From Candidatus Abzuiibacterium crystallinum (GTDB lineage: Bacteria > Omnitrophota > Omnitrophia > Omnitrophales > Abzuiibacteriaceae), in NCBI GenBank assembly GCA_002787155.1, contig PCVY01000023.1, forward strand, positions 6,828 to 70,827: DNA of 64,000 bases. The letters are read 5' to 3'. Made by a program: the position numbers and the translations under genes. Below the pieces are notes generated by a model. That model was not told the DNA's origin. It ran no database searches and saw only the letters and a program-made list of their open reading frames with translations. Numbering within the stretch: the stretch's first letter is position 1; each line of letters starts with the position of its first letter. This document shows positions 1 through 64,000 of the stretch, one piece after another.

Positions 1-728
1 TCGAGAAAGCGGCGCAGGAAAAAATCATCCAATTCAGTGCCAAGGGACAAATAGGCGAGCAGCGTGCTGTGGTGGATCAAATTTTAGTGGCGGTTGGCCG
101 CACGGTCAATGTGGAAGGGTTAGCGCTTGAGAAAGTCCGTGTGGCGTACGAAACGCGCCGCGGGGTGCAGGTGAACGATTATCTGCAAACAACAAACCCG
201 GATATCTATGCGGCCGGTGATATTTGCATGAATTGGAAATTTACGCATGCGGCTGATGCAGCGGCACGTATCGTAATCCAAAATACGCTCTTTGGCGGCA
301 AAAAAAAGTTAAGCAGTCTCACAATGCCGTGGTGTACTTATACAGATCCTGAAATTGCGCATGTCGGATTGTATGAGCATGATGCGAAGCAACGGGGCAT
401 CTCCATCACCACATTCACGCGAGAACTCAAACAAGCCGACCGGGCAGTTGCGGACGGTGAAACCGACGGATTAATTAAAGTGCATGTCAAAAAAGGGACG
501 GATCAGATTTTAGGCGCCACAATGGTCGCGCGTCATGCCGGTGAAATGATCAGCGAAGTCAGTGTTGCCATGGCCGCCAAAATGGGTTTAGGTCGATTGG
601 CAGCGGTGATCCATCCTTACCCGACCCAAGCAGAGATCATCAAGCAAATTGCCGATCAATACAACCGGACCCGCCTGACACCGGTCATTAAGACCTTATT
701 TAAGAAGTGGCTGACGTGGACTCGCTAA
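1..728 (+). CDS. Class I pyridine nucleotide-disulfide oxidoreductase (dihydrolipoamide dehydrogenase / glutathione- or mercuric-reductase-like), C-terminal part; 5' end lies outside the window
   Basis: Frame 3 is open from the window edge (EKAAQEKIIQFSAKGQ... precedes the listed ORF 69..728). It has the FAD-contact motif DIYAAGDI and the dimerisation-domain signature VIHPYPTQAEI typical of this family. Confidence 0.75.
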   Translation, partial: EKAAQEKIIQFSAKGQIGEQRAVVDQILVAVGRTVNVEGLALEKVRVAYETRRGVQVNDYLQTTNPDIYAAGDICMNWKFTHAADAAARIVIQNTLFGGKKKLSSLTMPWCTYTDPEIAHVGLYEHDAKQRGISITTFTRELKQADRAVADGETDGLIKVHVKKGTDQILGATMVARHAGEMISEVSVAMAAKMGLGRLAAVIHPYPTQAEIIKQIADQYNRTRLTPVIKTLFKKWLTWTR

Positions 729-834
729 GCGCTAAATTTCAATATCTCATTTCGAATTTCTGATTTGTTTAGGATTTTTCACCAAAGGGACGGATCGGCC
801 TTAGGCTGAAGATATTGGGATTTAGAATTTGAAA

Positions 835-1416
835 TTAGGGATATAACAACTGCTGTTTCCAGCTGCCCGCTTGACGGCTGTACAAAACACGTTCGTGCAA
901 ACGATCAGACTTGCCGTACCAAAATTCAATTCTTTCGGGGATCAACAAAAAACCAGACCAATGAGCCGGGCGGGGCACTTGCTTACCCTTGAATTTTTGC
1001 TCCACTTTTTTATATTCTGCCAACAACGTTTCGCGCGAGGTCAACGTTTTGCTTTGCTTGGATGCCCATGCGCCTAACTGGCTGCCTCTCGGCCTGGTGG
1101 CAAAATAAGCATCTGCTTCGGTGTCGCTCACACTTTCTACTTTACCTTCGGCTCGAATCTGTTGTTCCAAAGTCGGCCACCAGAAAGAAATAGCGGCGTG
1201 AGGATTTTTAAGTAATTCTGCGCCTTTGCGGCTGTTTAAATTGGTGTAAAAAACAAAACCACGCTCATCCACATGTTTTAAGAGCATCAGCCGCACGGCA
1301 GGTTTGCCTTGTTTGTCGCAGGTGGCGAGCGCCATCCCATTGGCAAGTGGTAAGCCTTTCTTTTCTGCCCGTTCGAGTGCTTTTTGGCATTCAAGAATAG
1401 GATCAAGAGTATTCAT
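835..1416 (-). CDS. pdxH: Pyridoxamine 5'-phosphate oxidase
   Basis: ORF 835..1455 (-). The sequence RLMLLKHVDERGFVFYTNLNSRKGAELLKNPHAAISFWWP...IEFWYGKSDRLHERVLY is a classic PdxH pattern. The likely start is the internal ATG giving MNTLDP (1416); the upstream MLDFFLFRFMMIH looks like read-through. Confidence 0.85.
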   Translation of the reverse strand: MNTLDPILECQKALERAEKKGLPLANGMALATCDKQGKPAVRLMLLKHVDERGFVFYTNLNSRKGAELLKNPHAAISFWWPTLEQQIRAEGKVESVSDTEADAYFATRPRGSQLGAWASKQSKTLTSRETLLAEYKKVEQKFKGKQVPRPAHWSGFLLIPERIEFWYGKSDRLHERVLYSRQAGSWKQQLLYP

Positions 1417-1665
1417 GTGTATCATCATAAATCGAAATAGAAAGAAGTCAAGCAACTCTACCCCTCTTTGCTAGGGTGTTGTTTCTACAGTATTTGTTAT
1501 TTGTAGAACAATATGGTTGGGTTTTTAATTAATCTTTTAGAAAAATCCGCTAAGTTGATTTTTGAAATTGACTTATCAAATTAACTTTGCTAGTCTTCAA
1601 TCCCATTGGTTTTTATGACCATCACACTACCGATTTAACGGCATCATTTCATCAGGAGGAATGAT

Positions 1666-2901
1666 ATGCACTCTATTAACACAGGCGATACTGCATGGGT
1701 CATGATTTCATCTGGGTTGGTTCTACTCATGACACCAGGACTTGCTTTTTTCTACGGTGGATTAGTCCGCCGCAAGAATTTTCTTTCCGTTTTAATGCAA
1801 TGTTTCATGATGATTTGTTTGATTACATTGCAATGGATCTTAATCGGTTATAGTTTGTCTTTCGGTCCTGATATCAAAGGATTCATTGGTAACTTAGATT
1901 GGTTTGGATTAAAAAACGTCGGTTTGGAGCCGTCTGCTCAATACGGCACAACGATTCCGCATATTGTTTTCATGATTTTTCAGGGCATGTTTGCCATCAT
2001 CACACCTGCTTTGATTTTGGGCGCTTTTGCGGAACGGATGAAATTTTCCGCCTTTTGTATTTTTTCGGTTCTTTGGGCAACTTTTGTTTACAATCCCATT
2101 TGTCATTGGGTATGGGGTGGCGGATTTCTGGGTGCGGATGGCGCGCTTGATTTTGCCGGCGGTACGGTGGTGCACATTAATGCGGGTGTCGCCGCTTTGG
2201 CGGCGGCGCTGGTACTTGGTAAGCGCAAGGGATATCCTCATAATGTTTCACCTCCGCACAACCTACCTTTTGCGGTTTTAGGTGCAGGACTTTTATGGTT
2301 TGGCTGGTTTGGTTTTAATGCGGGCAGTGCTTTGGCTGCTGATGGGATTGCGGGCAATGCTTTTGTAACGACGCATGTTTCTGCAGCAGCTGCGGGATTA
2401 ACTTGGTCAGTGCTGGATTGGAAATACAATGCCCGCCCAACGATGTTGGGTATGATCACAGGCGCCGTAGCGGGTTTGGTGGCCATTACACCTGCGGCAG
2501 GTTTTGTCGGTCCGTTGGATGCTATCTGGATCGGCGTCGGCTCGGCCATTGTTTGCTACATAGCGGTGGCTGTCATTAAAACAAAATTAGGCTACGATGA
2601 TTCATTGGATGCTTTTGGTGTGCACGGAGTTGGTGGTATATGGGGCGCCTTGGCAACCGGCTTGTGGGCTCATACGGCTGTGAATGCCAATGGTGCAGAT
2701 GGACTTTTTTACGGCAATCCGGAACTCGTGCAAATTCAATTAAAAGCAGTTATCGTCACCGTCATTTATTCTTTTGTCGTGAGCTTCGTTTTACTGAAAG
2801 CAATTGATATGGTGTTAGGTGTGCGTGTGAAAGACGAAGATGAACGTATCGGGCTTGATTTAACACAGCACCGCGAATCCAGCTACACCATGTTGGAATA
2901 A
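1666..2901 (+). CDS. amtB: Ammonium transporter (Amt family)
   Basis: 411 aa and polytopic. The N-terminus DTAWVMISSGLVLLMTPGLAFFYGGLVRRKN and the segment DFAGGTVVHINAGVAALAAALVLGKR are Amt signatures. A strong SD (AGGAGG) precedes the ATG, and a P-II gene follows. Confidence 0.92.
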   Translation: MHSINTGDTAWVMISSGLVLLMTPGLAFFYGGLVRRKNFLSVLMQCFMMICLITLQWILIGYSLSFGPDIKGFIGNLDWFGLKNVGLEPSAQYGTTIPHIVFMIFQGMFAIITPALILGAFAERMKFSAFCIFSVLWATFVYNPICHWVWGGGFLGADGALDFAGGTVVHINAGVAALAAALVLGKRKGYPHNVSPPHNLPFAVLGAGLLWFGWFGFNAGSALAADGIAGNAFVTTHVSAAAAGLTWSVLDWKYNARPTMLGMITGAVAGLVAITPAAGFVGPLDAIWIGVGSAIVCYIAVAVIKTKLGYDDSLDAFGVHGVGGIWGALATGLWAHTAVNANGADGLFYGNPELVQIQLKAVIVTVIYSFVVSFVLLKAIDMVLGVRVKDEDERIGLDLTQHRESSYTMLE

Positions 2902-2958
2902 AAAGCATGAGCAAATAATGGAATCCAAGAGTCTTTTCATCAAAGAAGGAGAATTATC

Positions 2959-3300
2959 ATGAAATATGTGATTGGCATTATTCAGCCCGATCGTTTGGAT
3001 GATGTGCTTGAGTGCTTGAACGAACGCGGCATCCATCTTGTGACGGTTACACCTGTTTTGGGGCGTGGACGGCAAAAAGGGGTTTCAGAAATCTATCGCA
3101 GCCATAAAGAAATGGGCGGCTTGCTTCGGAAAGTCAAAGTGGAAGTGGCTGTGAATGATGAATTTGTGGAACCTACGGTTGAGTGCATTGCCGGCGCCGG
3201 ACGGACGGGTAACATCGGTGACGGGAAAATTTTTATTCTCGATCTTCAAGAATGCATTCGCATTCGCACGGGTGAACGCAACGCGATCGCCATCGGTTAG
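2959..3300 (+). CDS. glnK: Nitrogen regulatory protein P-II
   Basis: 113 aa. MKYVIGIIQPDRLDDVLECL...GDGKIFILDLQECIRIRTGE is a P-II fold signature. It lies immediately downstream of amtB in the canonical amtB-glnK pairing. An SD (AAGGAG) precedes the start. Confidence 0.9.
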   Translation: MKYVIGIIQPDRLDDVLECLNERGIHLVTVTPVLGRGRQKGVSEIYRSHKEMGGLLRKVKVEVAVNDEFVEPTVECIAGAGRTGNIGDGKIFILDLQECIRIRTGERNAIAIG

Positions 3301-3311
3301 TTTTTTTCAGG

Positions 3312-3364
3312 TCGGTCCTAAAAAGACCAGTTTTTCATCTGACTGTATCTTATTTTAGGACCGA
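3312..3364 (+). terminator. Stem-loop after glnK; possible terminator or mRNA 3' stabiliser
   Basis: A perfect 12-bp inverted repeat, TCGGTCCTAAAA (3312-3323) / TTTTAGGACCGA (3353-3364), starts 12 nt after the glnK stop. A T-run lies on the 5' side only, so this is not a textbook intrinsic terminator. Confidence 0.35.
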
Positions 3365-3374
3365 TCCCCGCTAG

Positions 3375-3403
3375 TTGACAAACATCCTTCCCGGTATTAT
3401 GAT
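3375..3403 (+). promoter_or_regulatory. Sigma70-like promoter for the trehalose operon
   Basis: TTGACA (3375-3380), a 17-nt spacer, then TATGAT (3398-3403), about 50 nt upstream of the otsA ATG. Confidence 0.4.
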
Positions 3404-3452
3404 AAAAAACCATTTCAAAATAACTTACACCTAATTTTTATCTGTTAACCAT

Positions 3453-4937
3453 ATGTGGACAAAAGAACGCCTTCAAGAAATTATCGCTACTAAAATGTCC
3501 GACTATACACTGGTGGTTGTCTCGAATCGCCAGCCCTATAGTCATGTCTTAAAATCAGGCAAAGTAATTTGCCAAAGGCAGCCCGGCGGTTTGGTCACCG
3601 CTCTCAATCCCGTTTTACAAGCCACACAAGGTCTCTGGATCGGGGTTGGTATGAGTCCTTACGATCAGCAGGTGCTTGATGCAAGCGGTAAAGTTCGGGT
3701 ACCGCCTCAGGGTGATAATGGTTATTGGTTACGGCGGCTTTTTTTAAGTAAGGAAGACATGGACGGTTATTATTATGGTTATTCAAACGAAGGATTATGG
3801 CCGCTGGCACACATTGCTTACACACGGCCTAACTTTATCGAGTCTGATTGGCAGGCATACCAAAAAGTCAATCGCATGTTTGCGGATGCAATCTTGCAGG
3901 AAGTTGGGGACCGCAATGCCTTTGTGTGGGTTCAGGATTTTCATTTAACCTTGGTGGCTAAATATTTGCGCGAAGCCAACAAACCCAACATTGTCACATC
4001 ACTTTTTTGGCATATTCCTTGGCCCAATTCGGAAGTTTTTCGCATTTGCCCGCAAAAGAATGAAATCCTGGAAGGTTTGTTGGCTTATGATATGCTGGGT
4101 TTTCATATCCGTTACCATTGCGACAATTTTTTTGCTTCCGTAAACCGCGAACTCGAATGCCGCATTGATTACGAACGGCGTTCGGTCAGTATTCAAAATC
4201 ATGAAACCTTGGTGCGTCAATTTCCGATTTCGGTAGATGCGACGTACATTTCCCAAGAGGTGGAGCAGCCGGAGACGGTTGAAAGATGCAACCATTTGAG
4301 AGATCATTTTAACATTGGCGACCGCAAAATTATTTTAGGGATTGATCGCATTGATTACACCAAAGGCATTCCGGAAAAATTAAAAGCACTCAACCGATTC
4401 CTTGAAAAACACCCGGAGCAAAAAGGACAGTTTAGTTTCTTGCAATTGGGGCAAATCAGCCGTATTCATATTCCGCGTTACAAACAACTCAATGATGAAA
4501 TTAACGCCTTGGTAGAAGAGATTAACTGGAAACACTCTGAAGGTACCTGGCAGCCTATTATTTTAGACCGTTCCTACATTGATCAGGCCGACATCAATGC
4601 GCTTTATCGGATGTCGGATGTTTGTGTGGTGAGTTCGCTTCATGACGGCATGAATTTGGTGGCGAAAGAATTTGTGGCTTGCCGTCCCGATTTGAACGGG
4701 GTGTTGTTGCTCTCAGAGTTTACCGGTGCCGCGCGGGAATTAACGGATGCCGTTGTTTTTAATCCTTACGACACGGAATCATTTGCAGATGCTTTGCAAA
4801 TGGCTTTGACCATGCCGCTTGAAGAACAGGAACGCCGGATGCGGCGGATGCGGGAAATCGTTTTTCATAACAATATTTACCGCTGGGCAGGGAAAGTCCT
4901 TTCACAACTTTTAAAATTTGAGTTTCAAGAAATATAA
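3453..4937 (+). CDS. otsA: Alpha,alpha-trehalose-phosphate synthase (GT20)
   Basis: 494 aa. The sequence VVSNRQPY...GGLVTAL...[16 protein letters not shown]...VWVQDFHL...[10 protein letters not shown]...[14 protein letters not shown] is the GT20 OtsA motif series. Confidence 0.88.
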
Positions 4938-5746
4938 TGATGAAGCGTCTCAAGCATGAGTGGCAGACGCTATCCAAAAGACTTCAAACCGTTAATCTCG
5001 CCCTTTTCCTTGATTATGACGGCACGTTAACACCGATTGTTCGTCATCCGCGTCTGGCCAAACTTTCGAACCAACATCGGCAGATTTTACGCCGTTTGAA
5101 TCGTTGTCCTCATATTTGGATGGCCATTGTCAGCGGCCGAGAACTGAAGGAAGTGAAGCGTTTTGTCCGCATCCCTTCCATGACCTATGCCGGCAATCAC
5201 GGTTTCCAAGTCTCGGGACCTGGTCTACACTTGGTTCATCCGCAAGCTAAAAAAAGTGCCCGTTTATTTCAAAAATTGTTGCCGGCTTTACGCGCTGAGC
5301 TCAAAACCATTTCCGGTTTGTGGGTGGAAAACAAGCAATTAACTTTGAGCATTCACTACAGACAGGTGCGAGCCCGGGATGTTGCCAGAGCCAAACAGAC
5401 GCTCCAGAAGATTTTAAAGCCCTTTTTACGTCAAAGACGACTCAAAATGACTGAAGGAAAAAAAGTGTGGGAGCTCAGGCCGCCGGTGACATGGCATAAG
5501 GGCGAAGCCGTGAAATGGCTTTTGCGTCAAAAGCAATCCAAAAGCAAACGGCCTTGGCTGCCGATTTTTATAGGGGATGATGTGACGGATGAAGATGCTT
5601 TTAAGGCAGTGAAAGGGCATGGCATCGGGGTCAAAGTAGTATATAATTTAAAGAGAAAGCCGGTCAGGAGCCAAGCTTCCTATGGTGTCGCATCCGTACG
5701 AGAAGTATTTTGGTTTCTGCAGGTTCTACAGCAATTGAGGGGTTAA
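4937..5746 (+). CDS. otsB: Trehalose-6-phosphate phosphatase (HAD superfamily)
   Basis: 269 aa. It has HAD motif I LFLDYDGTLTPIV, then VSGR, then GDDVTDEDAF. The start overlaps the otsA stop (TAATGATG), which suggests translational coupling. Confidence 0.82.
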   Translation: MMKRLKHEWQTLSKRLQTVNLALFLDYDGTLTPIVRHPRLAKLSNQHRQILRRLNRCPHIWMAIVSGRELKEVKRFVRIPSMTYAGNHGFQVSGPGLHLVHPQAKKSARLFQKLLPALRAELKTISGLWVENKQLTLSIHYRQVRARDVARAKQTLQKILKPFLRQRRLKMTEGKKVWELRPPVTWHKGEAVKWLLRQKQSKSKRPWLPIFIGDDVTDEDAFKAVKGHGIGVKVVYNLKRKPVRSQASYGVASVREVFWFLQVLQQLRG

Positions 5747-5755
5747 CAATTCTTC

Positions 5756-6433
5756 ATGGGAAGTGACAAACGGCATCGCATTGAAAAACCATTTCGCTTT
5801 TATAGCCGTGTCCACCTCCTCGAATTAACCGGTCTTAAAGTTTCTAATCTTGAAGGGCTTTTGGAGCATATCAAAACCATTGATGGCGCTTCTATTTATC
5901 ATCACACACACCATTTTCTGCAACAACACCAATTTTCCTCACCGGAACCGCCTAATGACTTTGCTTTTTGGGTGACCAAAGCTTTAAATGATAAACGTTT
6001 GGGAGAAAAGCTGGCCGCAATTAACATATGCGAATTTGGTTCCATTAATACTTTACGGCAATCGATTGTCCATACGCTTGAAACTTACCTAAAGGCACAT
6101 CCGGAGGCAGCCAATCGCAGCGTCGTGGAGGGAGATGAATTTTATTTTCTAAAATCGGTTAGTTTTGTTTTTCCGCTGCCTTATGAAGTACAGTCGCTTG
6201 AAGCTTTTGCGGAAGTCATTCGAAAGATTACGATTCATTCCATTTACTTTCACATGTTTGAAGCACGCCTCAGGATGGCGAAAGGCACCAATGACTTTTC
6301 TTACTGGCTGGAAACGGCTGCTTGGGAAGGTGAGTTGGCCAAGCAAATTGCCCGATTAGACCCTTATACGTTTACGATGGAATCACTGAGAAAAAAAATC
6401 ATCGAGTTAATCGAGAAACGAATCAACTTATGA
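5756..6433 (+). CDS. Conserved hypothetical protein inside the trehalose cluster (possibly the DUF5752-type family often found next to TreT-like glycosyltransferases; from memory only)
   Basis: A 225-aa ORF packed tightly between otsB and the GT4 gene, with a 4-nt ATGA overlap with the downstream gene. I recognise no catalytic motif. Confidence 0.5.
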   Translation: MGSDKRHRIEKPFRFYSRVHLLELTGLKVSNLEGLLEHIKTIDGASIYHHTHHFLQQHQFSSPEPPNDFAFWVTKALNDKRLGEKLAAINICEFGSINTLRQSIVHTLETYLKAHPEAANRSVVEGDEFYFLKSVSFVFPLPYEVQSLEAFAEVIRKITIHSIYFHMFEARLRMAKGTNDFSYWLETAAWEGELAKQIARLDPYTFTMESLRKKIIELIEKRINL

Positions 6434-7662
6434 GCGTCAAAACTTTTCATTTGAAGGATTACGAAAAAATTGTCGGACATCAAGTGGTCGAAGAGCTTTA
6501 CTTGATTGGCGAAAGAACCAAAGGCTTAAAAATCCGCAATGTCAATTCCACGGCGGTGGGCGGAGGTGTGGCAGAGATTCTGACGCGCATGATTCCACTG
6601 TTAAAAGATGTCGGCGTGGATGCTTCGTGGGATGTCATTAAGGGCAACGCGCGGTTTTATCAGGCCACCAAACGATTTCATAACGCTTTACACGGCAATG
6701 CAGCCGATTTATCCGAAGAGGATTTCGATGCTTTCTTGGCAACCAGCGAGGAAAACGGCAAAGCCATGGACATGTCCGGAGACGTGCTTTTTATCCACGA
6801 TCCTCAACCAATTACTTTAATCGAACAAAAAAGCCGCCAAAAAGGCAAATGGGTTTGGCGGTGCCATGTGGATGTTTCCAATCCCGATCAACGTGTCTGG
6901 GATTTTCTAAGACGTTACATGGATCAATATGACGCCACAGTTTTCTCGGCGCCCATGTTCAGCCGCTCGCTGCCCAACCGCCAATTTTTGATTGCGCCTT
7001 CCATTGATCCGTTGGCCGAAAAGAATAAGGAACTCTCTGAGAAGACCATTCAATCCGTTTTAGATAAATACAAGCTTGATCTCTCCAAACCCATGGTGAC
7101 TCAGGTGTCGCGGTTTGATTATTTAAAAGATCCGATTGGGGTGATTGAGGCTGTTGAAATGGTGCAGCGTTATGTGGATTGCCAATTGGTTTTGGTGGGC
7201 GGGGAAGCCGCGGATGATCCTGAAAGTACCGAAGTGTTGGCAAAGGTGAGAGAGCGGGCACAGAAAAACCCTGATGTGCATGTGCTGGCCATTCCCTCGG
7301 GAAGTGATGTTGAGATTAATGCGCTTCAGCGCGCTTCCGCGGTGGTGGTTCAAAAGTCCATCAAAGAGGGTTTTGGCCTGACGGTTTCGGAGGCGCTTTG
7401 GAAGGCGAAACCGGTTGTGGCTTCGGCGGTCGGAGGCATTACACTTCAAATTACACATCAGTATTCGGGGCTCTTATGTCATAGCGTGGAAGGGGCAGCT
7501 CATCAGATTAAACAATTACTGCAAAATCCAAAATTTGCCGAAAAGCTGGGTAAAAACGGCCAAGAACATGTGAAGCAGAATTTCTTGTTAACCCGTCATC
7601 TGCGCGACTATCTGCTGTTGTTCCTTGCTTTAACCCATGACGGGGACGTAGTGCACTTGTAA
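6430..7662 (+). CDS. GT4 glycosyltransferase, trehalose glycosyltransferring synthase (TreT)-like
   Basis: 410 aa. The N-terminus VNSTAVGGGVAEILTRMIPLLKDVGVDASWDVIKGNARFYQATKRFHNALHG resembles TreT-type enzymes. The C-terminal EGFGLTVSEALWKAKPVVAS is the GT-B / GT4 E-x7-E region. Confidence 0.65.
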   Translation: MSVKTFHLKDYEKIVGHQVVEELYLIGERTKGLKIRNVNSTAVGGGVAEILTRMIPLLKDVGVDASWDVIKGNARFYQATKRFHNALHGNAADLSEEDFDAFLATSEENGKAMDMSGDVLFIHDPQPITLIEQKSRQKGKWVWRCHVDVSNPDQRVWDFLRRYMDQYDATVFSAPMFSRSLPNRQFLIAPSIDPLAEKNKELSEKTIQSVLDKYKLDLSKPMVTQVSRFDYLKDPIGVIEAVEMVQRYVDCQLVLVGGEAADDPESTEVLAKVRERAQKNPDVHVLAIPSGSDVEINALQRASAVVVQKSIKEGFGLTVSEALWKAKPVVASAVGGITLQITHQYSGLLCHSVEGAAHQIKQLLQNPKFAEKLGKNGQEHVKQNFLLTRHLRDYLLLFLALTHDGDVVHL

Positions 7663-7688
7663 ATTATCTTGAGGAAGAGAATCATTTC

Positions 7689-9716
7689 ATGAAAAACGGT
7701 TTTCAGCAGCGGTTGACTCAATTTTTTCCGACAGAGCGCATTATTTTCCCAACCTTATTGGCTACTTTGGTCGGCATTTCTATTGGTTTTGCGGTTGTGT
7801 TTTTTATTAAAACCATTGATCTAAGTGAATATCTTTTCTTTGGAGCAGGTCGAGGAAAACTGGGTCTGTTGGGACCTTATGCGGTGGTATTTATTCCTGC
7901 TTTAGGCGGTCTTTTAGTCGGGTTATTGGTGACGTTAGGTGCCAAGCAAGCCGGCGGTCATGGTGTGCCGGAGGTGATTAAAGCCATTGCCCTTAAGGGC
8001 GGAAAAATTCCTATTTTTTCTGTTTTGATTAAACTCATTGCTTCCGCTATTTCAATTGGTTCAGGCGCGTCTGTTGGCCGTGAAGGTCCTGCGGTTCATA
8101 TCGGCTCAGGCATTGCTTCATTTACCGCACGCATTTTTAAACAAAGTGAAGCACGCATCAAAAATTACGTCGCCTGCGGTGCGGCAGCCGGTATTTCGGC
8201 CGTTTTTAACGCACCCATTACGGGTGTGATGTTTGCTTCTGAAATTGTCATTCGCGACTTTGGTGCACGCGCGCTCAGCACAGTCGTGATTGCTTCGGTG
8301 TCTGCCAGTACGATCAGCCGTATGTTTTTGGGGCACTCACCGGCATTTACCGTTCCCGTTTATAGTGTCTGGCATCCTTTGGAACTAATTCTTTATTTTA
8401 CGTTGGGTATTTTATCTGCTTTTGTATCACTGTTCATGATTAGTTCGTTGGACCGTTTGGAGCGCGGATTTGAATCTTATCAAGTGCCGGCATGGTTAAA
8501 ACCGGCCGTGGGCGGTTTTATTGTCGGGTGTATCGGGCTTTACTATCCGCAAGTGTTCGGCATGGGTTTTCATTCCATTGAAGGCATGCTAAACGGTGCT
8601 TTGGGTTCGGTCATGCTGCTTTTAGCGCTGGTTTTCATGAAAGCCGTGGCAACCAATGTTTCCATTAGTTCGGGAAGTTCAGGCGGTGTTTTTGCTCCGG
8701 CACTTTTCATCGGAGCCGCGTTAGGCGGTGTCGTGGGAAAATTGTTTTATAACCATTTACCGTTTCCCGTGGCGCCTCCCGGTGCTTATGCTTTAGTAGG
8801 CATGGCGAGTGTGTTTGCGGGCGCTTTTCATGCTCCGGTGACGGCGATTTTGCTCGTGTTTGAAATGACGGGCGACTACCGAATGATATTGCCGATCATG
8901 ATTGCGGTAGTGGCTTCGACATCCATTTCACAGTTATTCAGCCGCGACTCGATCGATACAATCAGTTTAAGGCGGAGCGGCATTGACCCTGGTTTTTTTG
9001 AAGAAGTGAAGGTGCTCGGCGCTTTGCAGGTACGGGATGCGATGACAGCTCAATTTGCCACCGTTCACCGAGACTTGCCCGGAAAGTTGCTGCTCGACAA
9101 AATGGCGAAAGAAAAAGATAAAAGTATTTTTGTTGTGAATGACCAAGAGCAATTGGTAGGACTCATCAAACCCGAAGAGGTGCAAAAAGCGCTTTTTGGG
9201 GAAGACATGACGGCGATTGTGGCAGATGACCTTATGTATCCGTTGGAGGAGCATTGTTTTGAGGATGAACCGCTTAGCGAAGTAGCGCATTTTATGATGG
9301 AACGGCACATCACGCAAATGTCCGTCATGGATTCGGTTGATCCCAAAAAAGTGGTGGGGGTCATCAAAAGCGAAGACATTTTTCATGCTTACACGGAGGT
9401 AACCGAAAAACGTTCCAGTCTCCTTAGCCGGATGGAGCACGAAAGCAGTCATGCCAGCGGGATGGTTCAGATTCGCTTTGTCATTTCACCCCGCTCGACA
9501 GTCACCGGAAAACCCATTAAAGAAATTAATTTACCGGACGGCATTGTCCTGACCTCGATCAAACGCCGGCAAGCTGTTTTAATTCCCGAAGGCAACACGA
9601 TTTTGAAAGCCCGCGACAAAATTTGGGCTGTCATGATCCCGTCTCAGGAAGAAGTATTTCGCAGTTGGCTGAAAGATGCTCAGTTAGCGCCTTTTACTTT
9701 TGATGCGGCTTATTAA
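7689..9716 (+). CDS. ClC family chloride channel / H+-Cl- antiporter with a C-terminal CBS pair and a TrkA-C (RCK_C)-like domain
   Basis: 675 aa. ClC selectivity motifs are present: GHGVPEV, GREGPAVHIGSG, GVFAPALFIGA. A cytosolic tail follows, with CBS-like segments and a final beta-rich domain (VISPRSTVTGKPIKEINLPDGIVLTSIKR). Confidence 0.85.
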   Translation: MKNGFQQRLTQFFPTERIIFPTLLATLVGISIGFAVVFFIKTIDLSEYLFFGAGRGKLGLLGPYAVVFIPALGGLLVGLLVTLGAKQAGGHGVPEVIKAIALKGGKIPIFSVLIKLIASAISIGSGASVGREGPAVHIGSGIASFTARIFKQSEARIKNYVACGAAAGISAVFNAPITGVMFASEIVIRDFGARALSTVVIASVSASTISRMFLGHSPAFTVPVYSVWHPLELILYFTLGILSAFVSLFMISSLDRLERGFESYQVPAWLKPAVGGFIVGCIGLYYPQVFGMGFHSIEGMLNGALGSVMLLLALVFMKAVATNVSISSGSSGGVFAPALFIGAALGGVVGKLFYNHLPFPVAPPGAYALVGMASVFAGAFHAPVTAILLVFEMTGDYRMILPIMIAVVASTSISQLFSRDSIDTISLRRSGIDPGFFEEVKVLGALQVRDAMTAQFATVHRDLPGKLLLDKMAKEKDKSIFVVNDQEQLVGLIKPEEVQKALFGEDMTAIVADDLMYPLEEHCFEDEPLSEVAHFMMERHITQMSVMDSVDPKKVVGVIKSEDIFHAYTEVTEKRSSLLSRMEHESSHASGMVQIRFVISPRSTVTGKPIKEINLPDGIVLTSIKRRQAVLIPEGNTILKARDKIWAVMIPSQEEVFRSWLKDAQLAPFTFDAAY

Positions 9717-9772
9717 CGGGAGACAATCCTGGCCTCTGAAAGTTCCACTTCACAGCAGTCGATAATTGACAT

Positions 9773-11449
9773 ATGAATCTCGGCAGCATACTCAAAGAGC
9801 GCGGTCTTCTGAATGCGGATCAATTGATTAAGGCCGAATCTTACGCTCAATCGAAAAAAATACCGTTAGGTTCGGCGATTCAGCGCCTTAATCTTGCCGC
9901 CAAAGAGCAAATTTACATGACGGTAGCCGAATCCATCGGTGTTCCTTATGTGGATCTATCCAGCTATGAAATTTCTCCCGATTGCACAAAATTGATCGCG
10001 CAAGAAACCGCGCGGCGTTACCGGGCCATTCCGCTTTTCAAAATCCAACAAACACTCACAGTCGCCATGGAAGACCCCACCAAATTGGCGGCGATTGACC
10101 GGATCCGGCATGAATCCAAAATGGAAATCGAATTGTGTTTGGCCGCCCCTGAAGACGTGCAAGAAGCTTTAGACCGTTACTTTGGCGTTTCGGGGACCAT
10201 TTCGAAATTGCTGGCTTCTTTAGATGCCGAAGACAAAGTCCGCCGGCGCGGAAGTGCGCCGCCCAAAGCAAAGCCGCTTAGCTTTGAAGCAACGGGGGGT
10301 GAACAGCCGATTGTGCAATTGGTCAATTTGATAGTCGAAGAAGCCGTGGAGCGGGGCGCCAGTGACATTCATATTGAACCCGAAGCAAACGAACTGCGCG
10401 TTCGTTACCGCATTGATGGTGTTTTGCAGGAAGCTCCTTCGCCGCCCAAACACTATGAAAGCGCGATCGTGTCGCGCTTAAAAGTGTTGGCCAATTTAGA
10501 TATTGCCGAAACCCGCATGCCCCAGGACGGTCAAATGAAAATCCAAGTCAAGAGCCGGGCCATTGATATTCGTGTCTCGGTCGTCCCGACCATTTATGGG
10601 GAAAACGCGGTCTTACGTATTCTAGATACCAACCGCGCTTTGCTCGACTTAAAACAATTGGGTTTTGCCGATGCCATGCTCCATCAGTTTGAAGAACTCA
10701 TCCGAAAATCCTACGGCATGATTTTAGTCACAGGCCCTACGGGCAGCGGCAAAACCACTTCACTTTATGCAGCTTTAACAGCCATTAATTCGGTTGAGCG
10801 CAGCATTGTCACCATTGAAGACCCGGTGGAATTCAAATTATCCCTCATTCGCCAAATCCAAGTGAACCCCAAAGCACAGCTGACGTTTGCCAACGGGCTT
10901 CGTTCCATTGTGCGGCAAGATCCGGATGTCATTATGGTCGGTGAAATCCGTGACTCCGAAACGGCCCACATTGCTACGCAAGCGGCGCTCACGGGCCATT
11001 TGGTTTTTAGTACGCTGCATACGCAAAATGCGGCGGGAGCCATTACGCGATTAGATGACATGGGGGTTGAGCCGTTTTACATTTCCTCATCGCTTCTATG
11101 CGTGGTTGCGCAGCGGCTGGTGCGTACCATTTGCGGGCAATGTAAAAAAACATATGATCCGCCTTCGGATATTCTAAACGCGATTCCGGCCAAGCACCGT
11201 TCAGAGATGAAGTTCTATAAAGGAAAAGGCTGTCAAAAATGCCAGCAAACGGGTTATCGAGGCCGTATTGGTATTTTTGAATTGCTTCGCATGACCGATG
11301 CGATCCGCCGGATGATTGCCAAAAAAGCAGTCAGTGCCGACATCCAACAACAAGCCGAAGCTGATGGCATGCAAACTTTATTTCTTGATGGTTTGGAAAA
11401 AGTGAAAGCGGGTATTACCACCATTGATGAAATTTTGAAAGTGATGTAG
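9773..11449 (+). CDS. GspE/PilB-family secretion or pilus-assembly ATPase
   Basis: 558 aa. It has an N-terminal T2SE_N/MshEN-like domain, Walker A GPTGSGKTTSLYAAL, Asp/His boxes (IMVGEIRDSETA, GHLVFSTLHT) and a tetracysteine cluster CGQCKK...CQKCQQTGYRGRIGIFE. Confidence 0.92.
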   Translation: MNLGSILKERGLLNADQLIKAESYAQSKKIPLGSAIQRLNLAAKEQIYMTVAESIGVPYVDLSSYEISPDCTKLIAQETARRYRAIPLFKIQQTLTVAMEDPTKLAAIDRIRHESKMEIELCLAAPEDVQEALDRYFGVSGTISKLLASLDAEDKVRRRGSAPPKAKPLSFEATGGEQPIVQLVNLIVEEAVERGASDIHIEPEANELRVRYRIDGVLQEAPSPPKHYESAIVSRLKVLANLDIAETRMPQDGQMKIQVKSRAIDIRVSVVPTIYGENAVLRILDTNRALLDLKQLGFADAMLHQFEELIRKSYGMILVTGPTGSGKTTSLYAALTAINSVERSIVTIEDPVEFKLSLIRQIQVNPKAQLTFANGLRSIVRQDPDVIMVGEIRDSETAHIATQAALTGHLVFSTLHTQNAAGAITRLDDMGVEPFYISSSLLCVVAQRLVRTICGQCKKTYDPPSDILNAIPAKHRSEMKFYKGKGCQKCQQTGYRGRIGIFELLRMTDAIRRMIAKKAVSADIQQQAEADGMQTLFLDGLEKVKAGITTIDEILKVM

Positions 11450-11459
11450 TTTAGAGATA

Positions 11460-11626
11460 CCAGAAACCGGTTTCATAAGTCCTCGTAAACCTAATAAAGA
11501 CATGTCATTGCGAGCTGAAGGCGAAGCAATCTCAGGTTTTAAAGAGGGATTGCCGCGTCGCTCCTTCGGAGTTCCTCGCAATGACGTGAATAAGGTAACT
11601 TATGAAGCCGCTTCCAGAAACCGGTT
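11460..11626. mobile_element. MITE-like palindromic element between the ATPase and platform genes
   Basis: The core has nested inverted repeats: GTCATTGCGAG (11504-11514) / CTCGCAATGAC (11575-11585), and GAAGCAATC (11523-11531) / GATTGC (11548-11553). Outer inverted repeats are TTCATAAG (11472-11479) / CTTATGAA (11599-11606). A 13-nt direct repeat CCAGAAACCGGTT flanks it at 11460-11472 and 11614-11626. Confidence 0.6.
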
Positions 11627-11714
11627 GCCAGTCAGCAGGTTAGTGATTCAGAAAATTTCAGCGGCACCTGGATTCTGGTTGCTGTTTTCCGGTTACTTGC
11701 TAAAGGGAACACAC

Positions 11715-12956
11715 GTGCCCATTTATCGTTATAAAGTCAAAACCGCGCAAGGTGAAGTGGTCACCGGTGCGATTGATGTTGAGAACAAGGAGTCGCTTCA
11801 AAAACAGTTGCGCACGCAAGGCCTGAGGCTTTTAGCGGCACAATTGGTTTCCACCAAGCCTGTTCCGGATGAAGACCGGTCCCTTCTGGTCGAACAAAAA
11901 AGAATCCGCGTTTCAAAAGCCCGTGTCCGCGATGAAGATATTTTAATGTTTACCCGTGAATTGCACAGTCTGGTCCGCTCCGGCATTCCGATCTTAAGCG
12001 GACTGCATTCCATGGCAGCCTCCACGAGTCACCGGACGATTAAAAATGTTGTTCTGTCTTTAGCCAATGATGTGGAAGCGGGCGAGCGGCTCTCAGATGC
12101 CATGCGCCGTCATCCGAACGTTTTCGAAGAAGTCTATGTGAGCAGCGTGGTAGCCGGTGAAGCGGCAGGGCAATTGCCGGAAGTATTAAGTCATTTAATT
12201 TCACTGCTTGAGCACCGGATTGAAACGCGAGGCGATATTCAAACGGCGACCCGTTATCCGTTAATTGTTTTAATCACGCTCGGTATTGGGTTTGGGATTA
12301 TCATTAATTTTGTCATTCCAAAGTTTGCCGGTTTCTACGCCAAATTTAACGCCGAACTTCCGCTGCCGACAAGGTTTTTAATTGCCTTGGGTCATTTGAC
12401 TTCCCAGCACGGTCTCGCTATGTTGGTCGTGCTTACTATTTGTATTTTCGCGGTTCGTATTTTTCTGCGTACGCCGATCGGAAAAAGTAGGTGGGACCAG
12501 CTCACGCTTCAAGTGCCTGTTTTTGGTCCGCTGTATCATAAAATTGCGTTATCTACTTTTGCAGCAACACTTGAGATGCTATATCGAAGCGGTGTTCCTA
12601 TCACGGAAGCTTTGCGTGTTGCCGCGCATGTGACCGGTAATGATATCGTAAGGCGCGGTGTGATCGACGTGCGGGAAGGTGTTTTGGCAGGCGAACCGAT
12701 TGCGGCGGTCATGAAACGGCATGCGATTTTTCCTTCGCTCATGGTGCAAATGATGTCCACTGGGGAGCAGACGGGTAACTTGGATCAATTGTTGCGTGAT
12801 TTGGCCAATCATTACGACCGGCAAGTCAAATATGAAACCAAGAACCTGACCACTTTAATCGAGCCCATGCTGACCATTTTATTAGGAGGGATGGTGCTGG
12901 TATTTGCCCTGGGTATTTTCTTACCCATGTGGAACATGATTCATCTCTTCAGATAA
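11715..12956 (+). CDS. GspF/PilC-family inner-membrane platform protein
   Basis: The listed ORF is 11502..12956, but its first ~70 codons are the translated MITE (MSLRAEGEAIS...). A GTG at 11715 is preceded by AAGGGA 6 nt upstream and gives MPIYRYKVKTAQGEVVTG, a typical GspF N-terminus, for a product of ~413 aa. Two T2SSF repeats are evident. Confidence 0.85.
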   Translation: MPIYRYKVKTAQGEVVTGAIDVENKESLQKQLRTQGLRLLAAQLVSTKPVPDEDRSLLVEQKRIRVSKARVRDEDILMFTRELHSLVRSGIPILSGLHSMAASTSHRTIKNVVLSLANDVEAGERLSDAMRRHPNVFEEVYVSSVVAGEAAGQLPEVLSHLISLLEHRIETRGDIQTATRYPLIVLITLGIGFGIIINFVIPKFAGFYAKFNAELPLPTRFLIALGHLTSQHGLAMLVVLTICIFAVRIFLRTPIGKSRWDQLTLQVPVFGPLYHKIALSTFAATLEMLYRSGVPITEALRVAAHVTGNDIVRRGVIDVREGVLAGEPIAAVMKRHAIFPSLMVQMMSTGEQTGNLDQLLRDLANHYDRQVKYETKNLTTLIEPMLTILLGGMVLVFALGIFLPMWNMIHLFR

Positions 12957-12969
12957 TGCCTTGGGGTGT

Positions 12970-13095
12970 CTTGGGGTCAGCACCTGAAGTTCATTGACAT
13001 TATTTAATATTCTTAATGAAAGCTTCAGGTACAGTCCCAACCAACCCTTAATATATAAATTGGAAGGTTGGGACAGGTCGGGGTCTGACCCCAAG
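12970..13095 (+). repeat. 126-nt nested-palindrome element (predicted three-way junction) just after the platform gene
   Basis: Outer stem: CTTGGGGTCAG (12970-12980) / CTGACCCCAAG (13085-13095). Inner hairpin A: ACCTGAAGTTCATT (12982-12995) / AATGAA..CTTCAGGT (13015-13030). Inner hairpin B: GTCCCAACC (13034-13042) / GGTTGGGAC (13066-13074). Confidence 0.55.
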
Positions 13096-13099
13096 AGTA

Positions 13100-13127
13100 T
13101 TGAACTTAACGTATTCTGTGGTATGAT
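13100..13127 (+). promoter_or_regulatory. Sigma70-like promoter (extended -10) for the first pilin gene
   Basis: TTGAAC (13100-13105), a 16-nt spacer, then TGgTATGAT (13119-13127). It lies between the palindromic element and the SD/ATG of the first prepilin gene. Confidence 0.4.
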
Positions 13128-13211
13128 AATTAAAGTTCAGTAAGCAGTTTTAGTTTCTATGTTTTCATGACGTTATGTTATAAAGATATCACTGCAAACG
13201 GAGGTCGTGCA

Positions 13212-13727
13212 ATGAAAAGTCGTCGTTTATCCCGAAAAGGTTTTACCCCGTTAGAGAATGAATCAGTATTAATTGGAAGTCATGACAAAAAGCCTATTGA
13301 TTGTCAAAGTGGAAAAACCCGCTTGAGAAAGAAACGCTCTCTAACGGGGTTTACGTTAATTGAATTAGTGATGGTCATTGTTGTATTAGGTTTTCTAGCG
13401 GTTGCCGCATTGCCGTCCTACTTTGATATTTCAACCGCTGCCCAAACAGCCAATGAAGATGGTGTCGTTGGCGGTGTCCGAGCCGGCATTGCCACCCAAT
13501 TTGTATCAGTGTTTACCACCGGAATCGGAACGCCTACATTTCCGGCTTCATTGGATACAGTAGGTGTTGCAACTACCTGTGATTCGGCTAACCCATGTTT
13601 TTCAACAGTATTACCAGGCGGTGTAACAGACGGTAATTGGACAAAAACAACCGCCACGCAATACACGGGCCCAAACAGCGGAACGTATACTTACAATTCA
13701 TCAAACGGCACTTTTACATCACCCTAA
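13212..13727 (+). CDS. Prepilin-type N-terminal cleavage/methylation domain protein (candidate major pilin/pseudopilin) with an abnormally long, duplicated leader
   Basis: GGAGG (13200-13204) lies 7 nt before ATG 13212, inside listed ORF 13167..13727. The sequence has RSLTG|FTLIELVMVIVVLGFLAVAALP (class III signal plus hydrophobic helix). The C-terminus is Thr/Ser/Gly-rich. Confidence 0.8.
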   Translation: MKSRRLSRKGFTPLENESVLIGSHDKKPIDCQSGKTRLRKKRSLTGFTLIELVMVIVVLGFLAVAALPSYFDISTAAQTANEDGVVGGVRAGIATQFVSVFTTGIGTPTFPASLDTVGVATTCDSANPCFSTVLPGGVTDGNWTKTTATQYTGPNSGTYTYNSSNGTFTSP

Positions 13728-13918
13728 TTTATTTATTCTCTGTTTTTCCTGTTAAGTGCTGCTACTGATGGGAAACTATTATTTCCATGTGATAACATGT
13801 ATTTTCACACAAAAAGTATTACTCCGCCCACGGACGCTCAAACAGTTCTATCAATAATTAATAGAAAAACTTCCCTAACGCAATCCGTTAGCAACAGCAC
13901 TCTTCAGAACTTAACCTT

Positions 13919-14386
13919 ATGCTGAATTTTCGCGCTGAGCGATGCAACCGAGTTTCTCGCGGGGCGGGGTTTACGCTTATTGAGCTCACCATCATCATTG
14001 TGATTATCGGTGTTTTGGCTGCTGCTGCTATTCCGCGTTATCTTGATCTCACCAACGAAGCAAAATTAAATGCCACCAAAGGTATTTTAGGTAATATGCG
14101 TGCCGCCATTATGATGCAGCGTGTGGATAACATCATCAAAACAGGTCAAGACCGTTTTCCGTCGTTAGCAGATATTCAGGATAATCCTTTTCAAACGGGT
14201 TGTACCGTTTTAGAAACGGGGGATCTTCCCGACAATCCTTTTAGTACAGGCTCGGATCCGGACGGTGTGGTGAGTACCACAGGCCGCCCCGTACCGACCG
14301 GTACGGATGGGGCGTGGGCCTATGATCCGCGAACGGGCGGTTTTTACGCAAACACCAAGAGCGGGAATGGCGAGGAACTTTTCTAA
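13919..14386 (+). CDS. Prepilin-type pilin/pseudopilin (GspG/PilA-like)
   Basis: 155 aa. It has RGAG|FTLIELTIIIVIIGVLAAAAIPRYLDLTNEAK, with Glu at +5 and the typical alpha1 helix. Confidence 0.82.
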   Translation: MLNFRAERCNRVSRGAGFTLIELTIIIVIIGVLAAAAIPRYLDLTNEAKLNATKGILGNMRAAIMMQRVDNIIKTGQDRFPSLADIQDNPFQTGCTVLETGDLPDNPFSTGSDPDGVVSTTGRPVPTGTDGAWAYDPRTGGFYANTKSGNGEELF

Positions 14387-14399
14387 TTTAGTAACTTAT

Positions 14400-14969
14400 A
14401 TGGGGTCAGACCCTGACCTGACCCCAAGACTAAGGGTCAGGTCAGGGTCTGACCCCAGGAAGAAGCGTTCCCTGTCTCTAACGGGGTTTACCCTCATCGA
14501 AATCCTGGTTGTTTTCACCGTCATCGTTTTTCTTTCCGTTTTTGCACTGACTAATTTCATCGATTTCTCCGCAACCCGTATCGAGGGGGCTGCCAAACGC
14601 ATTCAAACCGACATTCGTTATATTCAGCAAATTGCGTTGGCGCAGCAAAGAAGAACGCGTATCACCTTTGATGCCGGCACGGATAGTTATGCGGCTGAAA
14701 TGGAAAACACGCCCAATGCGGAAGATTGGACGTCGATCAATGACCCGCTGACCCGCCAGACTTTTCAGGTTATTTTTAATACGGGCGACTATCAAGGGGT
14801 TGATATCACAGGGGTGACGCTTGGCAGCGGGGATGTTTTGATATTTGATGAGATGGGCGATCCTTATACGGATGGAAACGTCGCTTTGGTAGAACCCGCC
14901 AATATTGTTTTAAACGGGACGCGTCAGATCCAAATCACAAGGGAAACAGGCCGTGTTCAAATTGTTTAA
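14400..14969 (+). CDS. Minor pseudopilin, GspH/FimT-like
   Basis: In listed ORF 14307..14969, the ATG at 14400 follows the upstream stop (14386). It has SLSLTG|FTLIEILVV followed by AKRIQTDIRYIQQIALAQQRRTRITFD, a GspH/FimT-type domain pattern. Confidence 0.72.
   Translation: MGSDPDLTPRLRVRSGSDPRKKRSLSLTGFTLIEILVVFTVIVFLSVFALTNFIDFSATRIEGAAKRIQTDIRYIQQIALAQQRRTRITFDAGTDSYAAEMENTPNAEDWTSINDPLTRQTFQVIFNTGDYQGVDITGVTLGSGDVLIFDEMGDPYTDGNVALVEPANIVLNGTRQIQITRETGRVQIV
14401..14457. repeat. REP-like perfect palindrome (24-bp arms, 9-nt loop)
   Basis: TGGGGTCAGACCCTGACCTGACCC (14401-14424) and GGGTCAGGTCAGGGTCTGACCCCA (14434-14457) are exact reverse complements. Confidence 0.9.
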
Positions 14970-15013
14970 CCCGTTAGAGACGCACGGGGTCTGACCCCAG
15001 GAGTACTACTAAA

Positions 15014-15436
15014 ATGCTTATCCAATTTCAAGTTGGAAAGACGCAATTGCAAAAAAGACGCTCTCTAACGGGGTTTACCCTGATCGAAATCGTGATTGTC
15101 ATCGTGGTTCTTTCGCTGGTAGCAGCCACACTTCTGACGGTGATGGGTGCCATTAGTCAAAACGTGATCCTTCCTTTCATGACTCAAATTGCAACCGGGC
15201 TCGCTGAAGAGCAGTTTGAACGCGTGATCGGACTTCGGTTTTCACAAGTCACAGACGAAGGGCCGGCAGCATTTGCGTTTCCCTTTACGGATTATTCGTA
15301 TGAGATTACCGTGAGTCCCGTTCCGGCAAATCTTTTTAATGATCCTTCCATGACACGTTACAAACAAGTGGAAATTGAAGTGAGTCACGCCTTAGTTGGC
15401 CATGTGAATGTGTACACGGTGGTAACCAATCATTAA
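15014..15436 (+). CDS. Minor pseudopilin (GspI/PilV-like)
   Basis: 140 aa. It has KRRSLTG|FTLIEIVIVIVVLSLVAATLL, a prepilin signal. Confidence 0.72.
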   Translation: MLIQFQVGKTQLQKRRSLTGFTLIEIVIVIVVLSLVAATLLTVMGAISQNVILPFMTQIATGLAEEQFERVIGLRFSQVTDEGPAAFAFPFTDYSYEITVSPVPANLFNDPSMTRYKQVEIEVSHALVGHVNVYTVVTNH

Positions 15437-15453
15437 CGGAGGGCTCGGGGCGC

Positions 15454-15478
15454 GGGGTCAGGTCCCGGACCTGACCCC
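15454..15478. repeat. REP-like 25-nt perfect palindrome
   Basis: GGGGTCAGGTCC-C-GGACCTGACCCC. It lies 18 nt after the upstream stop (15436) and 4 nt before ATG 15483. Confidence 0.9.
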
Positions 15479-15482
15479 TGAA

Positions 15483-16043
15483 ATGGATGACATGTTAAGT
15501 CGAATGATGCAAAAAAGAAGAGGGTTTACCCTTGTCGAACTGGTGATGGTGATTGCCATCATCGGGATCATGGCAGGCCTCCTTGGCCCTTTTTTGATTG
15601 TCACCGCTGATGCGCTGGATTTAATGTCCGTACAGTCCAATCTACAGGAAAGCGCTCAGGCGGCACTGGAACGCATGAGCCGTGATATTCGGCGGCTTCG
15701 GGATGATGAAAGTGTGGTGAATGCATCTTCCAGCTTTTTTTGGTTTTATGATGTGGATGACCGTCAAATGATTTATATTTTGGTCGGCAATACTTTGGTC
15801 CGGGTGATTTTTCCCGTTACACTTCCGCTGACTGTTCTAGCCGATCACGTTCAAACACTTTTGTTTCGCTATTATGATGACGATGGAAACCTCATTCCTT
15901 CTCCTGTGGTCGGATTGGGAACCGCCACCAATATCCGCCGCGTTCAAGTCGATATTCTTTTTGCAGACGGCAGTAAAAATTTAGTCGTGGAAGATAACAT
16001 TAGACCGAGAAATTTAAGACATGAATCCGATCGATTCTTTTAA
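15483..16043 (+). CDS. Minor pseudopilin (GspJ/PilW-like)
   Basis: 186 aa. It has MQKRRG|FTLVELVMVIAIIGIMAGLL followed by LQESAQAALERMSRDIRRL, a GspJ/PulJ-type pattern. Confidence 0.72.
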   Translation: MDDMLSRMMQKRRGFTLVELVMVIAIIGIMAGLLGPFLIVTADALDLMSVQSNLQESAQAALERMSRDIRRLRDDESVVNASSSFFWFYDVDDRQMIYILVGNTLVRVIFPVTLPLTVLADHVQTLLFRYYDDDGNLIPSPVVGLGTATNIRRVQVDILFADGSKNLVVEDNIRPRNLRHESDRFF

Positions 16044-17517
16044 AAGCTTGGGGTCAGGTCCGGGACCTGACCCCAGGAAAAAAGGTGTTTCACTGATCGC
16101 AGCCGTTGTGCTCATGCTGTTATTGGGCCTTTCGGGTGCCATTGGTTCGGCCATTGTGGCCAATGCCGGCATCCGCACGGTGCATACAGCACAAAGTTTA
16201 CAAGCCTTAGGCATTGCGCATGCCGGCATCGAATGGTATTTGGAACAATTGGAAGACGATACCGATTGGACTGATCAAACAAATGAAGTTCGCTTATTTG
16301 GGCCGCCGAGCACAGTGAGTAGTTTTACAATCCAGATTAACAATGCGTCTGCTACGGAAGTGAATTTCACATCCCTAGGACTTTTGGCGGGTTTGGATGG
16401 ACGGACCATGCAGCGCCGTTTAACGGTCACGGCTCAAAAAATGCCGTCCGCTTTTCTTTTTGCCTTGTATCAAGGCGAAGACCCGGGGGCTAACTTGGAA
16501 ATCAGAAATTCTTCCGTGGTCACAGGGGACATGTGGTCGCGGGGTTCAGTCAATGTTTTTTCTGGTAACACGGTACAGAATGGTTTGGTGTATGTGCCTG
16601 ATACCGAAACGGTGAGTGGTGCCGGTACGTTTACCGCTAAACAAATGACAGCGCCCTATCCCGCGATGCCGCAGATCACAACCACCAGTTACACCACGCT
16701 CATGGATGGATACGACACTACGATTGATACCGCTTCTGGTGCGGGTGATGATCCGCGAAATAGCGATATATTTTTATCGGGCAATACCATTTTGGCCAGA
16801 AACTTTTCAACATCAGGCACCATGACCATTACCGGGCACGGCACGATCGTCGCATTTCGAAATATGGACCTGCATACCGGCAATGGCGGAACGCTCACCA
16901 TCACACCATCCGGTGGGGACATTGTTTTCTTAGCAGGCCGCAATCTGGAAATCGGTAATACCAATGGCAATTCCACAGTTACAGTGAATGGCTCTGTGAC
17001 ACCCGGCAGTACCTGCCGCTTTTATTCAGAAGCCATGACCAATGCGAGTCAGCGCGTGCGGGTAAGCGGCAGTAATACCAATGTACACGGAGCTAATTTT
17101 TATGCGCGCCGCCGCATCTCAGTGGATAATAATGCTGTCATTGATCAGGGGAGTCTGCTTTATATTGATCGCGCCTCTTCCGCCAATAACAACCAAATTG
17201 ATATTACGGGTTCCGCCACGGCAGTCATCGGCTCTGTGATTAGTACCGGTCGGAATAATCTAAACCTTAGGATCCGGAATCAAGCGACGGTAACCGGTCT
17301 TGTTTATTCGTATGACACGGGCGGCAACGGACGTTTAGAGCTCAACAATTGCACCGTAACGGGTGCGGCGGCGGCCCAAAATTTCCGTGTCGGTAATAAT
17401 AACAATCGGATTCAAAGCGCAGCCGTTACTTACAGCGCCAGCGCTTTACCTTCAAGTGTTCCGAATGGATTTGAGACTTATGTTGTCAAAAAACCGAATT
17501 CGTGGGATCCTTTATAA
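16021..17517 (+). CDS. Large PilX/GspK-like pilus-associated protein with a repetitive C-terminal region rich in Asn, Thr, Ser and Gly
   Basis: 498 aa. The N-terminus KKGVSLIAAVVLMLLLGLSGAIGSAIV...AQSLQALGIAHAGIEWYLEQL matches the PilX N-terminal pattern and has no G|FTLIE site. The remainder is N/T/S/G-rich with short periodic hydrophobic positions, suggesting a beta-solenoid. Confidence 0.6.
   Translation: MNPIDSFKSLGSGPGPDPRKKGVSLIAAVVLMLLLGLSGAIGSAIVANAGIRTVHTAQSLQALGIAHAGIEWYLEQLEDDTDWTDQTNEVRLFGPPSTVSSFTIQINNASATEVNFTSLGLLAGLDGRTMQRRLTVTAQKMPSAFLFALYQGEDPGANLEIRNSSVVTGDMWSRGSVNVFSGNTVQNGLVYVPDTETVSGAGTFTAKQMTAPYPAMPQITTTSYTTLMDGYDTTIDTASGAGDDPRNSDIFLSGNTILARNFSTSGTMTITGHGTIVAFRNMDLHTGNGGTLTITPSGGDIVFLAGRNLEIGNTNGNSTVTVNGSVTPGSTCRFYSEAMTNASQRVRVSGSNTNVHGANFYARRRISVDNNAVIDQGSLLYIDRASSANNNQIDITGSATAVIGSVISTGRNNLNLRIRNQATVTGLVYSYDTGGNGRLELNNCTVTGAAAAQNFRVGNNNNRIQSAAVTYSASALPSSVPNGFETYVVKKPNSWDPL
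16050..16074. repeat. REP-like 25-nt perfect palindrome
   Basis: GGGGTCAGGTCC-G-GGACCTGACCCC. It lies 7 nt after the upstream stop (16043), inside the 5' coding end of the next ORF. Confidence 0.9.
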
Positions 17518-17906
17518 TGATGAGTGAAAAAAATCAACCCAAACGCCAAATTAATTCGCGTCAGGTACCGCGGGTGCCTGTCCAAGGCAAAATCCAACTT
17601 GTCATTTCACCCCGTATGCAAAGTGCGGTTGGCTTGGTCCAGAAACGCATTGAGGGCGAACTGACCGATATGAGTACGCTGGGTTTGGGGATGACCTCCG
17701 GCATTTTTTTACCCAAAGGGTCAAGAATTCAAGGCCAAGTCAGCTCAGCAAGGATTTTTAAATCCCGGCCGCTCCGCTTTGTCGGCACGGTGATGAACAT
17801 TGGCATGCAATCGGGTCATCGTTACCGGGTTGGGATTAAGTTTGAACGGATCAAGTCTCATGATCGCGGCCTCATCCAAAACTTCATTGACCGTGAGTCA
17901 ATTTAA
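17517..17906 (+). CDS. PilZ domain protein (c-di-GMP receptor)
   Basis: RxxxR (RQVPR) and DxSxxG (DMSTLG) motifs are present at the correct spacing. The start MMSEKN overlaps the upstream stop (TAATG). Confidence 0.75.
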   Translation: MMSEKNQPKRQINSRQVPRVPVQGKIQLVISPRMQSAVGLVQKRIEGELTDMSTLGLGMTSGIFLPKGSRIQGQVSSARIFKSRPLRFVGTVMNIGMQSGHRYRVGIKFERIKSHDRGLIQNFIDRESI

Positions 17907-17911
17907 TTATC

Positions 17912-19771
17912 ATGACCAGGATGTCCCCGCGTTTTTCTCTGTCTCAAGATCATAAAAAGCTTGGGCCCTTTATCAGTTTCTTCCTCATGGCTTTGGTTTT
18001 GCTGGTATTTTTTCAGGTCCGCACGTTCGAATTCATTAATTACGACGATCAAACCTATGTAGCGGATAATCCCCATATCACAGACGGCCTCACGCCTCAA
18101 GGTGTTGCGTGGGCCTTCAAGGCCGATTTGGTGAGCGATTCGCCAAATGCCGATTATTGGCAGCCGCTCACTTTTATTTCGCGGATGATGGATATCTCGC
18201 TTTTTGATCACCGTCCGAGCGGTCATCATTTGATGAATGTTTGGTTTCATTTGTTTAATACGCTGATTCTTTTTGTCTGGCTGCGCCGCTCAACCGGATC
18301 CATTTGGGCAAGCGGACTTTGCGCCGCTTTATTTGCGGTTCATCCGCTGCAAGTCGAGCCGGTGGCTTGGGTCACTGCACGCAAAGACCTGTTGAGCACT
18401 TGTTTTGCTTTGCTTGCTTTGTGGCAATACGATGGTTATGTTCAGCACCGCCGGAAGGCTGCTTATGTTTTAGTTTTTGTCTTATTTCTGCTCGGCATTT
18501 TTGCCAAACCGATGGTGATGACACTGCCGATTTTGTTCTTGCTGTGCGACTTTTGGCCTTACAAACGTTTTAAACAAGCGACCGCCCGAAACTTGATTGT
18601 TGAGAAAGCGCCTTTTCTTATTTTGTCAATTTTTTCTCTTTTAGTGACACTCAGGACACAGTCCTTTGTTTATCAGCTTGATTCCTGGCTCGTCATGATG
18701 AAGCGTATACCGGCCGCATACGTCTGGTATCTATTTAAATTCTTCTTGCCATTCAACTTGGCTTTGCGAAACGGCCAGCTATTCTATGAACCGCTCATGT
18801 GGCAGTGGTTGTTAGCGGCAGGGTTTTTAGCGGGTTTGTTGACAGCGGCCATCCGGTATCACAAACAAGCGCCTTACGTTTTGTTTGGCGTCCTTTGGTT
18901 TCTCGTGACGCTTTCTTTGGTGACTTTCATGCGTGGTTTTAGCGACCGGTTTATGTATTTACCGATGATTGGACTGATCACAGCTTGTGTTTGGTTGGCT
19001 CATGATTTAATAAACTGTCTGTCATTGTCCGCCAAAGGCGGATCCGTCCTCCGGCGGACGAGTGTTCAAGCGACAGTTGTTTCTCTCGTCATTATTTTCT
19101 TAAGCTTCCTGTCATACCGCCAAACCCGTTACTGGAAAAACAGCATCACTTTATTCGAACATGCGATTGAGGTGACCCAGCACAATTACATTGCGAACAT
19201 CAATTTAGGCAGTGCTTTGGTGGTAGACGAATGGCGCCAAGAAGCCAAACAACCCAAACCGGATGTTCAAGAAACTGCAACGCATGATCCTGTGTTTCTC
19301 AATCAATTGGGATATGCATGGGATGAGAGGGGAGACTACGAAAAAGCCATCCGTTATTACCGTCAAGCTGTCGCGGTCAATCCTGATTATGTGTTTCCAT
19401 ATAATAATTTAGGTGTGACGCTTGGCAAACAAGAAAAATACCAAGAAGCCATTCAACAGTTTCAAAAAGCACTTGCCCTGAATCCTCAATACATTGCAGC
19501 GCGTTACAATTTAGCCAAAGCGTATGCCATTGAAGGTAAAATGGAAGACGCCAAAGCCGCTTACGAAAAAGTACTTTCAATCGATCCGGAACATGTTGAT
19601 GCCTTGACCAATCTAGGACACATCTTCACAAGCGAATCTCAATATGCCCAAGCGATTTCTTACTATGAACGTGCGCTTCGGATTTCTCCGCGTCACGGCA
19701 AAGCCCGCTACGGCCTTGGCGTGGCTGAGAGCCAACTCGCACATCTTACTCATTCCGGATTTGCCGAATAA
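17912..19771 (+). CDS. Polytopic membrane protein with C-terminal TPR repeats (TMTC/PMT-like GT-C glycosyltransferase candidate)
   Basis: 619 aa. The N-terminal ~400 aa has many TM segments, with YDDQTYVADNPHI and HHLMNVWFHLFNTLILFVWL, as in TPR-linked GT-C-like proteins. The C-terminus has at least five TPR units (AIRYYRQAVAVNPDY..., AIQQFQKALALNPQY..., AKAAYEKVLSIDPEH..., AISYYERALRISPRH). Confidence 0.6.
   Translation: MTRMSPRFSLSQDHKKLGPFISFFLMALVLLVFFQVRTFEFINYDDQTYVADNPHITDGLTPQGVAWAFKADLVSDSPNADYWQPLTFISRMMDISLFDHRPSGHHLMNVWFHLFNTLILFVWLRRSTGSIWASGLCAALFAVHPLQVEPVAWVTARKDLLSTCFALLALWQYDGYVQHRRKAAYVLVFVLFLLGIFAKPMVMTLPILFLLCDFWPYKRFKQATARNLIVEKAPFLILSIFSLLVTLRTQSFVYQLDSWLVMMKRIPAAYVWYLFKFFLPFNLALRNGQLFYEPLMWQWLLAAGFLAGLLTAAIRYHKQAPYVLFGVLWFLVTLSLVTFMRGFSDRFMYLPMIGLITACVWLAHDLINCLSLSAKGGSVLRRTSVQATVVSLVIIFLSFLSYRQTRYWKNSITLFEHAIEVTQHNYIANINLGSALVVDEWRQEAKQPKPDVQETATHDPVFLNQLGYAWDERGDYEKAIRYYRQAVAVNPDYVFPYNNLGVTLGKQEKYQEAIQQFQKALALNPQYIAARYNLAKAYAIEGKMEDAKAAYEKVLSIDPEHVDALTNLGHIFTSESQYAQAISYYERALRISPRHGKARYGLGVAESQLAHLTHSGFAE
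19028..19058. repeat. GC-rich motif TCCGCC..GGCGGATCCGTCCTCCGGCGGA, copy in the TPR membrane-protein gene
   Basis: The 22-nt core GGCGGATCCGTCCTCCGGCGGA lies at 19037-19058 and is read as GGSVLRR. The same core occurs three times in the giant gene. Confidence 0.8.
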
Positions 19772-19803
19772 TCATTAATAGGTTCTATTAACATTTCTAA
19801 CCG

Positions 19804-19960
19804 GTCATTCTGAGTCCCCTCTGCCGAAGGCAGTGGAGGACGAAGAATCCAGATAAAAAGAGATCCTTCACGGCGTTTACCCTGAGATGCTTCCCGCCAG
19901 AAGCGAGGCTCGCCAAAGGCGGGGCTTCGCTCAGCATGACATCGAAGGGCTCAGGGTGAC
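19804..19960. mobile_element. MITE-like palindromic element (GTCATTCTGAG ... CTCAGCATGAC type)
   Basis: Terminal inverted repeats: GTCATTCTGAG (19804-19814) versus CTCAGCATGAC (19930-19940), plus a second copy CTCAGGGTGAC (19950-19960). There is an inner GAAGAATCC / GATCCTTC pair. It is intergenic, and the antisense ORF 19797..20006 is its translation artefact. Confidence 0.6.
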
Positions 19961-20114
19961 GCTTTGCCATGGCAAACGTCAACAGAACCCAGTCTTTTCC
20001 CAACAAATTTTTCTCTTTTCGTTAAAGATTTCCGTCTCCTGTCGATATTTATGATAGTACAGGTAAGAGTACTTCCTTGTTCCTGGTTCCTGGTTTTAAA
20101 GAGAGCGACTCTGA

Positions 20115-20366
20115 ATGACATTGATCCGAAAAGGGCAGCTGGCAAAAGAGCTTAACATTCCTTGGCCGACCGTGAAGTATTACACGGCAGTGGGGCTTTT
20201 CCCCGTGGCGGGCAGAACGCCCAATGGTCAGCACTTGTACCACTTACCGCTCATTCGAGAAAAATACGAACGCATCAAAACGCTGAAACGTCAGCGTTTG
20301 ACGATCGGTGAAATTATCGATCGTCTCAAAATGGAGAGTATTGTCCAAGAAACAAGCGCGGTTTAA
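20115..20366 (+). CDS. MerR-family HTH DNA-binding protein
   Basis: 83 aa. [45 protein letters not shown]...[10 protein letters not shown] fits the MerR winged-HTH pattern. Confidence 0.7.
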
Positions 20367-20389
20367 GCGCGCGCGAGAGGAGAACGGCG

Positions 20390-21445
20390 ATGACGATTAT
20401 CACGATTGCAAACCAAAAGGGAGGTTGCGGCAAAACCACCACCACCGTTAATTTGAGTGCCAGCTTGGCCGAGCGCGGTTACAAAGTATTATTAGTTGAT
20501 CTTGATCCGCAGGCGCACGCCACGCTGGGTTTGGGTATTGATCCTTATGAGCTCAAAGAATCCATTTATGAGATTCTCATTCATCCCGACAGGCATATTT
20601 CGGAAGTGATCCGCCGCACCTGTGTGCCTAACCTTTTTATCGCGCCTTCCAACATTCTCTTATCCGGCGCGGATTTGGACCTCAACAATGTGGTGGGACG
20701 CGAAGGAGTTTTAAAAGACCACTTACGCAAGCTCGATCCGTCCTACGAGTTCGTTTTAATTGATTGTTCACCGTCGCTCAATATCGTGACGGTCAATGGG
20801 TTAACGACAGCCAATTATTTGTTGATCCCGGTGCAAGCGCAGTACTATGCCATGGAAGGGATGAAGCAGCTGTTTAATACCGTTGATATTGTGCGCCGGC
20901 ATCTCAATCATGAGTTAAAATTGCTCGGTATTTTACTCACCATGTATGACGGACGGACCAATATCTGCCGCGATGTCGCACGCGGGATTCGCGAGCATTT
21001 TCAAAACAAAGTCTTCCAAACCATGATCAATGTCAATGTCAAAATTACAGAAGCGCCCAGTGCCGGGAAACCCGTCACCATGTACGACCCTTGTTCGATT
21101 GGTGCGCGTGATTATCAACAATTGACAACGGAAGCTTTGGCCATTCTCAACGGACGCCCTTTTGCACGGCCCGAAATTCAGGAAAAAACCAACGGGGCGC
21201 TGCCGGCACCGGCCGTTGAAGTCACTTCCGAGCCCGCCGCGGAAAAAAGCGAAAATGCCGTAGTGCAGGAAGAAGTTCAGACAGAGAAAACGCCTGATCC
21301 ATCACCGGTTTCGCCGGCACCCGAACCCTCTGCCTCAGAGCCTGCTGAAATTGAAACCCAAACATCCAAAGTCCAAGAAACGCCAAAGACTGAAGAAACC
21401 GAATCCGTTGATATTGAAAAAAAAGACGAAGTAAGCGTCGAATAA
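20390..21445 (+). CDS. ParA/MinD-family P-loop ATPase with a long acidic Pro/Glu-rich C-terminal tail
   Basis: It has the deviant Walker [18 protein letters not shown], then [12 protein letters not shown], then VLIDCSPSL. The last ~100 aa are low-complexity P/E/T/S. Confidence 0.85.
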
Positions 21446-21454
21446 ATTATTCAC

Positions 21455-23320
21455 ATGGCTAAGAAACCGACAGGGCTCAACAAGAAAGTCTCATCCATTT
21501 TTTCGGGCATTCCTTCATTCGGTGAAGAGAAGGAATCATCGTCACCTGAAGTCAAGCCGGAGGCGCAGGCAGCTGCTTCACTGAGCGGCGCCAAACCTGC
21601 TCAATTGCCACGGCCCATGGAACCAGGCCATCCCATACCAAAGTCAGAATTAAAATTTAATCTTGGCTCTCTTTTTCAAGTGCAGCCTCGTCCCCGGTTA
21701 ATTTTTGATATCGGGTCCAGCAACGTCAAGGCTGTCTTAATGAAACCGGGCTTGCGGTCATGGACCATACAAGATGCGCGTGACAGTGAGTTTACCGTTG
21801 ATCATCAAGGTGTTCGGCGGGCAGCGGGGGATGACATGGTGCTGGCATTAAAAGAAATTGCGGCGGCGCTTGATCCCAAACATGAAGCGTCGGTAGGGAT
21901 GGTGATTGGCAGCGCGAACTCATTTTTCAAAGTGATCCCGGCACCCGAGGGGCCAGAGAACACGTGGCGCGAAGAAATCGTTTGGCAGTTAGCGGAAACA
22001 GCTCCCTTTTCTTTGGAAGAAGCCGAGGTGGAATGGGTGAAAGTGCCTCGGTTGAACTTGCCTCATATCAAAGGTGTGCCGCTGCTCGCTGCTGCGGTTG
22101 AACGTTTTGAATTAGACCGATGGATGACTATTTTTCGGAAAGCCGGTTTGCATCTGGAGCTGATTATCCCTGCACCGCTTGCGGTTGAATCAATGCTCAC
22201 CCGTTATCGCCAGCCGGCAGCCGAATCAATGTTGATTGCAGATTTTGGCGCCGAACACACGCAGTTTTACGTTTTTGTGAAGGGGCAGTTTGTACTCATG
22301 AGAGATATTTCGTTCGGAACAGAACTCGTGATTCGCTCTTTAATCGGACCAATTCAAATTGATAATGAACGAGTTGAAATCGGGTTTCAGGAAGCCAGCA
22401 CCTTGGTTCGGGAATATCAATTATTTGCCGGAATCGGGCAGTATGATTCTGCGCAGCCCAAGCGTTCCCAGTTGGCGGCCCGTGTTCGCCCGCACATGGA
22501 AAAATTGGTCAACGAAATCAAGCGGTCTATCACATATTACCAGACAGAATTTCATGGCCCCGAAGTTTCTAATGTTTTCATTATTGGCGGCGGCGCCGGT
22601 TTAGAGGGGATCGATCAATTTTTATCGCATGAACTCAATGCGTCGGTTTCACGCGTTGACTTGGTCAAAGATTTTACTTGGCACTTGGATCCGCATCTAT
22701 TGAAACACACCCCGTCACTTCGCAGGACTTTCGGGGTGGTGCTGGGCGGCGCATATGTTAAATCACCTCGTATTAATTTTGCTGATTGGCAGGACCGATG
22801 GGCCTCCGTTGCCGCCCAAATCAAACAATGGTCGAAAGTAGCCATGCTGGGTGTCATGGTTGTCGCCGGCATAGGCTGGTCGTCTTTGACTGTGCAGCAG
22901 ACATTGCTTGATCGTGAATTGAAGGCTGTGCAGCAGAAAATTGATCAAGCGGGTCCCGTGACGGCTAAATTAACCGAATTAGAAACGTTAGGGCAGCAAA
23001 TCGAATTACGCCAGTCGCTTCTTGCGCAGGCTTTTGGTTATGAGCCTTATTGGGGAGGTATATTGAGGGAATTGAGTCATTTGATTCCCCGGGAACTGGT
23101 TTTAGATACCTTCAGTGCGGCAGAGAACAAGGGAGTGCCCGAAATCATTTTAACCGGGCATGTTCAAGTTTCGTCCAGACCCAGTGACATGGTGGTATCG
23201 GAATTGCTGCATGTTCTAAACGAATCACCCTTTTTTTCTTCGGCCCAGTTGATTAAGCGAACTCAGCAGGAAGAAGAAACAACCAAAACGACTTTTAGTG
23301 TCAAAGCAGATTTAGCCTAA
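21455..23320 (+). CDS. PilM-PilN fusion (actin-like pilus assembly ATPase fused to a TM/coiled-coil PilN-like module; GspL-like topology)
   Basis: 621 aa. It has a low-complexity N-terminus, then a PilM-like region (LIFDIGSSNVKAVLM ... IADFGAEHTQFYVF ... IIGGGAGLEGI), then a TM helix (VAMLGVMVVAGIGWSSL) and a coiled coil. Confidence 0.7.
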   Translation: MAKKPTGLNKKVSSIFSGIPSFGEEKESSSPEVKPEAQAAASLSGAKPAQLPRPMEPGHPIPKSELKFNLGSLFQVQPRPRLIFDIGSSNVKAVLMKPGLRSWTIQDARDSEFTVDHQGVRRAAGDDMVLALKEIAAALDPKHEASVGMVIGSANSFFKVIPAPEGPENTWREEIVWQLAETAPFSLEEAEVEWVKVPRLNLPHIKGVPLLAAAVERFELDRWMTIFRKAGLHLELIIPAPLAVESMLTRYRQPAAESMLIADFGAEHTQFYVFVKGQFVLMRDISFGTELVIRSLIGPIQIDNERVEIGFQEASTLVREYQLFAGIGQYDSAQPKRSQLAARVRPHMEKLVNEIKRSITYYQTEFHGPEVSNVFIIGGGAGLEGIDQFLSHELNASVSRVDLVKDFTWHLDPHLLKHTPSLRRTFGVVLGGAYVKSPRINFADWQDRWASVAAQIKQWSKVAMLGVMVVAGIGWSSLTVQQTLLDRELKAVQQKIDQAGPVTAKLTELETLGQQIELRQSLLAQAFGYEPYWGGILRELSHLIPRELVLDTFSAAENKGVPEIILTGHVQVSSRPSDMVVSELLHVLNESPFFSSAQLIKRTQQEEETTKTTFSVKADLA

Positions 23321-23334
23321 ACACAGGACAACAG

Positions 23335-23946
23335 ATGGCGGTCAGACCCGAATCGCAAAAAATCGTTTTACAATGGGCTGTCAAAGAGAAAGTGGTATTG
23401 CACTTGTCTGTTTTGGCAGGGTTAATTGTTTTTGCAGCTTTCGCCGTGATAGGTCCGCGGATAGCTGATTTAAACAAACAAAAAGCAAAGTTAAAGGAGT
23501 TTAATTCTTTTTTACTGGGTACACAAGAAGCCGCGAAACGGCTGAGAAATCTAGAACAATTGCTCGCAGATCAGAGGCAGGCATTAAAAGAGCTCAACGC
23601 ACAAACGCTGAAACGAACTTCCATTGCTGCTATGCTGCAGAATTTTACGGCCGCTTCCGAATCACTGCCAATGACCATTTTGGACATCAGACCGGATGAG
23701 GCACCCGCGGTCAATGATCCAAAGGCCGTCGTGCCGGCCTGGAAAGAAAACGGCTTTGATCAAAAGTTATTGAATATTCATTTTCAATGCCGGTACCAAA
23801 CGCTGGGTCGTTTACTGGAACGCTTAGAAGAAACACCTTTAATTTATCATGTCACTAAACTTGAAATGGGGACCAAGGATTTAATCGCACCTAATTTGGA
23901 CATTTCATTAACGTTAGCTTCTTATGTGGAAAATTCACCTCACTAA
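23335..23946 (+). CDS. PilO-like pilus assembly protein
   Basis: 203 aa. It has one N-terminal TM helix, a coiled coil (KQKAKLKEFN...LEQLLADQRQALKELN) and a C-terminal ferredoxin-like region. The position after pilMN supports the call. Confidence 0.55.
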   Translation: MAVRPESQKIVLQWAVKEKVVLHLSVLAGLIVFAAFAVIGPRIADLNKQKAKLKEFNSFLLGTQEAAKRLRNLEQLLADQRQALKELNAQTLKRTSIAAMLQNFTAASESLPMTILDIRPDEAPAVNDPKAVVPAWKENGFDQKLLNIHFQCRYQTLGRLLERLEETPLIYHVTKLEMGTKDLIAPNLDISLTLASYVENSPH

Positions 23947-23955
23947 GCAGATACC

Positions 23956-24489
23956 ATGGCACTCAGCAAAAAAGATAAAATTCAATTAGGCATCATCGTG
24001 ATGATGGTCGGACTGATTATTTTTAAATTGCCGGACTTCGTGCGGTTCGTGAGCGGTACCACACAAAAAGCCTCCTCAGGCGTTCCAAATGCCTTACCGG
24101 CACTGCCCGAGAATGCGCCCGATTTTTTGAAGGCCATGGTCATGCAAGTACGCAGCGGCACCGCTCATCCTCATTTCAATTTAACGCAAGAGCGGGCTCT
24201 TAGAGAACAGCAAGCGCTTCTCAAAGAACAATCCTGGGGAAGAGATCCGTTTTTTTCGATCCCCATTGATGAATCGCGGTCCAAAAAAATCGAAGTCACC
24301 GACAGCTCCGAATTGGTTCTCAAAGCGATCTCATTAAAAGGCACAACCGCCATGGCCATTATTAACCAAACGGTCATTCATGTCGGTGATGAAATTTTGG
24401 GAATGACTGTCAAATCCATTGAGCGCGGTCGTGTGATTTTAGCGAACAGCGAACGCGAACGTGTTTTACGTTTTGGAGGCATGACATGA
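23956..24489 (+). CDS. PilP/GspC-like small periplasmic protein
   Basis: 177 aa. It has an N-terminal TM helix and a C-terminal beta-rich segment (LKAISLKGTTAMAIINQTVIHVGDEILGMTVKSIERGRVIL), as in PilP / GspC HR domains. It overlaps the secretin gene by 4 nt. Confidence 0.45.
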   Translation: MALSKKDKIQLGIIVMMVGLIIFKLPDFVRFVSGTTQKASSGVPNALPALPENAPDFLKAMVMQVRSGTAHPHFNLTQERALREQQALLKEQSWGRDPFFSIPIDESRSKKIEVTDSSELVLKAISLKGTTAMAIINQTVIHVGDEILGMTVKSIERGRVILANSERERVLRFGGMT

Positions 24490-26147
24490 CAAAACCAATC
24501 CAGTTTGGTTTTGTTTTTCTTATGGTGTTGGCATTAACCGTCTCGCAGGCACAGGCAGACTACTCGCCGTCAACCGTTCAAAGCGATGATTCATTGGTGA
24601 CGCTGGATGTTCAGCAAACTGATATCAGAAGCGTGCTTAATCTGCTTGCCGAGCAGTACGACTTGAATATGGTGATTGATGATGACGTGACCGGCCTGAT
24701 CACCATTCGTTTGCAGGATGTCTCACTGCACGGAGCGTTACAGGCCATTTTATTATCGCACGGGTACGATTATGAAACCGTGGATAACATTGTCCGGATC
24801 GCTCCGACCGAAGTCCTGGCAGGCGAAAGAGTCATTCGGCAGGAACGGCAGGGGATTGAACCGCTTGTTTCTGAGGTGATTACGCTGCAATATTTAGACG
24901 CCAGCGACATACGCCCAGCCATTGAGGCGCTTCTCTCAGAGCGCGGTTCCATCAGCGTGGTTGAACGCAAGAACTTTACCGGGTTTCAGTTTGGTGCGCA
25001 GGCTGTTCAAACCGGATCAAGCACTTCCGGCGCAGCTGGTGAAGGATTAATTCGTGATAGACGCAAAGGAGATTCTACTGCACGGTCACGATTTTTATTG
25101 GTGACCGATACGCGCAGCCATGTGGAACGCATCAAGAGCGTGATCCGCAATGTTGATGTCAGGCCGCCGCAAATCCTGATTGATGCCAAAATCTTAGAGG
25201 TAGAAACAGACACCTTAGAGGATTTGGGTATTGAGTTTGATTCGCAAGTGACGCCGCCGACAGAAAATGATCATAACAGCGTGTTAAATTTTGATTTTAA
25301 TCAGGGCGTGAGCGGCAAAACTTTTCCCACGTCAAGTGATCAAGGGCTGAATGTTCAGTTTCAAAAAATCATCGGTGAGAATTTTCAAGCGGTTTTACAT
25401 GCGCTGCTGCAGGATGAGCGAACACGAACGCTTTCCAGCCCGCGTATTTTGGTTTTAGACGGACAAGAAGCTGCCATTTTGGTAGGGGAACAGTTCCCGA
25501 TTTTCGAAAGCACCGTTTCCGATCAAGGAACGGCCACCGAATCACTTTCTTTTTTCCAACCGATCGGTATTAGTTTGCAAGTGATTCCGCAAATTACCGC
25601 TGACAATAATATCCAGATGATCATTCACCCGACCGTCAGCTCAGTCGGTAATTTTGTGACGGGCAGCACCGGGCTCACTCAGCCCCGTATTAACATTCGC
25701 GAAGCTGACACTCAAGTGCTCGTGAAGAACAGCGAAACGCTTGTGATCGGCGGGCTGCTCGAAGACATTACAGTCGAATCTGAATTTAAGGTGCCAATTT
25801 TAGGGTATATTCCTTATCTGGGAAAACTATTTACACGTACCCGGACCGATGTGGATCAAAGAAATCTCATTGTTTTTATTACGCCTCAAATCATCAGCCC
25901 GGATGTTGGGTTGAGTGACAAACGGGCCAAGGAGGCATTCCTGGGCATTGTGGATTCGGATCGTTACGGTTTCTTGCATGAAAGGCGTGAGAATGTTAAA
26001 ACACATATCCAAGAAGGTGTGCGTGCTTTTCATTTAGGTGATTACGAAGTGGCCCGGCAGGCATTTGAACGCGTTCTGCGCTTGGATGATCAAAATCAAA
26101 CCGCCCGTGAGTACCTCAATAAGATCTACAACGCCCTCAGAAATTGA
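24486..26147 (+). CDS. Secretin (PilQ/GspD family) with a C-terminal TPR-like extension
   Basis: 553 aa. It has a signal peptide (FVFLMVLALTVSQAQA), N-domains, and a secretin core: TRTLSSPRILVLDGQEAAILVG...LVIGGLLED...KVPILGYIPYLGKLFTRTRTDVDQRNLIVFITPQII. Confidence 0.9.
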   Translation: MTKPIQFGFVFLMVLALTVSQAQADYSPSTVQSDDSLVTLDVQQTDIRSVLNLLAEQYDLNMVIDDDVTGLITIRLQDVSLHGALQAILLSHGYDYETVDNIVRIAPTEVLAGERVIRQERQGIEPLVSEVITLQYLDASDIRPAIEALLSERGSISVVERKNFTGFQFGAQAVQTGSSTSGAAGEGLIRDRRKGDSTARSRFLLVTDTRSHVERIKSVIRNVDVRPPQILIDAKILEVETDTLEDLGIEFDSQVTPPTENDHNSVLNFDFNQGVSGKTFPTSSDQGLNVQFQKIIGENFQAVLHALLQDERTRTLSSPRILVLDGQEAAILVGEQFPIFESTVSDQGTATESLSFFQPIGISLQVIPQITADNNIQMIIHPTVSSVGNFVTGSTGLTQPRINIREADTQVLVKNSETLVIGGLLEDITVESEFKVPILGYIPYLGKLFTRTRTDVDQRNLIVFITPQIISPDVGLSDKRAKEAFLGIVDSDRYGFLHERRENVKTHIQEGVRAFHLGDYEVARQAFERVLRLDDQNQTAREYLNKIYNALRN

Positions 26148-26264
26148 TGATTTTTTACCCCCATCTCATCAGCCCTGATTTATAATAGAAATTAGCGCCG
26201 TGCGCGAGTTTCTCCCTTTCCCCTCAAATAAGGGGGAGAGGAAATTCGGAATGTCAAAAAATAG

Positions 26265-27749
26265 ATGATCTTATTACGAAAGATTATTTTTTACCTTTTT
26301 GTCGTCATTTACATTGTCGTTTGCCCCATGGTCATCATGTACGCGATTGGCTACATCTATCGCCCGGGCGCTCGGCAGGAACTTGTTCAGACCGGATTGA
26401 TTTACCTTTCTACGGTACCGCCGGGTGCTGCGGTGTATTTAGAGGGAAAACGTTTTGCTCAGAAAACACCCGCCATGATTCGTGATTTGTTCCCGGGGCA
26501 ATACCAAGTCACGATGTCATTGAAAGGGTATGAAGACTGGTCACAGTCCGTTCCGATTACGGCAGAGCAAGCTTCTGTGTTGGATCACGTGCTTTTCCAT
26601 CCTAAAAGATGGCCGATTCAAACATTATCAAGCGGCTCTTTTCACAATTTTCAAGTGATCCAAAATTTCCATGTGATTCCCAAATCAGACCTCTTTGTGC
26701 TTGAAACGGCTGATCGTCAGGTGGGCGGCCTTTACCTTTATGACACACAATCAAAGGAATTGAAACCGCTGATCGGAAGTGATTCGCCTTGGCGTTCTCA
26801 AAGTATTGAACATCTTTACGCCGTGAAAGAAAGCTCGCAATTAATTTTGTCTGCCAAAGATAAGGGAGATCTAATTTTTTTGTCTGTCAATTTAGATGAC
26901 AAACCGCCGGCCATTCGTGAAATAACGTCTTTGTTCCAAGAGGAGAAACCCAAATACTTATGGTGGAGTGCTGATAACAAGGAGAATCTATTTGTTTACC
27001 GGAATCGGCAGTTACATCGTTTGAACTTAAGGCGTTATGAAGTCAATCCTGAATTTGCCGAAGGCACACGCGGATTTGGCGTGATGAAAGACAGCGCTTA
27101 CATTTTGCGTTCAGACGGCATTTTTATGAAGCGTTCCATTAACGGGCAAGACGAAAAAATTCTCTTAAAAGATCAAGACCTCATGCATTCACTATTCGGA
27201 GACGAAGGATTTTTCAAGATTTATGCCTATCCGTCGGATTTGTTTCTTTTTTGGGGAGACAAAGGACAATTATTGACCAACAAATTACCTTATCAATTGG
27301 TCAGGCAAGGTGTGAAGGGTTTCGCTTATGACGTCAAGAAAGAACTGCTGCTGATTTGGCGGCGCCAAGACTTAGGCATCGTTGATTTTGCCACGCGGCC
27401 TTTTGAGCGTGATGATGTTTTTGAACCCGCTCCGCGGCTCAAGTGGGTCTATCATGGCGGTGATCAGATTAATCAAGCTTTCCTGGTCTATGAGGGATCC
27501 GCGGTGATATTTCGTGACGGCAATCAGGTGCTTTTGCTTGATTTAGAAACGTTTGAAGAACCTCATTTGAGCCCGGTGGTTGAAGTGTTCCCAAGGTCCG
27601 ATATCTATTATTCAGATGATTCCGGATTTTTGTACTATTTAGATCAGGCCAAGGGTCACTTCATGTCGCTTCAAGTGGTTCCCAAGGAGTCAGTGATCCA
27701 GTTTCCGGAATGGAAAGAAACTTTTAAAAGAAGAAAGAAGCTATCATGA
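26265..27749 (+). CDS. Membrane-anchored PEGA-domain protein with a large C-terminal beta-rich domain
   Basis: 494 aa. It has an N-terminal TM helix, a PEGA-like segment (YLSTVPPGAAVYLEGKRFAQKTPAMIRDLFPGQYQVTMSLKGYEDW), and a repetitive beta-strand-like remainder. Confidence 0.55.
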   Translation: MILLRKIIFYLFVVIYIVVCPMVIMYAIGYIYRPGARQELVQTGLIYLSTVPPGAAVYLEGKRFAQKTPAMIRDLFPGQYQVTMSLKGYEDWSQSVPITAEQASVLDHVLFHPKRWPIQTLSSGSFHNFQVIQNFHVIPKSDLFVLETADRQVGGLYLYDTQSKELKPLIGSDSPWRSQSIEHLYAVKESSQLILSAKDKGDLIFLSVNLDDKPPAIREITSLFQEEKPKYLWWSADNKENLFVYRNRQLHRLNLRRYEVNPEFAEGTRGFGVMKDSAYILRSDGIFMKRSINGQDEKILLKDQDLMHSLFGDEGFFKIYAYPSDLFLFWGDKGQLLTNKLPYQLVRQGVKGFAYDVKKELLLIWRRQDLGIVDFATRPFERDDVFEPAPRLKWVYHGGDQINQAFLVYEGSAVIFRDGNQVLLLDLETFEEPHLSPVVEVFPRSDIYYSDDSGFLYYLDQAKGHFMSLQVVPKESVIQFPEWKETFKRRKKLS

Positions 27750-29380
27750 AGTTTAATTATACCGCTCAAAACTTGAGTGTTGAGGAGTATAAGTGGCAGC
27801 GTTTTTTTGAGATTTTACCGGGGCTTACCAGCTGGCTGATCATCGTTGGCCTGGTTGTGTTGACAATTTTTCAGCCCATTTTGGGCGCTTGCGGTGTTAT
27901 TGCGCTCATGTTGTATTGGATCTTAAGACTTTCTTACCTGACCATTTTTCTGCTTATTTCTTTTTTCAGGTTTTCAATGGAAAAAGAAATTGATTGGTTG
28001 GCACTCGCACACCTCGCGAGCGGAACCGGTGATATGTCCCGGTCGAATCGGACGCGCAAGGGATTGCGTGCTTTTAAATATCGCTTAGCCTATTTGCTTC
28101 ACAAAAAAGAGATTGAGCAATTAAGAAAAAATACTCAACCAGTCCCGTCGATGGATAAACTGATTCATTTGGTCATGATACCCATTGTCAATGAGCCTAG
28201 TCAAATTTTGGAGCAAAGCATCCAAAGTCTTGCGGGAGGGTCATTTTCAGCCAAGCAATTACTCGTTGTTCTCGCTGTGGAGGAAAGATCATCTCAGACG
28301 ATACAAGAGAATGCCATTCGGCTGCAGAAAAGATTTCAAAAATATTTTTATGATTTTAAAATCATTGTCCATCCCGATGGCATACCCGGGGAAGCCAAGG
28401 TCAAGGGGGCAAATGTGACTTTTGCAGCCAAGAAAATGGCTGCTTACTTTAACGAAAAAGGTATTCAGTATGAAAATGTTATTTTGTCTTGCTTTGATGC
28501 CGACACGGTCGTGGATCCCCAGTACTTTGCCTGCCTGACTTATCAATTTTTAGTTTGTCCCGATCGATTGCAGTCTAGTTTTCAGCCGGTTCCGGTTTAT
28601 ACCAATAATATATGGCAAGCGCACGGGTTTACGCGCGTACTTGAAATGGGCGCCTCATTTTTCCAGCTCATTGAAGCCACCAATCCGGAAAAATTGGTCA
28701 CCTTTTCAAGTCACAGCATGAGTTTTAAGGTTCTCGCGGATATCAATTATTGGCCCGTTGATATGATTTCAGACGATTCCTCTATTTTTTGGAAAGCATT
28801 CATTTATTATGATGGTCATTACCAAGCTGTCCCGCTTTATGTGACGGTTTCAATGGATGTGGTCGATGCCGGTAGTTGGTGGAGAACAGCCGTGAATGTT
28901 TATAAACAAAAAAGAAGGTGGGCTTGGGGAATCGAAAATTTTCCTATTATCCTGCGGGCCTTTATGAAGGCTGAACAAATTTCATTTTATGATAAATTTC
29001 GCTATGCCTTTAAAATGTTCGAAAGTCATGTCTCATGGGCGACGTGGGCTTTCATTCTGTCGTTTGTCGGATGGGTTCCGGCGTTACTGGCCAGCCGCAC
29101 TTTCTCGGAAACCGTGCTTTATTACACAGCACCTCGGATTACACATTTAATTCTCAATCTTTCATTGGGCGCTTTGATCGTTAGTATTATCTTAAGTTTA
29201 TTGATGCTGCCCAAACGTAAAGTCAAACACTCTTTCCTTAAAAAAACGGGTTTTACTTTGCAATGGTTTTTGCTGCCATGGACTTTTATTTTCTTGGGAG
29301 CACTTCCGGCTTTGGATGCCCAAACGCGCTTAATGTTTGGAAAATACATGACCTTTTGGGTCACAGAAAAGAAAAGGTGA
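27746..29380 (+). CDS. Integral-membrane family 2 glycosyltransferase (processive synthase-like)
   Basis: 544 aa. TM helices flank a GT-A core: VMIPIVNEPSQILEQSI, CFDADTVVDPQYF (the D,D motifs) and QKRRWAWG (the Q-x-x-RW motif of processive beta-glycan synthases). Confidence 0.75.
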   Translation: MKFNYTAQNLSVEEYKWQRFFEILPGLTSWLIIVGLVVLTIFQPILGACGVIALMLYWILRLSYLTIFLLISFFRFSMEKEIDWLALAHLASGTGDMSRSNRTRKGLRAFKYRLAYLLHKKEIEQLRKNTQPVPSMDKLIHLVMIPIVNEPSQILEQSIQSLAGGSFSAKQLLVVLAVEERSSQTIQENAIRLQKRFQKYFYDFKIIVHPDGIPGEAKVKGANVTFAAKKMAAYFNEKGIQYENVILSCFDADTVVDPQYFACLTYQFLVCPDRLQSSFQPVPVYTNNIWQAHGFTRVLEMGASFFQLIEATNPEKLVTFSSHSMSFKVLADINYWPVDMISDDSSIFWKAFIYYDGHYQAVPLYVTVSMDVVDAGSWWRTAVNVYKQKRRWAWGIENFPIILRAFMKAEQISFYDKFRYAFKMFESHVSWATWAFILSFVGWVPALLASRTFSETVLYYTAPRITHLILNLSLGALIVSIILSLLMLPKRKVKHSFLKKTGFTLQWFLLPWTFIFLGALPALDAQTRLMFGKYMTFWVTEKKR

Positions 29381-29416
29381 TTTGATGAGACGGTCTGAGC
29401 GGTATGAGAGGGGCGC

Positions 29417-30064
29417 ATGAAATTTAAATTACCGATTGACCAAAGAGCTTGGCCGGGTTCGGCAATCCTCTTGGCGCTCTCTTTTTTGCTTTATTTTATA
29501 TGTCATCTGCCTGGCTGGGCGTTGGTTGTTTTTATTTTATGGATGGGGCATTTGGTTTTTTTCAGGGATTTGCCTTGCCGTCCTCAGGAAACGAATGTCA
29601 TTTATTCACCCGCCTGCGGCACGGTGGTTGACATTGAAACGGTGGCGGAAGATCAATTTTTAAAAACCGCCTGTATCAAAATAGGCATTTTTTTATCCAT
29701 TTTTGACGGACATGTAACTTTGGCGCCCTTAACGGGAGAAATCGATCACATTCAATATGTCCCGGGCAAGTTTTTGAATGCCCTTAAACAGGATTCGGCA
29801 CTCAAAAATGAGGCCAATTGGATCGTGTTGAAAAAGGAGGGAAAAAAAGTTGTCGTCAAGCAAATCACTGGTGCCATTGCCCGCCGCATTTATTGTGATG
29901 TGAAAGTTGGAGAAAAGGTTGCAGTTGGCCGGAAAATGGGTATTATCTGTTATGGTTCTCGTGTCGAAGTCTATATACCAGAGGGCATGAGCCGGTTACA
30001 GGTTCGCAAAGGGGATTATGTGCGTGCCGGTCAATCAATCTTAGGAGCATGGATAAATGAATGA
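29417..30064 (+). CDS. psd: Phosphatidylserine decarboxylase (short, Asd/Psd-type proenzyme)
   Basis: 215 aa. It has an N-terminal TM segment, then IFLSIFDGHVTLAPLTGEI and the self-cleavage-type YGSRVEVYIP. It is followed directly by pssA. Confidence 0.75.
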   Translation: MKFKLPIDQRAWPGSAILLALSFLLYFICHLPGWALVVFILWMGHLVFFRDLPCRPQETNVIYSPACGTVVDIETVAEDQFLKTACIKIGIFLSIFDGHVTLAPLTGEIDHIQYVPGKFLNALKQDSALKNEANWIVLKKEGKKVVVKQITGAIARRIYCDVKVGEKVAVGRKMGIICYGSRVEVYIPEGMSRLQVRKGDYVRAGQSILGAWINE

Positions 30065-30812
30065 TCAAATCGGGAGTGATCATCCAGGGCTGGCATCTTG
30101 GATTCCCAATATCCTGACGTTTCTCAACTTGTGTACGGGTTTTTTAGCTTTACTCAAGATACATCAGGGTTATTTTTTTCAGGCGGTTTGGTTAATCGTA
30201 TTGTGTCTTGTTTGGGATTCACTCGACGGAAACATTGCCCGGATATTTAAAGTGACTTCACAATTGGGCCGCGAGCTTGATTCTTTGGCGGATGCCGTTT
30301 CATTTGTAGTGGCGCCTACATTTTTGGTTACGATCTATATGTGGTCACAGTTAGATATCCAAGTTCTTTTCTTTGCCGGTATTTTCTTGGTGGCCGGCGT
30401 TTACCGTCTGGCTCGTTTCAATTTAAAACCACCCGTCGCTTATTACTTTAAAGGTTTGCCGACGCCTGCTGCTGCAATTGCTTTAAGCATGACCGTTCTG
30501 GCCCACATGAAAAGTGCCGATCTTCATCCCGAAATTTCCAATTTTTCTTTGTTGTTACTGATGATCTTGCTCAGTATCTTGATGGTCAGCAAAGTCCCTT
30601 ATCCCAAAATATCTGCTTTACCATTCAAGAATTGGCAGATTCTGTCTTATGCCAGCTTGATCATTTTTGCTCTCACAACCTGGATGGTTAATTTGGAATC
30701 TGGAGCGGTCATGATTATTTATCTTTTTTTAGCTTTTTCACCTTTTTGTCGTCAACCTGAATCACCGGCAGTGATGGATCCCTCCGGGGCGCACGCACCT
30801 ATCCCCAAATAA
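30057..30812 (+). CDS. pssA: CDP-diacylglycerol--serine O-phosphatidyltransferase
   Basis: It has the CDP-alcohol phosphatidyltransferase motif DSLDGNIARIFKVTSQLGRELDSLADAVSF (D-x2-DG-x2-AR...G-x3-D-x3-D). It is polytopic and overlaps psd by 8 nt. Confidence 0.85.
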   Translation: MNDQIGSDHPGLASWIPNILTFLNLCTGFLALLKIHQGYFFQAVWLIVLCLVWDSLDGNIARIFKVTSQLGRELDSLADAVSFVVAPTFLVTIYMWSQLDIQVLFFAGIFLVAGVYRLARFNLKPPVAYYFKGLPTPAAAIALSMTVLAHMKSADLHPEISNFSLLLLMILLSILMVSKVPYPKISALPFKNWQILSYASLIIFALTTWMVNLESGAVMIIYLFLAFSPFCRQPESPAVMDPSGAHAPIPK

Positions 30813-30822
30813 AGCAGATTTC

Positions 30823-31425
30823 ATGCTCATTAGTTTTCTCCTTGGTTTCGTCGTTGCTTTGCTTAGTTGGCAGGTTAATTTAATTGCGACACATCAAGGA
30901 TTGCGCTACCGCCGGAGCGCAGCTTTCGCCGCAGGGATTGGTGCTACCTTTGGGGATTTGATTTACTTAGCGATTGCGCTCACCGGCAGCATTCGATTAG
31001 AACAGTTTCCGCAAGCCTGGTGGCTCATTAAATGGATCAGTGCGCTCGTTATTATTTTTATGGCTGCGCGCATGTTTTTTTACCCCATCGAATTAGCAGA
31101 TTCTCAAATGACGGCTGAAAAAGCGCATGTGCATAGTTTCGCGTTTGGTTTCATTCTGGTCGTCGGAAATCCGTTAATTCTTCTCATTTGGTTCGTGATT
31201 GTTAATTCTTTTTTGGAAGAAGTATTAAACCTTCATCGTCCCATGATGCAGGTCTTCATTTTGGCAGGTTTTTTCTTGGGCAGCTTATCCTGGTTTGCTC
31301 TATTAGCAGGTTTTCTGCTCGAGAAGATAAATCGTTTGGAAACGAAGTATCTGCAACAATTCTCGCGCGCAGGCGGTATCCTCCTCTTATTTGCCGGCAT
31401 CATGACACTACTGAAACATATCTAA
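30823..31425 (+). CDS. LysE/RhtB-type small-molecule exporter (tentative)
   Basis: 200 aa with ~6 TM helices. GIGATFGDLIYLAIALTG resembles the LysE family N-terminal pattern. There is no peptidase A24 motif, so it is not the missing prepilin peptidase. Confidence 0.4.
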   Translation: MLISFLLGFVVALLSWQVNLIATHQGLRYRRSAAFAAGIGATFGDLIYLAIALTGSIRLEQFPQAWWLIKWISALVIIFMAARMFFYPIELADSQMTAEKAHVHSFAFGFILVVGNPLILLIWFVIVNSFLEEVLNLHRPMMQVFILAGFFLGSLSWFALLAGFLLEKINRLETKYLQQFSRAGGILLLFAGIMTLLKHI

Positions 31426-31444
31426 ACAGTTCTTCACTATTCCG

Positions 31445-31526
31445 TATATATATGAGTCATCGGGGAATCAATCCCCGCTGGCTCAGGGTGAGAGGTCTGG
31501 AAACTCCCAGACCCCTCATATATATA
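31445..31526. repeat. 82-nt nested palindrome (outer 12-bp AT stem plus two GC hairpins) downstream of the LysE-like gene and upstream of the giant gene
   Basis: Outer stem: TATATATATGAG (31445-31456) / CTCATATATATA (31515-31526). Hairpin 1: CGGGGA-atcaa-TCCCCG (31461-31477). Hairpin 2: GGTCTGG-aaactc-CCAGACC (31494-31513). Confidence 0.6.
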
Positions 31527-31701
31527 AAATATGACCTAATATATGACTATTATAAAATAGAATTATATTATATTAATGTAAGTTGTTTATATATAATGAC
31601 TTACATATCATATTTTTTTCATTTCTATCCTTGTAATTTACCGGATATGCGGTAGACTTTCTAAAGTGCTTTAGTAAGTCAGTTCGCATGGTAAATAATG
31701 C

Positions 31702-34700
31702 ATGTTCATCCCTAAAAATATCCAGAGAGCCATAGCCTTTTTTCTTGCCATTTCATTCTCTTTATCGAATGGCCCAACGCTTTTACTTGCCGAAACTTAT
31801 CCGGGAAGCAGCCTGCCATACCATGCGAGCTCTGTGAATCCAAATGCTATTTTGGATTCCCTTAAGCTTCCCGGTGAGTTAGGCATTGTTCAAGAGGTTT
31901 ATAGCGCGGTACCAGGTACAACGGTGCCAGGTTCACAGAACCCGGCACCGGCTGTACCTGGTACCGGAATTGGTTTCAAAGTTAATCAACTGGTCATCCT
32001 CGTGCAAAATGCCCACGCCAATTATGATTCAGAGTCAAACGTCCGCAAAATCATCCAGTTCTTCCAAGAGCACTATCAATTAGGACTTGTTTTACTGGAA
32101 GGCGGGGAAGGCAAGTTAGACCCGCTTTTTTTTAAATCTTTTCCCGATGGCAAAATAAAAGAAAAACTGCTGGATCAATATTTAAAACATGGGGATTTAC
32201 AAGGCGGTGAAGCAGCAGCCATTTTGAATCATTCAAACAACCCAACGAGTTATTGGGGCATTGAAGATGAAACTTTGTACCAGCAAAACAAAGCGGCCTT
32301 CTTAAAAGCCATTGTTCAAACGGATCAAATCTTAAAACAGCTTACTCAAAAAGAAGCCGCACTCGAGGAAAACATTGCTTCATTGCCTGAATCATCACAA
32401 ACCTTTTACAAGGCTTGGCAGGCTTTTCATGCGGATGAGATGAATTTGCTGGAATACGTGAAAACGTTAGCTGAGCATACATCGGGTACCGGTTCTGTTG
32501 ACAGTGTCATTCCCGCTCGTCTTTGGCGGGAATCTACTGTGATCGGTGCTCTTGTGCGCTCATTTCCCGAACTTGCCAAATTGTTGGAAGTAGAGAAAGG
32601 CGAGCAAGCCCTCCAAAAAAGCGAAATTGACATGACCGTCAACCAACTGTTGAAAGAATTTCAATCAACTGCGCTGCCGGCGCTGTCAGTCGAATCACAG
32701 AAAGAATGGGGCCAGCGGATCCAGGATTATCAAACCGGCCGGCTCGGCGTGGGTTTTTTGATCAAACAGCTTGAAAGTTTTCTTACCATTCCCGATGTTC
32801 TAAAACCTGCTATTCAGCACGCCCAAACCATTTCTTCCGTCCGGGGAACAGAAATATTCCATGAACTTGAGCATTTAGAGAATGCTGTTCGCGATCAATT
32901 GCCGGGGCGTGAGCGCCTTCATCAAGTTAACGAACTGCATCTCTTGAAACGGTTTGCGCGTTTAGAAATTACACATGAAGAGTGGAAGGTCATTGCGAGC
33001 GCAGCGAAGCAATCTCAAGACCAAGGATTGCTTCGGTCATTTCATTCCCTCGCAATGACAGAAATGCTTAAGAACCATTTCACTTTCTACCAACTCGCAC
33101 TCAAGCGTGACGGCATTTTATCCGGCCGCATTCTCGAAATCATGCGCCGTGAATCTCAAAAAGTTTCGCTCGTGGTGACCGGCGGTTTTCATGAAAGCGG
33201 TATCAAAGAGCGCCTCCGGGCAAACGGCACCGCTTATGTTTTGATTTCTCCTGCGATTCAGGAAGTCGGATCAAACGAGGCTTACCTCAATGCCATGCAC
33301 GACAAGCGTTCTTTTATGAAATATTTTCAAGGCAGTTATTGGGATGCTTTGGCAAAGGATTACATGCAGCAATCGTCAGCGGCTGCGGGTCCGCAGGAAG
33401 AAAAGTTTATTTTTAAGCAGTGGCGCGATCAACTCATCCAAAACACGCTGCAGGAGGGCAGAATCACGCAGGCAACGCGTTACACGCGCTATTTGGATTC
33501 ATTTTTACAAACCGAGGGAAAACCAGCGGATGACAAAGTTGGCAGAAAAACTCAATTAGAAGGTGCTTTCGAAAGTTTCCTTTCAACTTATTTTAAACAG
33601 CATCAAGCTGATTTGAATGCCAAGCTTGATCATTTTGCGGCAGGTTTCAAAAATATGCTCACACAGGGCACCTTCACGCAAGGGGCGGTCGAAGCCTTGT
33701 TGCGTCAAACACAAGTCCTGCAAACGGCTCAACTCGCACCGGATCTCGCTTTGATTCCGGCCTGGAACCAATTTCATTTAAGTGAAGCAACGATTGAAAC
33801 ACTGCCTGATATCAACCAACCTCTTTGGCTCGAGCACAAGCAAAAATCCGAACTCAGGAGTGAAGAGGTAGACTCTGATTATTGGTATGCTTATGGTGAG
33901 GAATTCCTTATTTTGATGGAAGAGGTGGGGTACCGGATAGATGAAACTGACCTTGAAGGTGATATAACTCTGGAGGTAGAGACAGTATCAGACGATCGCT
34001 TTCCTAAAGATTTTAGCAAATTAGCTAAAAGTGTTCCCGAATCGGACCTCACACGTTTACGCGACACATATATCCATATTCTAAAGAATGCCATTGGGAA
34101 AAGTCGAACACTTGAGGAGATAGTTGAAGGCTTGAGCACTTTAATATTAAGGCAGGCAGGAATTCGATTAAATGACAGAAAATTAATTGAAGCCATTACT
34201 GATATTTTACTAACCTATAAAGAAAAAGGGGTGACGGGACCCACCCTGCAGCTGCGCCACGTTTATCTATTTCCAAGATATGGTGATGTGAATGAAATCA
34301 TTCAATTACTGGCCAACCATCGAGGGAAACGCGGAACCTTGAGCCAAACCCAACGGCAACTGATTGCACAGCAACTCGAAAACATGAAAGAGCAATGGCA
34401 AGCAAATTACGAAAGAGCTCAAGCCGAAAAAACCGAAGAACCTAAGGTTGATGGTCAACCCAAAACCGGTGAATCGCTTTGGCTGGAGGGTCAACCAAAA
34501 CCCGAACTCAGAAACGCAAAAGATTATACTCAGATGAGTGTCAAAGAATTGCTTGTAGAACTTCAATCAACTCGAAGTCAAAGTAGTCAAGTCAATTTTA
34601 AAATACTTAGGATTACCAGCGAGCTGGAGCAGCGCTCAGAGAAGATGTTAGACAGCGAGATAGTGGCGACTATCAATGCTTTACTTTCTGCATTGATGTT

Positions 34701-37700
34701 AATTGAGCCATCCAGCGAGGATGCGCTTCACGCTCACACTTCATTGAGGGCGGTGTTAGAACGATTGATAGAGGAAGTCTCTCAAGATGAGCTTGTTTCT
34801 ATAATCCCTGTTTTACATACAACACTTGAACAAATTCACGGAACGAGCAGTCAAGCCAATATGGCCAGAGTAACCATTACACGAATATTGGAAAAACTCT
34901 CGAAAAAGGTTCCTCTCCCTGCGTTGGCCAGTATTCAGAATGCCTTACTTTTAGCGCTCAAATTGACCGAAGGTTCAGATATTGATACAAGTCACACCAG
35001 AAATAACATAGCTCATTGCTTGGCTTTGGTCACACTGCGTTATTATCAGGTTATTCATTTGACTGATAATAGGTTACCCTTCATCAGTTTAGAAAAACTT
35101 TTGTCAATGGTAAGTTCCGGTCCGGATCGTATTTCACTTTTTCCTATTTATGGGGATCTTGAAGTGATTGGTCAAATCCTGCAATCTCAAGACCAGACAA
35201 ACATGATACAACAACTGAATGCTTACCGGGAACAATTGATGGCACAGTATCAAAGGGAACAGAGATCAGGGATCAGGGGACAGGGAACAGGGAACAGCTT
35301 GCCGGATCATGATCCGCTTTGGACAGCGGGGGTTGCCGGCGGCGTGAATGCGGGAGCAGGAGCTGACCGAGCAGAATTAAGAAACAAAAACTATTCCCAA
35401 ATGACAGCAGACGAACTGCTGCAAGCGCTCAAGTCTGTTCAAGGGACGAATGAAGCGTCGACGGATACTAGACGAGCTCTTTCAAATGCGCTGAATGCTG
35501 CTTTCAGAAGAATGAATCAAGAAGAACTACCCGCCATTTTTCAGGACTCGCTCGCCGCGATCAAAGAAATTGGTGAAAGTGATGAGCGCACTCAAGCTAG
35601 AGATTGGATTGCCATGCCACTCTTTGCCCTCATCCAAAAGATTGACGAGGATCAGCTTGCTTTCGTCTTTGAAAATCTGATAGCTGTTCTAAGAGAAATA
35701 AAAGGATCGAGTCATGCGGCGATTCAAGTACGATTCAGCATCATACAAAATTTAATCTTGATTGTGCACCGCCGTCATCATCGATCTTACACAAGCCCCG
35801 GGGATAAACTCGCTCAGGCGCTTCACGTCCTTTTCTCAGCTGCTTCTTCAAAAGTCTGGGTTTTTGAAACGTATGGCAGTTTACATGCGTTGGATCAAAT
35901 CTTTGAATCCAAAGATGACAAAACAATCATTGCAAAACTGAGCGCTTACAGGGAACAATTAATCGCACTGTCTCTAAGGGAAGAAGCGCCGCGGGTCAAG
36001 GGTCAAGAGCAGCAAGACACGGGCGGCGGATCAGGGGACACGGATCAAAATGATTCCATCTGGGCAGCCACTGTCTTGGGGCCTGCGAATGTGAGCGCCT
36101 CTATCAAAATTCATTCATCACGGTCTGAATTACGCATGAAACGCCGTTTGGATCCTTTAGATCAACTCTTGAATGATCTTAAGTCACTCAAAGGTTCGGG
36201 TGATACCACAAACGGCATCAGGGCAGATCTTGCGGATGCCCTGACAACATTGGGCAGAAAATTAACCGAATCTCAATTATTTCTTATCGTTGATCCCATC
36301 ATTACACAATTAGAACAAATTGAAGGATCACGATATACGGCCAATCGGGCAAAACTGGCCATTACCTCATTCATTAATATGGCAGCATCGCGCCTTTCGC
36401 CTACTCAACTGGGCGGTTTGGTTAAGCCATTATTTAACCAAATTGTGTTCAAACGTGAACTGGAAGAATTGACTTCAAACATACCAGTTTCATTTGGCGA
36501 CAGTTTGCTGGAAGTTGTCAGAGAAATCGATCAAACCCAATTACAGGAAGTGGCACGTTTACTGTTTGATTATTTAACAAATCTTCCGGATGACTTGGAA
36601 TACACAAATCTAAGTCTACGTTCTATTTGCCGGGCTTTGACAATGGTATTTAAACGTATCGATACCTTCCCATGGTCGGAAGCAGTTGCTGCGTTTAAAA
36701 CATTACACAGAAACACTGAGCAGACCCGAACATTCTACCCAGCCTTTCCATGGATTTCAGATGTTTTAGCCATGGCGCTCCTCAGAATGCACCAGATTGA
36801 AATTGAAAAAGGGAGGGACAGCCTTTTTTCTGCGCTTTCCCGTCTTTTGGAGTTTCATAAGGACGACACGGTTCTTTTTCTGCGTCATGGAGATTTTAAC
36901 GAAGTTAATTCCATCCTCCAGTCTCACGCGGATCGTTCTACCAAAACCGCGCAACTCAATCATTACCGCGAACAATTACTGGCCTTACATCAAAGGGAAC
37001 AGGGAGCAGGGAGCAGGGAACAGGGAACTCCGCCACACAGCGTCGGGCGGATCCGTCCTCCGGCGGAAGGGATCAGGTCACAGGATACGGATCACGAACT
37101 CTGGCTCAGCGGACCGGTGGGGGCAGGAGCAGTTGGTGTTGGCGCAGCAGTGTTGAATACCAAATCGGAGCTCCGAACTCATGGAGATGATGAATATGAT
37201 GTCATGGGTTTTGAGTCAAAATATTGGAAAATGGATTTAAACGAGTTACTCGATGAACTTTGGTTCATCTTATGGTTCAACGAAGAAGGGTGGGGAAAAA
37301 GTTTTGATAGGAACACCATTATTGAAATTACCGATCATATTCAAAGGAAAAGTAAGGAAGCCGATCAAGATGAACTTGTTCCTGCCGCCCGGCGGCTTTT
37401 TGATGCTTTGGAAAAAACGGTGAAGTATTTCAATCGTGACACGGCGGCACCGCACTTGGCGGTTGCCAGAGCGCTTGCGGCCGTTCATTGGAAGATTCAT
37501 GGTTTCAATACTTCGGAATGGTCAAACGAGTTATTTTTGACGCTCGAAGATATTTTTGTAATTGCCATCGGTGAGAAATCACTTTTCTTAAGTTACAGCA
37601 GCCCGGCTGCCATTAAGCAAATTCTTGAGCTCAAAGATCAAAATGCCATGATTTACCAACTCAAAGCGCTGCGCGAACAAATTCTTGCCGCCTATCAAAG

Positions 37701-40700
37701 AGAACAGGGAACAGGGGACTCCGCCGCACATCGTCGGGCGGATCCGTCCTCCGGCGGAAGGGAGCAGGAACCGCGGGACACGGGATCACATGAGCCTCTT
37801 TGGACTGCAGGGGTAGGCGCCGGCGTTCTGCTATCGGCCAAATCAGAATTACGCGTGCAATTTTTTCAGATTGCTTTAACAAAGCTCGTTGACTTTGCAA
37901 GACAAAACGCATCTCTTTTCTTTCGATATGTCATCAACCGTCAGAAGGTTGTTGAGCGGGATGATGACGATTATGAAAAAATGAGTACCGATGAACTATT
38001 AGACGACCTTCAATTTATTCACCTGGCTTATGCTTTTCGCCATGTCCCGCCTCAGCGCAGGTGGGATATTTCACTTTCGCTTGGGTGGCGCGTGCAAAAA
38101 ATGACAAAACCCGAACTTCTCGACTTTTCAAGAAAACTTCTCACTATCTTAACAACCACAAAAGGTTCTAGTGAAAACGCACATCAAATAAGAAGTGCCG
38201 CTGCCGGAGTCTTTAAGGAAGTGGTTAGAATTATTCCAGATACCGAATTATTAGCTATCTTTAAGGCGCTTTTTTCAGCATTAAAAATAACGCACCAGTC
38301 GCTTAGCGTTGCCTTTAGTCACGCCGCCAGGATTGAAGAGCGTGCAATCACAGACACTTTTGAAATAATACGTAAAAGAATGCCTAAAGCTGATTTTTCG
38401 CAAGTGGTTGACGAATACTTGGCAGTGTTGGAAGAAATAAAGAATCGAAAATTTCTTTTCTGGGAAAAAACAATACAACACCAAACTCTCCATTTAATGG
38501 GGGAAGCAGTCTATTCCTTTCCGGAAGCTCAACTGAGGCGAACGGCTAAAGAATTGATCGCTATTTTACGAGCTCTCAAGGACCAGGGCGGAAATGTGAA
38601 CGAAATTCGAATTTTATTACTTTATGTTTTTCGGAACATCGTCGAGCGTTTACCCGAAGCTGATCTGGGCGGCTATGTGACTGAATTACTCTCAACGTTT
38701 GATGCTATCAAAGGATCGAACGAACACGCTGGAGAAGCAAAAGGAGACATAGGTCATATTTTGTCGAAAGCAGCTGAACGGATGCCGCCCTCAGAACTAC
38801 CTCATTTTGCGGATGAAGCATTGATCAGGCTAGAGTCAACGCCAAATCGGGGAAATCAAGCTTATCAGACAACGCGAGCGATGGCGGAGGCTCTTTGGGG
38901 TTTTGCAAAGGCAGTTGATCCCGAAAAGGCGGATCCGCAAAAGATGTCTAAAATCATGAATCTACTTCTTGAAAAATTAAAGCTGATCAAAGGAAAAGGT
39001 GACAATGAGGAGTGGGCCAAAATACATATCTTGCTCGCTTTAGGAGCCATAGCTAAAAAAATCCCACATCAAGAGCTTCCCGGGCTTTCCAATGCAATTC
39101 TTTCAGAGTTAACGCATTATGAGTTTAATGACGGACTCAAAGGCCGTTTAATTGATGTGCTGATAGCAATTGCAGACAGCATTGATCTTGCTGAGCTGCC
39201 AAAGATATCAAACGAGCTTCTGGATGTTTTAAAAGAGATGGGAGAATTAAATGATGACGAAGATGGAGGGTATCAAACACTCGTCACTATAGCTGTATTT
39301 TTTGAACAGATCACACCCAAAATCTCAGAAACAGAACTCCCTCGTATTTCAAAAGCATTTCTCACTGCACTCGCCGCCATCAAAGGATCTAGTTACAATC
39401 TAGACCGTGTGAGAAGGTTTGTCGGAGACGTGCTGGCTTTGATATCACTGAGGATCAATCACTTACCATTGGATAATAAGCCATTAATTGAACAGCTTCA
39501 AAAGTTCTTCTCGCTTGCTCCGGCTAGTCATTCACTTTTTCCGATGTACGGCGACCTAAATGAAATTGGGCATATTTTAAAGCTTGAAGATCACAAGCAA
39601 GTAATAGCCCAACTCAATGCCTACCAGGCACAATTACTGGCACGGTATCAAAGGGAACAGGGAACTCCGCCACACAGCGTCGGGCGGATCCGTCCTCCGG
39701 CGGAAGGGAACAGGGAACAGGGGACGGGGATCAGGTCACAAGACACGGATCACGATCTCTGGCTCAGCGGACCGGTAGGGGCGGGTATCCGGGCAGAATT
39801 AAGAAACAAAGACTATTCCAAAATGACGATCGATGAATTGTTACAGGCACTTCAAATGGGAAGGTCTGATCAAGAAGCTCAGGAACTTAAAATTGGAATT
39901 GCCAAAGTTTTAAAAGAATCAGCTAAAACCATGCAACCAACGGAACTTCAGCATCTTTCTAATAGGCTCCTTTTACTGCTAGAGGCAGCACCGGCAAAGG
40001 GGAGGGCGGGCCGGCAAACCATTCAAGCAGTTGCAGATATTTATCAAGTGATTGCGATGAAAATTGACCCTGCCGAATTGCCTAAGATTTTAGAGGCACT
40101 GCTTACCGCCTCAAAACTACCGCTCAAATATGACGTTGACGGCAGAGATGCTAAAAGGTTCATTACGATTGCATTGACAAAAGTTGCTGAACGAATCCCA
40201 GAAGAAAAACTTCCTACCATATTAAATTATGCGCTTCTTGAATTAAGCCATTATGATTTGGATGATCAATTAACATACAGTTTAATTTTTGTGCTCGATG
40301 CAGTTGCTAACCGAATCCAACCAACCGAACTGCCAAGAATTTTGCATGCCTTACTCGATAAGCTTAAAACAATCAAATCATTAGATGATAAAGATGAAGA
40401 GGATCTCATTTGGCAGGTAGTGATGATAGCAGCATTTACCTTTAAATCGATTGCCGCCAGAATGAGCGCAACGGAACTACCGGCCATTTCGAAAAGACTT
40501 CTCGAAATACGCTCGCTTGCCAAAAGAGATAGCACTCAGGCGGAAAAAACAAGAGACGCTCTCTTAGCGCCTTTTCCTGCCATTGCTGCCCGTATAGACA
40601 AAAAAGAATTACCTAACTTATTTGATCAATTTGTTGACATTTTGAAAAATACACACCGAACAGACGCATCGCCGGGATCAAGTTCTAACATGAGATTGCG

Positions 40701-43700
40701 TTCGCGCAAAGTATTGGCAATTATTTTTCTCAGGAACCATCAATTACCTCTGGATGATGAAACCTTGGCCAAAGCGCTTGAGAACCTCTTGGGCATTCAC
40801 TCTCCTACCGATTCACTTTTTCCCATTTATGGTGAGTTCTCCGAAATCGACCGCATTTTACGATTGCCAGGCCGTGAACAAATGATTGCTCAGCTCACTA
40901 TTTACCGGAAACAATTAATCGCACAGTCTCAAAGGGATCAGGGAACAGGGAACAGGGAACAGGGAACAGGGGACGGGGAACAGGGGACGGGGATCAGGTC
41001 ACAAGACACAGAATCAAATGATACGCTTTGGGTAATTAGTCCTGCTGTCGAACGCTCCGAACTCAGAACCAAAGATTATTCCCGCATGAGCGTTGATGAA
41101 TTGTTAAACGAACTTCAGTCAATCAAAGGATCAACTATTGATGTCAATTGGGCAAGAGAGGCCATTGCCGATACCCTCACAGAAATATTAAAAAGAATTG
41201 ATCCAACCAAACTTCCCGCTATTTCACAAGCCTTGTTGACCGCTTTAAAAGAAATCAAAGGATTTGCTGATGATGCTAATCGGACAAGATGGGCCATTAC
41301 CTTTTCCTTCCCAGAAATATTGCAAAGAATTGATCCAACCGAACTCCCCGCTATTTCACAAGCGTTGTTGATCACTTTAAAAGAAATCAAAGGATTATCT
41401 AATGCGACCAATGAGGCAAGACGGACCATTACCTTTTCCTTCCCAGAAATATTGCAAAGAATTGATCCAACCGAACTCCCCGCTATTTCACAAGCCTTGT
41501 TGATCGCTTTAAAAGAAATCGAAGGATCAACTGATGCTGCCAATCAGGCAAGATGGGTTATTGCCGATGCCTTCAGAGAAATGCCAAAAAGAATTGATAA
41601 GTCTGAACTTCCCGCTATTTCACAAACCCTCTTAGCTGCTTTAAAAGAAATCAAAGGATCAACTATTGGTGCCAATCAGGCAAGAGAAGCTATTGGCAAA
41701 ACCCTAGCTGTTATTGTCTTTCGTCATCATCAAATCCCTGTCACCGATGAGACAAATGATTTATTGAGCGCTCTTCAAGATGTCTTTACACTTGAAATGA
41801 ACGGTGTTTCCATCTATCCCATAGAAAACCATCATCCATTGAACAACCCGGACAATCCCATTCATCAAATCTTTAAACAACATGATCAAGATTACGCACA
41901 AATCATGAGCCAGCTCAATCGTTACAGGGAACAATTGAGCGCACAGCATCAAAGGGATCAGGGAACAGGGAACAGGGAACAGGGGACGGGGATCAGGTCA
42001 CAAGACACGGATCACGATCTCTGGCTCAGCGGACCGGTAGGGGTGGGTGCTGGTTTAACAAAAGCCGGTCGACAGTCCGCAGACCATGATAAAAGGGTAG
42101 AACTGCGAAATGAATCACCCAACCTAGAAGACTTGAGTCCAACCGATGAGGCCCGTGAAGTTGAAGTGGTCATTAAGGCAATTCATGCATTGACAGATTC
42201 GGTTTGGAAGCAACCGCTGCCCCGTCTCAATACCCGATCGAACGCAGGAGCTGAACTTGCTTCATTAGTGAACCAGTGCGTTCACTTGATACGGGATACA
42301 AAGATGACGGTTAACGAGCAAATACAATTGGTGAAGGCGTTCCTGCATTTGCTCGAGTCTTTCGAGTCCTTATACTTGAAGACACTGGTTGGAAGTGCGA
42401 GTCATTTGCAACTGCATTGGCTGCTTAGGCACGTCATGACGGCAATACCGTTCGGGCAAATCACGCCTATCCGTCATGAGATCTATTTATCCCAAGAAAT
42501 AGCCAGAAGGCAGGGTCCTTCCCGTAACACAACCTTGCATATAGATTTTCTAAGCGAAATATTAATCATGCTTGCATTGAAGCAAGCAGGTTTTAAAGGA
42601 ACGTGGGATACGTTAGCCGTTGATAAAATATACAACACAAACGTGTGGAAAGAATTGGGTGATTTCTATTCGGGAACTGTCAGGGTGCGGAGGGAAGGTA
42701 TCGGATTCCTGCATCAATATGCTGATGATGCTGAAATTAACAAGATTATAAATATCTGGCTGGATGATAGCGGCAATCTTGATCACACGCGTGCAGAACA
42801 AGTCATCACTCAACTTAAGCTCTATATCGATCAGTTGCTTCATCAAATTAAAATAAAAGCAAATGAAGAACCCGGGACCGATGATGCTGAACAATCAGCT
42901 GACTCTCGTCCGGAAGATATTTGGCTGCGGGGCTCGTTCCGCCCTCAAGGCGGATTGGGGCCTTCAAAATCTGAATTGCGCACGGCCAAGTCAAAATCTG
43001 ACCTTGGAAAGCGCTTAACCCAATTAGCAAAAGATTTAGAAGCCGAGGTTGAAGCGCGGCAGATAAAAGGATTGGCAAAGCAATTGCTTGAGAATAAAAG
43101 CACCCGCACAAAAACAGATGCCCAAATCGAATCAGAGATCAAAGAAAAAGCGGCGGATGATGCCGCTATGGACCGGTTAATTGCTCATTTAAAAATTGCG
43201 CGCGCTCTTAAGGAAGCGGGAAATGATTTTTTGAGGGATTATGAACAAACGCATTATCTCAAATTAGCTAAAATTCAGCAGCCAAACGCTGTTTTGTGGG
43301 GTCTGCGCTTTCTGGATCTTGATGATATCCAGGATCCGGAAATTCGCCGGTTGATGGGGAAACTTCAGTCACTTTTGATGGTGAACGAGTTCTTTGGGCG
43401 TTCTAGCGCCGCCTTTGTCGAAAGCGTGCTGACGGAATTTATTGTCAACACCGTGATCGGAGATGATTTTGGCATGACGGAACTCTTGACGTCTCTTGAT
43501 CCTAACCAAAACCTGATCGAATTGTTTCAAGATTGGGGCGTTAACGTTCAGCTCAAATACAGCCGGGAGCACACGGGCATTCAAGCGCTCTATGACATAG
43601 CACGTCTTTATTCCAAGGTGTTCCCGGAGTTCAACAATAATGCACGTACCGGTTTTATCACGCATGATTTCAAGGAAATGCTGAGGGAGCCTGAAGGGGA

Positions 43701-46700
43701 TGCCGATCGAAATCAGCAGGCACGCGCGTTGGCAAGGGGAGGAGCCGCGCAAGCACTCAATCTGTTAACCATTCGCTTGCTGGGTTTGCCAGCGGGGCGC
43801 ACCATGGAACAACAGTGGCAGGAACTTTTTAAAATCACCGAAAAAGGAATTCCCAATCTTCAGAAACCGGAACATTTAAACGGCGCGCGCGCCGAAGATA
43901 TTTTGGCGGGTCTGGCAGAAATTTCCAAGACGTCTCAAGGACAACTCAAAGAAGTGGTGGCTGAGCTCATCCAGGGACGGTTTAAATTGCTGGTGAATCA
44001 CGATGTCGAACGGTTTAAACAAATTGGCATCATCATTGGTTTTACGGGGATTGACGGTTTTGCAAAGATTCCGTTCGGCCGCTTGCGGGAAAAATATCAT
44101 CTGACCGAAGGCAGTGAAGAGGAAGGCCGGCTGCTCAAAATCGTTGCCCAAATTTCCAGAACAGCCCGGGAAGGGACAGGCGGCCTCATTGAAGAAGTGT
44201 TTGATCTTTACAGCCAAGAAGCCGGCGAACATTTGGACGATTTGAACAAACTGCTTCAGGCATTTAGTTACTTTGTGCGGCTTGTGAATTTTCACCACGA
44301 TTATGAACGGCTTGTCTTAGAAGGTGATATCGGCAAGGTGAACAATGAAGCGCTCTTTGTCAGCTTGCGGGATTTGAAGCGCACACTTGATATCGTGAAG
44401 AAAAACGATGCCAAAGGGATGGACATTCGCGATGCCATTGCTTCTGCTGTCAAGCGCCGCTATTACAACCGCTTGAGCATCGAAGATCGGGGTATTGTTC
44501 GTGATTTAATGGCGAGACACCGGCTGATTCATGAAAACGATCTCCTGGATTTTGATTATGTGATTGATGGTTTCAAAAACGGCAGTTCCCGAATTCGTAT
44601 CTATCGCAAACGTAAATCAGGCCCGGCGCGGTTTAAACGAACGGAAGTCAAGCCCGGCGAATATAAGATGGAATTAATTCAAGAAAGCGTGGGAAAACCC
44701 GAACTGCTGCTCGAGATTCCGCTGGCTCAGCCGCTTGCCAACGTTGACCCGAAAATTATTTTAAACGAAACGACCCGCCGTAACCTGGCCAATATTCTGG
44801 ATGCATTGGAAGTGGAGGAGGGAAAGCGCTTTAATCCGGTGCTCGAATTTGGCGTGACTTCAGGCGGCAAAAGTACGACGGCAGCGTTGGTTGCCAAGAT
44901 TCTGGGCGTTGGTTTTACGCGCATTCAAATCAATGAACGCACCGATGAATTTGACCTTTTCGGATCGTTTCAGCCTTATGAAATCAATATCACGTTAGAA
45001 GAAGCCATCCAGCTTTTGCAGGAAGCGCTGGCCACGAACAATTATAACGGTCTTGAGGATGTGTTTAGTCGTTTAAAGTCGGATCAAACGGGACAATTTT
45101 GGGAAAATTATTTCAATGCTCAAGAACGACAGACAATCGAGCTTGGAAAGGACAGCCGTTATCCCCAGCGTTCGGTATTGGAGCGTCAACGAGCCGCCAT
45201 TCGTGATAAATTAAAACAATTGGCGGATAAACAGTTAGAACTTGCTCAATCGCTCAAAAGTTTAAGCGCTCAGGAACGCCGCCTCATTGATTCCAAGACA
45301 GATAACCCTGTCTGGCAAGCGCAGCTTGCCCAGCTGCGCCGGGAAGAAGCGGAAGGTTTTGATCAGCTGAACCGCATCAAATCCATTGCATTTATGTTAA
45401 ACCACGAGGTGGGCCTTCGGTATAAGGAAGGGCGTTTTCTCACGGCTTACAAGCGCGGAGATCTCATTCTGCTTGATGAAGTGAATTTAGCCAACGAAGA
45501 AATGCTGGGCGTGCTTTATCAATTACTCACTTTGGGTTATTTGGAATATAACGGCAAAGTGATCGAACCGCCTTTGGGCAAACAAGCCCGCATTCTAGCC
45601 ACGGCCAATCCCTCCGGTTATGCGGGCCGCAGACGCATGAGCGAAGCTTTTATGAACCGTTTTGAAATTATCCATGTTGATGAAATGACGGATGAGGAAA
45701 TGCGCGATATCGTGGTTGGGCAAATGATGAAAGATCTCATCGCCTCAGGCCGCTATACAGCCGGGGATTTTGAACAAAACTCGGATGAAGCGCCGGAAGT
45801 ATGGGATAAAAAAATCAACAAGATTTTACAGGAAGAATATGGTATTACGCGCGAAAGCACTCGATTGTTAGCTGGAGTTCAGCGAAAATTTAACAGCATT
45901 TTGGCGACGGGCAGTTTTCCGCGCATGGGATCCGACTCCAATTATGTCTTCACGCTTCGGAATCTTCAACGGATCGCCGGCGATGTGAAAGAACGCAAAG
46001 AAAATGGCGAACGCATCACCCTTGAAACCTGGATTCGGGAAGCGTACGGCGAATATGCCGGCGTCCTCATGCGGCCCAGCACACAGCCTTCCTACACCGC
46101 AGAGCGGCTTAAGCCTGATGAATCATTGCCGGCGGAACATCATTTATGGGATGATCCGGATTACAAAACCATTCGGCGGGTATTTACGACTTTCATGGGT
46201 GAATTGATTGCCGGAGAAAGTCATCAAAGTTACGATGACGCTTTTGACGAACTCATTCGCCGGCATTTTGAAACCATTCCGTATGTCTATGACTCAACCG
46301 CCCATGCCATCAAGCTGGACGGTCTTCTTACCCAAGGTGCTGAGCCAAACGATCAAAACCCCATTGAACCTTTAATCGAAGTGGGGTCAACCAAAATGGT
46401 TCAAAGGCAAATTTTAAAAGGCATTCGCCGGAATATCCCAACGCTCCTTGTCGGTCAATCCGGCGGCGGTAAAACAGAAATCATCGGCGACTTAGTCAAT
46501 CGCCTTGGCCGTCAATATATCAGCGTGTCTTTGGGCGATGCCACACTGGAAAGTCTGATCGGCACCATGGAATACAACCGAATGGAAAAACGTTTTGTTT
46601 ATCGGCGGGGTGTGCTCGTCAAAGCCATGGAAGAAGGTTCGGTTTTGGTGCTGGAAGAACTCAACATGGCTAAATCGGGCATATTAGAAATTTTGAATGA

Positions 46701-49700
46701 ATATTTCGATGACGGAACGTTTACCAACCCGTTTACCCTAAAACAGGTAGCGGTACACCGTGACTTCCGGTTGTTCGCTACCATGAACCCGATTCAGGGT
46801 GAGACGGGAGAAAATTTAGGCCGCGTGAGTTTGTCGCCCGCTCTCAGAAACCGCTTTCGGGAAATTTGGGTGCCGCACAAGAAAACGGACGCTGAAATGA
46901 ACGAAATTTTAATCGGAAAATTCAAGCAATTGGGTGTTGAAAAAATCGAAAAAGCAACAGGCGCCAAAATCATCGGCTTTTTCCGTGCCTATGAAGAGGC
47001 TTTTAAAGATCAAGCTGATCCGGTGTATTACACCAGTCTGCGCGATTTGAATCGGATTGCCAAAATCATGGCTTATTTAATCAATGAGCTCGACATGCAT
47101 GAGTCGGATGCATTGGCGCGCGCCATTGACCGCGTTTACCGTTTACGCATGCAAAACAGCGGCGCCTTGGCAGTGGTCGATCAAATTCTCATTGAGCTTA
47201 AAATCAAGATCCCGGGTGCCGGTCAATTGTCGTACCAGTCTCGGAATGGCGTCTTGGAAGTGCGCGATGGTCAAACACTGGTTGCCAAATTAGACCTTTC
47301 TTTGATACAGGCCAAGCTTCGCGACCGCATCCGCGGAGAACTCAGTGCTGATACGGATCCGGCAGAACTTGAAGCACTGACAGAGAAGCGTCTAAAAACT
47401 CTCTTGGATGAAGCTGTCTTGGTAGAAAATCCGCGCACGAAGGCTCATCTGCTGGATTTAATGGAAGCCGTCACGCTTCCTTCCGGCGAAGTGAAAAAAG
47501 GAAAATTTAACCCGATTTTTCTTTTGGGTGAGACCGCCGGCGGGAAAAGCTCCCTTACCAAATATTTGGCACTCCATCTTTTGGGCCAAAACTATACGCG
47601 CATTCAATTCAACGAACGCACGGATGAGTTCGACCTTTTTGGCGCCTATGAACCGCGCGAGCTTCACATGGGTCTGGACCGCGCTTTTCGGATTGTTCAA
47701 AATGCGATGGAACAAGGGGAGTGGGTCAAAATCAAGAAAGCCTTGAAGCTTTGGCAAACGGGGGCATTGACCGAAGATGATCTGTCCGAACTTGAAATGA
47801 TTGAGAAGGTGGAAGAGCGCATTCGCACGGTAGATTTAGAGGCCTCTCAACAGATCACAAAGATCTTAAAGGATGCTTCCGAGGAAGATGTCTTAGGTGA
47901 CCCCGGTCAGAAACGTGAAGCCGAACGCAAACTCAAAACCATTGCGTTTTTGATTGAAAATAACATGTTAAATGTCGAGCTGGAATTTCGCGAAGGCAGG
48001 TTATTACAGGCGATCAGGCGCGGCGATGTGGTGGTGCTGGATGAAATGAACCTGGCGAATGAAGAAGCGCTCGCTGTTTTATATCAACTCCTGACTCTGG
48101 GTTATGTGGAGTATTACCACAAAGATACCCGGCAAGTCGAACGCATTACCCCGGCACCGGGCTTTAAACTCATGGCGACCGCAAACCCCGCCTCATATGC
48201 GGGTCGTCATCGGTTGAGTGAAGCCTTAATGAACCGGTTTGAGATTCATTATGTGATGAACATGACACCCCAAGAAATGACCGAGATTCTGCGCGGTGAA
48301 AATAGTCATGAACCAGTGTTCGAACGCGATCAGTCATTTCAGACCACTGTTGAGAAACTGACATTGCTTCAAGAAAATATCAATGAAGCGCTCCGAAACG
48401 GTCAATTTCCCGAAGTGAGTTCCGACCAAGTGCAAGGCTATTTATTTACGCTTCGCAATTTGAAACGTGTTTTACGGAATACAGCAGAACTCTTACGCCA
48501 AGGCGACAGTTCGCCGCCATCTGAGTCACTCATTCGACAAGCCTACCTTGAATACTTAGGCGTCCTCGGACGTTCAGACGCCTCCATCAAAACGCTGCAG
48601 TCTCTTTTCAAAGCGCCAAAACAATTTCCCCAATTTAACCCTGATTTTCGAATTTCCTTTGAGTCAATGACTATGCCCAACGGTCAATCGGGTATTTTAG
48701 CGGGTGGTTTCAAAGTCGTGAGACGTTTTTATGAAGATGAGGCAGAAGGCGTTTCGCACGATGCAGATGTCATTGAAGAGCTTGAAGAGGGTGCAACGAC
48801 TAATTTGATCCGCCAAGCAATTGCGAAAGGACTGTTAGATTCTCGGATGGCGGTTTTGCTGGTGGGGCAAAGCGGCGGGGGTAAAACAGAAATGATCGGT
48901 GATTTAGCAAGGCGTCTGGGCTGGCGCTACCGCTCCGTTTCGCTTGGTAATGCCACCCTGGAGAGTTTAGTCGGCGGTTATGCCATGGACCACGAAACAA
49001 AAAAATTCCGTTATATCCCCGGGATTTTAATCCAGGCCATGCGCGAAGGCGCCATTTTGGTTTTGGAAGAAATGAATATGGCACCGTCCGGACTATTAGA
49101 AATTCTGAATGAATATTTTGACGAAAGTACCTTTACCAATCCCATGACGGGACAGAAAGAAAAAATTCATCCCAATTTTCGGTTATTTGCCACCATGAAT
49201 CCGGAAAAAGGTGTGACGAGTACCAGCGAAGGCCGTGTCGGCTTGTCGCCCGCTCTTCGCAGCCGTTTCTCAGAAGTATGGGTGCCCCATATACGGACGC
49301 AGGCGGAAACAGAGAGAATTATTCGTAAGAAATTCAGCAATCGAGGGGTAAGCCATGTACCGCCCAAAGTGACGGAAGATATTTACCGCGTCTATGACCA
49401 ATACCGCCGGTTTGTTGAAGAAGGCAAAATTGGCCAAGAAAGCAACGAAGGCTATTACGTCGGTTTGCGTGATGTGGTGAAAATAATTGACCTGGTAGCG
49501 CAGGATCAATCGCGCGGCATTCCAATGGAAGAAGCGCTGCGTTTTGCCTTCAAACGAATTTTTTATTTACGCCTCAATAGCGATGCGGACCGCAAAACAG
49601 TTCAAGAAGAGATTCTAAAAACATACGACATGAGCAAGACGGAATACCAATGGAAAAGTGTGAATGACCATTGGGTGGTTAAGCGCACTCAGTGGCAAAC

Positions 49701-52700
49701 GGCAGAAGTTCCGAAGGCACTTTTGAAGGAAAAAGGATTTATTTTAACGCCGCAAAGCCAAGAAGAGCTCGCGCTTCTGCTAGAGGCAATGCAGCGCGGC
49801 GTGACTATTCAGGGCAAAGCAGCCGCGCGTTCCTTTAATCCCATGATGCTGTTTGGTGAGACTTCCGGAGGAAAGTCTACCTTGGTTGAAATTGCCGCCA
49901 GTATTTTCCGGACCCCCTTTACCCGTATTCAAATGAATCAACGAACCGATGAATACGATTTGTTGGGCAGTTACCATCCTGTTGAAGTGAAGTTGACATT
50001 TGAACAAGCCTATGAAGTCGTTCAATCGGTTATTCGCCAAAATCAAACACTGCGTACCGCACAAGTGCTGCGGGCTTTACACATCACGGATGATCACGTG
50101 AAATCGGTTTTGCGCATAAACCCTGATCAAACGATGCCCTTAGAGCAGCTTCAAAAGCGCTTTTTAGAAGAACATGTTTTGGCAAATGCACGGCAGGGAA
50201 ATCCCAAGAGCATTGAACAAATGAAAGATATCGGCGCACTCCTCTTGAACGGCGTTGCCGGCATTGAACTTATTTTCCGTGAAGGCATGCTGCTTCAGGC
50301 CATGGGCGACCGTGAAACCGGTCGACCGGGTCAAGTGGTTCTGTTGGATGAATTTAATTTAGCCAATGAAGAAGCAATCGGCATTCTTTATCAACTGCTA
50401 ACGCTGGGATATATCGAATTTCAAGGGCGGAAAATCTTTCCCGGTAAAGGGTTTCAATTAATTGTGAGCGGCAACCCTTCCCGCTACTCGGGCCGAAGGC
50501 GGATGAGTGAAGCTTTTATGAACCGCTTTGAGATCTTGAACCGTCCTTCAATGACCAAAGAGGAAATGGTTAAAATCTTGACGGAGAAATATGCTTTAGA
50601 AGCATCGGGGATTTCGAAATCCGGCATCGAAGCCCTGGTTGATTTGCAGTTCGACATCGAAGAAACGGCTCAGTCCATCGGTTTTGACTTTTTCAACCAA
50701 GATAACACGTACCGATTTAGTTTGCGGAACTTGGAACGTATTGTGCAGGATTTGAAAAAACGGATGGAAGTGGAGCCCGAACGTTCCGTGCAAGTCATGT
50801 TGCGCGAAGAGGCCTATTTAGAATATGCCGGTTTGCTTTCACAGTCCACCGATGAGGATGATCCGAAGAAGAATAATTTGAAAGTCTTAGCAGGTCTTTT
50901 TAAGAAACACTTCAATTGGGAGATCGATCCGGAAACGGTTTTACCCGAATTCAAGAAGCAGACGCTTGTTAAAGGAGAAGACGAATGGATTTCCTTAAAC
51001 GGGGTGCGTGTGAGAAAACTCTCACCGCATCAAATGTTAGAGAGTTTGCAGTTGGAATTAAATGAAGAAATCAGAAGCGGCGCCTTGGCAGATGATGATG
51101 GCGGAAAATTAGTGCTTTTAACAGAGGCGAATCTTGTGCGCATTTTAGCGCAGGTAGAAAAACGGCTCGCCAGTCATGATCCGCTTTCAAGAAAAGAAAT
51201 CATGCGCGAGGAAGCGCGCACGGAATATCTTAAGATGCTGGGGGAATCGCCTCGTTTGGTCAAGCGCTTAGACGAACTGATTAACCAGCATTTTTATACT
51301 CAAGCCGAGCGCATCGAGCCTTTGGTAGAACTCAAATCAACACGTTTGGTGCGCATGCAAATTTTAAAAGGCTTCCGTGACGGCGGCGTGATTCGTTCTC
51401 GTGATACGGAAGGACGGGAGGTTTTGAATCATCGTTCGCAGCCCGTGCTTTTAGTCGGACAATCGGGCGGCGGTAAAACCGAAGAAATTGCCGATGCGGC
51501 CAGGGAGCTCAACCGGCCTTATATTTCGGTGGCGTTGGGTGCGGCGACCATTGAATCGTTAATCGGCAGCTTTGTGCTGAATAGCGAAACGGGCACTTTT
51601 GAATTTCGAAAAGGGATTATGGTGCGCGCGATGGAAGAAGGGAGCGCGCTCACGCTCGAAGAGCTCAATATGGCGGAAAGCAGCATTATCGAAGTGCTGA
51701 ATGAATATTTTGATCGAGGAACGATGACGATTCAAGAGCGGAATGTTCCCATCCGCATTCATCCCAACTTCCGCTTGTTTGCGACAATGAATCCGACCGA
51801 AGGCAGAACCGGCAGAAATGCGGGACGTATCCCGCTGTCTCCTGCGCTGAGAAGCCGGTTTCGGGAAGTCTGGGTCCGCAATGAACGCAATAAGGGCGAA
51901 CAATACCGCCTCATGTTAGGCGGGATTCACGCGCTTGTTTCTTCTTTAATTACAAGAGGTCTGCCGGAAGATAGGCCGGATGAATTGGAAAACTTAGAGC
52001 TTGATTGGACACGCCGAAGATTGGCTGAGACCGCCGGGCAGCAGGTGCAATTCGCAAGCAGCGAGTCATTGTCCGCCGCATTAAAGGCGGGTCCGTCCAT
52101 TACACTGCCTCGCCATGACAGTTCAGCTATCCGCATGGCCAAAGCATCTGAAGACGGAACGCCCAAAGAAAAACCCACATCAAAGGAATGGGAGCGTATG
52201 GCTATCAATGAAAGAAAACGCATTTATGAAGAACAGTTTCGGATTGTGAGCCACGGCATCATGAACATCATGTCTTCCGATGAAGCCATCGAGTTAGGCC
52301 TATCAAGAGATGGAAGCCATCATTGGGCGTATGCACCTAGTATCAATACATTAATTTATAACAGCCGGGAAATCATGACTTTGAGCTTGGATGCGTTAAT
52401 CGGTGTCGGCGTTCATGAATCGATGCACCGTTACGGCACCCGGTATACGTCTCTTTTTGCAGACTTTTTAGATGCACAGAGTTTGGCGGGCAGTTTTTTT
52501 AATATTTTAGAAGACGGACGCATTGAAAATTGGGCACGTTATCGATTCCGGGGCGTGGAGCGGCCGCTGCGCACACTGAATGATGAAATTATTTTTGATT
52601 TTGAAGATGATAATGAAATGGTTGAGCGCATGATTAAAACTTCTAAAGATGGTAAAGACATAGGTCATGCCGGTGCCATCGGTAATTTCTTTCTTTATCT

Positions 52701-55700
52701 CGCAAAACGCGGATCAGATCCGGGCGCCGGCAAAGTCATCGAAAAGTTCTTAAAAGCGTTTGAAGAAAGAGATCCGGCTTTGAAAGAGGATATAGAAAAT
52801 CTCATGCAAGCCGGCTATTTTGGCGGTGCCAGAGACGAAGATATTATTGATGCGGCACGGCAGCGCAAAGCACAAGGCGTTTTTTCAGCTATTCCAGTCT
52901 CGCCTGATGATGTGGGTGTTTATCGTGTGGATCCCAATCCTTCGGAAGAAACAATTTTGCAATTGGCCATTCACCAAGGTATTTTGATTCGCGATTTTAT
53001 CATGCCCGTTGTTTACAAATGGGCGGTGCTCCAAGCCGAAGGCGAAGGAAGCGGGAAAAGCGGTTCGGGCGGCGCGCCGGGTAGAGGGAAAATCGTCATT
53101 CGGCCGGGCAAACCCGGCGAAGAAAGCACGCCTATTTCACCGCGTGAGTGGAAAAAAATTTGGGATTCATTATCTGAAAATGACAAAAAGAAAATTCTGG
53201 ATACGCTGGATGATCTCAAGAAAAAAGCCCAGGACCGCACAGCCAAAGATTCTATCGATCATAAGAACGCCGCCATCGATGCGGAAATTACCGAACCTAA
53301 GAGCGAGCGCGACCGCTTGATGAGCCAAATGGGCAAGATGATTCATGAGTTGGCAGGATATCTGAGAGATCTTATTCAAAATACGATTCGGCCCAAAGAA
53401 ATTACCGGCCTCAAAAAAGGCCGTATCGACGTCCGGCGTCTCATGAACGCCATGGCGCGCGGTTTTACCGACATGCGTTTTTACAAACAGCGCATCATCC
53501 CTGACAAAAAGGATATCAAATTTACCTTAATCATTGATGAAAGCGGCAGTATGGCAGGGATGGGTGAGTCCGGCAAAGGTCCTGAGGACAATGCGGCAGC
53601 CAAAGGTTACCGCACCTTAATGGGCGCCGCCCTATTAATGGAAGTCCTTGAAACTTTAGGCATTGATTTTGCAGTCCGTGGTTACGGGGATGACACTTTT
53701 CTGCATAAGCGATTTAAAGGACAGCGTATCGAACTATCCGATCAGCGCGCTCACTTTCCGCCGGTGCCGGATGGTTATGCCACACGCAAAGAAAAAGATA
53801 CTTTAATCGATGACTTATACGGTTCTATCGGTAACCATGGCGGCAACAACGAAGGGCCGGCGCTTCAAGCCGCGATTCGGGATATCTTAAAGGCAGGCGG
53901 TGAAAAACATTTTGTCATCGTGATTACCGATGCGATGGGTGACACCAAAGCCATACAAGAGATTTTAGACGAAGTCAGAGCTAAAAAAGGCATGATTGGT
54001 TCCACACAAACCGAGTTCATTGCCATTGGTTTGGGTAATGATACGGAATCGGTGCCGGAGGTCTACGGCAGCGAACACGGATTTTGGCTGCATGATGACG
54101 AAGTCCACAAACTGCCTTCCGAAATTAAAAAGCTGCTGCAAAACGTGATCCGCGGTGTTTATGCACCCGGCAGCGGAACCCCCAGCCGTTTTTCACAGTT
54201 CGGCAAACGGATGACTGATAGTGCTTCAATGGCGGGTGCGGCGGGTGTCGGTGCAAGTACTGCTTCTGCTTCGAGCGCAGCCCGCTCGCACTCAGAGCTG
54301 CGTGCAGATGATTTGGAGTCAAAGGTGCGGAAGATCATTATTCGCTTAGCGCGTTCCCAAGGCGATGGTTTATCTGCTGAACAAGAGCACACGGATATGC
54401 TCAGGCGGTTAGGGGTGCTGGCCAATCGAAGATCACCAGAGGAAGTTTTTGAAATTGTGATCGAAATGATGGCAGACGAGACAGTTGGTTTTAGTCGAAA
54501 AGAAAATGCGATTCGCCGCGCTATCATGGAAGCGTTTCTGAAAGAACTGACACCATCGGCTGTCCTAACCTCGAGCGCGATTAATGAGTTACAAGATTTA
54601 ATGCACACTTTAGCCAGGGAAGCCCACTCACCGGAGGCTCAAGCAGAAATTGACGTGATCAAGAGTCGCATCAAAGAGCTCAGGCTTAAACTGATCATGC
54701 GTCAAGAGGTCTTTACTTATGCCAAAATCACCCAACTTTTGTCTCTCGATCCCTCTGAGACGGTTGATTTATTTCTTGAATCTCTTTTAAGCGGCGATTA
54801 CAGCTCGGGAGTTGATCGTAAAAGAATGGCTAGTAATTTTGGAAATTTGATCTCAAACCTAAACGGCGAACTATTGTTGCAAACAACCGAGCAAATCATT
54901 GAAGCTATCCGGACAGATCCTCGAGCTCACATTGATCCTTATGAGAACCTTGAGAAATATGGGTCAAAGATAGCTTACGAACGACATTCGATTCTGTTGG
55001 AAGGTTTATTGGTGGCTGTGAAAAAGGTGGATCGTTCTATATTGCAGTCAATTGTTGATTGCATGGTTCAAGACTTGCAATATGAGAGGAGCAAGAAACT
55101 CAAGGCGGAAATTTTAGCTATTGCTTTGTTGCGTCAGGAAAATATTATTACTACCAATCCATCTCAAGAAGAAAAAAGTCTCATTAATGCATTAGTAAAC
55201 TTGCCGGGACGTTCCACTTTTCAAACCAGTGATCTAAAAGAAATAACGCTCATGTTGCAGCATGCCAAACCAAAACGAGGGCGCCTGTCAAGCCAAGCCA
55301 TTAAAGTCCTGAGGGAACAGATTAAGAATTTTGATGAGCAAATCAGAGCCCGGGCAACACGCGCACAAAATGAAAATGAACAGCGTTCTGAAGACAATTT
55401 GTTGCCTCCGGATACTGAATCTGAGCTTTGGTTAGAAAATCCTCGCGCGGAACTCCGTACCGAAAATGATGGCAGCAGACGTGTCGATCAATTGTTAAAA
55501 GAACTTCAATCGATTCAGGGATCAAGCGATGAAGCGAATCGCATCAGGCGCGACATTGGGCGGGCTTTAAAGAAGACGGTGGAAGAAAATGCAATCATTG
55601 ATCCCTCTCACGCTGCCCAAGTTCTCATCTCAACGCTTCATCAAATCAAAGGGTCAAACGCCGGGGCTTATAAAGCCAAAGAAGCCATCGGATGGGCGCT

Positions 55701-58700
55701 GGCCGAAGTAGCCAAAAAAATTGAAACAACGGAACTTCCCAAGATTTCTCAAGCTTTTATTTCGGTTCTTGAAGCAATAGAAGGATCGAGTGCTGCCGCC
55801 ACTAATTTGAGATTAAACGCTGCGTGGATGCTGGACGGAACCGCTCAAAGAATTGATTTAACCGAACTCCCTGCCATTTTCCAGGCGCTCATTTCAGCAC
55901 TTGGTCAATTAAGAGGGTCAGATGCCGGCACCAGGAATGGCAGAACAGATTTTGGCTTTGTGCTTACCGATATCGTGTTTCGTTACCATCAGCTTGCTCC
56001 TTATTTAGAAAGCAGTGAAAGTGAGTTACATTCAGCAATGAGAAACCTGATGACAATGCTTTCCTTTTCCGATGATGTTCCTCTTTTTCCTCGATATGGT
56101 GACTGGGACACTCTTCATCAAATTTTTGAGATGGGGGATTCAAAAAAAATTATTCAAAACTTAAAGAAATTCCGGGAACAAATTTTTGCACAGTATCAAA
56201 GGGAACAGAGATCAGGGGACAGGGAACAGGGGACGAGGGACAGGTTACAGGACACGGGAACAAATGAAACCCTTTGGACGGCGGGGGTTGCCGGCAGCGT
56301 GAGTGCGGGAGCTTTCGTTCCCGCTGCCCGCAGTGAGCTTAGGACCAAAAATTATTTTCGAACGGCAGTTGATAAATTATTAAGAAAACTTAGATCCATG
56401 AGAGTTCATAGATTATTAAGAGAACTCAAAGGATTAATTGGTAATACAACGTCTGATGCCCATTGGGCAAGATTGGACATTGCCGGCGCCCTCATAAGAA
56501 TATCAAAAAAAACTGATTCAACGGATCTTCCCGCTGTTACACAAGCCTTGTTTTTAGTACTCAGTACAACTGAAAGATCATCTTCTCTTGGTCTTGAAGA
56601 GGAAAGAAGGTTAGGTGTTTTTCGTGCATTAAGAGAAATATCAAAAAGAATTGATTCAGCAGAGCTTTCCGCTATCTTACATGCTTTGTTTTCAGTCTTA
56701 AGAGAAACTAAGGGATCATTTGTTTCTGCTGCTTATGAAAGAAGGGCCATTGCCAATATATTCATAGAAATATCACGAAGAATTGATCAAACAGAACTTC
56801 CTGCCATGATGCAAGGCCTGCTGAGCGTTCTTCTGGAAGTATTTGAAGATTCAGGTTCTGCGGACCATGATGCAATAGAGGCCGTTGCCGGCGTATTAAA
56901 CGAAATTTCAAAAAGAATTGATCAAGCCAATCTTCTCAATTTCACGCAAGCTCTGCTTTTAGCGCTAAGTGAAATTAAAGGATCAAATCAGGATGCCAGT
57001 ACGGCAAGAACAAAAATTGCCATCGTATTAAGGGAAATATCAAAAAGCATTGCTGACACGGAACTTCCTACCGTCACCCAAGCCCTGCTTAAAGCGCTAA
57101 ATGAGAGTGAAGGATTCGATACGTATGCCAGTGATGCAAGAGCGCAAATTGCCGTTGCATTAGAAGAAATATTAAAACGCATCGATGAAACAGAACTTCC
57201 CGCTGTCGCCCAAGCTCTGATTTCGATCTCGAACAAATTTAAAAGCTTAGGTTATAGCTTTTGGCCAAATTCGACCATTCAAGAGGCTCTTGCTGTTATT
57301 GTCTTTCGTCATCATCAAATGCCTGTTACAGATGAAACAAATGATTTATTGAGCGCTCTTCAAGATGTCTTTACACTTGAAATGAACGGTGTTTCCATCT
57401 ATCCCATAGAAAACCATCATCCGTTGAACAACCCAGACAACCCCATTCATCAAATCTTTAAACAACATGGTCAAGATCACGCACAAATCATGAGCCAACT
57501 CAATCGTTACAGGGAACAATTGAGCGCACAGCATCAAAGGGAACAGAGATCAGGGGACAGGGGACAGGGAACAGGGAACAGCTTGCCGGATCAGGATTCG
57601 CTTTGGGCAGCGGGAGTGGGTTTGGGTACTTTCTTGTTCACTGCTCGCAACGAACTTAGAAACGGATGGTTGGCTGAGCGGGGACACTATCTTGTTCACC
57701 GCTTTGTTCACATGGTTTATGGGATCCGGATTAAATTTAGAAAGAAAGATCATATTACCGAAAGAGTGCTTGCGCTCATTAACGAACTTAAATCATTAAA
57801 AGGATCTGGCCCGGATGTTGTTCAATCCATCACGGATCTTGCCACTTCATTAGTCGAGAATTTAAAGCACATCGATCAAAAGGATCTGCCTTATGTGCTA
57901 GATGTGCTTCTTTCAACTCTCAAACAAATCAAAGGCTCAGATGATCGAGCGACCGATGCGCGAGTGTGGATAACAACTGTATTGGGCACAATGGTGGATC
58001 GCCTTGATAAGAAGGAACGGACTAAACTGGTAAAAGAATTCCTTTCCATTTCTCGACAAATGAAAGGAACCATGGTGAACAACATTTTTGTTTGGACCAA
58101 TATCTTGCAAACGTTTGCGGCCATGTTGGCATATCTGGATGATCATGAGCGTCCCTTGATTATCGAAGAGTTGGTGACAGCTCTCAAGGACATAGAAGAT
58201 CCTACTGGGAATGCGGATCTGATTCGCAAAAATATCAGTGAAACTTTAAGTATTTTCTTCTTTCATCGCCATGGTTATCCTGATCTGGAAAATAAAGATC
58301 CGCTATTTGTTGCTTTAAAAAAGCTTTTTGGAGCAACACAAAACGCTGTTTCGCTCTTCCCGCGTTATGGTGATTTAACGGAAGTAGACAGGATTTTACA
58401 ACTTGAAGACCGTGAGAAAATTATTTCTCAACTTAACGCTTACAGGGAACAATTGATGGCACAGTATCAAAGGGATCAGAGATCAGGGAACAGGGATCAG
58501 GTGTCAGGGGATGGGGGGCAGGGATCAGGGAACAGGTCGCAAGATATGAACGATGATCTTTGGTTGGTCGGATTAGCCGGAGCGGCAGCTGTTCATCGGA
58601 CCGAATTAAGAGGCGTCGAGTCGCTTTTTAGGCAGTTGATTAATCTTGTTCGCTCAGCACTTGGCCGCAAGCAGCCGGCCGGCTCGTTAAAAACAAAACT

Positions 58701-61700
58701 TCATGCGCTGATCGGCATGCGGACCGAGGAGGCACATCAACAACGTGCATCACTTTTGGTGCAGCTTAAAAATGAAGTGTCTTATGCAAGCCTCAGTGAA
58801 CTGACAGTCATCATTTCTGTTCTCTTCGATTTAATAAAGGCATATGAAGATTCAAGCCAAAGCGAGCAGGCGCTGATCCGGTCGATTTTCAAAAAGGTGA
58901 TTAAACGTCTTGATCAAACAGAACTGCTCCATCTGAGCCAACGCTTGTTAGGTGTTTTCCAATCGATGGATAGTTCCGAATATTTGGCGCATCAAGCCCG
59001 AGAATCGTTGGTAAAAGCTTTTATTGCGGTCACGCAAAACATTGATTACTCAGCTTTTCCGCGCGTGATTGAAATCATGCTTAATTTTGCGCAATCACGT
59101 GAGCTGCAATATGATATCGGCGGCACACGTGGGGAGCCGGCAAGGTTAAGATTTGAGTTGGCACCCGCTCTCGCGGCTATGGTGAAGCGTGTTCCGCGAA
59201 ATAAGCGTCTTCAAACCATTCAATTTTTGCTTGATCATCTTCGTTTGATGGCTCAAACGTACGAAACCGTGAATATGGGTTCAGAGATCGTCCGGTATTC
59301 GTTGAATGAGATAACAGAGCAAATGGATTCCCGCGCGTTGCTTGATCTGACTCAATTATTATGGCGCACATTGGAATTACTGGAAGATTCAAGCAGGTCT
59401 GCCTTTGATGTGAAGTTTAGGATTCTTTATGTTTTGGATGATGTGATAGGGAAAGAGGCCGAAGTAAACTCTAGCCGTTTGACGGAAGACTGGCGTCACA
59501 GGATTGATCAATTGATATCGTATTTACGTCGGACACCTAATCACAAGAGAGATACATTTGATATCAGATGGATGGTCAGACGGATTTTAATGACCATTAC
59601 CTCAAAACTTGAGGGGCCTAGACTTAACGATGCTGTTGCCGGGCTTTTAGATCAACTGGAGTCTATCCATGACTCTGATGATGTCAGTAACGGCGCCAGG
59701 CAGGTGATAGCGGATGTTTTGGCTAAAGCCGTTCATGGTTATGATAAGGCGTTATTGTCTCGTGCGGCATCCGTGCTTTTTGAAACGTCAAAATTAATTG
59801 TCACGCAAAATCAAGAAGCCAATCAAGCAAAAGCCGCATATGGAAAAGTATTAGTGGAAATTGTTTTACGGCTGGATGAATCCGCATTGTCTGCCCTGGT
59901 AGCGCCTCTCGGGCAATTACTCGATTCCGTTATCCCTATACACAAAGATAGAGTGATTCAGTACGAGAGAGATTCGCTTGGCGCAGCTTTATCAATTGTT
60001 ATTTTGCGATTACACCAGATTAATTTTCATTATGTAAGAGATCCCAGCGCTTATCCAGATCCCAATGATTATATTGATTTTTTACAATATAACATCGCAA
60101 TGCTATTTAACCTCTATATCGAAGACCCTTCTTTTTCCGCGCAGACTAAATGGGATGCCATTGAGCAATTCACTCGAGATGTTATGGGTGACGATCAAGT
60201 GCTTCCGGAAGCAAAGCGCGAGGCCCTGATGGGAAAAATTGGCACATACCGTGAACAGTTGGATGCTGCTTACAAAAGGCATCAGTCCGAGGAAGGCGGC
60301 AGCCAAGACACCGGCCCTGAAGTCCAGGATGAACCGGGCGATTCGCTTTGGTTGGCACGTGCTTCTACCGGAAAGTCAGAACTCAGGGAGGATGCGCTAA
60401 GTCGGATGACAGAGAATCAGTTATTTGATGCATTAATATCCATATCATTTCATGACGACACAACCATTTTTCATCGTTATGCAGGTCCTTTGATATGGGA
60501 ATTGGCCGCAAGGGTAAGGCGTATTAAGAACCCGCTTAGTCAGGAGGTTTTGCTTCAGATGGTGCCAAAACTCCTGGAAGTTTACTTGAGGCATAAAGTT
60601 GTTGAGGAATGGCTTGATCAATTAAGGCAGGAAATCGATCATACACTCAGCGACATTGCCAAACGGTTAAAAAATCAAGAACGTACAGAAATGTTGAAGA
60701 TGATTTTGGATTTCTTGTATTCATTCCCAGGCGCCGGGGTTGAGCTGAATCGCGTCCGGGTAACTGCGGGAGACGTTTTGCGGGAAATCGCAAGAGGCAC
60801 TGATGCCGAAGAACTGCCTGATTTATTAAATTCGGTTTTATCCATTTATCAAGCAATCAAAGGATCAGACAGAGATGCCAATCAAGCCAGATGGAGAATG
60901 GGAAGTGCGTTAAAAGAAATCGCTAAACGTATTGATTCATCCCAATTACTTCCCTTGGTTACACCTCTTTTGGATTCTCTTTCACTGATGGCAGATCCAA
61001 GAGACCCGTCAAGCGCGTACGCAAATACGGCATACCGCACTGTTGCCAATATTTTAAGAACCATCGTGAAACGCATAGATCCCCATCAACTGCCTGAAAT
61101 AAAAGCGCCGCTTTTAGGTGCGCTGACGCATATACAAGGCGACACCGAAGCTGCGCGTTTTGCACGGGGTGATATTAGCAGATTGCTTGCGGAACATTAT
61201 TTACGCTCACATGGATTAGCCTTAAGCGGACGCGGGGGTAATTTACTCAAAGCTTTTGCGGATGTTTTTGCGGCCGCATCACCGGACGGAATATCGGTAT
61301 TTCCTCTCTATGGTGATCAAAAAGAAATTGATCGTCTTTTTCAAAGTGCCGCAGACAAAAATGGCCGCATAGCACCTCAAATGCGTCAGCAACTCATTTC
61401 ACAACTTCAAACTTACCAAGAACAATTAATCGCCGCGTATCAAAGGGATCAGAGATCAGGGAACAGGGATCAGGGGACAGGGAACAGGTCACAAGACACG
61501 GGAACAGATGAGACGCTTTGGGCGGCGGGGGTTGCCGGCAGCGTGAGTGCGGGAGCCATCGCGTCCGCGGCCCGCAGTGAACCATCGACTCGCAGCGAAC
61601 TGCGCTCAAAAGATTATTTCCATCAGGCAACAGAGAACTTGCTGCGCGAATTGGCCGCGCTTCAAGGGTCTAGCGATGATGTCAATCAACGCAGGAAATG

Positions 61701-64000
61701 GATGGCGGATGCGCTGGACGGAGAGGTTATTAAGAGAGTACAGTCTTCGATGCTTCCCGTGTTTTTATATCCGCTCCTCCGCCAGCTTGATGCGATTGAA
61801 AACGCCGGTGTATTAGCCAACCAAGCCAGAGCATCTCTTGGGAATCATTTGGTAACCATCGCCGTCTATGTTGATGCCGGTCATTTACCGGCCATGTCAG
61901 GAGTTACGATGAAAGCTTTGGCGCGAATTCAGGGGGATGATCCCGCAGCTAATAATGCCAGAGGCGTGATGACATCGATTTTAAGACAAGTTACAAGACG
62001 CATCGAACCGCATGAACTGCTTCAAATCAAAGGGGCGTTTCTCGCAGAACTCGCAAAACCTCTGGGCAATGGTCAAGAAGCACGCTATGTAAGGTGGGGT
62101 ATTTTTTATTCATTAGAAGAGCTTGCTAAACGGATTGACACGGCAGAACTGCCGCACTTAACGGCCGTGATGCTGAATGAACTAGTGAATACGGCTGAGC
62201 GAACGGATGATACTGCCAATGAAACCAAGCAATCGGTCGGAAGGGTTTTAAAAGAAATTGCTCATCGTATTGATTCTGATGCCCTGCCCGGTCTGATAGC
62301 GCCTGTCGTGGCGGCGTTGGATGGTGTCACAGACCTCAGCAAATCTGCCTACGAAGTTCAAAGCTCTCTCACATCGGCGTTGACAGCAATCGCAAATCGT
62401 GTGCATGAACGGGAACTTCCCCAACTGATTCCGCCGCTTCTTGGGACATTAAAAAAGATTTCGGAAGCAAAAGGCGAAGATGAAAAAAAGGCGGCTGATG
62501 ATGTGAGACTGCACGCGGCGGTTGCCGTCCAGGCAGTGTCTCGGCGTGTTGCTGATGTTCGTGAGATTGATCTGCTTGCTGCGTCCATGACGGATGAACT
62601 TGCGAAATTCAAAGACCCGAATCATTCAACGTTAGCCACACTAAGAGCGGTTGCAGAAGCGCTTGCCGTTATTTATATGAGGCTTCACGATCTTTCATTA
62701 AAAAATGAACCGTTATTTCACGCCCTCAGAGATCTTTTGAAAGTGGAATATGTAGTTGACGCAAAGCTCTTTCCCGCTTATGGAAGCTTGGAAAATGTTA
62801 AACAGATCCTCCAACACGCAGATCCGGCACGGATGACTGCCCAATTGAACGCTTACCGCAAACAATTAATCGCTGAGTATCAAAGAGATCAGGGAACAGG
62901 GATCAGGGATCAGGTGTCGGGGGATGGGGATCAGGGGACGGGGAACAGGTCAAAAGACACGAGAACAAATGAAACCCTTTGGACGGCGGGGGTTACCGGC
63001 GGTGTGAGTGCGGGAGCGGAGATTACAGGAAGAAGTGAAATGCGGAAAAAAGTAGACAGCACTGCCGGTTCTCGCTCCGAACCCCACTTGAGTCCAACCG
63101 ACTCAAGTGCTGTCCGTCCCGAAAAGCCAACCGCTTTTCGAGCGGAACTGCGAACCAAAGATTATTCCCGCATGAGCGTTGATGAATTGTTAAATGAACT
63201 TCAGTCAATCAAAGGATCAACTGATGATGCCAATTGGGCAAGACGAGTCATTACCGATGTCTTCACAGAAATATCAAAAAGAATTGATGAAACCGAACTT
63301 CCCGCTATTTCACAAGCGTTGTTGATCACTTTAAAAGAAATCAAAGGATCAACTATTTATGCCAATATTTATGCCAATTGGGCAAGACGGGCCATTGCCG
63401 ATGCCCTCGGAGAAATATCAAAAAGAATTGCTGAAACCGAACTTCCCGCTCTTTCACAAGCCTTGTTGATTGCTTTAAAAGAAATCAAAGGATCAACTTT
63501 TGATGCCCATCCGGCAAGACGGGCCATTGCTGATGCCTTCCGAGAAATATCAAAAAGAATTGATGAAACCGAACTTCCCGCTATTTCACAAGCCTTGTTG
63601 ATCGCTTTAAAAGAAATCGAAGGATCAACTGATGATGCCAAGCATATGAGATGGGTCATTGTCGATGCCCTCAGAGAAATATCAAAAAGAATTGATGAAA
63701 CTGAACTCATCGCTATTTCACAAGCCTTGTTGGCAGCTTTGAAGAAAATCAAAGGATCAACAACTGATGATTATGCTCATGGTGCAAGAGAGGCTATTGG
63801 CAAAACCCTAGCTGTTATTGTGTTGCGATATCATCAAATCCCTATTTCAGATGAGAGAAATGATTTATTGAGCGCTCTTCAAGATGTCTTTACACTTGAA
63901 ATGAACGGTGTTTCCATCTATCCCATAGAAAACCATCATCCATTGAATAACCCAAACAATTCCATTCATCAAATCTTTAAACAACATGGCCAAAACCACG
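31702..64000 (+). CDS. Giant modular protein, 3' end outside the window (at least 10,766 codons visible): signal/anchor, N-terminal domain, many ARM/HEAT-like repeat cassettes, central hexa-AAA+ (midasin/dynein/MoxR type), HExxH segment, VWA(MIDAS), then more cassettes
   Basis: Frame +1 has a TAA at 31696-31698, an ATG at 31702, and then no stop that I found. I hand-translated about 40 separate 60-nt rows between 31.7 and 64.0 kb. All read sensibly in frame +1 (position mod 3 = 1), for example 35401 MTADELLQALK, 44851 GVTSGGKSTT, 53536 DESGS, 63961 SIHQIFKQHGQNH. The ORF track lists no frame +1 ORF of 60 aa or more here, which is what a single ORF with no stop codon in the window would give. 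All listed + ORFs in this span are frame 2, and the rest are antisense. Confidence 0.9.
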   Translation, partial: MFIPKNIQRAIAFFLAISFSLSNGPTLLLAETYPGSSLPYHASSVNPNAILDSLKLPGELGIVQEVYSAVPGTTVPGSQNPAPAVPGTGIGFKVNQLVILVQNAHANYDSESNVRKIIQFFQEHYQLGLVLLEGGEGKLDPLFFKSFPDGKIKEKLLDQYLKHGDLQGGEAAAILNHSNNPTSYWGIEDETLYQQNKAAFLKAIVQTDQILKQLTQKEAALEENIASLPESSQTFYKAWQAFHADEMNLLEYVKTLAEHTSGTGSVDSVIPARLWRESTVIGALVRSFPELAKLLEVEKGEQALQKSEIDMTVNQLLKEFQSTALPALSVESQKEWGQRIQDYQTGRLGVGFLIKQLESFLTIPDVLKPAIQHAQTISSVRGTEIFHELEHLENAVRDQLPGRERLHQVNELHLLKRFARLEITHEEWKVIASAAKQSQDQGLLRSFHSLAMTEMLKNHFTFYQLALKRDGILSGRILEIMRRESQKVSLVVTGGFHESGIKERLRANGTAYVLISPAIQEVGSNEAYLNAMHDKRSFMKYFQGSYWDALAKDYMQQSSAAAGPQEEKFIFKQWRDQLIQNTLQEGRITQATRYTRYLDSFLQTEGKPADDKVGRKTQLEGAFESFLSTYFKQHQADLNAKLDHFAAGFKNMLTQGTFTQGAVEALLRQTQVLQTAQLAPDLALIPAWNQFHLSEATIETLPDINQPLWLEHKQKSELRSEEVDSDYWYAYGEEFLILMEEVGYRIDETDLEGDITLEVETVSDDRFPKDFSKLAKSVPESDLTRLRDTYIHILKNAIGKSRTLEEIVEGLSTLILRQAGIRLNDRKLIEAITDILLTYKEKGVTGPTLQLRHVYLFPRYGDVNEIIQLLANHRGKRGTLSQTQRQLIAQQLENMKEQWQANYERAQAEKTEEPKVDGQPKTGESLWLEGQPKPELRNAKDYTQMSVKELLVELQSTRSQSSQVNFKILRITSELEQRSEKMLDSEIVATINALLSALMLIEPSSEDALHAHTSLRAVLERLIEEVSQDELVSIIPVLHTTLEQIHGTSSQANMARVTITRILEKLSKKVPLPALASIQNALLLALKLTEGSDIDTSHTRNNIAHCLALVTLRYYQVIHLTDNRLPFISLEKLLSMVSSGPDRISLFPIYGDLEVIGQILQSQDQTNMIQQLNAYREQLMAQYQREQRSGIRGQGTGNSLPDHDPLWTAGVAGGVNAGAGADRAELRNKNYSQMTADELLQALKSVQGTNEASTDTRRALSNALNAAFRRMNQEELPAIFQDSLAAIKEIGESDERTQARDWIAMPLFALIQKIDEDQLAFVFENLIAVLREIKGSSHAAIQVRFSIIQNLILIVHRRHHRSYTSPGDKLAQALHVLFSAASSKVWVFETYGSLHALDQIFESKDDKTIIAKLSAYREQLIALSLREEAPRVKGQEQQDTGGGSGDTDQNDSIWAATVLGPANVSASIKIHSSRSELRMKRRLDPLDQLLNDLKSLKGSGDTTNGIRADLADALTTLGRKLTESQLFLIVDPIITQLEQIEGSRYTANRAKLAITSFINMAASRLSPTQLGGLVKPLFNQIVFKRELEELTSNIPVSFGDSLLEVVREIDQTQLQEVARLLFDYLTNLPDDLEYTNLSLRSICRALTMVFKRIDTFPWSEAVAAFKTLHRNTEQTRTFYPAFPWISDVLAMALLRMHQIEIEKGRDSLFSALSRLLEFHKDDTVLFLRHGDFNEVNSILQSHADRSTKTAQLNHYREQLLALHQREQGAGSREQGTPPHSVGRIRPPAEGIRSQDTDHELWLSGPVGAGAVGVGAAVLNTKSELRTHGDDEYDVMGFESKYWKMDLNELLDELWFILWFNEEGWGKSFDRNTIIEITDHIQRKSKEADQDELVPAARRLFDALEKTVKYFNRDTAAPHLAVARALAAVHWKIHGFNTSEWSNELFLTLEDIFVIAIGEKSLFLSYSSPAAIKQILELKDQNAMIYQLKALREQILAAYQREQGTGDSAAHRRADPSSGGREQEPRDTGSHEPLWTAGVGAGVLLSAKSELRVQFFQIALTKLVDFARQNASLFFRYVINRQKVVERDDDDYEKMSTDELLDDLQFIHLAYAFRHVPPQRRWDISLSLGWRVQKMTKPELLDFSRKLLTILTTTKGSSENAHQIRSAAAGVFKEVVRIIPDTELLAIFKALFSALKITHQSLSVAFSHAARIEERAITDTFEIIRKRMPKADFSQVVDEYLAVLEEIKNRKFLFWEKTIQHQTLHLMGEAVYSFPEAQLRRTAKELIAILRALKDQGGNVNEIRILLLYVFRNIVERLPEADLGGYVTELLSTFDAIKGSNEHAGEAKGDIGHILSKAAERMPPSELPHFADEALIRLESTPNRGNQAYQTTRAMAEALWGFAKAVDPEKADPQKMSKIMNLLLEKLKLIKGKGDNEEWAKIHILLALGAIAKKIPHQELPGLSNAILSELTHYEFNDGLKGRLIDVLIAIADSIDLAELPKISNELLDVLKEMGELNDDEDGGYQTLVTIAVFFEQITPKISETELPRISKAFLTALAAIKGSSYNLDRVRRFVGDVLALISLRINHLPLDNKPLIEQLQKFFSLAPASHSLFPMYGDLNEIGHILKLEDHKQVIAQLNAYQAQLLARYQREQGTPPHSVGRIRPPAEGNREQGTGIRSQDTDHDLWLSGPVGAGIRAELRNKDYSKMTIDELLQALQMGRSDQEAQELKIGIAKVLKESAKTMQPTELQHLSNRLLLLLEAAPAKGRAGRQTIQAVADIYQVIAMKIDPAELPKILEALLTASKLPLKYDVDGRDAKRFITIALTKVAERIPEEKLPTILNYALLELSHYDLDDQLTYSLIFVLDAVANRIQPTELPRILHALLDKLKTIKSLDDKDEEDLIWQVVMIAAFTFKSIAARMSATELPAISKRLLEIRSLAKRDSTQAEKTRDALLAPFPAIAARIDKKELPNLFDQFVDILKNTHRTDASPGSSSNMRLRSRKVLAIIFLRNHQLPLDDETLAKALENLLGIHSPTDSLFPIYGEFSEIDRILRLPGREQMIAQLTIYRKQLIAQSQRDQGTGNREQGTGDGEQGTGIRSQDTESNDTLWVISPAVERSELRTKDYSRMSVDELLNELQSIKGSTIDVNWAREAIADTLTEILKRIDPTKLPAISQALLTALKEIKGFADDANRTRWAITFSFPEILQRIDPTELPAISQALLITLKEIKGLSNATNEARRTITFSFPEILQRIDPTELPAISQALLIALKEIEGSTDAANQARWVIADAFREMPKRIDKSELPAISQTLLAALKEIKGSTIGANQAREAIGKTLAVIVFRHHQIPVTDETNDLLSALQDVFTLEMNGVSIYPIENHHPLNNPDNPIHQIFKQHDQDYAQIMSQLNRYREQLSAQHQRDQGTGNREQGTGIRSQDTDHDLWLSGPVGVGAGLTKAGRQSADHDKRVELRNESPNLEDLSPTDEAREVEVVIKAIHALTDSVWKQPLPRLNTRSNAGAELASLVNQCVHLIRDTKMTVNEQIQLVKAFLHLLESFESLYLKTLVGSASHLQLHWLLRHVMTAIPFGQITPIRHEIYLSQEIARRQGPSRNTTLHIDFLSEILIMLALKQAGFKGTWDTLAVDKIYNTNVWKELGDFYSGTVRVRREGIGFLHQYADDAEINKIINIWLDDSGNLDHTRAEQVITQLKLYIDQLLHQIKIKANEEPGTDDAEQSADSRPEDIWLRGSFRPQGGLGPSKSELRTAKSKSDLGKRLTQLAKDLEAEVEARQIKGLAKQLLENKSTRTKTDAQIESEIKEKAADDAAMDRLIAHLKIARALKEAGNDFLRDYEQTHYLKLAKIQQPNAVLWGLRFLDLDDIQDPEIRRLMGKLQSLLMVNEFFGRSSAAFVESVLTEFIVNTVIGDDFGMTELLTSLDPNQNLIELFQDWGVNVQLKYSREHTGIQALYDIARLYSKVFPEFNNNARTGFITHDFKEMLREPEGDADRNQQARALARGGAAQALNLLTIRLLGLPAGRTMEQQWQELFKITEKGIPNLQKPEHLNGARAEDILAGLAEISKTSQGQLKEVVAELIQGRFKLLVNHDVERFKQIGIIIGFTGIDGFAKIPFGRLREKYHLTEGSEEEGRLLKIVAQISRTAREGTGGLIEEVFDLYSQEAGEHLDDLNKLLQAFSYFVRLVNFHHDYERLVLEGDIGKVNNEALFVSLRDLKRTLDIVKKNDAKGMDIRDAIASAVKRRYYNRLSIEDRGIVRDLMARHRLIHENDLLDFDYVIDGFKNGSSRIRIYRKRKSGPARFKRTEVKPGEYKMELIQESVGKPELLLEIPLAQPLANVDPKIILNETTRRNLANILDALEVEEGKRFNPVLEFGVTSGGKSTTAALVAKILGVGFTRIQINERTDEFDLFGSFQPYEINITLEEAIQLLQEALATNNYNGLEDVFSRLKSDQTGQFWENYFNAQERQTIELGKDSRYPQRSVLERQRAAIRDKLKQLADKQLELAQSLKSLSAQERRLIDSKTDNPVWQAQLAQLRREEAEGFDQLNRIKSIAFMLNHEVGLRYKEGRFLTAYKRGDLILLDEVNLANEEMLGVLYQLLTLGYLEYNGKVIEPPLGKQARILATANPSGYAGRRRMSEAFMNRFEIIHVDEMTDEEMRDIVVGQMMKDLIASGRYTAGDFEQNSDEAPEVWDKKINKILQEEYGITRESTRLLAGVQRKFNSILATGSFPRMGSDSNYVFTLRNLQRIAGDVKERKENGERITLETWIREAYGEYAGVLMRPSTQPSYTAERLKPDESLPAEHHLWDDPDYKTIRRVFTTFMGELIAGESHQSYDDAFDELIRRHFETIPYVYDSTAHAIKLDGLLTQGAEPNDQNPIEPLIEVGSTKMVQRQILKGIRRNIPTLLVGQSGGGKTEIIGDLVNRLGRQYISVSLGDATLESLIGTMEYNRMEKRFVYRRGVLVKAMEEGSVLVLEELNMAKSGILEILNEYFDDGTFTNPFTLKQVAVHRDFRLFATMNPIQGETGENLGRVSLSPALRNRFREIWVPHKKTDAEMNEILIGKFKQLGVEKIEKATGAKIIGFFRAYEEAFKDQADPVYYTSLRDLNRIAKIMAYLINELDMHESDALARAIDRVYRLRMQNSGALAVVDQILIELKIKIPGAGQLSYQSRNGVLEVRDGQTLVAKLDLSLIQAKLRDRIRGELSADTDPAELEALTEKRLKTLLDEAVLVENPRTKAHLLDLMEAVTLPSGEVKKGKFNPIFLLGETAGGKSSLTKYLALHLLGQNYTRIQFNERTDEFDLFGAYEPRELHMGLDRAFRIVQNAMEQGEWVKIKKALKLWQTGALTEDDLSELEMIEKVEERIRTVDLEASQQITKILKDASEEDVLGDPGQKREAERKLKTIAFLIENNMLNVELEFREGRLLQAIRRGDVVVLDEMNLANEEALAVLYQLLTLGYVEYYHKDTRQVERITPAPGFKLMATANPASYAGRHRLSEALMNRFEIHYVMNMTPQEMTEILRGENSHEPVFERDQSFQTTVEKLTLLQENINEALRNGQFPEVSSDQVQGYLFTLRNLKRVLRNTAELLRQGDSSPPSESLIRQAYLEYLGVLGRSDASIKTLQSLFKAPKQFPQFNPDFRISFESMTMPNGQSGILAGGFKVVRRFYEDEAEGVSHDADVIEELEEGATTNLIRQAIAKGLLDSRMAVLLVGQSGGGKTEMIGDLARRLGWRYRSVSLGNATLESLVGGYAMDHETKKFRYIPGILIQAMREGAILVLEEMNMAPSGLLEILNEYFDESTFTNPMTGQKEKIHPNFRLFATMNPEKGVTSTSEGRVGLSPALRSRFSEVWVPHIRTQAETERIIRKKFSNRGVSHVPPKVTEDIYRVYDQYRRFVEEGKIGQESNEGYYVGLRDVVKIIDLVAQDQSRGIPMEEALRFAFKRIFYLRLNSDADRKTVQEEILKTYDMSKTEYQWKSVNDHWVVKRTQWQTAEVPKALLKEKGFILTPQSQEELALLLEAMQRGVTIQGKAAARSFNPMMLFGETSGGKSTLVEIAASIFRTPFTRIQMNQRTDEYDLLGSYHPVEVKLTFEQAYEVVQSVIRQNQTLRTAQVLRALHITDDHVKSVLRINPDQTMPLEQLQKRFLEEHVLANARQGNPKSIEQMKDIGALLLNGVAGIELIFREGMLLQAMGDRETGRPGQVVLLDEFNLANEEAIGILYQLLTLGYIEFQGRKIFPGKGFQLIVSGNPSRYSGRRRMSEAFMNRFEILNRPSMTKEEMVKILTEKYALEASGISKSGIEALVDLQFDIEETAQSIGFDFFNQDNTYRFSLRNLERIVQDLKKRMEVEPERSVQVMLREEAYLEYAGLLSQSTDEDDPKKNNLKVLAGLFKKHFNWEIDPETVLPEFKKQTLVKGEDEWISLNGVRVRKLSPHQMLESLQLELNEEIRSGALADDDGGKLVLLTEANLVRILAQVEKRLASHDPLSRKEIMREEARTEYLKMLGESPRLVKRLDELINQHFYTQAERIEPLVELKSTRLVRMQILKGFRDGGVIRSRDTEGREVLNHRSQPVLLVGQSGGGKTEEIADAARELNRPYISVALGAATIESLIGSFVLNSETGTFEFRKGIMVRAMEEGSALTLEELNMAESSIIEVLNEYFDRGTMTIQERNVPIRIHPNFRLFATMNPTEGRTGRNAGRIPLSPALRSRFREVWVRNERNKGEQYRLMLGGIHALVSSLITRGLPEDRPDELENLELDWTRRRLAETAGQQVQFASSESLSAALKAGPSITLPRHDSSAIRMAKASEDGTPKEKPTSKEWERMAINERKRIYEEQFRIVSHGIMNIMSSDEAIELGLSRDGSHHWAYAPSINTLIYNSREIMTLSLDALIGVGVHESMHRYGTRYTSLFADFLDAQSLAGSFFNILEDGRIENWARYRFRGVERPLRTLNDEIIFDFEDDNEMVERMIKTSKDGKDIGHAGAIGNFFLYLAKRGSDPGAGKVIEKFLKAFEERDPALKEDIENLMQAGYFGGARDEDIIDAARQRKAQGVFSAIPVSPDDVGVYRVDPNPSEETILQLAIHQGILIRDFIMPVVYKWAVLQAEGEGSGKSGSGGAPGRGKIVIRPGKPGEESTPISPREWKKIWDSLSENDKKKILDTLDDLKKKAQDRTAKDSIDHKNAAIDAEITEPKSERDRLMSQMGKMIHELAGYLRDLIQNTIRPKEITGLKKGRIDVRRLMNAMARGFTDMRFYKQRIIPDKKDIKFTLIIDESGSMAGMGESGKGPEDNAAAKGYRTLMGAALLMEVLETLGIDFAVRGYGDDTFLHKRFKGQRIELSDQRAHFPPVPDGYATRKEKDTLIDDLYGSIGNHGGNNEGPALQAAIRDILKAGGEKHFVIVITDAMGDTKAIQEILDEVRAKKGMIGSTQTEFIAIGLGNDTESVPEVYGSEHGFWLHDDEVHKLPSEIKKLLQNVIRGVYAPGSGTPSRFSQFGKRMTDSASMAGAAGVGASTASASSAARSHSELRADDLESKVRKIIIRLARSQGDGLSAEQEHTDMLRRLGVLANRRSPEEVFEIVIEMMADETVGFSRKENAIRRAIMEAFLKELTPSAVLTSSAINELQDLMHTLAREAHSPEAQAEIDVIKSRIKELRLKLIMRQEVFTYAKITQLLSLDPSETVDLFLESLLSGDYSSGVDRKRMASNFGNLISNLNGELLLQTTEQIIEAIRTDPRAHIDPYENLEKYGSKIAYERHSILLEGLLVAVKKVDRSILQSIVDCMVQDLQYERSKKLKAEILAIALLRQENIITTNPSQEEKSLINALVNLPGRSTFQTSDLKEITLMLQHAKPKRGRLSSQAIKVLREQIKNFDEQIRARATRAQNENEQRSEDNLLPPDTESELWLENPRAELRTENDGSRRVDQLLKELQSIQGSSDEANRIRRDIGRALKKTVEENAIIDPSHAAQVLISTLHQIKGSNAGAYKAKEAIGWALAEVAKKIETTELPKISQAFISVLEAIEGSSAAATNLRLNAAWMLDGTAQRIDLTELPAIFQALISALGQLRGSDAGTRNGRTDFGFVLTDIVFRYHQLAPYLESSESELHSAMRNLMTMLSFSDDVPLFPRYGDWDTLHQIFEMGDSKKIIQNLKKFREQIFAQYQREQRSGDREQGTRDRLQDTGTNETLWTAGVAGSVSAGAFVPAARSELRTKNYFRTAVDKLLRKLRSMRVHRLLRELKGLIGNTTSDAHWARLDIAGALIRISKKTDSTDLPAVTQALFLVLSTTERSSSLGLEEERRLGVFRALREISKRIDSAELSAILHALFSVLRETKGSFVSAAYERRAIANIFIEISRRIDQTELPAMMQGLLSVLLEVFEDSGSADHDAIEAVAGVLNEISKRIDQANLLNFTQALLLALSEIKGSNQDASTARTKIAIVLREISKSIADTELPTVTQALLKALNESEGFDTYASDARAQIAVALEEILKRIDETELPAVAQALISISNKFKSLGYSFWPNSTIQEALAVIVFRHHQMPVTDETNDLLSALQDVFTLEMNGVSIYPIENHHPLNNPDNPIHQIFKQHGQDHAQIMSQLNRYREQLSAQHQREQRSGDRGQGTGNSLPDQDSLWAAGVGLGTFLFTARNELRNGWLAERGHYLVHRFVHMVYGIRIKFRKKDHITERVLALINELKSLKGSGPDVVQSITDLATSLVENLKHIDQKDLPYVLDVLLSTLKQIKGSDDRATDARVWITTVLGTMVDRLDKKERTKLVKEFLSISRQMKGTMVNNIFVWTNILQTFAAMLAYLDDHERPLIIEELVTALKDIEDPTGNADLIRKNISETLSIFFFHRHGYPDLENKDPLFVALKKLFGATQNAVSLFPRYGDLTEVDRILQLEDREKIISQLNAYREQLMAQYQRDQRSGNRDQVSGDGGQGSGNRSQDMNDDLWLVGLAGAAAVHRTELRGVESLFRQLINLVRSALGRKQPAGSLKTKLHALIGMRTEEAHQQRASLLVQLKNEVSYASLSELTVIISVLFDLIKAYEDSSQSEQALIRSIFKKVIKRLDQTELLHLSQRLLGVFQSMDSSEYLAHQARESLVKAFIAVTQNIDYSAFPRVIEIMLNFAQSRELQYDIGGTRGEPARLRFELAPALAAMVKRVPRNKRLQTIQFLLDHLRLMAQTYETVNMGSEIVRYSLNEITEQMDSRALLDLTQLLWRTLELLEDSSRSAFDVKFRILYVLDDVIGKEAEVNSSRLTEDWRHRIDQLISYLRRTPNHKRDTFDIRWMVRRILMTITSKLEGPRLNDAVAGLLDQLESIHDSDDVSNGARQVIADVLAKAVHGYDKALLSRAASVLFETSKLIVTQNQEANQAKAAYGKVLVEIVLRLDESALSALVAPLGQLLDSVIPIHKDRVIQYERDSLGAALSIVILRLHQINFHYVRDPSAYPDPNDYIDFLQYNIAMLFNLYIEDPSFSAQTKWDAIEQFTRDVMGDDQVLPEAKREALMGKIGTYREQLDAAYKRHQSEEGGSQDTGPEVQDEPGDSLWLARASTGKSELREDALSRMTENQLFDALISISFHDDTTIFHRYAGPLIWELAARVRRIKNPLSQEVLLQMVPKLLEVYLRHKVVEEWLDQLRQEIDHTLSDIAKRLKNQERTEMLKMILDFLYSFPGAGVELNRVRVTAGDVLREIARGTDAEELPDLLNSVLSIYQAIKGSDRDANQARWRMGSALKEIAKRIDSSQLLPLVTPLLDSLSLMADPRDPSSAYANTAYRTVANILRTIVKRIDPHQLPEIKAPLLGALTHIQGDTEAARFARGDISRLLAEHYLRSHGLALSGRGGNLLKAFADVFAAASPDGISVFPLYGDQKEIDRLFQSAADKNGRIAPQMRQQLISQLQTYQEQLIAAYQRDQRSGNRDQGTGNRSQDTGTDETLWAAGVAGSVSAGAIASAARSEPSTRSELRSKDYFHQATENLLRELAALQGSSDDVNQRRKWMADALDGEVIKRVQSSMLPVFLYPLLRQLDAIENAGVLANQARASLGNHLVTIAVYVDAGHLPAMSGVTMKALARIQGDDPAANNARGVMTSILRQVTRRIEPHELLQIKGAFLAELAKPLGNGQEARYVRWGIFYSLEELAKRIDTAELPHLTAVMLNELVNTAERTDDTANETKQSVGRVLKEIAHRIDSDALPGLIAPVVAALDGVTDLSKSAYEVQSSLTSALTAIANRVHERELPQLIPPLLGTLKKISEAKGEDEKKAADDVRLHAAVAVQAVSRRVADVREIDLLAASMTDELAKFKDPNHSTLATLRAVAEALAVIYMRLHDLSLKNEPLFHALRDLLKVEYVVDAKLFPAYGSLENVKQILQHADPARMTAQLNAYRKQLIAEYQRDQGTGIRDQVSGDGDQGTGNRSKDTRTNETLWTAGVTGGVSAGAEITGRSEMRKKVDSTAGSRSEPHLSPTDSSAVRPEKPTAFRAELRTKDYSRMSVDELLNELQSIKGSTDDANWARRVITDVFTEISKRIDETELPAISQALLITLKEIKGSTIYANIYANWARRAIADALGEISKRIAETELPALSQALLIALKEIKGSTFDAHPARRAIADAFREISKRIDETELPAISQALLIALKEIEGSTDDAKHMRWVIVDALREISKRIDETELIAISQALLAALKKIKGSTTDDYAHGAREAIGKTLAVIVLRYHQIPISDERNDLLSALQDVFTLEMNGVSIYPIENHHPLNNPNNSIHQIFKQHGQNH
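32989..33059. mobile_element. MITE-like palindrome embedded in frame in the giant ORF
   Basis: GTCATTGCGAG (32989-32999) / CTCGCAATGAC (33049-33059), with inner GAAGCAATC (33006-33014) / GATTGCTTC (33026-33034). It is the same family as the intergenic copy at 11504-11585. It is translated as VIASAAKQSQDQGLLRSFHSLAMT. Confidence 0.7.
37029..37067. repeat. GC-rich motif, copy 1 in the giant gene
   Basis: TCCGCCACACAGCGTCGGGCGGATCCGTCCTCCGGCGGA. The core lies at 37046-37067 and is read as (G)RIRPPAE, shifted by one nucleotide relative to the 19037 copy. Confidence 0.8.
37720..37758. repeat. GC-rich motif, copy 2 in the giant gene
   Basis: TCCGCCGCACATCGTCGGGCGGATCCGTCCTCCGGCGGA, with the core at 37737-37758. 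Confidence 0.8.
39666..39704. repeat. GC-rich motif, copy 3 in the giant gene
   Basis: TCCGCCACACAGCGTCGGGCGGATCCGTCCTCCGGCGGA is identical to copy 1 over 39 nt. Confidence 0.8.
40939..40994 (+). repeat. Heptanucleotide microsatellite (CAGGGAA)4 plus two degenerate 14-mers, coding for an inter-cassette linker
   Basis: There are four perfect CAGGGAA units (40939-40966), then CAGGGGACGGGGAA and CAGGGGACGGGGAT. The translation cycles through all three phases (QGTGNREQGTG...). Confidence 0.85.
41120..41710 (+). repeat. Tandem 132-bp (44-aa) ARM/HEAT-like coding repeats, ~5 units
   Basis: TGCAAAGAATTGATCCAACCGAACTCCCCGCTATTTCACAAGC recurs at 41321 and 41453, exactly 132 nt apart. The unit consensus is a.R.aIa.a..EI.KRID.TELPAISQALL.ALKEIKGS. 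Confidence 0.85.
41959..41993 (+). repeat. Heptanucleotide microsatellite (CAGGGAA)3 plus one 14-mer, a paralogous linker
   Basis: There are three perfect units (41959-41979), then CAGGGGACGGGGAT. The flanks match the 40939 tract but the unit count differs. Confidence 0.85.
44770..45740 (+). other. AAA+ module 1 (type A, AAA_5/dynein-midasin-MoxR type) of the giant protein
   Basis: Walker A GVTSGGKST (44851-44877). It has RIQINERTDEFDLFGSF and Walker B LILLDEVNLA (DE at 45475-45480). It also has ATANPSGYAGRRRMSEAFMNRFEIIHV. Confidence 0.85.
46390..46960 (+). other. AAA+ module 2 (type B)
   Basis: Walker A GQSGGGKTE (46453-46479). The Walker B-like motif VLVLEELNMA has EE at 46654-46659. It has FRLFATMNP...GRVSLSPALRNRFREIWV. 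Confidence 0.85.
47500..48300 (+). other. AAA+ module 3 (type A)
   Basis: Walker A GETAGGKSS (47527-47553). It has RIQFNERTDEFDLFGAY and Walker B VVVLDEMNLA (DE at 48040-48045). It also has ATANPASYAGRHRLSEALMNRFEIHYV. Confidence 0.85.
48790..49330 (+). other. AAA+ module 4 (type B)
   Basis: Walker A GQSGGGKTE (48865-48891). The motif ILVLEEMNMA has EE at 49066-49071. It has FRLFATMNP...GRVGLSPALRSRFSEVWV. Confidence 0.85.
49780..50590 (+). other. AAA+ module 5 (type A)
   Basis: Walker A GETSGGKST (49855-49881). It has RIQMNQRTDEYDLLGSY and Walker B VVLLDEFNLA (DE at 50347-50352). It also has SGNPSRYSGRRRMSEAFMNRFEILN. Confidence 0.85.
51350..51900 (+). other. AAA+ module 6 (type B)
   Basis: Walker A GQSGGGKTE (51457-51483). 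The motif ALTLEELNMA has EE at 51658-51663. It has FRLFATMNP...GRIPLSPALRSRFREVWV. Confidence 0.85.
52300..52570 (+). other. HExxH zincin-like segment of the giant protein
   Basis: LIGVGVHESMHRYGT carries HESMH at 52414-52428. NILEDGRIENW follows ~25 residues later. The pattern resembles the putative metallopeptidase module found N-terminal to some VWA-like domains (DUF2201_N type, from memory). Confidence 0.5.
53500..54130 (+). other. von Willebrand factor A domain with a MIDAS motif
   Basis: KDIKFTLIIDESGSMAG carries the DxSxS motif DESGS at 53536-53550. Later it has GGNNEGPALQAAI and FVIVITDAMGD, which fit the remaining MIDAS-loop positions. Confidence 0.8.
56440..57240 (+). repeat. Array of ~44-46-aa ARM/HEAT-like coding repeats (~6 units, more diverged)
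   Basis: The pattern ...ISK(R/K)ID..(E/D)L(P/S)A..QAL...L.E.KGS... recurs through this span. The antisense ORF 56988..57236 is its shadow. Confidence 0.7.
63190..63800 (+). repeat. Tandem ~132-bp (44-aa) ARM/HEAT-like coding repeats, ~5 units; paralogous to 41120-41710
   Basis: GAAATATCAAAAAGAATTGATGAAACCGAACTTCCCGCTATTTCACAAGCC recurs with few changes. The antisense ORF 63369..63752 is its shadow. Confidence 0.85.

Follow-up and report, generated by a model that had tools for sequence, protein, structure and literature searches.

A probable type IVa-pilus machine upstream of a giant gene in Candidatus Abzuiibacterium crystallinum

Gene content of the locus

The window, that is, the whole 64-kb stretch of DNA that was analysed, originates from Candidatus Abzuiibacterium crystallinum (Omnitrophota) and contains a type IV filament locus of 17 genes at 9773-26147, all on the + strand. 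The features recognized within the locus and downstream of it are as follows.

9773..11449, +, assembly ATPase of PilB type, with an MshEN N-domain and T2SSE (Pfam T2SSE E = 1.9e-141, MshEN E = 8e-21)
11502..12956, +, inner-membrane platform protein, PilC/GspF (Pfam T2SSF, two copies)
12969..16074, no strand, GC-rich palindromes of the GGGGTCAG..CTGACCCC type in the spacers between pilin genes (repeats D3/D12; inverted repeats I1-I3, I13 and I17)
13167..13727, +, prepilin 1, G-like, mature form of about 125 aa (N_methyl; G|FTLIE at residue 61)
13919..14386, +, prepilin 2, G-like, mature form of about 138 aa (N_methyl; G|FTLIE; best NCBIfam match GspG, E = 2.9e-10)
14307..14969, +, minor prepilin, GspH/FimU-like (Pfam GspH E = 1e-4; NCBIfam ComGD and GspH; G|FTLIE)
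15014..15436, +, minor prepilin in the GspI/PilV position (N_methyl; weak GspI and GspH matches; G|FTLIE)
15483..16043, +, minor prepilin in the GspJ/PilW position (N_methyl E = 6.8e-8; G|FTLVE)
16021..17517, +, PilX/GspK-like protein of 498 aa (UniRef name: PilX N-terminal-domain protein)
17502..17906, +, PilZ-domain protein (Pfam PilZ E = 1.5e-7)
17912..19771, +, multi-pass membrane protein of 619 aa with a C-terminal TPR domain (Pfam TPR families), here the TM+TPR protein
20115..20366, +, MerR-type HTH protein of 83 aa (Pfam MerR and MerR_1)
20390..21445, +, ParA/MinD-class ATPase, BcsQ-like, with an acidic P/E/T-rich tail (AAA_31 E = 2e-61)
21455..23320, +, PilM-PilN fusion of 621 aa in a GspL-like arrangement (PilM_2 E = 6e-17, residues 85-409; PilN E = 3e-5, residues 536-619)
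23335..23946, +, PilO/GspM-like bitopic protein (weak: GspM E = 0.012 over the full length; PDB PilO 3jc8 from M. xanthus E = 0.094)
23956..24489, +, PilP/GspC-HR-like protein (weak: GspC HR E = 8e-4, residues 109-172)
24486..26147, +, outer-membrane secretin with a C-terminal TPR-like tail (Pfam Secretin E = 4e-46, 157 bits; Secretin_N, STN, N0 and TPR_2)
26265..27749, +, PEGA-domain protein (Pfam PEGA)
27746..29380, +, membrane glycosyltransferase (GT2), PgaC-like (Glyco_trans_2_3 at only E = 0.0012; PF13632 precomputed in homologues)
29417..31425, +, phosphatidylserine decarboxylase (Psd), CDP-alcohol phosphatidyltransferase (PssA-like) and LysE-type exporter (Pfam)
31426..31701, +, AT-rich structured spacer (fold -81.9 kcal/mol, z = -6.4)
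31702..63999, +, giant open reading frame (ORF) of at least 10,766 aa, open to the window end (ORF extent)

Each gene named in a preliminary description of this DNA was recovered in its place and on the + strand by ORF, Pfam and NCBIfam analysis; that description had missed the TM+TPR, MerR-type and ParA-class genes at 17912-19771, 20115-20366 and 20390-21445, all of which are conserved. Its statement that the window encodes neither an A24 prepilin peptidase nor PilT also holds, as a scan of 30 ORFs and the giant ORF across the 64 kb returned no Peptidase_A24 and no second T2SSE/PilT match, the assembly ATPase being the sole T2SSE-family gene.

The scores of the core components against NCBIfam models all fall below the curated cutoffs, with type II secretion system (T2SS) models scoring nearly as high as those of type IVa pili (T4aP). 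The ATPase reached 624 bits over the full length of PilB (TIGR02538, cutoff 675.65) and 606 bits against GspE (cutoff 630); the platform protein reached 310 bits against GspF (cutoff 424) and 306 bits against PilC, also below its cutoff; and the pilins reached at most 40 bits against GspG (cutoff 89). The secretin is nearer to PilQ (TIGR02515, 267.5 bits, cutoff 284.35) than to GspD (238 bits, cutoff 351). In Pfam, by contrast, the platform protein (T2SSF) and the secretin (Secretin) each pass the family threshold. The called start of the platform protein probably lies some 50-70 codons upstream of the true one, because its orthologues span 411-437 aa. The MshEN c-di-GMP motif has the consensus RLGxx(L/V/I)(L/V/I)xxG(L/V/I)(L/V/I)xxxxLxxxLxxQ; no intact copy was found in the ATPase, where motif 1 has N and motif 2 has P in place of the leading Arg, and the NCBIfam model of this motif gave 17.7 bits (cutoff 38).

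All five prepilins carry a class III signal, G|FTL[IV]E. The PilX-like protein has a hydrophobic N-terminus that lacks the motif Glu, and it matched no Pfam or NCBIfam family; it is 39-63% identical to its counterparts in orthologous loci, and a weak match to the HMW1 adhesin among PDB profiles (E = 0.034) would be compatible with a body that is possibly a β-helix. In the PilZ protein the c-di-GMP-binding motifs are intact (RxxxR at residues 20-24, DxSxxG at 56-61), and the protein is by these motifs probably c-di-GMP-competent. The TM+TPR protein gave weak matches to PilW/Tgl-like TPR proteins. For the ParA-class ATPase, which is 63-79% identical in orthologous loci, ParA and RepA models scored below their cutoffs and the NCBIfam CpaE-homologue model was marginal (E = 5e-4).

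Within the alignment complex, the PilM-PilN fusion exceeds the Pfam cutoffs for both of its parts (PilM_2, 62 versus 27 bits; PilN, 24.4 versus 22.8 bits) and among NCBIfam models matched pilM and the Amuc_1101-family of PilM-like proteins. A single-sequence AF2 model of the PilP-like protein had a pLDDT of 53 and was unusable.

Conservation in related loci

Eight related loci, each viewed over 10 kb on either side (L083, L084, L085, L123, L124, L125, L126 and L127), retain the block almost gene for gene, and their secretins are 47-68% identical to that described here. The PilM-PilN counterpart is a single ORF of 567-623 aa in all eight. The PilO-like gene is conserved in both place and length across all orthologous loci, and the PilP-like gene keeps its position together with an invariant WGRDPF motif. 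The MerR-type gene lies directly 5' of the ParA gene, at 49-73% identity, in each of the six related loci that show that position. The position of the TM+TPR orthologue varies: in L123 it lies between the PilZ and MerR genes, as here, while in L083, L084 and L124 it is found 3' of the secretin, where L125 has an unannotated 615-aa ORF that is 18% identical to it in alignment. Over the 10 kb on each side, none of the eight loci encodes an A24 peptidase or a second T2SSE-family ATPase.

Downstream genes outside the machine

The PEGA and GT2 genes, which had at first been counted with the pilus locus, are an independent, phylum-wide envelope-polysaccharide pair that lies outside the machine. Indeed, the pair was present in 80 of 80 sampled GTDB Omnitrophota loci, only two of which have a T4P-type gene nearby (a secretin on the opposite strand in one, PilB in the other), and in two assemblies it is on a different contig from the pilus locus (JAUYMS01, L085 versus L003; JACQQS01, L124 versus L071). 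More than 3000 homologues of the GT2 protein were found at 52-59% identity. The three genes that follow, encoding Psd, the PssA-like enzyme and LysE, are membrane housekeeping genes, likewise outside the machine, and none of them adjoins the PEGA-GT2 pair in the 80 other loci.

The giant ORF begins 2.3 kb after position 29380 on the same strand and has a signal-like N-terminus (K5, R9 and hydrophobic residues 11-29), as first described; the Psd, CDP-alcohol phosphatidyltransferase and LysE genes occupy this gap. The spacer ahead of it matched no Rfam family and contains promoter-like hexamers at 31531-31571. The N-terminal head domain of the giant protein, of approximately 530 aa, belongs to a family of 6,774 clusters, and six intact AAA_5 P-loops (Pfam AAA_5) are located at aa 4384, 4918, 5276, 5722, 6052 and 6586. 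[SA]ELR motifs recur along the protein at domain-sized spacing, nine of them in the strict form R-[SA]-E-x-R, often with a G/A-rich hydrophobic stretch on their 5' (N-terminal) side. The R-[SA]-E-x-R motif also recurs through the giant-protein family.

A probable self-contained pilus machine and the giant gene

The reading that we favour, and consider probable, is that 9773-26147 encodes a type IV filament machine of the T4aP class that is self-contained and has been inherited vertically within Omnitrophota, the genes downstream being separate modules and the giant gene being close in this lineage without obligate linkage. The gene content and order recovered from ORFs, Pfam and NCBIfam fit the T4aP layout, PilM_2 and PilN exceed their Pfam cutoffs, and five prepilin genes carry class III signals. 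T4aP have been reported from nearly all Omnitrophota, with expression in V. archaeovorus (Seymour et al. 2023, PMC10066038). The product is most likely a surface pilus with which the cell attaches to partner or prey cells or moves on them, a role already proposed for Omnitrophota T4aP.

A pilus or T2SS-like machine that is coupled to the giant protein, exporting, displaying or deploying it or, more realistically, handling periplasmic fragments from its processing, seems unlikely. The two units lie on the same strand and 5.5 kb apart, the giant N-terminus is of Sec type, its R-[SA]-E-x-R motifs could mark processing sites and, as in T2SS, there is no local gene for a retraction ATPase. In addition, an association between giant genes and secretion or pilus genes, mentioned in the preliminary description, has indeed been published: T2SS/T4P-like loci were reported to lie upstream of giant genes in Omnitrophota (West-Roberts et al. 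2023, bioRxiv 10.1101/2023.11.21.568195) and a 2026 preprint reports secretion or pilus genes flanking 13 of the 14 giants, so that neighbourhoods of this kind are already on record. Synteny, the check proposed in the preliminary description, speaks mostly against a link: in L123, the closest related pilus locus (secretin 68% identical), a motif-bearing ORF with a signal-like anchor starts 400 nt after the secretin and is at least 1,040 aa long, whereas the other seven loci have ordinary genes and no large ORF within 10 kb 3' of the secretin. Moreover, homologues of the giant head lie directly 3' of PEGA-GT2 in L005, L025 and L057 (one syntenic lineage), where the 7.6-8.5 kb that can be seen upstream of PEGA contain neither pilus nor secretion genes, and the head domain also occurs in proteins of 1.7-1.9 k aa in non-pilus contexts. 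In the present window, five unrelated genes and the structured AT-rich spacer part the secretin end from the giant start.

The locus of West-Roberts et al. (2023) resembles the present one in phylum, in having more than ten subunits that include gspD/E/F homologues and small genes with class III signals, and in lying on the same strand as a giant gene and upstream of it. It differs in that the locus described here has a PilMNOPQ-type architecture, is separated from its giant gene by five genes and has orthologues that usually stand without a giant gene; furthermore, rcpC and the Rotamase_2 peptidyl-prolyl isomerase gave no Pfam match in any window ORF, which also argues against coupling. Export of the intact giant protein through the secretin, as first suggested, is implausible because its array of six intact AAA_5 P-loops depends on ATP in the cytoplasm. 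The proximity of the giant gene to the pilus locus is lineage-specific and not obligate. On the other hand, a looser functional link is possible and plausible, because two papers report a statistical association of giants with secretion or pilus genes. Both units may serve the same cell-contact biology.

Pilus or secretion system

A true T2SS, in which no pilus is made and a short pseudopilus, working like a piston, pushes out folded periplasmic enzymes that have no relation to the giant, is improbable, although the ATPase, platform and secretin are homologous to those of T2SS (GspC-O) and score near the pilus models. The best pilin matches are to GspG and GspH and the genes follow a G, G, H, I, J, K-like order, the PilM-PilN fusion mimics GspL, and the PilO-like and PilP-like proteins give weak matches to GspM and GspC-HR. 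Since PilT was seen neither here nor in the eight related loci, a non-retractile T2SS-type pseudopilus is a possible product. Against a T2SS, the ATPase aligns with PilB throughout, including its N-terminal MshEN region, the secretin prefers PilQ to GspD, and the order M-N-O-P-Q is that of T4aP. Pfam recognizes PilM_2 and PilN and returned no match to T2SSL, T2SSK or the GspC PDZ domain at the locus; of GspC (HR plus PDZ), GspL, GspM and GspK, only sub-threshold GspM and GspC-HR matches were found. TXSScan was used by Seymour et al. to class such loci as T4aP (PMC10066038). That the giant family consists of polyproteins punctuated by R-[SA]-E-(L/V/M/A/I/T)-R processing or sorting sites, with a PilT-less T2SS-like filament machine handling the released periplasmic modules, is very improbable; if true, it would define how the products of Omnitrophota giant genes mature and are exported.

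Comparison with known filament systems

The T4aP machines of Myxococcus xanthus, Thermus thermophilus and Pseudomonas aeruginosa (PilBCMNOPQ plus minor pilins) share with the machine described here a PilB-type ATPase, PilC, PilM, PilN, PilO-like and PilP-like proteins and a PilQ-type secretin, as well as major-type pilins with a four-member minor-pilin set, a PilZ protein, a TPR accessory and the M-N-O-P-Q order. In contrast to these machines, PilM and PilN are fused here, MerR-type HTH and ParA/MinD-type genes are inserted 5' of pilM, a polytopic TPR membrane protein of 619 aa takes the place of a small lipoprotein, PilD and PilT are not in the locus, and no curated model is matched above its cutoff.

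Omnitrophota is a member of the PVC group, and the best NCBIfam match of the PilM-PilN fusion is the Amuc_1101 family of the Akkermansia/PVC T4P-like cluster (Amuc_1098-1102), to whose Amuc_1098 family the secretin is weakly matched; the scores nevertheless lie far below the equivalog cutoffs (71 versus 650 and 86 versus 750 bits) and the present locus is much richer in genes. As with TadZ/CpaE of Tad pili, a ParA/MinD-class ATPase is encoded inside a type IV filament locus, and it is kept in every related locus that shows the position. By this analogy the ATPase may have a positioning role, although the marginal CpaE-homologue match is accompanied by no TadA/CpaF, TadB/C, RcpC or Flp pilin.

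Proposed workings

In the T4aP-class machine, the PilB-type ATPase and PilC platform would polymerize the two G-like pilins, primed by the H-I-J-K-like minor-pilin set, via the alignment complex (PilM-PilN fusion, PilO-like and PilP-like proteins) and out through the PilQ-type secretin. Assembly is probably gated by the c-di-GMP-competent PilZ protein, the MerR-type and ParA/MinD-type proteins probably position or regulate the machine, and the TM+TPR protein probably assists the secretin or the pilins. Processing of the five G|FTL[IV]E signals calls for a prepilin peptidase, which would be encoded elsewhere in the genome, as would a retraction ATPase, if any. The giant gene would form a separate unit behind its structured AT-rich spacer.

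Among the minor features of the pilin region, a promoter-like site with an extended -10 is located at 13100-13127, ahead of prepilin 1, and a pattern search for the palindromes gave four matches against 0.22 expected.

Gene content and machine type

The block at 9773–26147 is read here, with fair though not high confidence, as a conserved machine of the type IVa pilus (T4aP) class of Omnitrophota, with lineage-specific additions and a peptidase encoded elsewhere, whose nearness to the giant gene is not conserved. Ten proteins of the window are identical in sequence to NCBI records PIQ86944–PIQ86969 (locus tags COV74_027xx) of Candidatus Abzuiibacterium crystallinum, formerly 'Candidatus Omnitrophica bacterium CG11_big_fil_rev_8_21_14_0_20', which bears out the lineage guessed in the preliminary description, Omnitrophota, a phylum placed within the PVC group in the NCBI taxonomy; a literature search on 'Abzuiibacterium' found nothing. 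Every gene from position 1666 to the end of the window lies on the + strand, and Pfam and NCBIfam scans yielded the following assignments.

Features of the pilus locus and of the region downstream
9773–11449, +, T2SSE ATPase with an MshEN N-domain (Pfam/NCBIfam)
11502–12956, +, T2SSF platform protein (Pfam/NCBIfam)
Starts at 13167, 13919, 14307, 15014 and 15483, +, five prepilins, each with the cleavage/methylation motif G↓FTL[IV]E
16021–17517, +, PilX/GspK-like protein of 498 aa, with a pilin-like hydrophobic N-terminus that is devoid of the motif Glu
17502–17906, +, PilZ-domain protein (Pfam/NCBIfam)
17912–19771, +, polytopic membrane protein with a C-terminal TPR domain (TM+TPR)
20115–20366, +, MerR-type HTH protein of 83 aa
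20390–21445, +, ParA/MinD-class ATPase (AAA_31)
21455–23320, +, PilM–PilN fusion
23335–23946, +, PilO/GspM-like protein, weak assignment
23956–24489, +, PilP/GspC-HR-like protein, weak assignment
24486–26147, +, secretin
26265–27749, +, PEGA protein, downstream of the pilus block
27746–29380, +, membrane GT2, after PEGA
29417–31425, +, Psd, CDP-alcohol phosphatidyltransferase and LysE, after GT2
31426–31701, AT-rich spacer of 276 nt between LysE and the giant ORF
31702, still open at 63999, +, giant ORF of at least 10,766 aa

The genes listed in the preliminary description were all recovered by the Pfam and NCBIfam scans, as was the local absence of an A24 prepilin peptidase and of a PilT-like ATPase, but its inventory was incomplete, the TM+TPR, MerR and ParA genes having been overlooked although they are conserved members of the block. 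Pfam scans of the 64-kb window detected neither an A24 peptidase nor a second T2SSE/PilT gene. Since all five prepilins need such a peptidase, it must presumably be encoded elsewhere in the genome, and a retraction motor, if there is one, would also lie outside the window.

In its architecture the locus corresponds to a type IVa pilus: the genes occur in the order PilM, N, O, P, Q, together with a PilB-type ATPase whose alignment with TIGR02538 (PilB) covers the full length. None of the core proteins reaches a curated NCBIfam cutoff, and the T2SS models score close to the pilus models: the ATPase scores 624 bits with PilB versus 606 bits with GspE, the platform protein 306 bits with PilC versus 310 bits with GspF and the secretin 267.5 bits with PilQ versus 238 bits with GspD, all of them below the respective cutoffs. 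In the same database, the pilins find their best match in GspG or GspH, and the PilO-like and PilP-like proteins match weakly, to GspM and GspC only. PDB profile searches returned marginal matches alone for the PilO-like and PilX-like proteins, generic TPR matches alone for the TM+TPR protein and none for the PilP-like protein, the single-sequence AF2 model of which is poor (pLDDT 53). The fused PilM–N is laid out like GspL, whereas the diagnostic T2SS parts, namely the GspC PDZ domain, T2SSL and T2SSK, are missing from the locus (Pfam). The term 'hybrid', by which the machine had been designated, fits the sequence signal, but T4aP and T2SS are homologous systems and the diagnostic T2SS parts are absent.

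Both c-di-GMP-binding motifs, RxxxR and DxSxxG, are kept in the PilZ protein. The ATPase was also considered as an MshE-type c-di-GMP receptor and rejected, its MshEN motif being degenerate (17.7 bits versus a cutoff of 38).

The platform ORF, at 484 aa, is longer than its orthologues (411–437 aa) and family models align only from residue 71–75 (11502–11720 region), for which reason its start, as called here and as annotated by NCBI, is probably too far upstream. GC-rich perfect or near-perfect palindromes, such as GGGGTCAGGTCCCGGACCTGACCCC, precede the pilin genes in the intervening spacers and also occur where the PilX-like gene begins (12969–16074). Either REP-like elements or RNA hairpins between cistrons could account for them, and mechanical ORF calls that read through them give the pilins artificially long 'leaders'.

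Conservation among related pilus loci

Close orthologues of the secretin come nearly all from Omnitrophota, and eight related loci, in which the secretin is 47–68% identical, were examined together with 10 kb on either side (L083/L086, L084/L087, L085, L123, L124, L125, L126 and L127); T4aP loci have previously been reported in nearly all Omnitrophota (Seymour et al., 2023; PMC10066038). Where visible, these loci share both gene set and order: ATPase, platform, pilins, a PilX-like protein of ~500 aa, MerR, ParA, fused PilM–N, PilO-like, PilP-like and secretin. The MerR and ParA genes directly precede pilM both here and in all six related loci where the two positions are visible (L083–L085, L123, L125 and L127), a ParA gene is visible at the edge of L124, and the pair is missing from more distant secretin loci (~36% identity). 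TadZ/CpaE of Tad pili offers a parallel for a ParA-type ATPase encoded within a T4aP-type locus.

Other members are more variably placed. PilZ is present in three related loci (L083, L084 and L123); no PilZ gene separates the PilX-like gene from MerR in L085, L125 and L127. The TM+TPR gene lies between PilZ and MerR in the window and L123 only, its place in L083, L084 and L124 being after the secretin, a position that is occupied in L125 by an unannotated 615-aa ORF. No A24 peptidase or second ATPase was found in any of the eight loci within the 10-kb flanks. The pilus genes form a conserved module that is autonomous, with the PilM–N fusion, the MerR and ParA pair and the TM+TPR protein as its lineage-specific extras.

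The PEGA–GT2 pair

The PEGA and GT2 genes had been counted with the machine, an assignment that synteny contradicts. More than 3,000 GT2 homologues were found at 52–59% identity. The gene occurs in at least 577 GTDB genomes that are essentially all from Omnitrophota, V. archaeovorus LiM among them; in a scan of GTDB representatives the best match was 59% identical. A PEGA gene precedes GT2 (52–59% identical) in all 80 fetched loci (L003–L082), 49 of which extend 5 kb or more beyond PEGA on its upstream side, while a secretin (on the opposite strand) and a PilB-like gene were each found nearby in one of the 80. Moreover, the pilus locus and the pair lie on separate contigs in JAUYMS01 (L085 versus L003) and JACQQS01 (L124 versus L071). 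A pilus-linked exopolysaccharide module is rejected on this synteny, and PEGA with its PgaC-like membrane GT2 appears to form an envelope-polysaccharide module that is core to Omnitrophota. That the pair is not to be counted in the pilus locus is new.

Adjacency of the pilus locus and the giant gene

In seven of the eight related pilus loci the secretin is followed within 10 kb by ordinary genes, such as those for thioredoxin, DeoC, two-component systems and, on the opposite strand, a GGDEF/EAL response regulator. Only the closest relative, L123, departs from this: 400 nt beyond its secretin begins an ORF with a signal-like anchor, still open at the contig end after at least 1,040 aa, in which BLAST detects no similarity to the giant of the window. 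One positive among eight independent loci is too few alone to show enrichment over chance.

Conversely, an ORF bearing the N-terminal head of the giant starts 200–300 nt after GT2 in L005 (>3,233 aa), L025 (>2,280 aa) and L057 (>3,278 aa), running off the locus in each case. These three loci represent one lineage, since they share upstream synteny (OEP, MarR, HI0933-like, DUF5666, pirin, PEGA and GT2), and no pilus or secretion gene occurs in the 7.6–8.5 kb visible upstream of PEGA. Head-bearing proteins of 1.7–1.9 k aa (P0001, P0003 and P0004) are likewise found in non-pilus contexts. Within a 10-kb view, giant homologues therefore occur without nearby pilus genes, which weakens in part the functional link previously proposed from co-localization.

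The literature on T2SS/T4P-type loci near Omnitrophota giants, mentioned in the preliminary description, does exist. A T2SS-like locus upstream of giants, with gspD/E/F, rcpC and a Rotamase_2 PPIase, has been described (West-Roberts et al., 2023; bioRxiv 10.1101/2023.11.21.568195), from which the window differs in lacking both rcpC and the PPIase; in a 2026 preprint, 13 of 14 giants are reported to be flanked by secretion or pilus genes within ±20 ORFs, and T4aP loci, like ORFs >20 kb, are very frequent across the phylum (Seymour et al., 2023). Pilus locus and giant do lie close together here, in a neighbourhood that orthologues do not conserve and that is of a type known from the literature. 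As both T4aP loci and giant proximity had been reported for Omnitrophota, the finding itself changes little; what is new is that adjacency to a giant is the exception among orthologues of the pilus locus. Caution is warranted in reading giant-gene neighbourhoods as secretion operons, which needs permutation-controlled synteny statistics.

The giant protein

The spacer preceding the giant gene is strongly structured (−81.9 kcal/mol, z = −6.4 versus shuffled sequences), with two GC-rich hairpins between the arms of a TATATATA inverted repeat, and contains promoter-like hexamers; it has no Rfam family match. Structure and hexamers suggest that the giant gene is a separate transcription unit. In the window as a whole there was no Rfam match at the gathering threshold, and counts in promoter and terminator consensus scans of 9–33 kb were at shuffle level and carry no weight as evidence.

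The N-terminus of the giant, previously described as signal-peptide-like, is indeed Sec-type in sequence. It belongs to a head of ~530 aa (31702–33381, aa 1–560 including the signal-like N-terminus), which has no Pfam match and defines a family of 6,774 cluster representatives at E ≤ 1e-3 (3,983 at E ≤ 1e-10). The head is always N-terminal, and the best 150 of the 6,774 proteins are mostly of 1.5–7.9 k aa. In a Kyte–Doolittle scan, strongly hydrophobic segments are almost absent from the first 10.7 k aa of the giant, apart from stretches rich in G and A around aa 1800 and 9939.

One chain contains six intact Walker-A loops (aa 4384, 4918, 5276, 5722, 6052 and 6586; window 44851–51470), all of them within AAA_5 (dynein/midasin-type) domains. 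Two types of loop sequence, FGxTxGGKS and LLVGQSGGGKTE, take turns along the chain and form three A–B pairs. This array resembles those of midasin or dynein and looks like a single-chain pseudo-hexameric AAA+ ring in a bacterial giant protein. Because ATPase domains need cytoplasmic ATP, the intact giant is unlikely to fold in the periplasm and exit via the secretin, and export of the whole giant by this route was rejected on account of the array. Direct export or deployment of the giant by the pilus machine, as first proposed, is not supported, given the six intact AAA_5 Walker-A loops and the seven of eight loci with no large ORF within 10 kb after the secretin; a shared role of the two in cell contact is plausible.

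A recurrent motif in the giant family

The giant contains 14 [SA]ELR motifs against ~0.9 expected, frequently in the context '..SQDT..LW..G(G/A-rich)..[KR]SELR.KDY..DELL', the motif often following 'LW..G' and a G/A-rich hydrophobic stretch. In an unbiased count over 130 family members, the top pentamers outside the head are R-[SA]-E-[LVMAIT]-R variants, of which RSELR and RSEVR are the commonest forms (154-fold and 196-fold over expectation, respectively). There are 650 such motifs in 459 k aa of 147 homologous proteins (P0258–P0404), compared with six in shuffled sequences and one in 133 k aa of control proteins; 94 of the 147 carry at least two, at a median, domain-sized spacing of 324 aa. 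The motif also occurs in the giants of L005, L025 and L057 and in L001, and five R-[SA]-E-x-R motifs lie in about 1,050 aa of the large post-secretin ORF of L123 (9620–12769), while none is present in the remaining window proteins, which total 9.7 k aa.

Judged from sequence, R-[SA]-E-x-R could mark processing or module-boundary sites, or be a sorting signal or linker. It was not found in the two giant-gene papers (West-Roberts et al., 2023; 2026 preprint) or in the wider literature searched, and the cleavage points of giant proteins are stated to be unknown by West-Roberts et al. (2023). The motif is a concrete candidate for such cleavage or boundary points and may outweigh the pilus finding in usefulness.

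Genes upstream of the pilus locus

Genes for Amt and P-II (1666–3300) precede a trehalose cluster (3453–7662) encoding OtsA (GT20), OtsB, DUF5752 and a TreT-type trehalose synthase; downstream of the cluster lies a gene for a ClC channel that carries CBS and TrkA_C domains (7689–9716).

What the first reader, a model, noticed from the sequence alone, without database searches (positions are those of the whole stretch)
11460..11626. MITE-like insertion with a 13-bp direct repeat creates a false N-terminal extension of the platform gene
A nested palindrome (GTCATTGCGAG...CTCGCAATGAC) sits between the ATPase and platform genes. It is bracketed by the inverted repeat TTCATAAG / CTTATGAA and by a 13-nt direct repeat CCAGAAACCGGTT (11460-11472, 11614-11626). 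That is the geometry expected for a non-autonomous element with a target-site duplication. The element supplies the ATG (11502) that the ORF caller used, adding ~70 spurious codons (MSLRAEGEAIS...). The real start is most likely GTG 11715. The element lies inside an operon junction, so it could also modulate coupling between the two genes.
Basis: seen in the sequence. Interest (0 to 1): 0.5.

Follow-up and report, generated by a model that had tools for sequence, protein, structure and literature searches.

The report
Repeat-hairpin mini-transposon between two pilus genes
A 149-base mobile DNA hairpin has landed between two pilus-machinery genes of an uncultured Omnitrophota bacterium and tricks gene callers into adding about 71 false codons to the second gene; this kind of element and artefact is already known, so it is mainly an annotation fix.

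Summary
The main interpretation holds, but the geometry needs correcting.

- **The element.** It spans 11465-11613 (149 nt). It has 16-nt terminal inverted repeats (AACYGGTTTCATAAGT) and a 5-bp target-site duplication (CCAGA), not a 13-bp one.
- **Copy number.** At least three other copies lie at unrelated loci of the same genome, Candidatus Abzuiibacterium crystallinum (Omnitrophota).
- **The core.** Positions 11503-11586 are a head-to-head dimer of TGTC/CGTC-tagged REP hairpins (ATTGCGAG, a variable mini-hairpin, GAAGCAAT). This family occurs in many phyla and in viral contigs.
- **Link to a nuclease.** In this genome, and in five loci encoding four close relatives from four other phyla, these units flank a small single-domain GIY-YIG gene. 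More distant relatives of that gene are flanked by the exact Neisseria NTS repeat. This ties the core to the published Ssn nuclease/repeat system.
- **The gene start.** Orthologous operons have the ATPase stop overlapping the platform start (TAATG). All 119 other listed homologues begin at the residue encoded by GTG 11715. ATG 11502 is formed at the junction of the element's left arm and the REP tag, so the 71-codon extension is almost certainly spurious.
- **What is unexplained.** The element plus one duplication copy accounts for 154 of the 265 extra bases.

This is a new member of known kinds (MITE, CGTC REP, Ssn-related repeat). Interest is modest.

The parts
9773..11449 (+). Upstream gene: GspE/PilB-type secretion or pilus ATPase (558 aa), stop codon TAG at 11447-11449.
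   Evidence: ORF. Pfam MshEN + T2SSE on the identical product.
11450..11714 (+). 265-nt intercistronic spacer that the two closest orthologous operons lack. In those operons the ATPase stop and platform start overlap as TAATG.
   Evidence: L007 and L009 junction sequences.
11460..11464 (.). Left copy of the 5-bp target-site duplication, CCAGA.
   Evidence: Similarity among the four copies starts at 11465. L132 shows the same geometry with CTGGG.
11465..11613 (+). The 149-nt non-autonomous element: a shell with terminal inverted repeats plus a REP-dimer core.
   Evidence: 89.9% identical to L131 and 92.6% to L132/L134; L133 keeps only the left part. All lie at unrelated loci of the same genome.
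11465..11480 (+). Left terminal inverted repeat, AACCGGTTTCATAAGT (family consensus AACTGGTTTCATAAGT).
11598..11613 (-). Right terminal inverted repeat, ACTTATGAAGCCGCTT (its reverse complement matches the consensus at 13 of 16 positions).
11503..11533 (+). Left REP half-unit: TGTC tag, ATTGCGAG, variable apex CTGAAGGC, GAAGCAAT, CTC tail.
   Evidence: Family pattern. Apex variation.
11546..11586 (-). Right REP half-unit in inverted orientation: CGTC tag, ATTGCGAG, apex containing the CTCC-TTCG-GAG mini-hairpin, GCGGCAAT.
11502..11504 (+). ATG used by the ORF caller. It is formed by the last base of the shell's left arm plus the TG of the TGTC tag. It is probably not a real start.
   Evidence: Sequence. 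The same ATG occurs in the other copies in non-coding or unrelated contexts. No homologue covers the first 71 residues, and the extension has no Pfam family.
11614..11618 (.). Right copy of the 5-bp target-site duplication, CCAGA.
11619..11626 (.). Flanking octamer AACCGGTT.
   Evidence: The origin of the similarity is unexplained.
11703..11708 (+). Weak Shine-Dalgarno-like AAGGGA, 6 nt before GTG 11715.
   Evidence: This is weak evidence on its own: 10 of the 19 called gene starts checked in this window show no SD-like motif.
11715..12956 (+). Platform gene (GspF/PilC type) from its most likely true start GTG (VPIYRYK...), 413 aa.
   Evidence: All 119 other listed homologues cover about 85% of the 484-aa query. 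The closest, P0002, is 413 aa and starts MPTFRYK. Two T2SSF domains.
32989..33060 (+). Second copy of the REP dimer alone, without shell or duplication. It is exactly 24 codons, in frame inside a giant ORF (31699 to beyond 63999).
19805..19941 (+). Third, diverged REP dimer (GTCATTCTGAG...GAAGAATCC / ...CTCAGCATGAC) in an intergenic region.

Best explanation
A 149-nt non-autonomous mobile element has inserted into the spacer between the pilus/secretion ATPase gene and the platform gene of Candidatus Abzuiibacterium crystallinum.

The element has two layers:
- **Outer shell.** It carries 16-nt terminal inverted repeats and made a 5-bp target-site duplication. That is the footprint of a staggered-cut, DDE-type transposition. 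The transposase has not been identified.
- **Core.** It is a head-to-head dimer of TGTC/CGTC-tagged REP hairpins. The same hairpin unit flanks the genome's small Ssn-like GIY-YIG nuclease gene. Units of this family probably act as single-stranded DNA hairpins recognised by that nuclease; this is inferred from published work on Neisseria and Wolbachia relatives.

The element is probably co-transcribed with the operon, because no promoter-like or terminator-like site was found on the + strand. In the RNA it would form a roughly -62 kcal/mol hairpin.

One of its six reading frames is open. By chance that frame is in phase with the platform gene, and the arm/tag junction supplies an ATG. Gene callers therefore extend the platform protein by 71 spurious codons. 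Translation most likely starts at GTG 11715.

Compared with orthologues, the stop/start overlap (TAATG) that couples translation of the two genes has been replaced by 265 nt containing this hairpin. Expression of the platform gene should now be uncoupled from the ATPase gene and possibly lowered. This last step is inference only.
For: **Multi-copy and mobile**
- The left-arm 20-mer finds three further loci (L131; L132 = L134; L133). They are 89-93% identical across the element with unrelated flanks.
- Their neighbouring proteins carry COV74_ locus tags of the same species as the window.
- Four independent short assemblies break inside or at the element, at window positions 11498 and 11528.

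**Ends and duplication**
- Alignment A2 defines the ends. The flanks are CCAGA/CCAGA here and CTGGG/CTGGG in L132.

**Core family**
- The tag is CGTC in 71% and TGTC in 23% of genome instances, and the tail is CCA in 65%.
- The apex mini-hairpins fold better than shuffles: mean -2.42 against -0.93 kcal/mol.

**Nuclease link**
- L133 11427-11768 encodes a GIY-YIG protein (Pfam E = 3.8e-16) flanked by the same units.
- Five loci encoding four close relatives from four phyla are flanked likewise.
- In viral contigs, 12 of 35 relatives have tagged hairpins on both flanks, against 1.2% of background windows. Some are flanked by the exact NTS consensus.

**False start**
- homologues; TAATG junctions; no family for the extension.

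**No signals**
- No promoter-like or terminator-like site on the + strand.
Against: - The platform reading frame is open across the whole 265-nt spacer. Only 0.46% of mononucleotide shuffles achieve this, so a translated extension is not excluded.
- The SD-like motif before GTG 11715 is weak, and many genes here have none.
- One of the three complete copies (L131) has imperfect flanking repeats, ACTAA versus CTAGT.
- No transposase with matching ends was found in the DNA held.
- 111 nt of the spacer remain unexplained, and its predicted fold without the element is not better than shuffles, z = -0.97.
- Any effect on expression is untested.
Confidence: 0.8

Rival explanations
1. The extension is real. 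The platform protein of this organism begins at ATG 11502 and carries a 71-residue N-terminal tail encoded by the element, as reported for some Rickettsia proteins decorated with palindromic elements.
For: - The frame is open over all 265 nt; only 0.46% of shuffles match this.
- The element has exactly one fully open frame, and it is the one in phase.
- Many genes in this window lack an SD motif, so its absence before ATG 11502 is not decisive.
- PMC3733652 notes that N-terminally REP-decorated proteins are expressed in R. conorii.
- A second REP dimer is tolerated in frame inside the giant ORF.
Against: - None of the 119 other listed homologues has the extension, and the conserved MPxFRYK N-terminus aligns with GTG 11715.
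- The extension has no Pfam family.
- The same element also runs in frame into truA at L132, which shows that open frames are an intrinsic property of the element.
- Given one open frame in three, and about 39 further codons, the chance of an open path is roughly 4-5% rather than 0.5% (own estimate).
Confidence: 0.1
2. One reading: the element is the 141 nt between the two 13-nt repeats, and CCAGAAACCGGTT is a 13-bp target-site duplication.
For: The 13-nt repeat is exact and not a chance event.
Against: - The other copies share AACTGGTT / AACCAGTT outside TTCATAAG / CTTATGAA, with unrelated sequence beyond. These octamers are inverted, not direct.
- L132 has a clean 5-bp duplication immediately outside them.
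- Under the 13-bp model, the window copy would lack its left terminal octamer while keeping the right one.
Confidence: 0.05
3. The structure is a locus-specific regulatory RNA, such as an attenuator or processing hairpin that evolved in place for this operon, and not a mobile element.
For: It forms a strong hairpin at an operon junction. REP hairpins are known to stabilise upstream mRNA in E. coli operons (own knowledge: malE-malF).
Against: - Near-identical copies lie at unrelated loci, in both orientations relative to their neighbouring genes.
- Orthologous operons lack it.
- There is no Rfam match even at E <= 10.
- There is no terminator-like T-run.
Confidence: 0.04
4. It is an assembly artefact: a repeat-induced misjoin placed the element between two genes that are in fact adjacent.
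For: Short-read assemblies break at the element.
Against: - Two independent ENA assemblies (L001, L002) are 100% identical over the 361 nt compared across the junction (window 11400-11760).
- Gene order matches the orthologues.
- The changed stop codon (TAG) and start codon (GTG), and the 111 nt of unique spacer, are not part of any repeat.
Confidence: 0.01

Closest known systems
CGTC-tagged REP superfamily (Di Nocera, De Gregorio and Rocco 2013, PMC3733652)
   Same: - An unpaired CGTC/TGTC tag.
- A-T pairs at the first two stem positions.
- A short CCA/CTC tail.
- Mostly head-to-head dimers.
- Placement just after the stop codon of the upstream gene in same-strand gene pairs.
- In-frame intragenic copies.
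- The paper already describes spurious N-terminal extensions of downstream ORFs, and REP dimers nested in longer palindromes (in H. neapolitanus).
   Different: - The stem is not a continuous 8-9 bp with a 4-5 nt loop. It has a 5-bp outer stem (ATTGC/GCAAT), a GA-rich internal loop and a hypervariable apical mini-hairpin.
- The host phylum, Omnitrophota, is not among the five phyla that the paper lists for CGTC repeats.
- Here the dimer rides inside a shell with terminal inverted repeats and a 5-bp duplication.
NTS / Ssn-related motifs and the Ssn GIY-YIG single-strand nuclease family (Nat Commun 2025, PMC11893778)
   Same: - Shared flanks: CGTCATT...AATCCAG.
- The repeat-gene-repeat arrangement around a roughly 95-aa single-domain GIY-YIG gene in the same genome.
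- Relatives of that protein are flanked by the exact NTS consensus.
   Different: - The units do not match the published SRM search pattern.
- Nuclease activity on this motif is untested.
- The paper shows cleavage and an effect on transformation, not transposition.
Bacterial MITEs with inverted-repeat ends and target duplications, for example Coxiella QMITE2 (150-190 bp, 7-11 nt direct repeats; PMC5896051) and Neisseria Correia elements (own knowledge)
   Same: Small size, no coding capacity, terminal inverted repeats, flanking duplications, several copies per genome, and overlap with annotated ORFs.
   Different: The duplication is 5 bp, no parent insertion sequence is known, and the interior is a REP dimer belonging to a different repeat system.
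REPIN/RAYT systems (Bertels and Rainey 2011, PMC3116915)
   Same: Two inverted REPs forming one long hairpin as the repeated unit, with the repeats flanking a single-copy gene for a nuclease acting on single-stranded DNA.
   Different: The tag is CGTC/TGTC, not GTAG. The flanked gene is a GIY-YIG nuclease, not a Y1 (IS200-like) transposase.
Rickettsia palindromic elements (RPE) inserted in frame into genes (own knowledge; RPE-4 and RPE-6 are equated with CGTC repeats in PMC3733652)
   Same: The second window copy (32989-33060) is a palindromic repeat of exactly 24 codons inside an intact ORF.
   Different: No orthologue lacking the insert could be found to prove that it is an insertion.

Membership tests
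MITE (non-autonomous element with inverted-repeat ends) | Small size and no coding capacity of its own | tested here: met
   149-155 nt. Five of the six frames contain stops, and the single open frame has no family match.
MITE (non-autonomous element with inverted-repeat ends) | Terminal inverted repeats | tested here: met
   16-nt AACTGGTTTCATAAGT. The two ends are perfectly complementary in L132. The right end has 2 mismatches to this consensus in L131, and in the window copy the left end has 1 and the right end 3.
MITE (non-autonomous element with inverted-repeat ends) | Target-site duplication of constant length flanking each copy | tested here: met
   A perfect 5-bp duplication in 2 of 3 complete copies (CCAGA, CTGGG). 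L131 is imperfect (ACTAA / CTAGT). The sample is small.
MITE (non-autonomous element with inverted-repeat ends) | Several copies at unrelated sites of one genome | tested here: met
   Window plus L131, L132/L134 and L133, all in Ca. Abzuiibacterium crystallinum.
MITE (non-autonomous element with inverted-repeat ends) | A parent insertion sequence with the same ends | not testable with these tools
   None was found in the roughly 100 kb of this genome held. The genome is not in the genome collection.
CGTC-tagged REP superfamily | Unpaired terminal CGTC (or TGTC) tag | tested here: met
   The window halves carry TGTC, CGTC, GGTC and TGTC. Across the family the tag is CGTC 71% and TGTC 23% in genomes, and 47% each in viral contigs.
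CGTC-tagged REP superfamily | A stem of 8-9 bp beginning with two A-T pairs, and a loop of 4-5 nt | tested here: not met
   The A-T start is present, but the outer stem is only 5 bp, followed by an internal loop and a variable mini-hairpin of 4-16+ nt. The paper does note odd loops in Bradyrhizobium CGTC-1. Its Figure 2 could not be read.
CGTC-tagged REP superfamily | A 3-nt tail, mostly CCA | tested here: inconclusive
   CCA in 65% of genome instances, but CTC in this genome and in many viral contigs.
CGTC-tagged REP superfamily | Head-to-head dimers predominate, with copies just downstream of stop codons | tested here: met
   All three window occurrences are head-to-head dimers. The duplication starts 11 nt after the ATPase stop, and the L132 copy ends 15 nt from the asd stop.
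Ssn-related motif (SRM/NTS) with an Ssn GIY-YIG nuclease | Match to the published SRM search pattern HGTCWYN(0-2)YYVSBRHN(0-5)WNVSBRGN(0-2)RNCYNB | tested here: not met
   None of the four window half-units, nor the typical family unit, matches. The NTS control does match.
Ssn-related motif (SRM/NTS) with an Ssn GIY-YIG nuclease | The repeats flank a small single-domain GIY-YIG gene on both sides | tested here: met
   L133 11322-11797 in the same genome. Five loci encoding four close relatives. 12 of 35 viral-contig relatives, against a 1.2% background.
Ssn-related motif (SRM/NTS) with an Ssn GIY-YIG nuclease | The protein belongs to the Ssn clade (cd10448) | not testable with these tools
   Indirect support only: relatives at 43% identity (L270, L271, L274) are flanked by the exact NTS consensus. 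Pfam gives only the generic GIY-YIG domain.
Ssn-related motif (SRM/NTS) with an Ssn GIY-YIG nuclease | The nuclease cuts single-stranded DNA next to the hairpin | not testable with these tools
   Needs biochemistry.
REPIN/RAYT | GTAG-type REPs that flank a Y1 tyrosine transposase (RAYT) | tested here: not met
   The tag is CGTC/TGTC, and the flanked gene is a GIY-YIG nuclease.

The most novel reading that the evidence does not exclude
The element may be the first visible footprint of how CGTC-type (Ssn-associated) REP dimers move. In this genome a REP dimer sits inside a shell with inverted-repeat ends that makes 5-bp duplications. In contrast, 131 naked dimers of the same family in other genomes show none. 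Either the repeat has been captured by a second, DDE-type mobilisation system, or the shell is part of the unit that the Ssn-like system itself mobilises. In addition, copies that are near-identical in their arms carry wholly different, perfectly paired mini-hairpins at the apex of each half. This hints at an active process that rewrites hairpin tips.
Probability: 0.15. Interest if true: 0.55.

Novelty: new member of a known kind. Interest (0 to 1): 0.3.

Why it matters
**Practical value**
- The deposited protein (COV74_02705, 484 aa, 'hypothetical protein') should be a 413-aa GspF/PilC-type platform protein.
- The same element produces at least one more false extension, on truA.
- Small palindromic repeats litter this pilus operon and inflate ORF calls in Omnitrophota and other uncultured lineages.

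**Biological value**
- The locus shows a tightly coupled ATPase/platform gene pair being pulled apart by mobile hairpins.
- It extends the recently described Ssn nuclease/repeat partnership to Omnitrophota and to a repeat family (ATTGCGAG...GAAGCAAT) that the published search pattern misses.
- None of this overturns current understanding.

Tried and rejected
- **Rfam.** No hit in the window at gathering score, and none in 11400-11760 at E <= 10.
- **Literature search by sequence strings.** It returned only primers and unrelated hits.
- **Genome-collection scan with the left arm.** Zero hits, so the source genome is not among the species representatives.
- **A pre-existing hairpin at the empty site.** The fold is not better than shuffles, z = -0.97. 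Rejected as evidence.
- **Single REP half-units as stable hairpins.** Under nearest-neighbour DNA parameters z is about 0. The model ignores sheared G-A pairs, so this is uninformative.
- **Homologues or internal paralogues of the giant-ORF segment around the second copy.** None were found, so insertion there cannot be proven.
- **A simple GIY-YIG sequence motif search over all loci.** It found nothing. A phmmer search with consensus-like queries then found the L133 gene.
- **Promoter and terminator scan of the spacer.** Nothing on the + strand.
- **Target duplications around naked REP dimers.** None above chance.
- **Supplementary files of both key papers.** They held no usable sequences.

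Full report
**1. The observation**

- The 13-nt direct repeat CCAGAAACCGGTT lies at 11460-11472 and 11614-11626.
- TTCATAAG / CTTATGAA lie at 11472-11479 and 11599-11606.
- GTCATTGCGAG / CTCGCAATGAC lie at 11504-11514 and 11575-11585.
- An ATG at 11502 opens a 484-codon ORF, and a GTG lies at 11715.

The 13-mer occurs exactly twice in 64 kb. The stretch 11455-11630 folds to -62.3 kcal/mol, z = -5.6. None of this is a chance pattern.

**2. Where the gene really starts**

The window comes from Candidatus Abzuiibacterium crystallinum, phylum Omnitrophota. It was deposited as Candidatus Omnitrophica bacterium CG11_big_fil_rev_8_21_14_0_20, locus tags COV74_. The 484-aa ORF is the deposited protein COV74_02705.
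- All 119 other listed homologues cover only about 85% of it. The closest (P0002, 66% identity) is 413 aa, which is exactly 484 minus 71.
- In the alignment every relative begins M-P/M/Q-x-F/Y-R/Q-Y-K, opposite VPIYRYK, which is encoded from GTG 11715.
- In the two closest orthologous operons (L007/L008 and L009/L010) the ATPase stop and platform start overlap as TAATG, with no spacer at all.
- The 90 codons upstream of GTG 11715 hit no Pfam family.

One caveat remains. The platform frame is open through the whole 265-nt spacer, which only 0.46% of shuffles achieve. The element has exactly one open frame of six, and it is the one in phase. SD motifs are weak or absent at many genes here. I estimate the open path as a 4-5% coincidence rather than a signal. 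I give the translated-extension rival about 10%.

**3. What the inserted thing is: the outer layer**

A scan of public metagenomes with the left arm (TTCATAAGTCCTCGTAAACC) found three further loci. Exact look-up of their neighbouring proteins shows they belong to the same species, with COV74_ tags.

Alignment of the four copies shows that similarity begins at AACYGGTTTCATAAGT and ends at ACTTATGAARCCRSTT. Unrelated sequence lies outside.
- The element is therefore 11465-11613 (149 nt; 155 nt in L132), with 16-nt terminal inverted repeats that are perfect in L132.
- Immediately outside lie 5-bp direct repeats: CCAGA here and CTGGG in L132. L131 is imperfect (ACTAA / CTAGT).
- Why the flank mimics the element's end is unexplained. 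Possible reasons are a target preference for sequences resembling the element's own ends, or insertion beside an old solo end.

Four independent short-read assemblies break at or inside the element, as expected for a repeat. Two other assemblies read through it identically, so it is not an artefact.

The element plus one duplication copy explains 154 of the 265 extra nucleotides. The remaining 111 nt match nothing else held.

**4. What the inserted thing is: the core**

The nested palindrome recurs without the shell at 32989-33060. A diverged form recurs at 19805-19941.

Each half is a unit of the form (C/T)GTC-ATTGCGAG-[variable mini-hairpin]-GAAGCAAT-CYN.
- This unit is extremely widespread. 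The hosts are Bradyrhizobium, sphingomonads, Rickettsiales, Bacteroidota, Chloroflexota, Patescibacteria, Planctomycetota, cyanobacteria and others.
- The tag is CGTC or TGTC in about 94% of instances, and the tail is CCA or CTC.
- The stretch between the conserved blocks takes 167 different forms. Many are perfectly self-complementary, with clearly compensatory differences, and they fold better than shuffles.
- Even copies of the 149-nt element with near-identical arms carry different apex hairpins.

These features match the CGTC-tagged REP superfamily of Di Nocera et al. 2013 (PMC3733652). That paper already reports:
- head-to-head dimers;
- placement within about 20 bp of upstream stop codons;
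- in-frame intragenic copies;
- spurious N-terminal extensions of downstream ORFs;
- dimers nested in longer palindromes.

The simple 8-9 bp stem with a 4-5 nt loop that the paper describes is not met here.

**5. Link to a nuclease**

The 2013 paper found no dedicated enzyme for CGTC repeats. A 2025 paper (PMC11893778) showed that the Neisseria CGTC repeat NTS (CGTCATTCCCGCGMAVGCGGGAATCYRG) and related motifs flank small GIY-YIG genes (ssnA). It also showed that these proteins cut single-stranded DNA next to the hairpin.

The window's units share the CGTCATT...AATCCAG frame but fail the published degenerate search pattern.

A phmmer search of all ORFs in the DNA held found one small GIY-YIG gene. 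It lies in the same genome, at L133 11427-11768 (Pfam E = 3.8e-16; P0131).
- One TGTC-ATTGCGAG...GAAGCAAT unit sits 7 nt before its ATG.
- An inverted unit supplies its last codons.
- A further unit lies about 70 nt beyond that.

Five loci encoding four close relatives (61-65% identity in the A3 alignment) are flanked by several such units on both sides. They come from Thermodesulfovibrio, Roseiflexus, Patescibacteria (two loci) and Deferribacter.

Among 38 more distant relatives in viral contigs, 35 have both flanks long enough to test. Of these, 12 have tagged hairpins on both flanks by a strict test, against 1.2% of background windows. Three are flanked by the exact NTS consensus.

The core of the finding is therefore a dimer of this genome's Ssn-type repeat. 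That the nuclease recognises or spreads it here is inference.

**6. Two layers, two behaviours**

131 naked dimers of the family show no flanking duplications above chance. The shell-bearing element does show them. The simplest reading is a small transposon with inverted-repeat ends, whose transposase is unknown, carrying a REP dimer as cargo. A parent insertion sequence was not found in the roughly 100 kb of this genome available.

**7. Likely consequences**

No promoter-like or terminator-like site lies on the + strand of the spacer, so read-through transcription is likely.

The ancestral TAATG coupling is gone. A long hairpin starts 16 nt after the ATPase stop. By analogy with REPs in E. 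coli operons (own knowledge), this could stabilise the upstream message and lower relative expression of the platform gene. That is untested.

At L132 the same element sits 15 nt after the asd stop, and its open frame runs into truA. This is a second probable false extension.

**8. Verdict**

The end points and the length of the duplication need correcting. The element belongs to known kinds: MITE, CGTC REP and Ssn-related repeat. The main value is annotation repair, plus a modest extension of the Ssn/repeat partnership to a new phylum and motif variant.

Noticed in passing
window 31699-63999 (+): A giant ORF of more than 10,767 codons without a stop runs off the end of the window. The ORF lister omits it for that reason. 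No homologues were found for residues 285-600.
   Followed up: partly
window 32989-33060: A REP dimer of exactly 24 codons (VIASAAKQSQDQGLLRSFHSLAMT) lies in frame inside the giant ORF. No shell or flanking duplication was seen around it. No orthologue was available to prove that it is an insertion.
   Followed up: partly
window 19805-19941: A diverged REP dimer (GTCATTCTGAG...GAAGAATCC and ...CTCAGCATGAC). Window 19888-19941, which includes its roughly 29-nt apex insert (CCGCC...GGCGG), is 94.5% identical to L133 8780-8833, and a similar apex insert occurs in the L133 7153-7205 unit.
   Followed up: partly
window 12969-16077 (for example 15454-15478, 16050-16074, 14401-14457, 13070-13096): A second palindromic repeat family, GGGGTCAGGTCCSGGACCTGACCCC, lies near the starts of several pseudopilin genes. 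ORF calls translate it as 'GSDP...' peptides.
   Followed up: partly
L133 11322-11797 (same genome as the window): A small GIY-YIG gene, annotated at NCBI as 'excinuclease ABC subunit C', is flanked by TGTC-ATTGCGAG units. The downstream unit supplies its last 13 codons. It looks like an Ssn-type repeat-gene-repeat cassette.
   Followed up: yes
L295 1501-1791 (Roseiflexus sp.); also L296/L297 and L298: Close relatives of that GIY-YIG gene, each flanked by ATTGCGAG units, sit in very different places: between cas4 and cas1, after dnaB, and after flaG. This suggests the cassette itself moves.
   Followed up: no
L009 6210-6250 (orthologous platform gene, P0004): The variable linker of the orthologous platform protein contains ...CCTCGCATACGCGGGAATGACAGG... 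in frame. This is a REP-like remnant, and it coincides with about 20 extra residues relative to P0002.
   Followed up: no
L132 2596-2750: The same 155-nt element lies 15 nt after the asd stop. An ORF starting at TTG 2718 inside the element runs in frame into truA, giving a second probable false N-terminal extension.
   Followed up: partly
one search hit table: Most of the 120 closest relatives of the GIY-YIG protein sit on contigs of only 0.5-3 kb. This is consistent with assemblies breaking at the flanking repeats.
   Followed up: no

Follow-up and report, generated by a model that had tools for sequence, protein, structure and literature searches.

The locus described here is an MSHA-like type IV pilus (T4P) cluster in DNA of an uncultured Omnitrophota bacterium. 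The whole stretch of DNA that was analysed, 64,000 nucleotides in length, is referred to below as the window. Besides the genes listed here, the cluster includes those for a 498-aa protein, a PilZ protein, a TPR protein, a ParA-like ATPase, PilM/N and a secretin.

9773-11449: GspE/MshE-type ATPase
about 11715-12956: GspF
13212-13727, plus strand: pil1, major (MshA/GspG-like) pilin gene (open reading frame with 574 pilin homologues; 171-aa prepilin with a predicted 46-aa leader)
13919-14386: pil2
14400-14969: pil3 (GspH/ComGD-like)
15014-15436: pil4
15483-16043: pil5

The product of pil1 is identical to the protein annotated as 'hypothetical protein COV74_02710' in Candidatus Omnitrophica bacterium CG11_big_fil_rev (GCA_002781965.1), and it is encoded on 19 contigs from several samples. 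The features that concern us lie at the 5' end of pil1 and at two sites downstream, all on the plus strand.

13100-13127, plus strand: sigma-70-like promoter candidate TTGAAC-16-TGnTATGAT, 5' of pil1 (weak, from a consensus scan only)
13200-13214, plus strand: Shine-Dalgarno GGAGG and ATG start of pil1 (from the sequence; NCBI and other gene calls place the start identically)
13212-13246, plus strand: putatively ancestral short leader MKSRRLSRKG with the left Gly-Phe-Thr codons GGTTTTAC (13239-13246); length and pattern as in the orthologue MNFKRRSKKG/FT (a slash marks a junction)
13245-13257, plus strand: left arm ACCCCGTTAGAGA, read T-P-L-E (inverted-repeat search)
13247-13354, plus strand: 108-nt segment lacking in the orthologue, the probable insertion (alignment with L170 3389-3440; the boundaries slide within the repeated TTTAC)
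13258-13337, plus strand: 80-nt loop or spacer of the pil1 cassette, the 3' 51 nt of which are 71% identical to the pil4 spacer
13338-13350, plus strand: right arm TCTCTAACGGGGT, which codes for S-L-T-G(-1) and contributes the first base of Phe(+1) (inverted-repeat search)
13347-13415, plus strand: predicted functional class III junction G46/F47-T-L-I-E51 and hydrophobic helix (PF07963, TIGR02532)
14475-14486, plus strand: orphan right arm within the pil3 leader, with no left arm and with GGGTCAGACCC palindromes upstream
14968-15080, plus strand: pil4 module, probable donor for pil1 (arm and spacer comparisons)

Translation of pil1 from ATG 13212, which is preceded at a distance of 7 nt by GGAGG (13200-13204), gives MKSRRLSRKG-FTPLENESVLIGSHDKKPIDCQSGKTRLRKKRSLTG-FTLIELVMVIVVLG. 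A class III signal was taken to consist of Gly at -1, Phe or alternatively Met at +1, and Glu at +5, with a hydrophobic helix of about 20 aa behind them. Two junctions are present, and their Gly codons at 13239 (GGT) and 13347 (GGG) are separated by 108 nt, that is, by 36 codons that are in frame and free of stops. An earlier note on this DNA, made from the sequence alone, had described the Shine-Dalgarno sequence, the start, the short leader and the two junctions in frame, and all of them were confirmed at the coordinates listed above. The same note had held that a true helix follows only the second junction, and this proved correct: G46/FTLIE with its helix (residues 46-67) is matched by the N_methyl model PF07963 with 23.3 bits (cut-off 21.2) and by the GFxxxE model TIGR02532 with 20.8 bits (cut-off 16.3). 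The first junction, G10/FTPLE, is followed by NESVLIGSHDKK and no hydrophobic helix, and neither PF07963 nor TIGR02532 matches it; both models fit the second junction only. The candidate promoter at 13100-13127 gives a weak hint that the left junction falls within the pil1 transcript.

Between the two junctions lies an inverted repeat, the arms of which are 13 bp long, 100% complementary and separated by 80 nt. The earlier note had reported perfect repeats of 12 bp; they are present and perfect, and their length is 13 bp (13245-13257 and 13338-13350). The arms are flanked by GGTTTTAC at 13239-13246 and by GGGTTTAC at 13347-13354. The duplication of GGTTT(T)AC at both edges, which the note had pointed out, is thus real, with the qualification that these bases also belong to an extended imperfect stem, GGGTTTACC being nearly self-complementary. 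At 13290 in the loop there is an AAG at the position equivalent to ATG 15014 of pil4, apparently a vestigial internal start, and a TTG in frame is found at 13323. Such repeats are rare in the window. Perfect inverted repeats of at least 13 bp with 20-150 nt between the arms occur at four places in the 64 kb, compared with a mean of 0.1 in mononucleotide shuffles. The 12-mer of the arm, with one mismatch at most, occurs in 5 copies against 0.08 expected, all 5 of them in the pilin cluster.

A second pair of arms, also noticed earlier and verified here, surrounds the start of pil4. It consists of AACCCGTTAGAGA at 14968-14980 and TCTCTAACGGGG at 15062-15073, with 11 bp perfectly complementary and 81 nt between them. 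The left arm comes right after the stop of pil3, the loop contains AGGAG and ATG 15014, so that the pair encloses both the Shine-Dalgarno sequence and the start codon of pil4, and the right arm runs into the junction G/FT at 15071. The orphan right arm in pil3 of the window corresponds to a complete pair in its orthologues, as both arms are present in pil3 of the related loci L170 and L010. Three known kinds of element were considered for these repeats and rejected: a promoter within the cassette, since no sigma-70-like site is found there; an integron attC, since the GTTAGAG and CTCTAAC boxes stand in the order opposite to R''/R'; and a DNA uptake sequence, since there are only five copies in 64 kb, every one in the pilin cluster.

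Among the matches listed from the 574 homologues, the protein closest to the pil1 product is P0002, encoded at locus L170, which is 71% identical to it. P0002 starts MNFKRRSKKG/FTLIELVMVIVVLGFLAVAALP and has no insert; its leader is basic and 10 aa long, matches the first ten residues of the window's protein in length and pattern, and is joined straight to the helix. The sequence AAAAGGTTTTAC is the same in L170 and at the left junction of the window. Global alignment to L170 is better when 13247-13354 are omitted (score 95 versus 84-88). The global score slightly favours the left junction as the counterpart of the L170 start, the upstream non-coding DNA being too diverged to prove this orthology; local alignments of that DNA between the window and L170 were not significant, as 19 and 51 of 300 shuffles reached the score. 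The insert was seen in none of the 20 N-termini of homologous pilins inspected, and the 120 homologues listed of the 574 cover about 58-85% of the query. When relatives of the leader (48 aa) were sought by phmmer in 1.84 billion proteins, only spurious PEGA-repeat proteins were returned.

The alignment with orthologues, which the earlier note had proposed as a check, showed that the 46-aa leader is not conserved in orthologous pilins, and because of this we read the 108-nt element as inserted. The note's suggestion that a small element entered the cleavage site of pil1 and was tolerated in frame, giving a leader of 46 aa, is therefore supported at the sequence level, P0002 in L170 having no insert. 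The converse case is provided by pil2, for which L170 has the double junction, MRKETG/FTPVTE...RSVTG/FTLIE, and the window has none, the mature parts being 76% identical.

Relatives of the cluster were also sought with GspF in genome and metagenome contigs. The best matches were about 40% identical, with no close synteny, and yielded L010 (Omnitrophica CG07, whose GspF is 40% identical) and L097; protein searches gave 4 matches for pil4 and 1 match for pil3. The DNA of relatives that was compared consisted of T4P clusters, and the family counts given here apply to those regions. In a search of all these loci, ten modules were found in six genomes (window, L170, L010, L179, L181 and L097), together with a nested mini-hairpin with a 5-nt loop in L181 (GCA_043823745.1). 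The modules are located in pil1 and pil4 of the window, in pil2, pil3 and pil4 of L170, in pil3 and pil5 of L010, and in L179, L181 and L097. Their common architecture is GGNTTYAC-CCCGTTAGAGA, a loop, and TCTCTAACGGGG-TTYAC, and all ten have perfect arms of 11-15 bp. Nine of them occupy cleavage-site codons in pilin genes; the one in L097 is intergenic, between rho and gspF. When 384 prepilin junctions from 170 loci were examined, inverted repeats of at least 11 bp were found 5' of these junctions only, apart from one A/T-rich chance match. The occupancy of orthologous sites is as follows.

pil1: window, present; L170, absent
pil2: window, absent; L170, present
pil3: window, right arm only; L170, present; L010, present
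pil4: window, present; L170, present; L010, absent
pil5: window, absent; L170, absent; L010, present

The arm pair was not found in the viral contigs scanned. An Rfam 15 scan of 12900-16300 revealed no relevant family, its only matches being chance miRNA-like ones on another palindrome, and no description of a family of leader-junction cassettes was found in the literature searched. It appears that this is a small and so far undescribed cassette family, which recurs at the same site in pilin genes of at least five related genomes and is not a one-off accident.

The occupancy pattern bears on whether pil1 gained the module or L170 lost it. Direct repeats around a hairpin favour slippage deletions, as in the precise excision of transposons, and such repeats flank the pil1 hairpin; an old cis-regulatory hairpin, ancestral in pil1, might thus have been removed from the L170 lineage by precise deletion between the GGNTTYAC repeats. 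The pil4 module is indeed older than the split of the window and L170 genomes, and decay is seen elsewhere, namely in window pil3 with its right arm only and in window pil2, which aligns with the L170 pil2 spacer and lacks the arms. MAFFT can moreover place the L170 leader on the second junction of the window. Nevertheless, the resemblance between the pil1 spacer and the pil4 spacer of the same genome suggests a copy made within the genome, and none of the other homologous major pilins inspected carries the insert. We therefore regard an ancestral module lost from L170 as quite unlikely, and return to insertion into pil1 as the preferred reading.

An upstream ATG, followed by a leader and a G/A-F-T junction, is found in frame with the left arm in seven of the nine modules linked to pilin genes. 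The upstream leaders, which are mostly short and basic (MKSRRLSRKG, MRKETG, MAKSYSKG, MKRG, MLKHLSPITYHLKPKHG, MVYKRKA and MNFQGATRRA), look like canonical prepilin starts that have been interrupted. Read from these starts, five of the seven stay in frame and meet no stop before the second junction, over 108, 111, 108, 84 and 135 nt (binomial probability of at least 5 of 7 in frame, about 0.045). L170 pil3 must be read from the upstream ATG, since its loop contains no in-frame start. The two L010 modules, of 130 nt, are out of frame and have stops and ATGs in the loop; read-through of the modules is thus not universal. Gly(-1) is present at all ten pilin-linked right junctions, and the left junctions have Gly in 5 cases, Ala in 2 and Leu in 2. 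This loss of Gly to Ala or Leu on the left suggests that selection acts on the right junction. The frequent use of GGG for Gly(-1) was set aside as a sign of constraint, since GGG is common in these genomes generally. Beyond the FTPLE and SLTG encoded by the arms, no peptide is conserved among the modules.

A rival reading is that the segment is taken out at the RNA level, either by ribosomes hopping from one GGN-UUY-AC to the other or by the stem-loop being cut out and the ends rejoined, so that the short leader would be restored. A precedent exists in the bypass insert of T4 gene 60 and in the mitochondrial 'byp' elements, where a mobile insert in a coding sequence has matching codons and a stem-loop, the gene 60 insert being encoded by a mobile element (bioRxiv 10.1101/2022.08.31.505936). 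Our modules also have matched codons at both feet of a stable stem, the L010 copies are out of frame with stops and yet retain an intact upstream start and leader, and the internal leaders of these L010 copies are acidic or atypical. On the other hand, the pilin cassettes are mostly in frame and open, five of seven being free of stops, which would not be needed if they were skipped; there is no stop after the codon at which take-off would occur; the gap, at 84-135 nt, is longer than the 50 nt of known bypasses; Gly has been lost at two left junctions; and there is no matching Rfam family. We give very little credence to removal at the RNA level, which, if true, would make these modules a family of inserts in bacterial chromosomal coding sequences that are bypassed or excised and are aimed at one functional site. 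Translation through the cassette is the reading with which we proceed.

The arms themselves were compared over a 14-bp core in eleven hairpins. The results showed that 93.7% of the cells were paired, against 25-53% when the partner was slid. Three stem positions have changed on both sides (6 cells), by GC to CG, by GC to AU twice, and with four different pairs at the innermost position. The covariation score was reached by none of 500 shuffles, although the sample is small (9 distinct rows from few genomes) and a DNA hairpin would fit it equally well. Pairs of G and U, considered as an indicator of the strand, were dropped, because there are two cases only, both compatible with the sense strand. 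The minimum-free-energy fold of every module contains this stem, which is lengthened by GGG...CCC pairs across a 2x2 internal loop. The folding z of the whole region is ordinary for the window modules (-0.9 and -1.3), and that of L181 is -8.3.

When the pil4 module of the window is set against its L170 orthologue, the left arm agrees in 11 of 11 positions and 25 nt around the right arm show no difference, while the spacers are 59% identical (shuffles 48.5 ± 2.9). In the mature part of the protein, third codon positions agree in only 19 of 50 cases, the synonymous sites being saturated. Spacers of different modules are unrelated, with the exception of those of window pil1 and pil4 (71% over 51 nt, z 3.9). 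Since the arms have been kept complementary and nearly invariant across genomes, the hairpin itself is probably selected, and a stem in the mRNA would be the most economical reading because the arms lie in transcribed and mostly translated sense-strand sequence. A counterpoint is window pil3, where the right arm is perfect and its partner is missing. The near-invariance of the arms would also fit recognition by a protein, such as a transposase or recombinase, with no selection for pairing alone.

If that protein were a site-specific recombinase, the segment could be an invertible DNA switch, the flipping of which would turn the pilin off through a stop or through an inverted Shine-Dalgarno sequence and ATG. 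Short inverted repeats with a shared core around small segments, at or within the 5' ends of surface-structure genes, are known from Bacteroides and from intragenic invertons (PMC10028968), and the modules resemble them in having repeats of the same core at several surface-structure genes. Recombination between the arms could also homogenise them. The earlier note had reasoned that inversion would introduce a stop, and it was right in this: flipping 13258-13337 yields FTPLESVSFSSGFFHFDNQ followed by TAA in pil1, and in pil4 the flip would remove the start. The DNA switch itself, which the note had offered as an alternative to an insertion, found no support. Over 13100-13420 no difference was seen among ten loci from different samples, all of which show one orientation, and no empty or inverted pil1 allele was found among the assemblies of these ten loci. 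For both L170 and L010 a second assembly agrees fully with the first, and all ten modules have the coding-compatible orientation. In L179 only 45 nt separate the arms, and in the nested hairpin of L181 only 5 nt, too little for synapsis. A Pfam scan of those ORFs of the window that lie upstream of the giant gene and encode 120 aa or more, setting aside the ClC channel, GspE and GspF genes, found neither a transposase nor a recombinase, hence no invertase nearby. In view of the single orientation, the arm spacing and the result of the scan, we consider inversion highly improbable.

The flanks of the hairpin raise the question of how the cassette moved. In every one of the ten modules both flanks use the same codon for Phe, TTT or, in two of them, TTC; this match is unexplained by pairing and indicates either duplication of the target or recombination at the target. 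The TTYA(C) repeats overlap the extended stem and the conserved Phe-Thr codons, and recombination at microhomology could also produce them. A selfish element would be another source of such repeats: a MITE or REP-like palindrome mobilised in trans by a transposase encoded elsewhere, with a preference for GGNTTYAC targets and duplication of TTYA(C), would need no host function, and the in-frame copies would be the survivors. This fits the terminal inverted repeats of 11-15 bp, the flanking repeats that agree in 10 of 10 modules, the occupancy that differs between orthologues, the L097 copy outside any pilin gene and the hairpin nested within the L181 module.

There are two close parallels for the cassettes. 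The Rickettsia palindromic elements (RPE) are about 100-150 bp long and are inserted in frame in protein-coding genes, where they are translated and tolerated by the host protein (PMC10969869); the pilin cassettes are likewise short palindromic elements inserted in frame. RPEs, however, code for a conserved peptide and occur in many unrelated genes, whereas the loops and peptides of the pilin cassettes are unrelated, and a single site is used and regenerated. The repeats of the Correia elements of Neisseria pair in the mRNA and are cut by RNase III, which alters expression (PMC10969869), and these and other bacterial MITEs share with the cassettes the terminal inverted repeats, the short flanking duplications and the position beside or 5' of genes. 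They differ in that Correia elements are conserved in their interiors, reach more than 100 copies in a genome, duplicate TA and lie for the most part between genes, whereas the pilin cassettes have variable interiors and were seen only in T4P clusters (the regions compared); a link to RNase III would be by analogy. RPEs and Correia-type MITEs are the nearest analogues, from which the cassette family seems set apart by its specificity for the cleavage codons, the regeneration of the site and the variable interiors.

Several observations are not expected of a purely selfish element. The interiors are unrelated, pil1 and pil4 excepted; all ten copies lie in T4P clusters within the regions compared, and the pilin-linked ones share orientation and codon position; there is no further copy in the 64-kb window; and the scan of the window ORFs revealed no transposase. 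Compensatory changes in the arms, and identity of the arms in old orthologous copies with diverged loops, would be surprising in decaying copies. A selfish element devoid of host function is thus an unlikely explanation, though one to be taken seriously.

With moderate confidence we favour the following account, in which pil1 carries a lineage-specific palindromic cassette at its leader junction that is read through, cut at G46/F47 and has arms selected as a hairpin. The cassette would be a unit of about 85-135 bp that ends in the arms ACCCCGTTAGAGA and TCTCTAACGGGGT and has the Phe-Thr codons TTYAC on either side. A copy would have entered pil1 at the Gly(-1)/Phe(+1)-Thr(+2) codons, most probably from the older pil4 module, which is the likely donor because the two spacers are alike and the pil4 module is older. 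With S-L-T-G encoded by the right arm and followed by the second TTTAC, a complete cleavage site would be rebuilt at the 3' end of the cassette. Translation would start from the original Shine-Dalgarno sequence and ATG 13212 and pass through the 36 inserted codons, and prepilin peptidase would cleave G46/F47 and release the 46-aa leader. In the mRNA, the stem may close off the start and leader region of the pilin genes and so affect processing or translation (ribosome access); its processing could resemble that of Correia repeats by RNase III (PMC10969869). The cassettes may have been spread by a transposase, or the 5' ends of paralogues may have recombined through the GGNTTYAC microhomology and the conserved helix codons.

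The leaders of type IVa pilins are shorter than 10 aa and those of type IVb pilins about 15-30 aa, both being inherited features of the protein. The predicted pil1 leader resembles the type IVb kind in being unusually long and basic and in its presumed removal by prepilin peptidase at Gly(-1), and differs from it in that the 46 aa consist of a short leader plus an inserted cassette, in front of a mature protein that is MshA/GspG-like. To our knowledge, no prepilin leader is longer than those predicted here, 46 aa in pil1 and about 54 aa in L181, and they make the length tolerance of prepilin peptidases testable. The cassettes also call for care in annotation, as gene callers place the starts of these pilins differently and Pfam often misses them. 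They would represent a small palindromic element that inserts at one precise functional site and mends its own damage by supplying a replacement Gly(-1) junction. The Omnitrophota that carry them are uncultured organisms, and a proposed role of their pili is to attach the cells to hosts. The nearly invariant, covarying arms at several of their pilin genes point to an unrecognised hairpin signal that may act in T4P gene expression.

Besides the hairpin cassette carried at the prepilin cleavage codons, a second, unrelated family of palindromes was observed in the window, having the forms GGGGTC(W)GACCCC and GGGGTCAGGTCC-N-GGACCTGACCCC. Its locations are listed below.

Second palindrome family (window coordinates)
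12969-12987, palindrome
13070-13096, palindrome
14401-14457, perfect 24-bp hairpin with a loop of 9 nt
14985-14998, palindrome
15454-15478, palindrome
16050-16074, palindrome
23340-23349, palindrome

The motif GGGTCWGRYC was found 15 times in the window, against an expectation of 0.43, and 14 of the 15 matches lie immediately 5' of, or within, the starts of genes of the pilin cluster. Several of the palindromes are followed by AGGAG or AGGAAG, and those in the third pilin gene (pil3) and in the gene for a 498-aa protein of the same cluster are translated (GSDPDLTP..., GSGPGPDP). The family was absent from the orthologous spacers of L170, a related locus with cassette modules.

The start of pil3 is uncertain (14400-14490). 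If translation began at the ATG at 14400, the product would have a 28-aa leader read through the palindromes; near the pil3 junction the only start-like codon is an in-frame CTG (14469), located 9 nt past AGGAAG. Depending on the gene caller, the pil3 product is 189, 200 or 220 aa in length. Farther upstream, gspE and the likely start of gspF are separated by a gap of 265 nt (11450-11714), which contains the inverted repeat GTCATTGCGAG...CTCGCAATGAC (approximately 11504-11585). Gene callers extended gspF through this gap to give a protein of 484 aa; its homologues have about 405 aa. Two more closely spaced inverted repeats, each perfect over 13 bp or more, were detected, one within a GT20 (trehalose-6-phosphate synthase-like) gene and the other close to where the giant gene described below begins.

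Additional inverted repeats (window coordinates)
3973-4086, perfect inverted repeat
31907-31966, perfect inverted repeat

At the related locus L181 (GCA_043823745.1), a minimal copy of the cassette arms with a 5-nt loop (GCCCCGTTAGAAAC-TTTAT-TTCTAACGGGGT, 9450-9480 of that locus) is nested in a larger module (9368-9511), and the predicted fold of the full 171-nt region is much more stable than that of its shuffles (z -8.3). This suggests the palindrome alone as the basic unit.

For the major pilin of Omnitrophica CG07 (L010, 11361-11390), the only nearby ATG is offset by a single base from the reading frame of GFTLIE and adjoins homopolymer runs (A5/G3/T4); the offset could reflect assembly error, slippage or phase variation. 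In the same locus, heptamers in tandem (CACCTAT AACCTAT CACCTAA AACCTAA, 12905-12935) occur immediately upstream of the pil5 module.

When the window was compared base by base over 12960-16100 with two variant contigs from other samples carrying the same genome's pilin cluster (L163 and L172), the sole difference was G/A at 15209 (E66K in pil4). The pilin cluster is nearly clonal across these samples.

Immediately downstream of the pilus/secretin cluster is a giant gene, a single stop-free frame (31699-63999, + strand) of at least 10,767 codons that continues past the window end. It resembles the giant genes reported in Omnitrophota (bioRxiv 10.1101/2023.11.21.568195).
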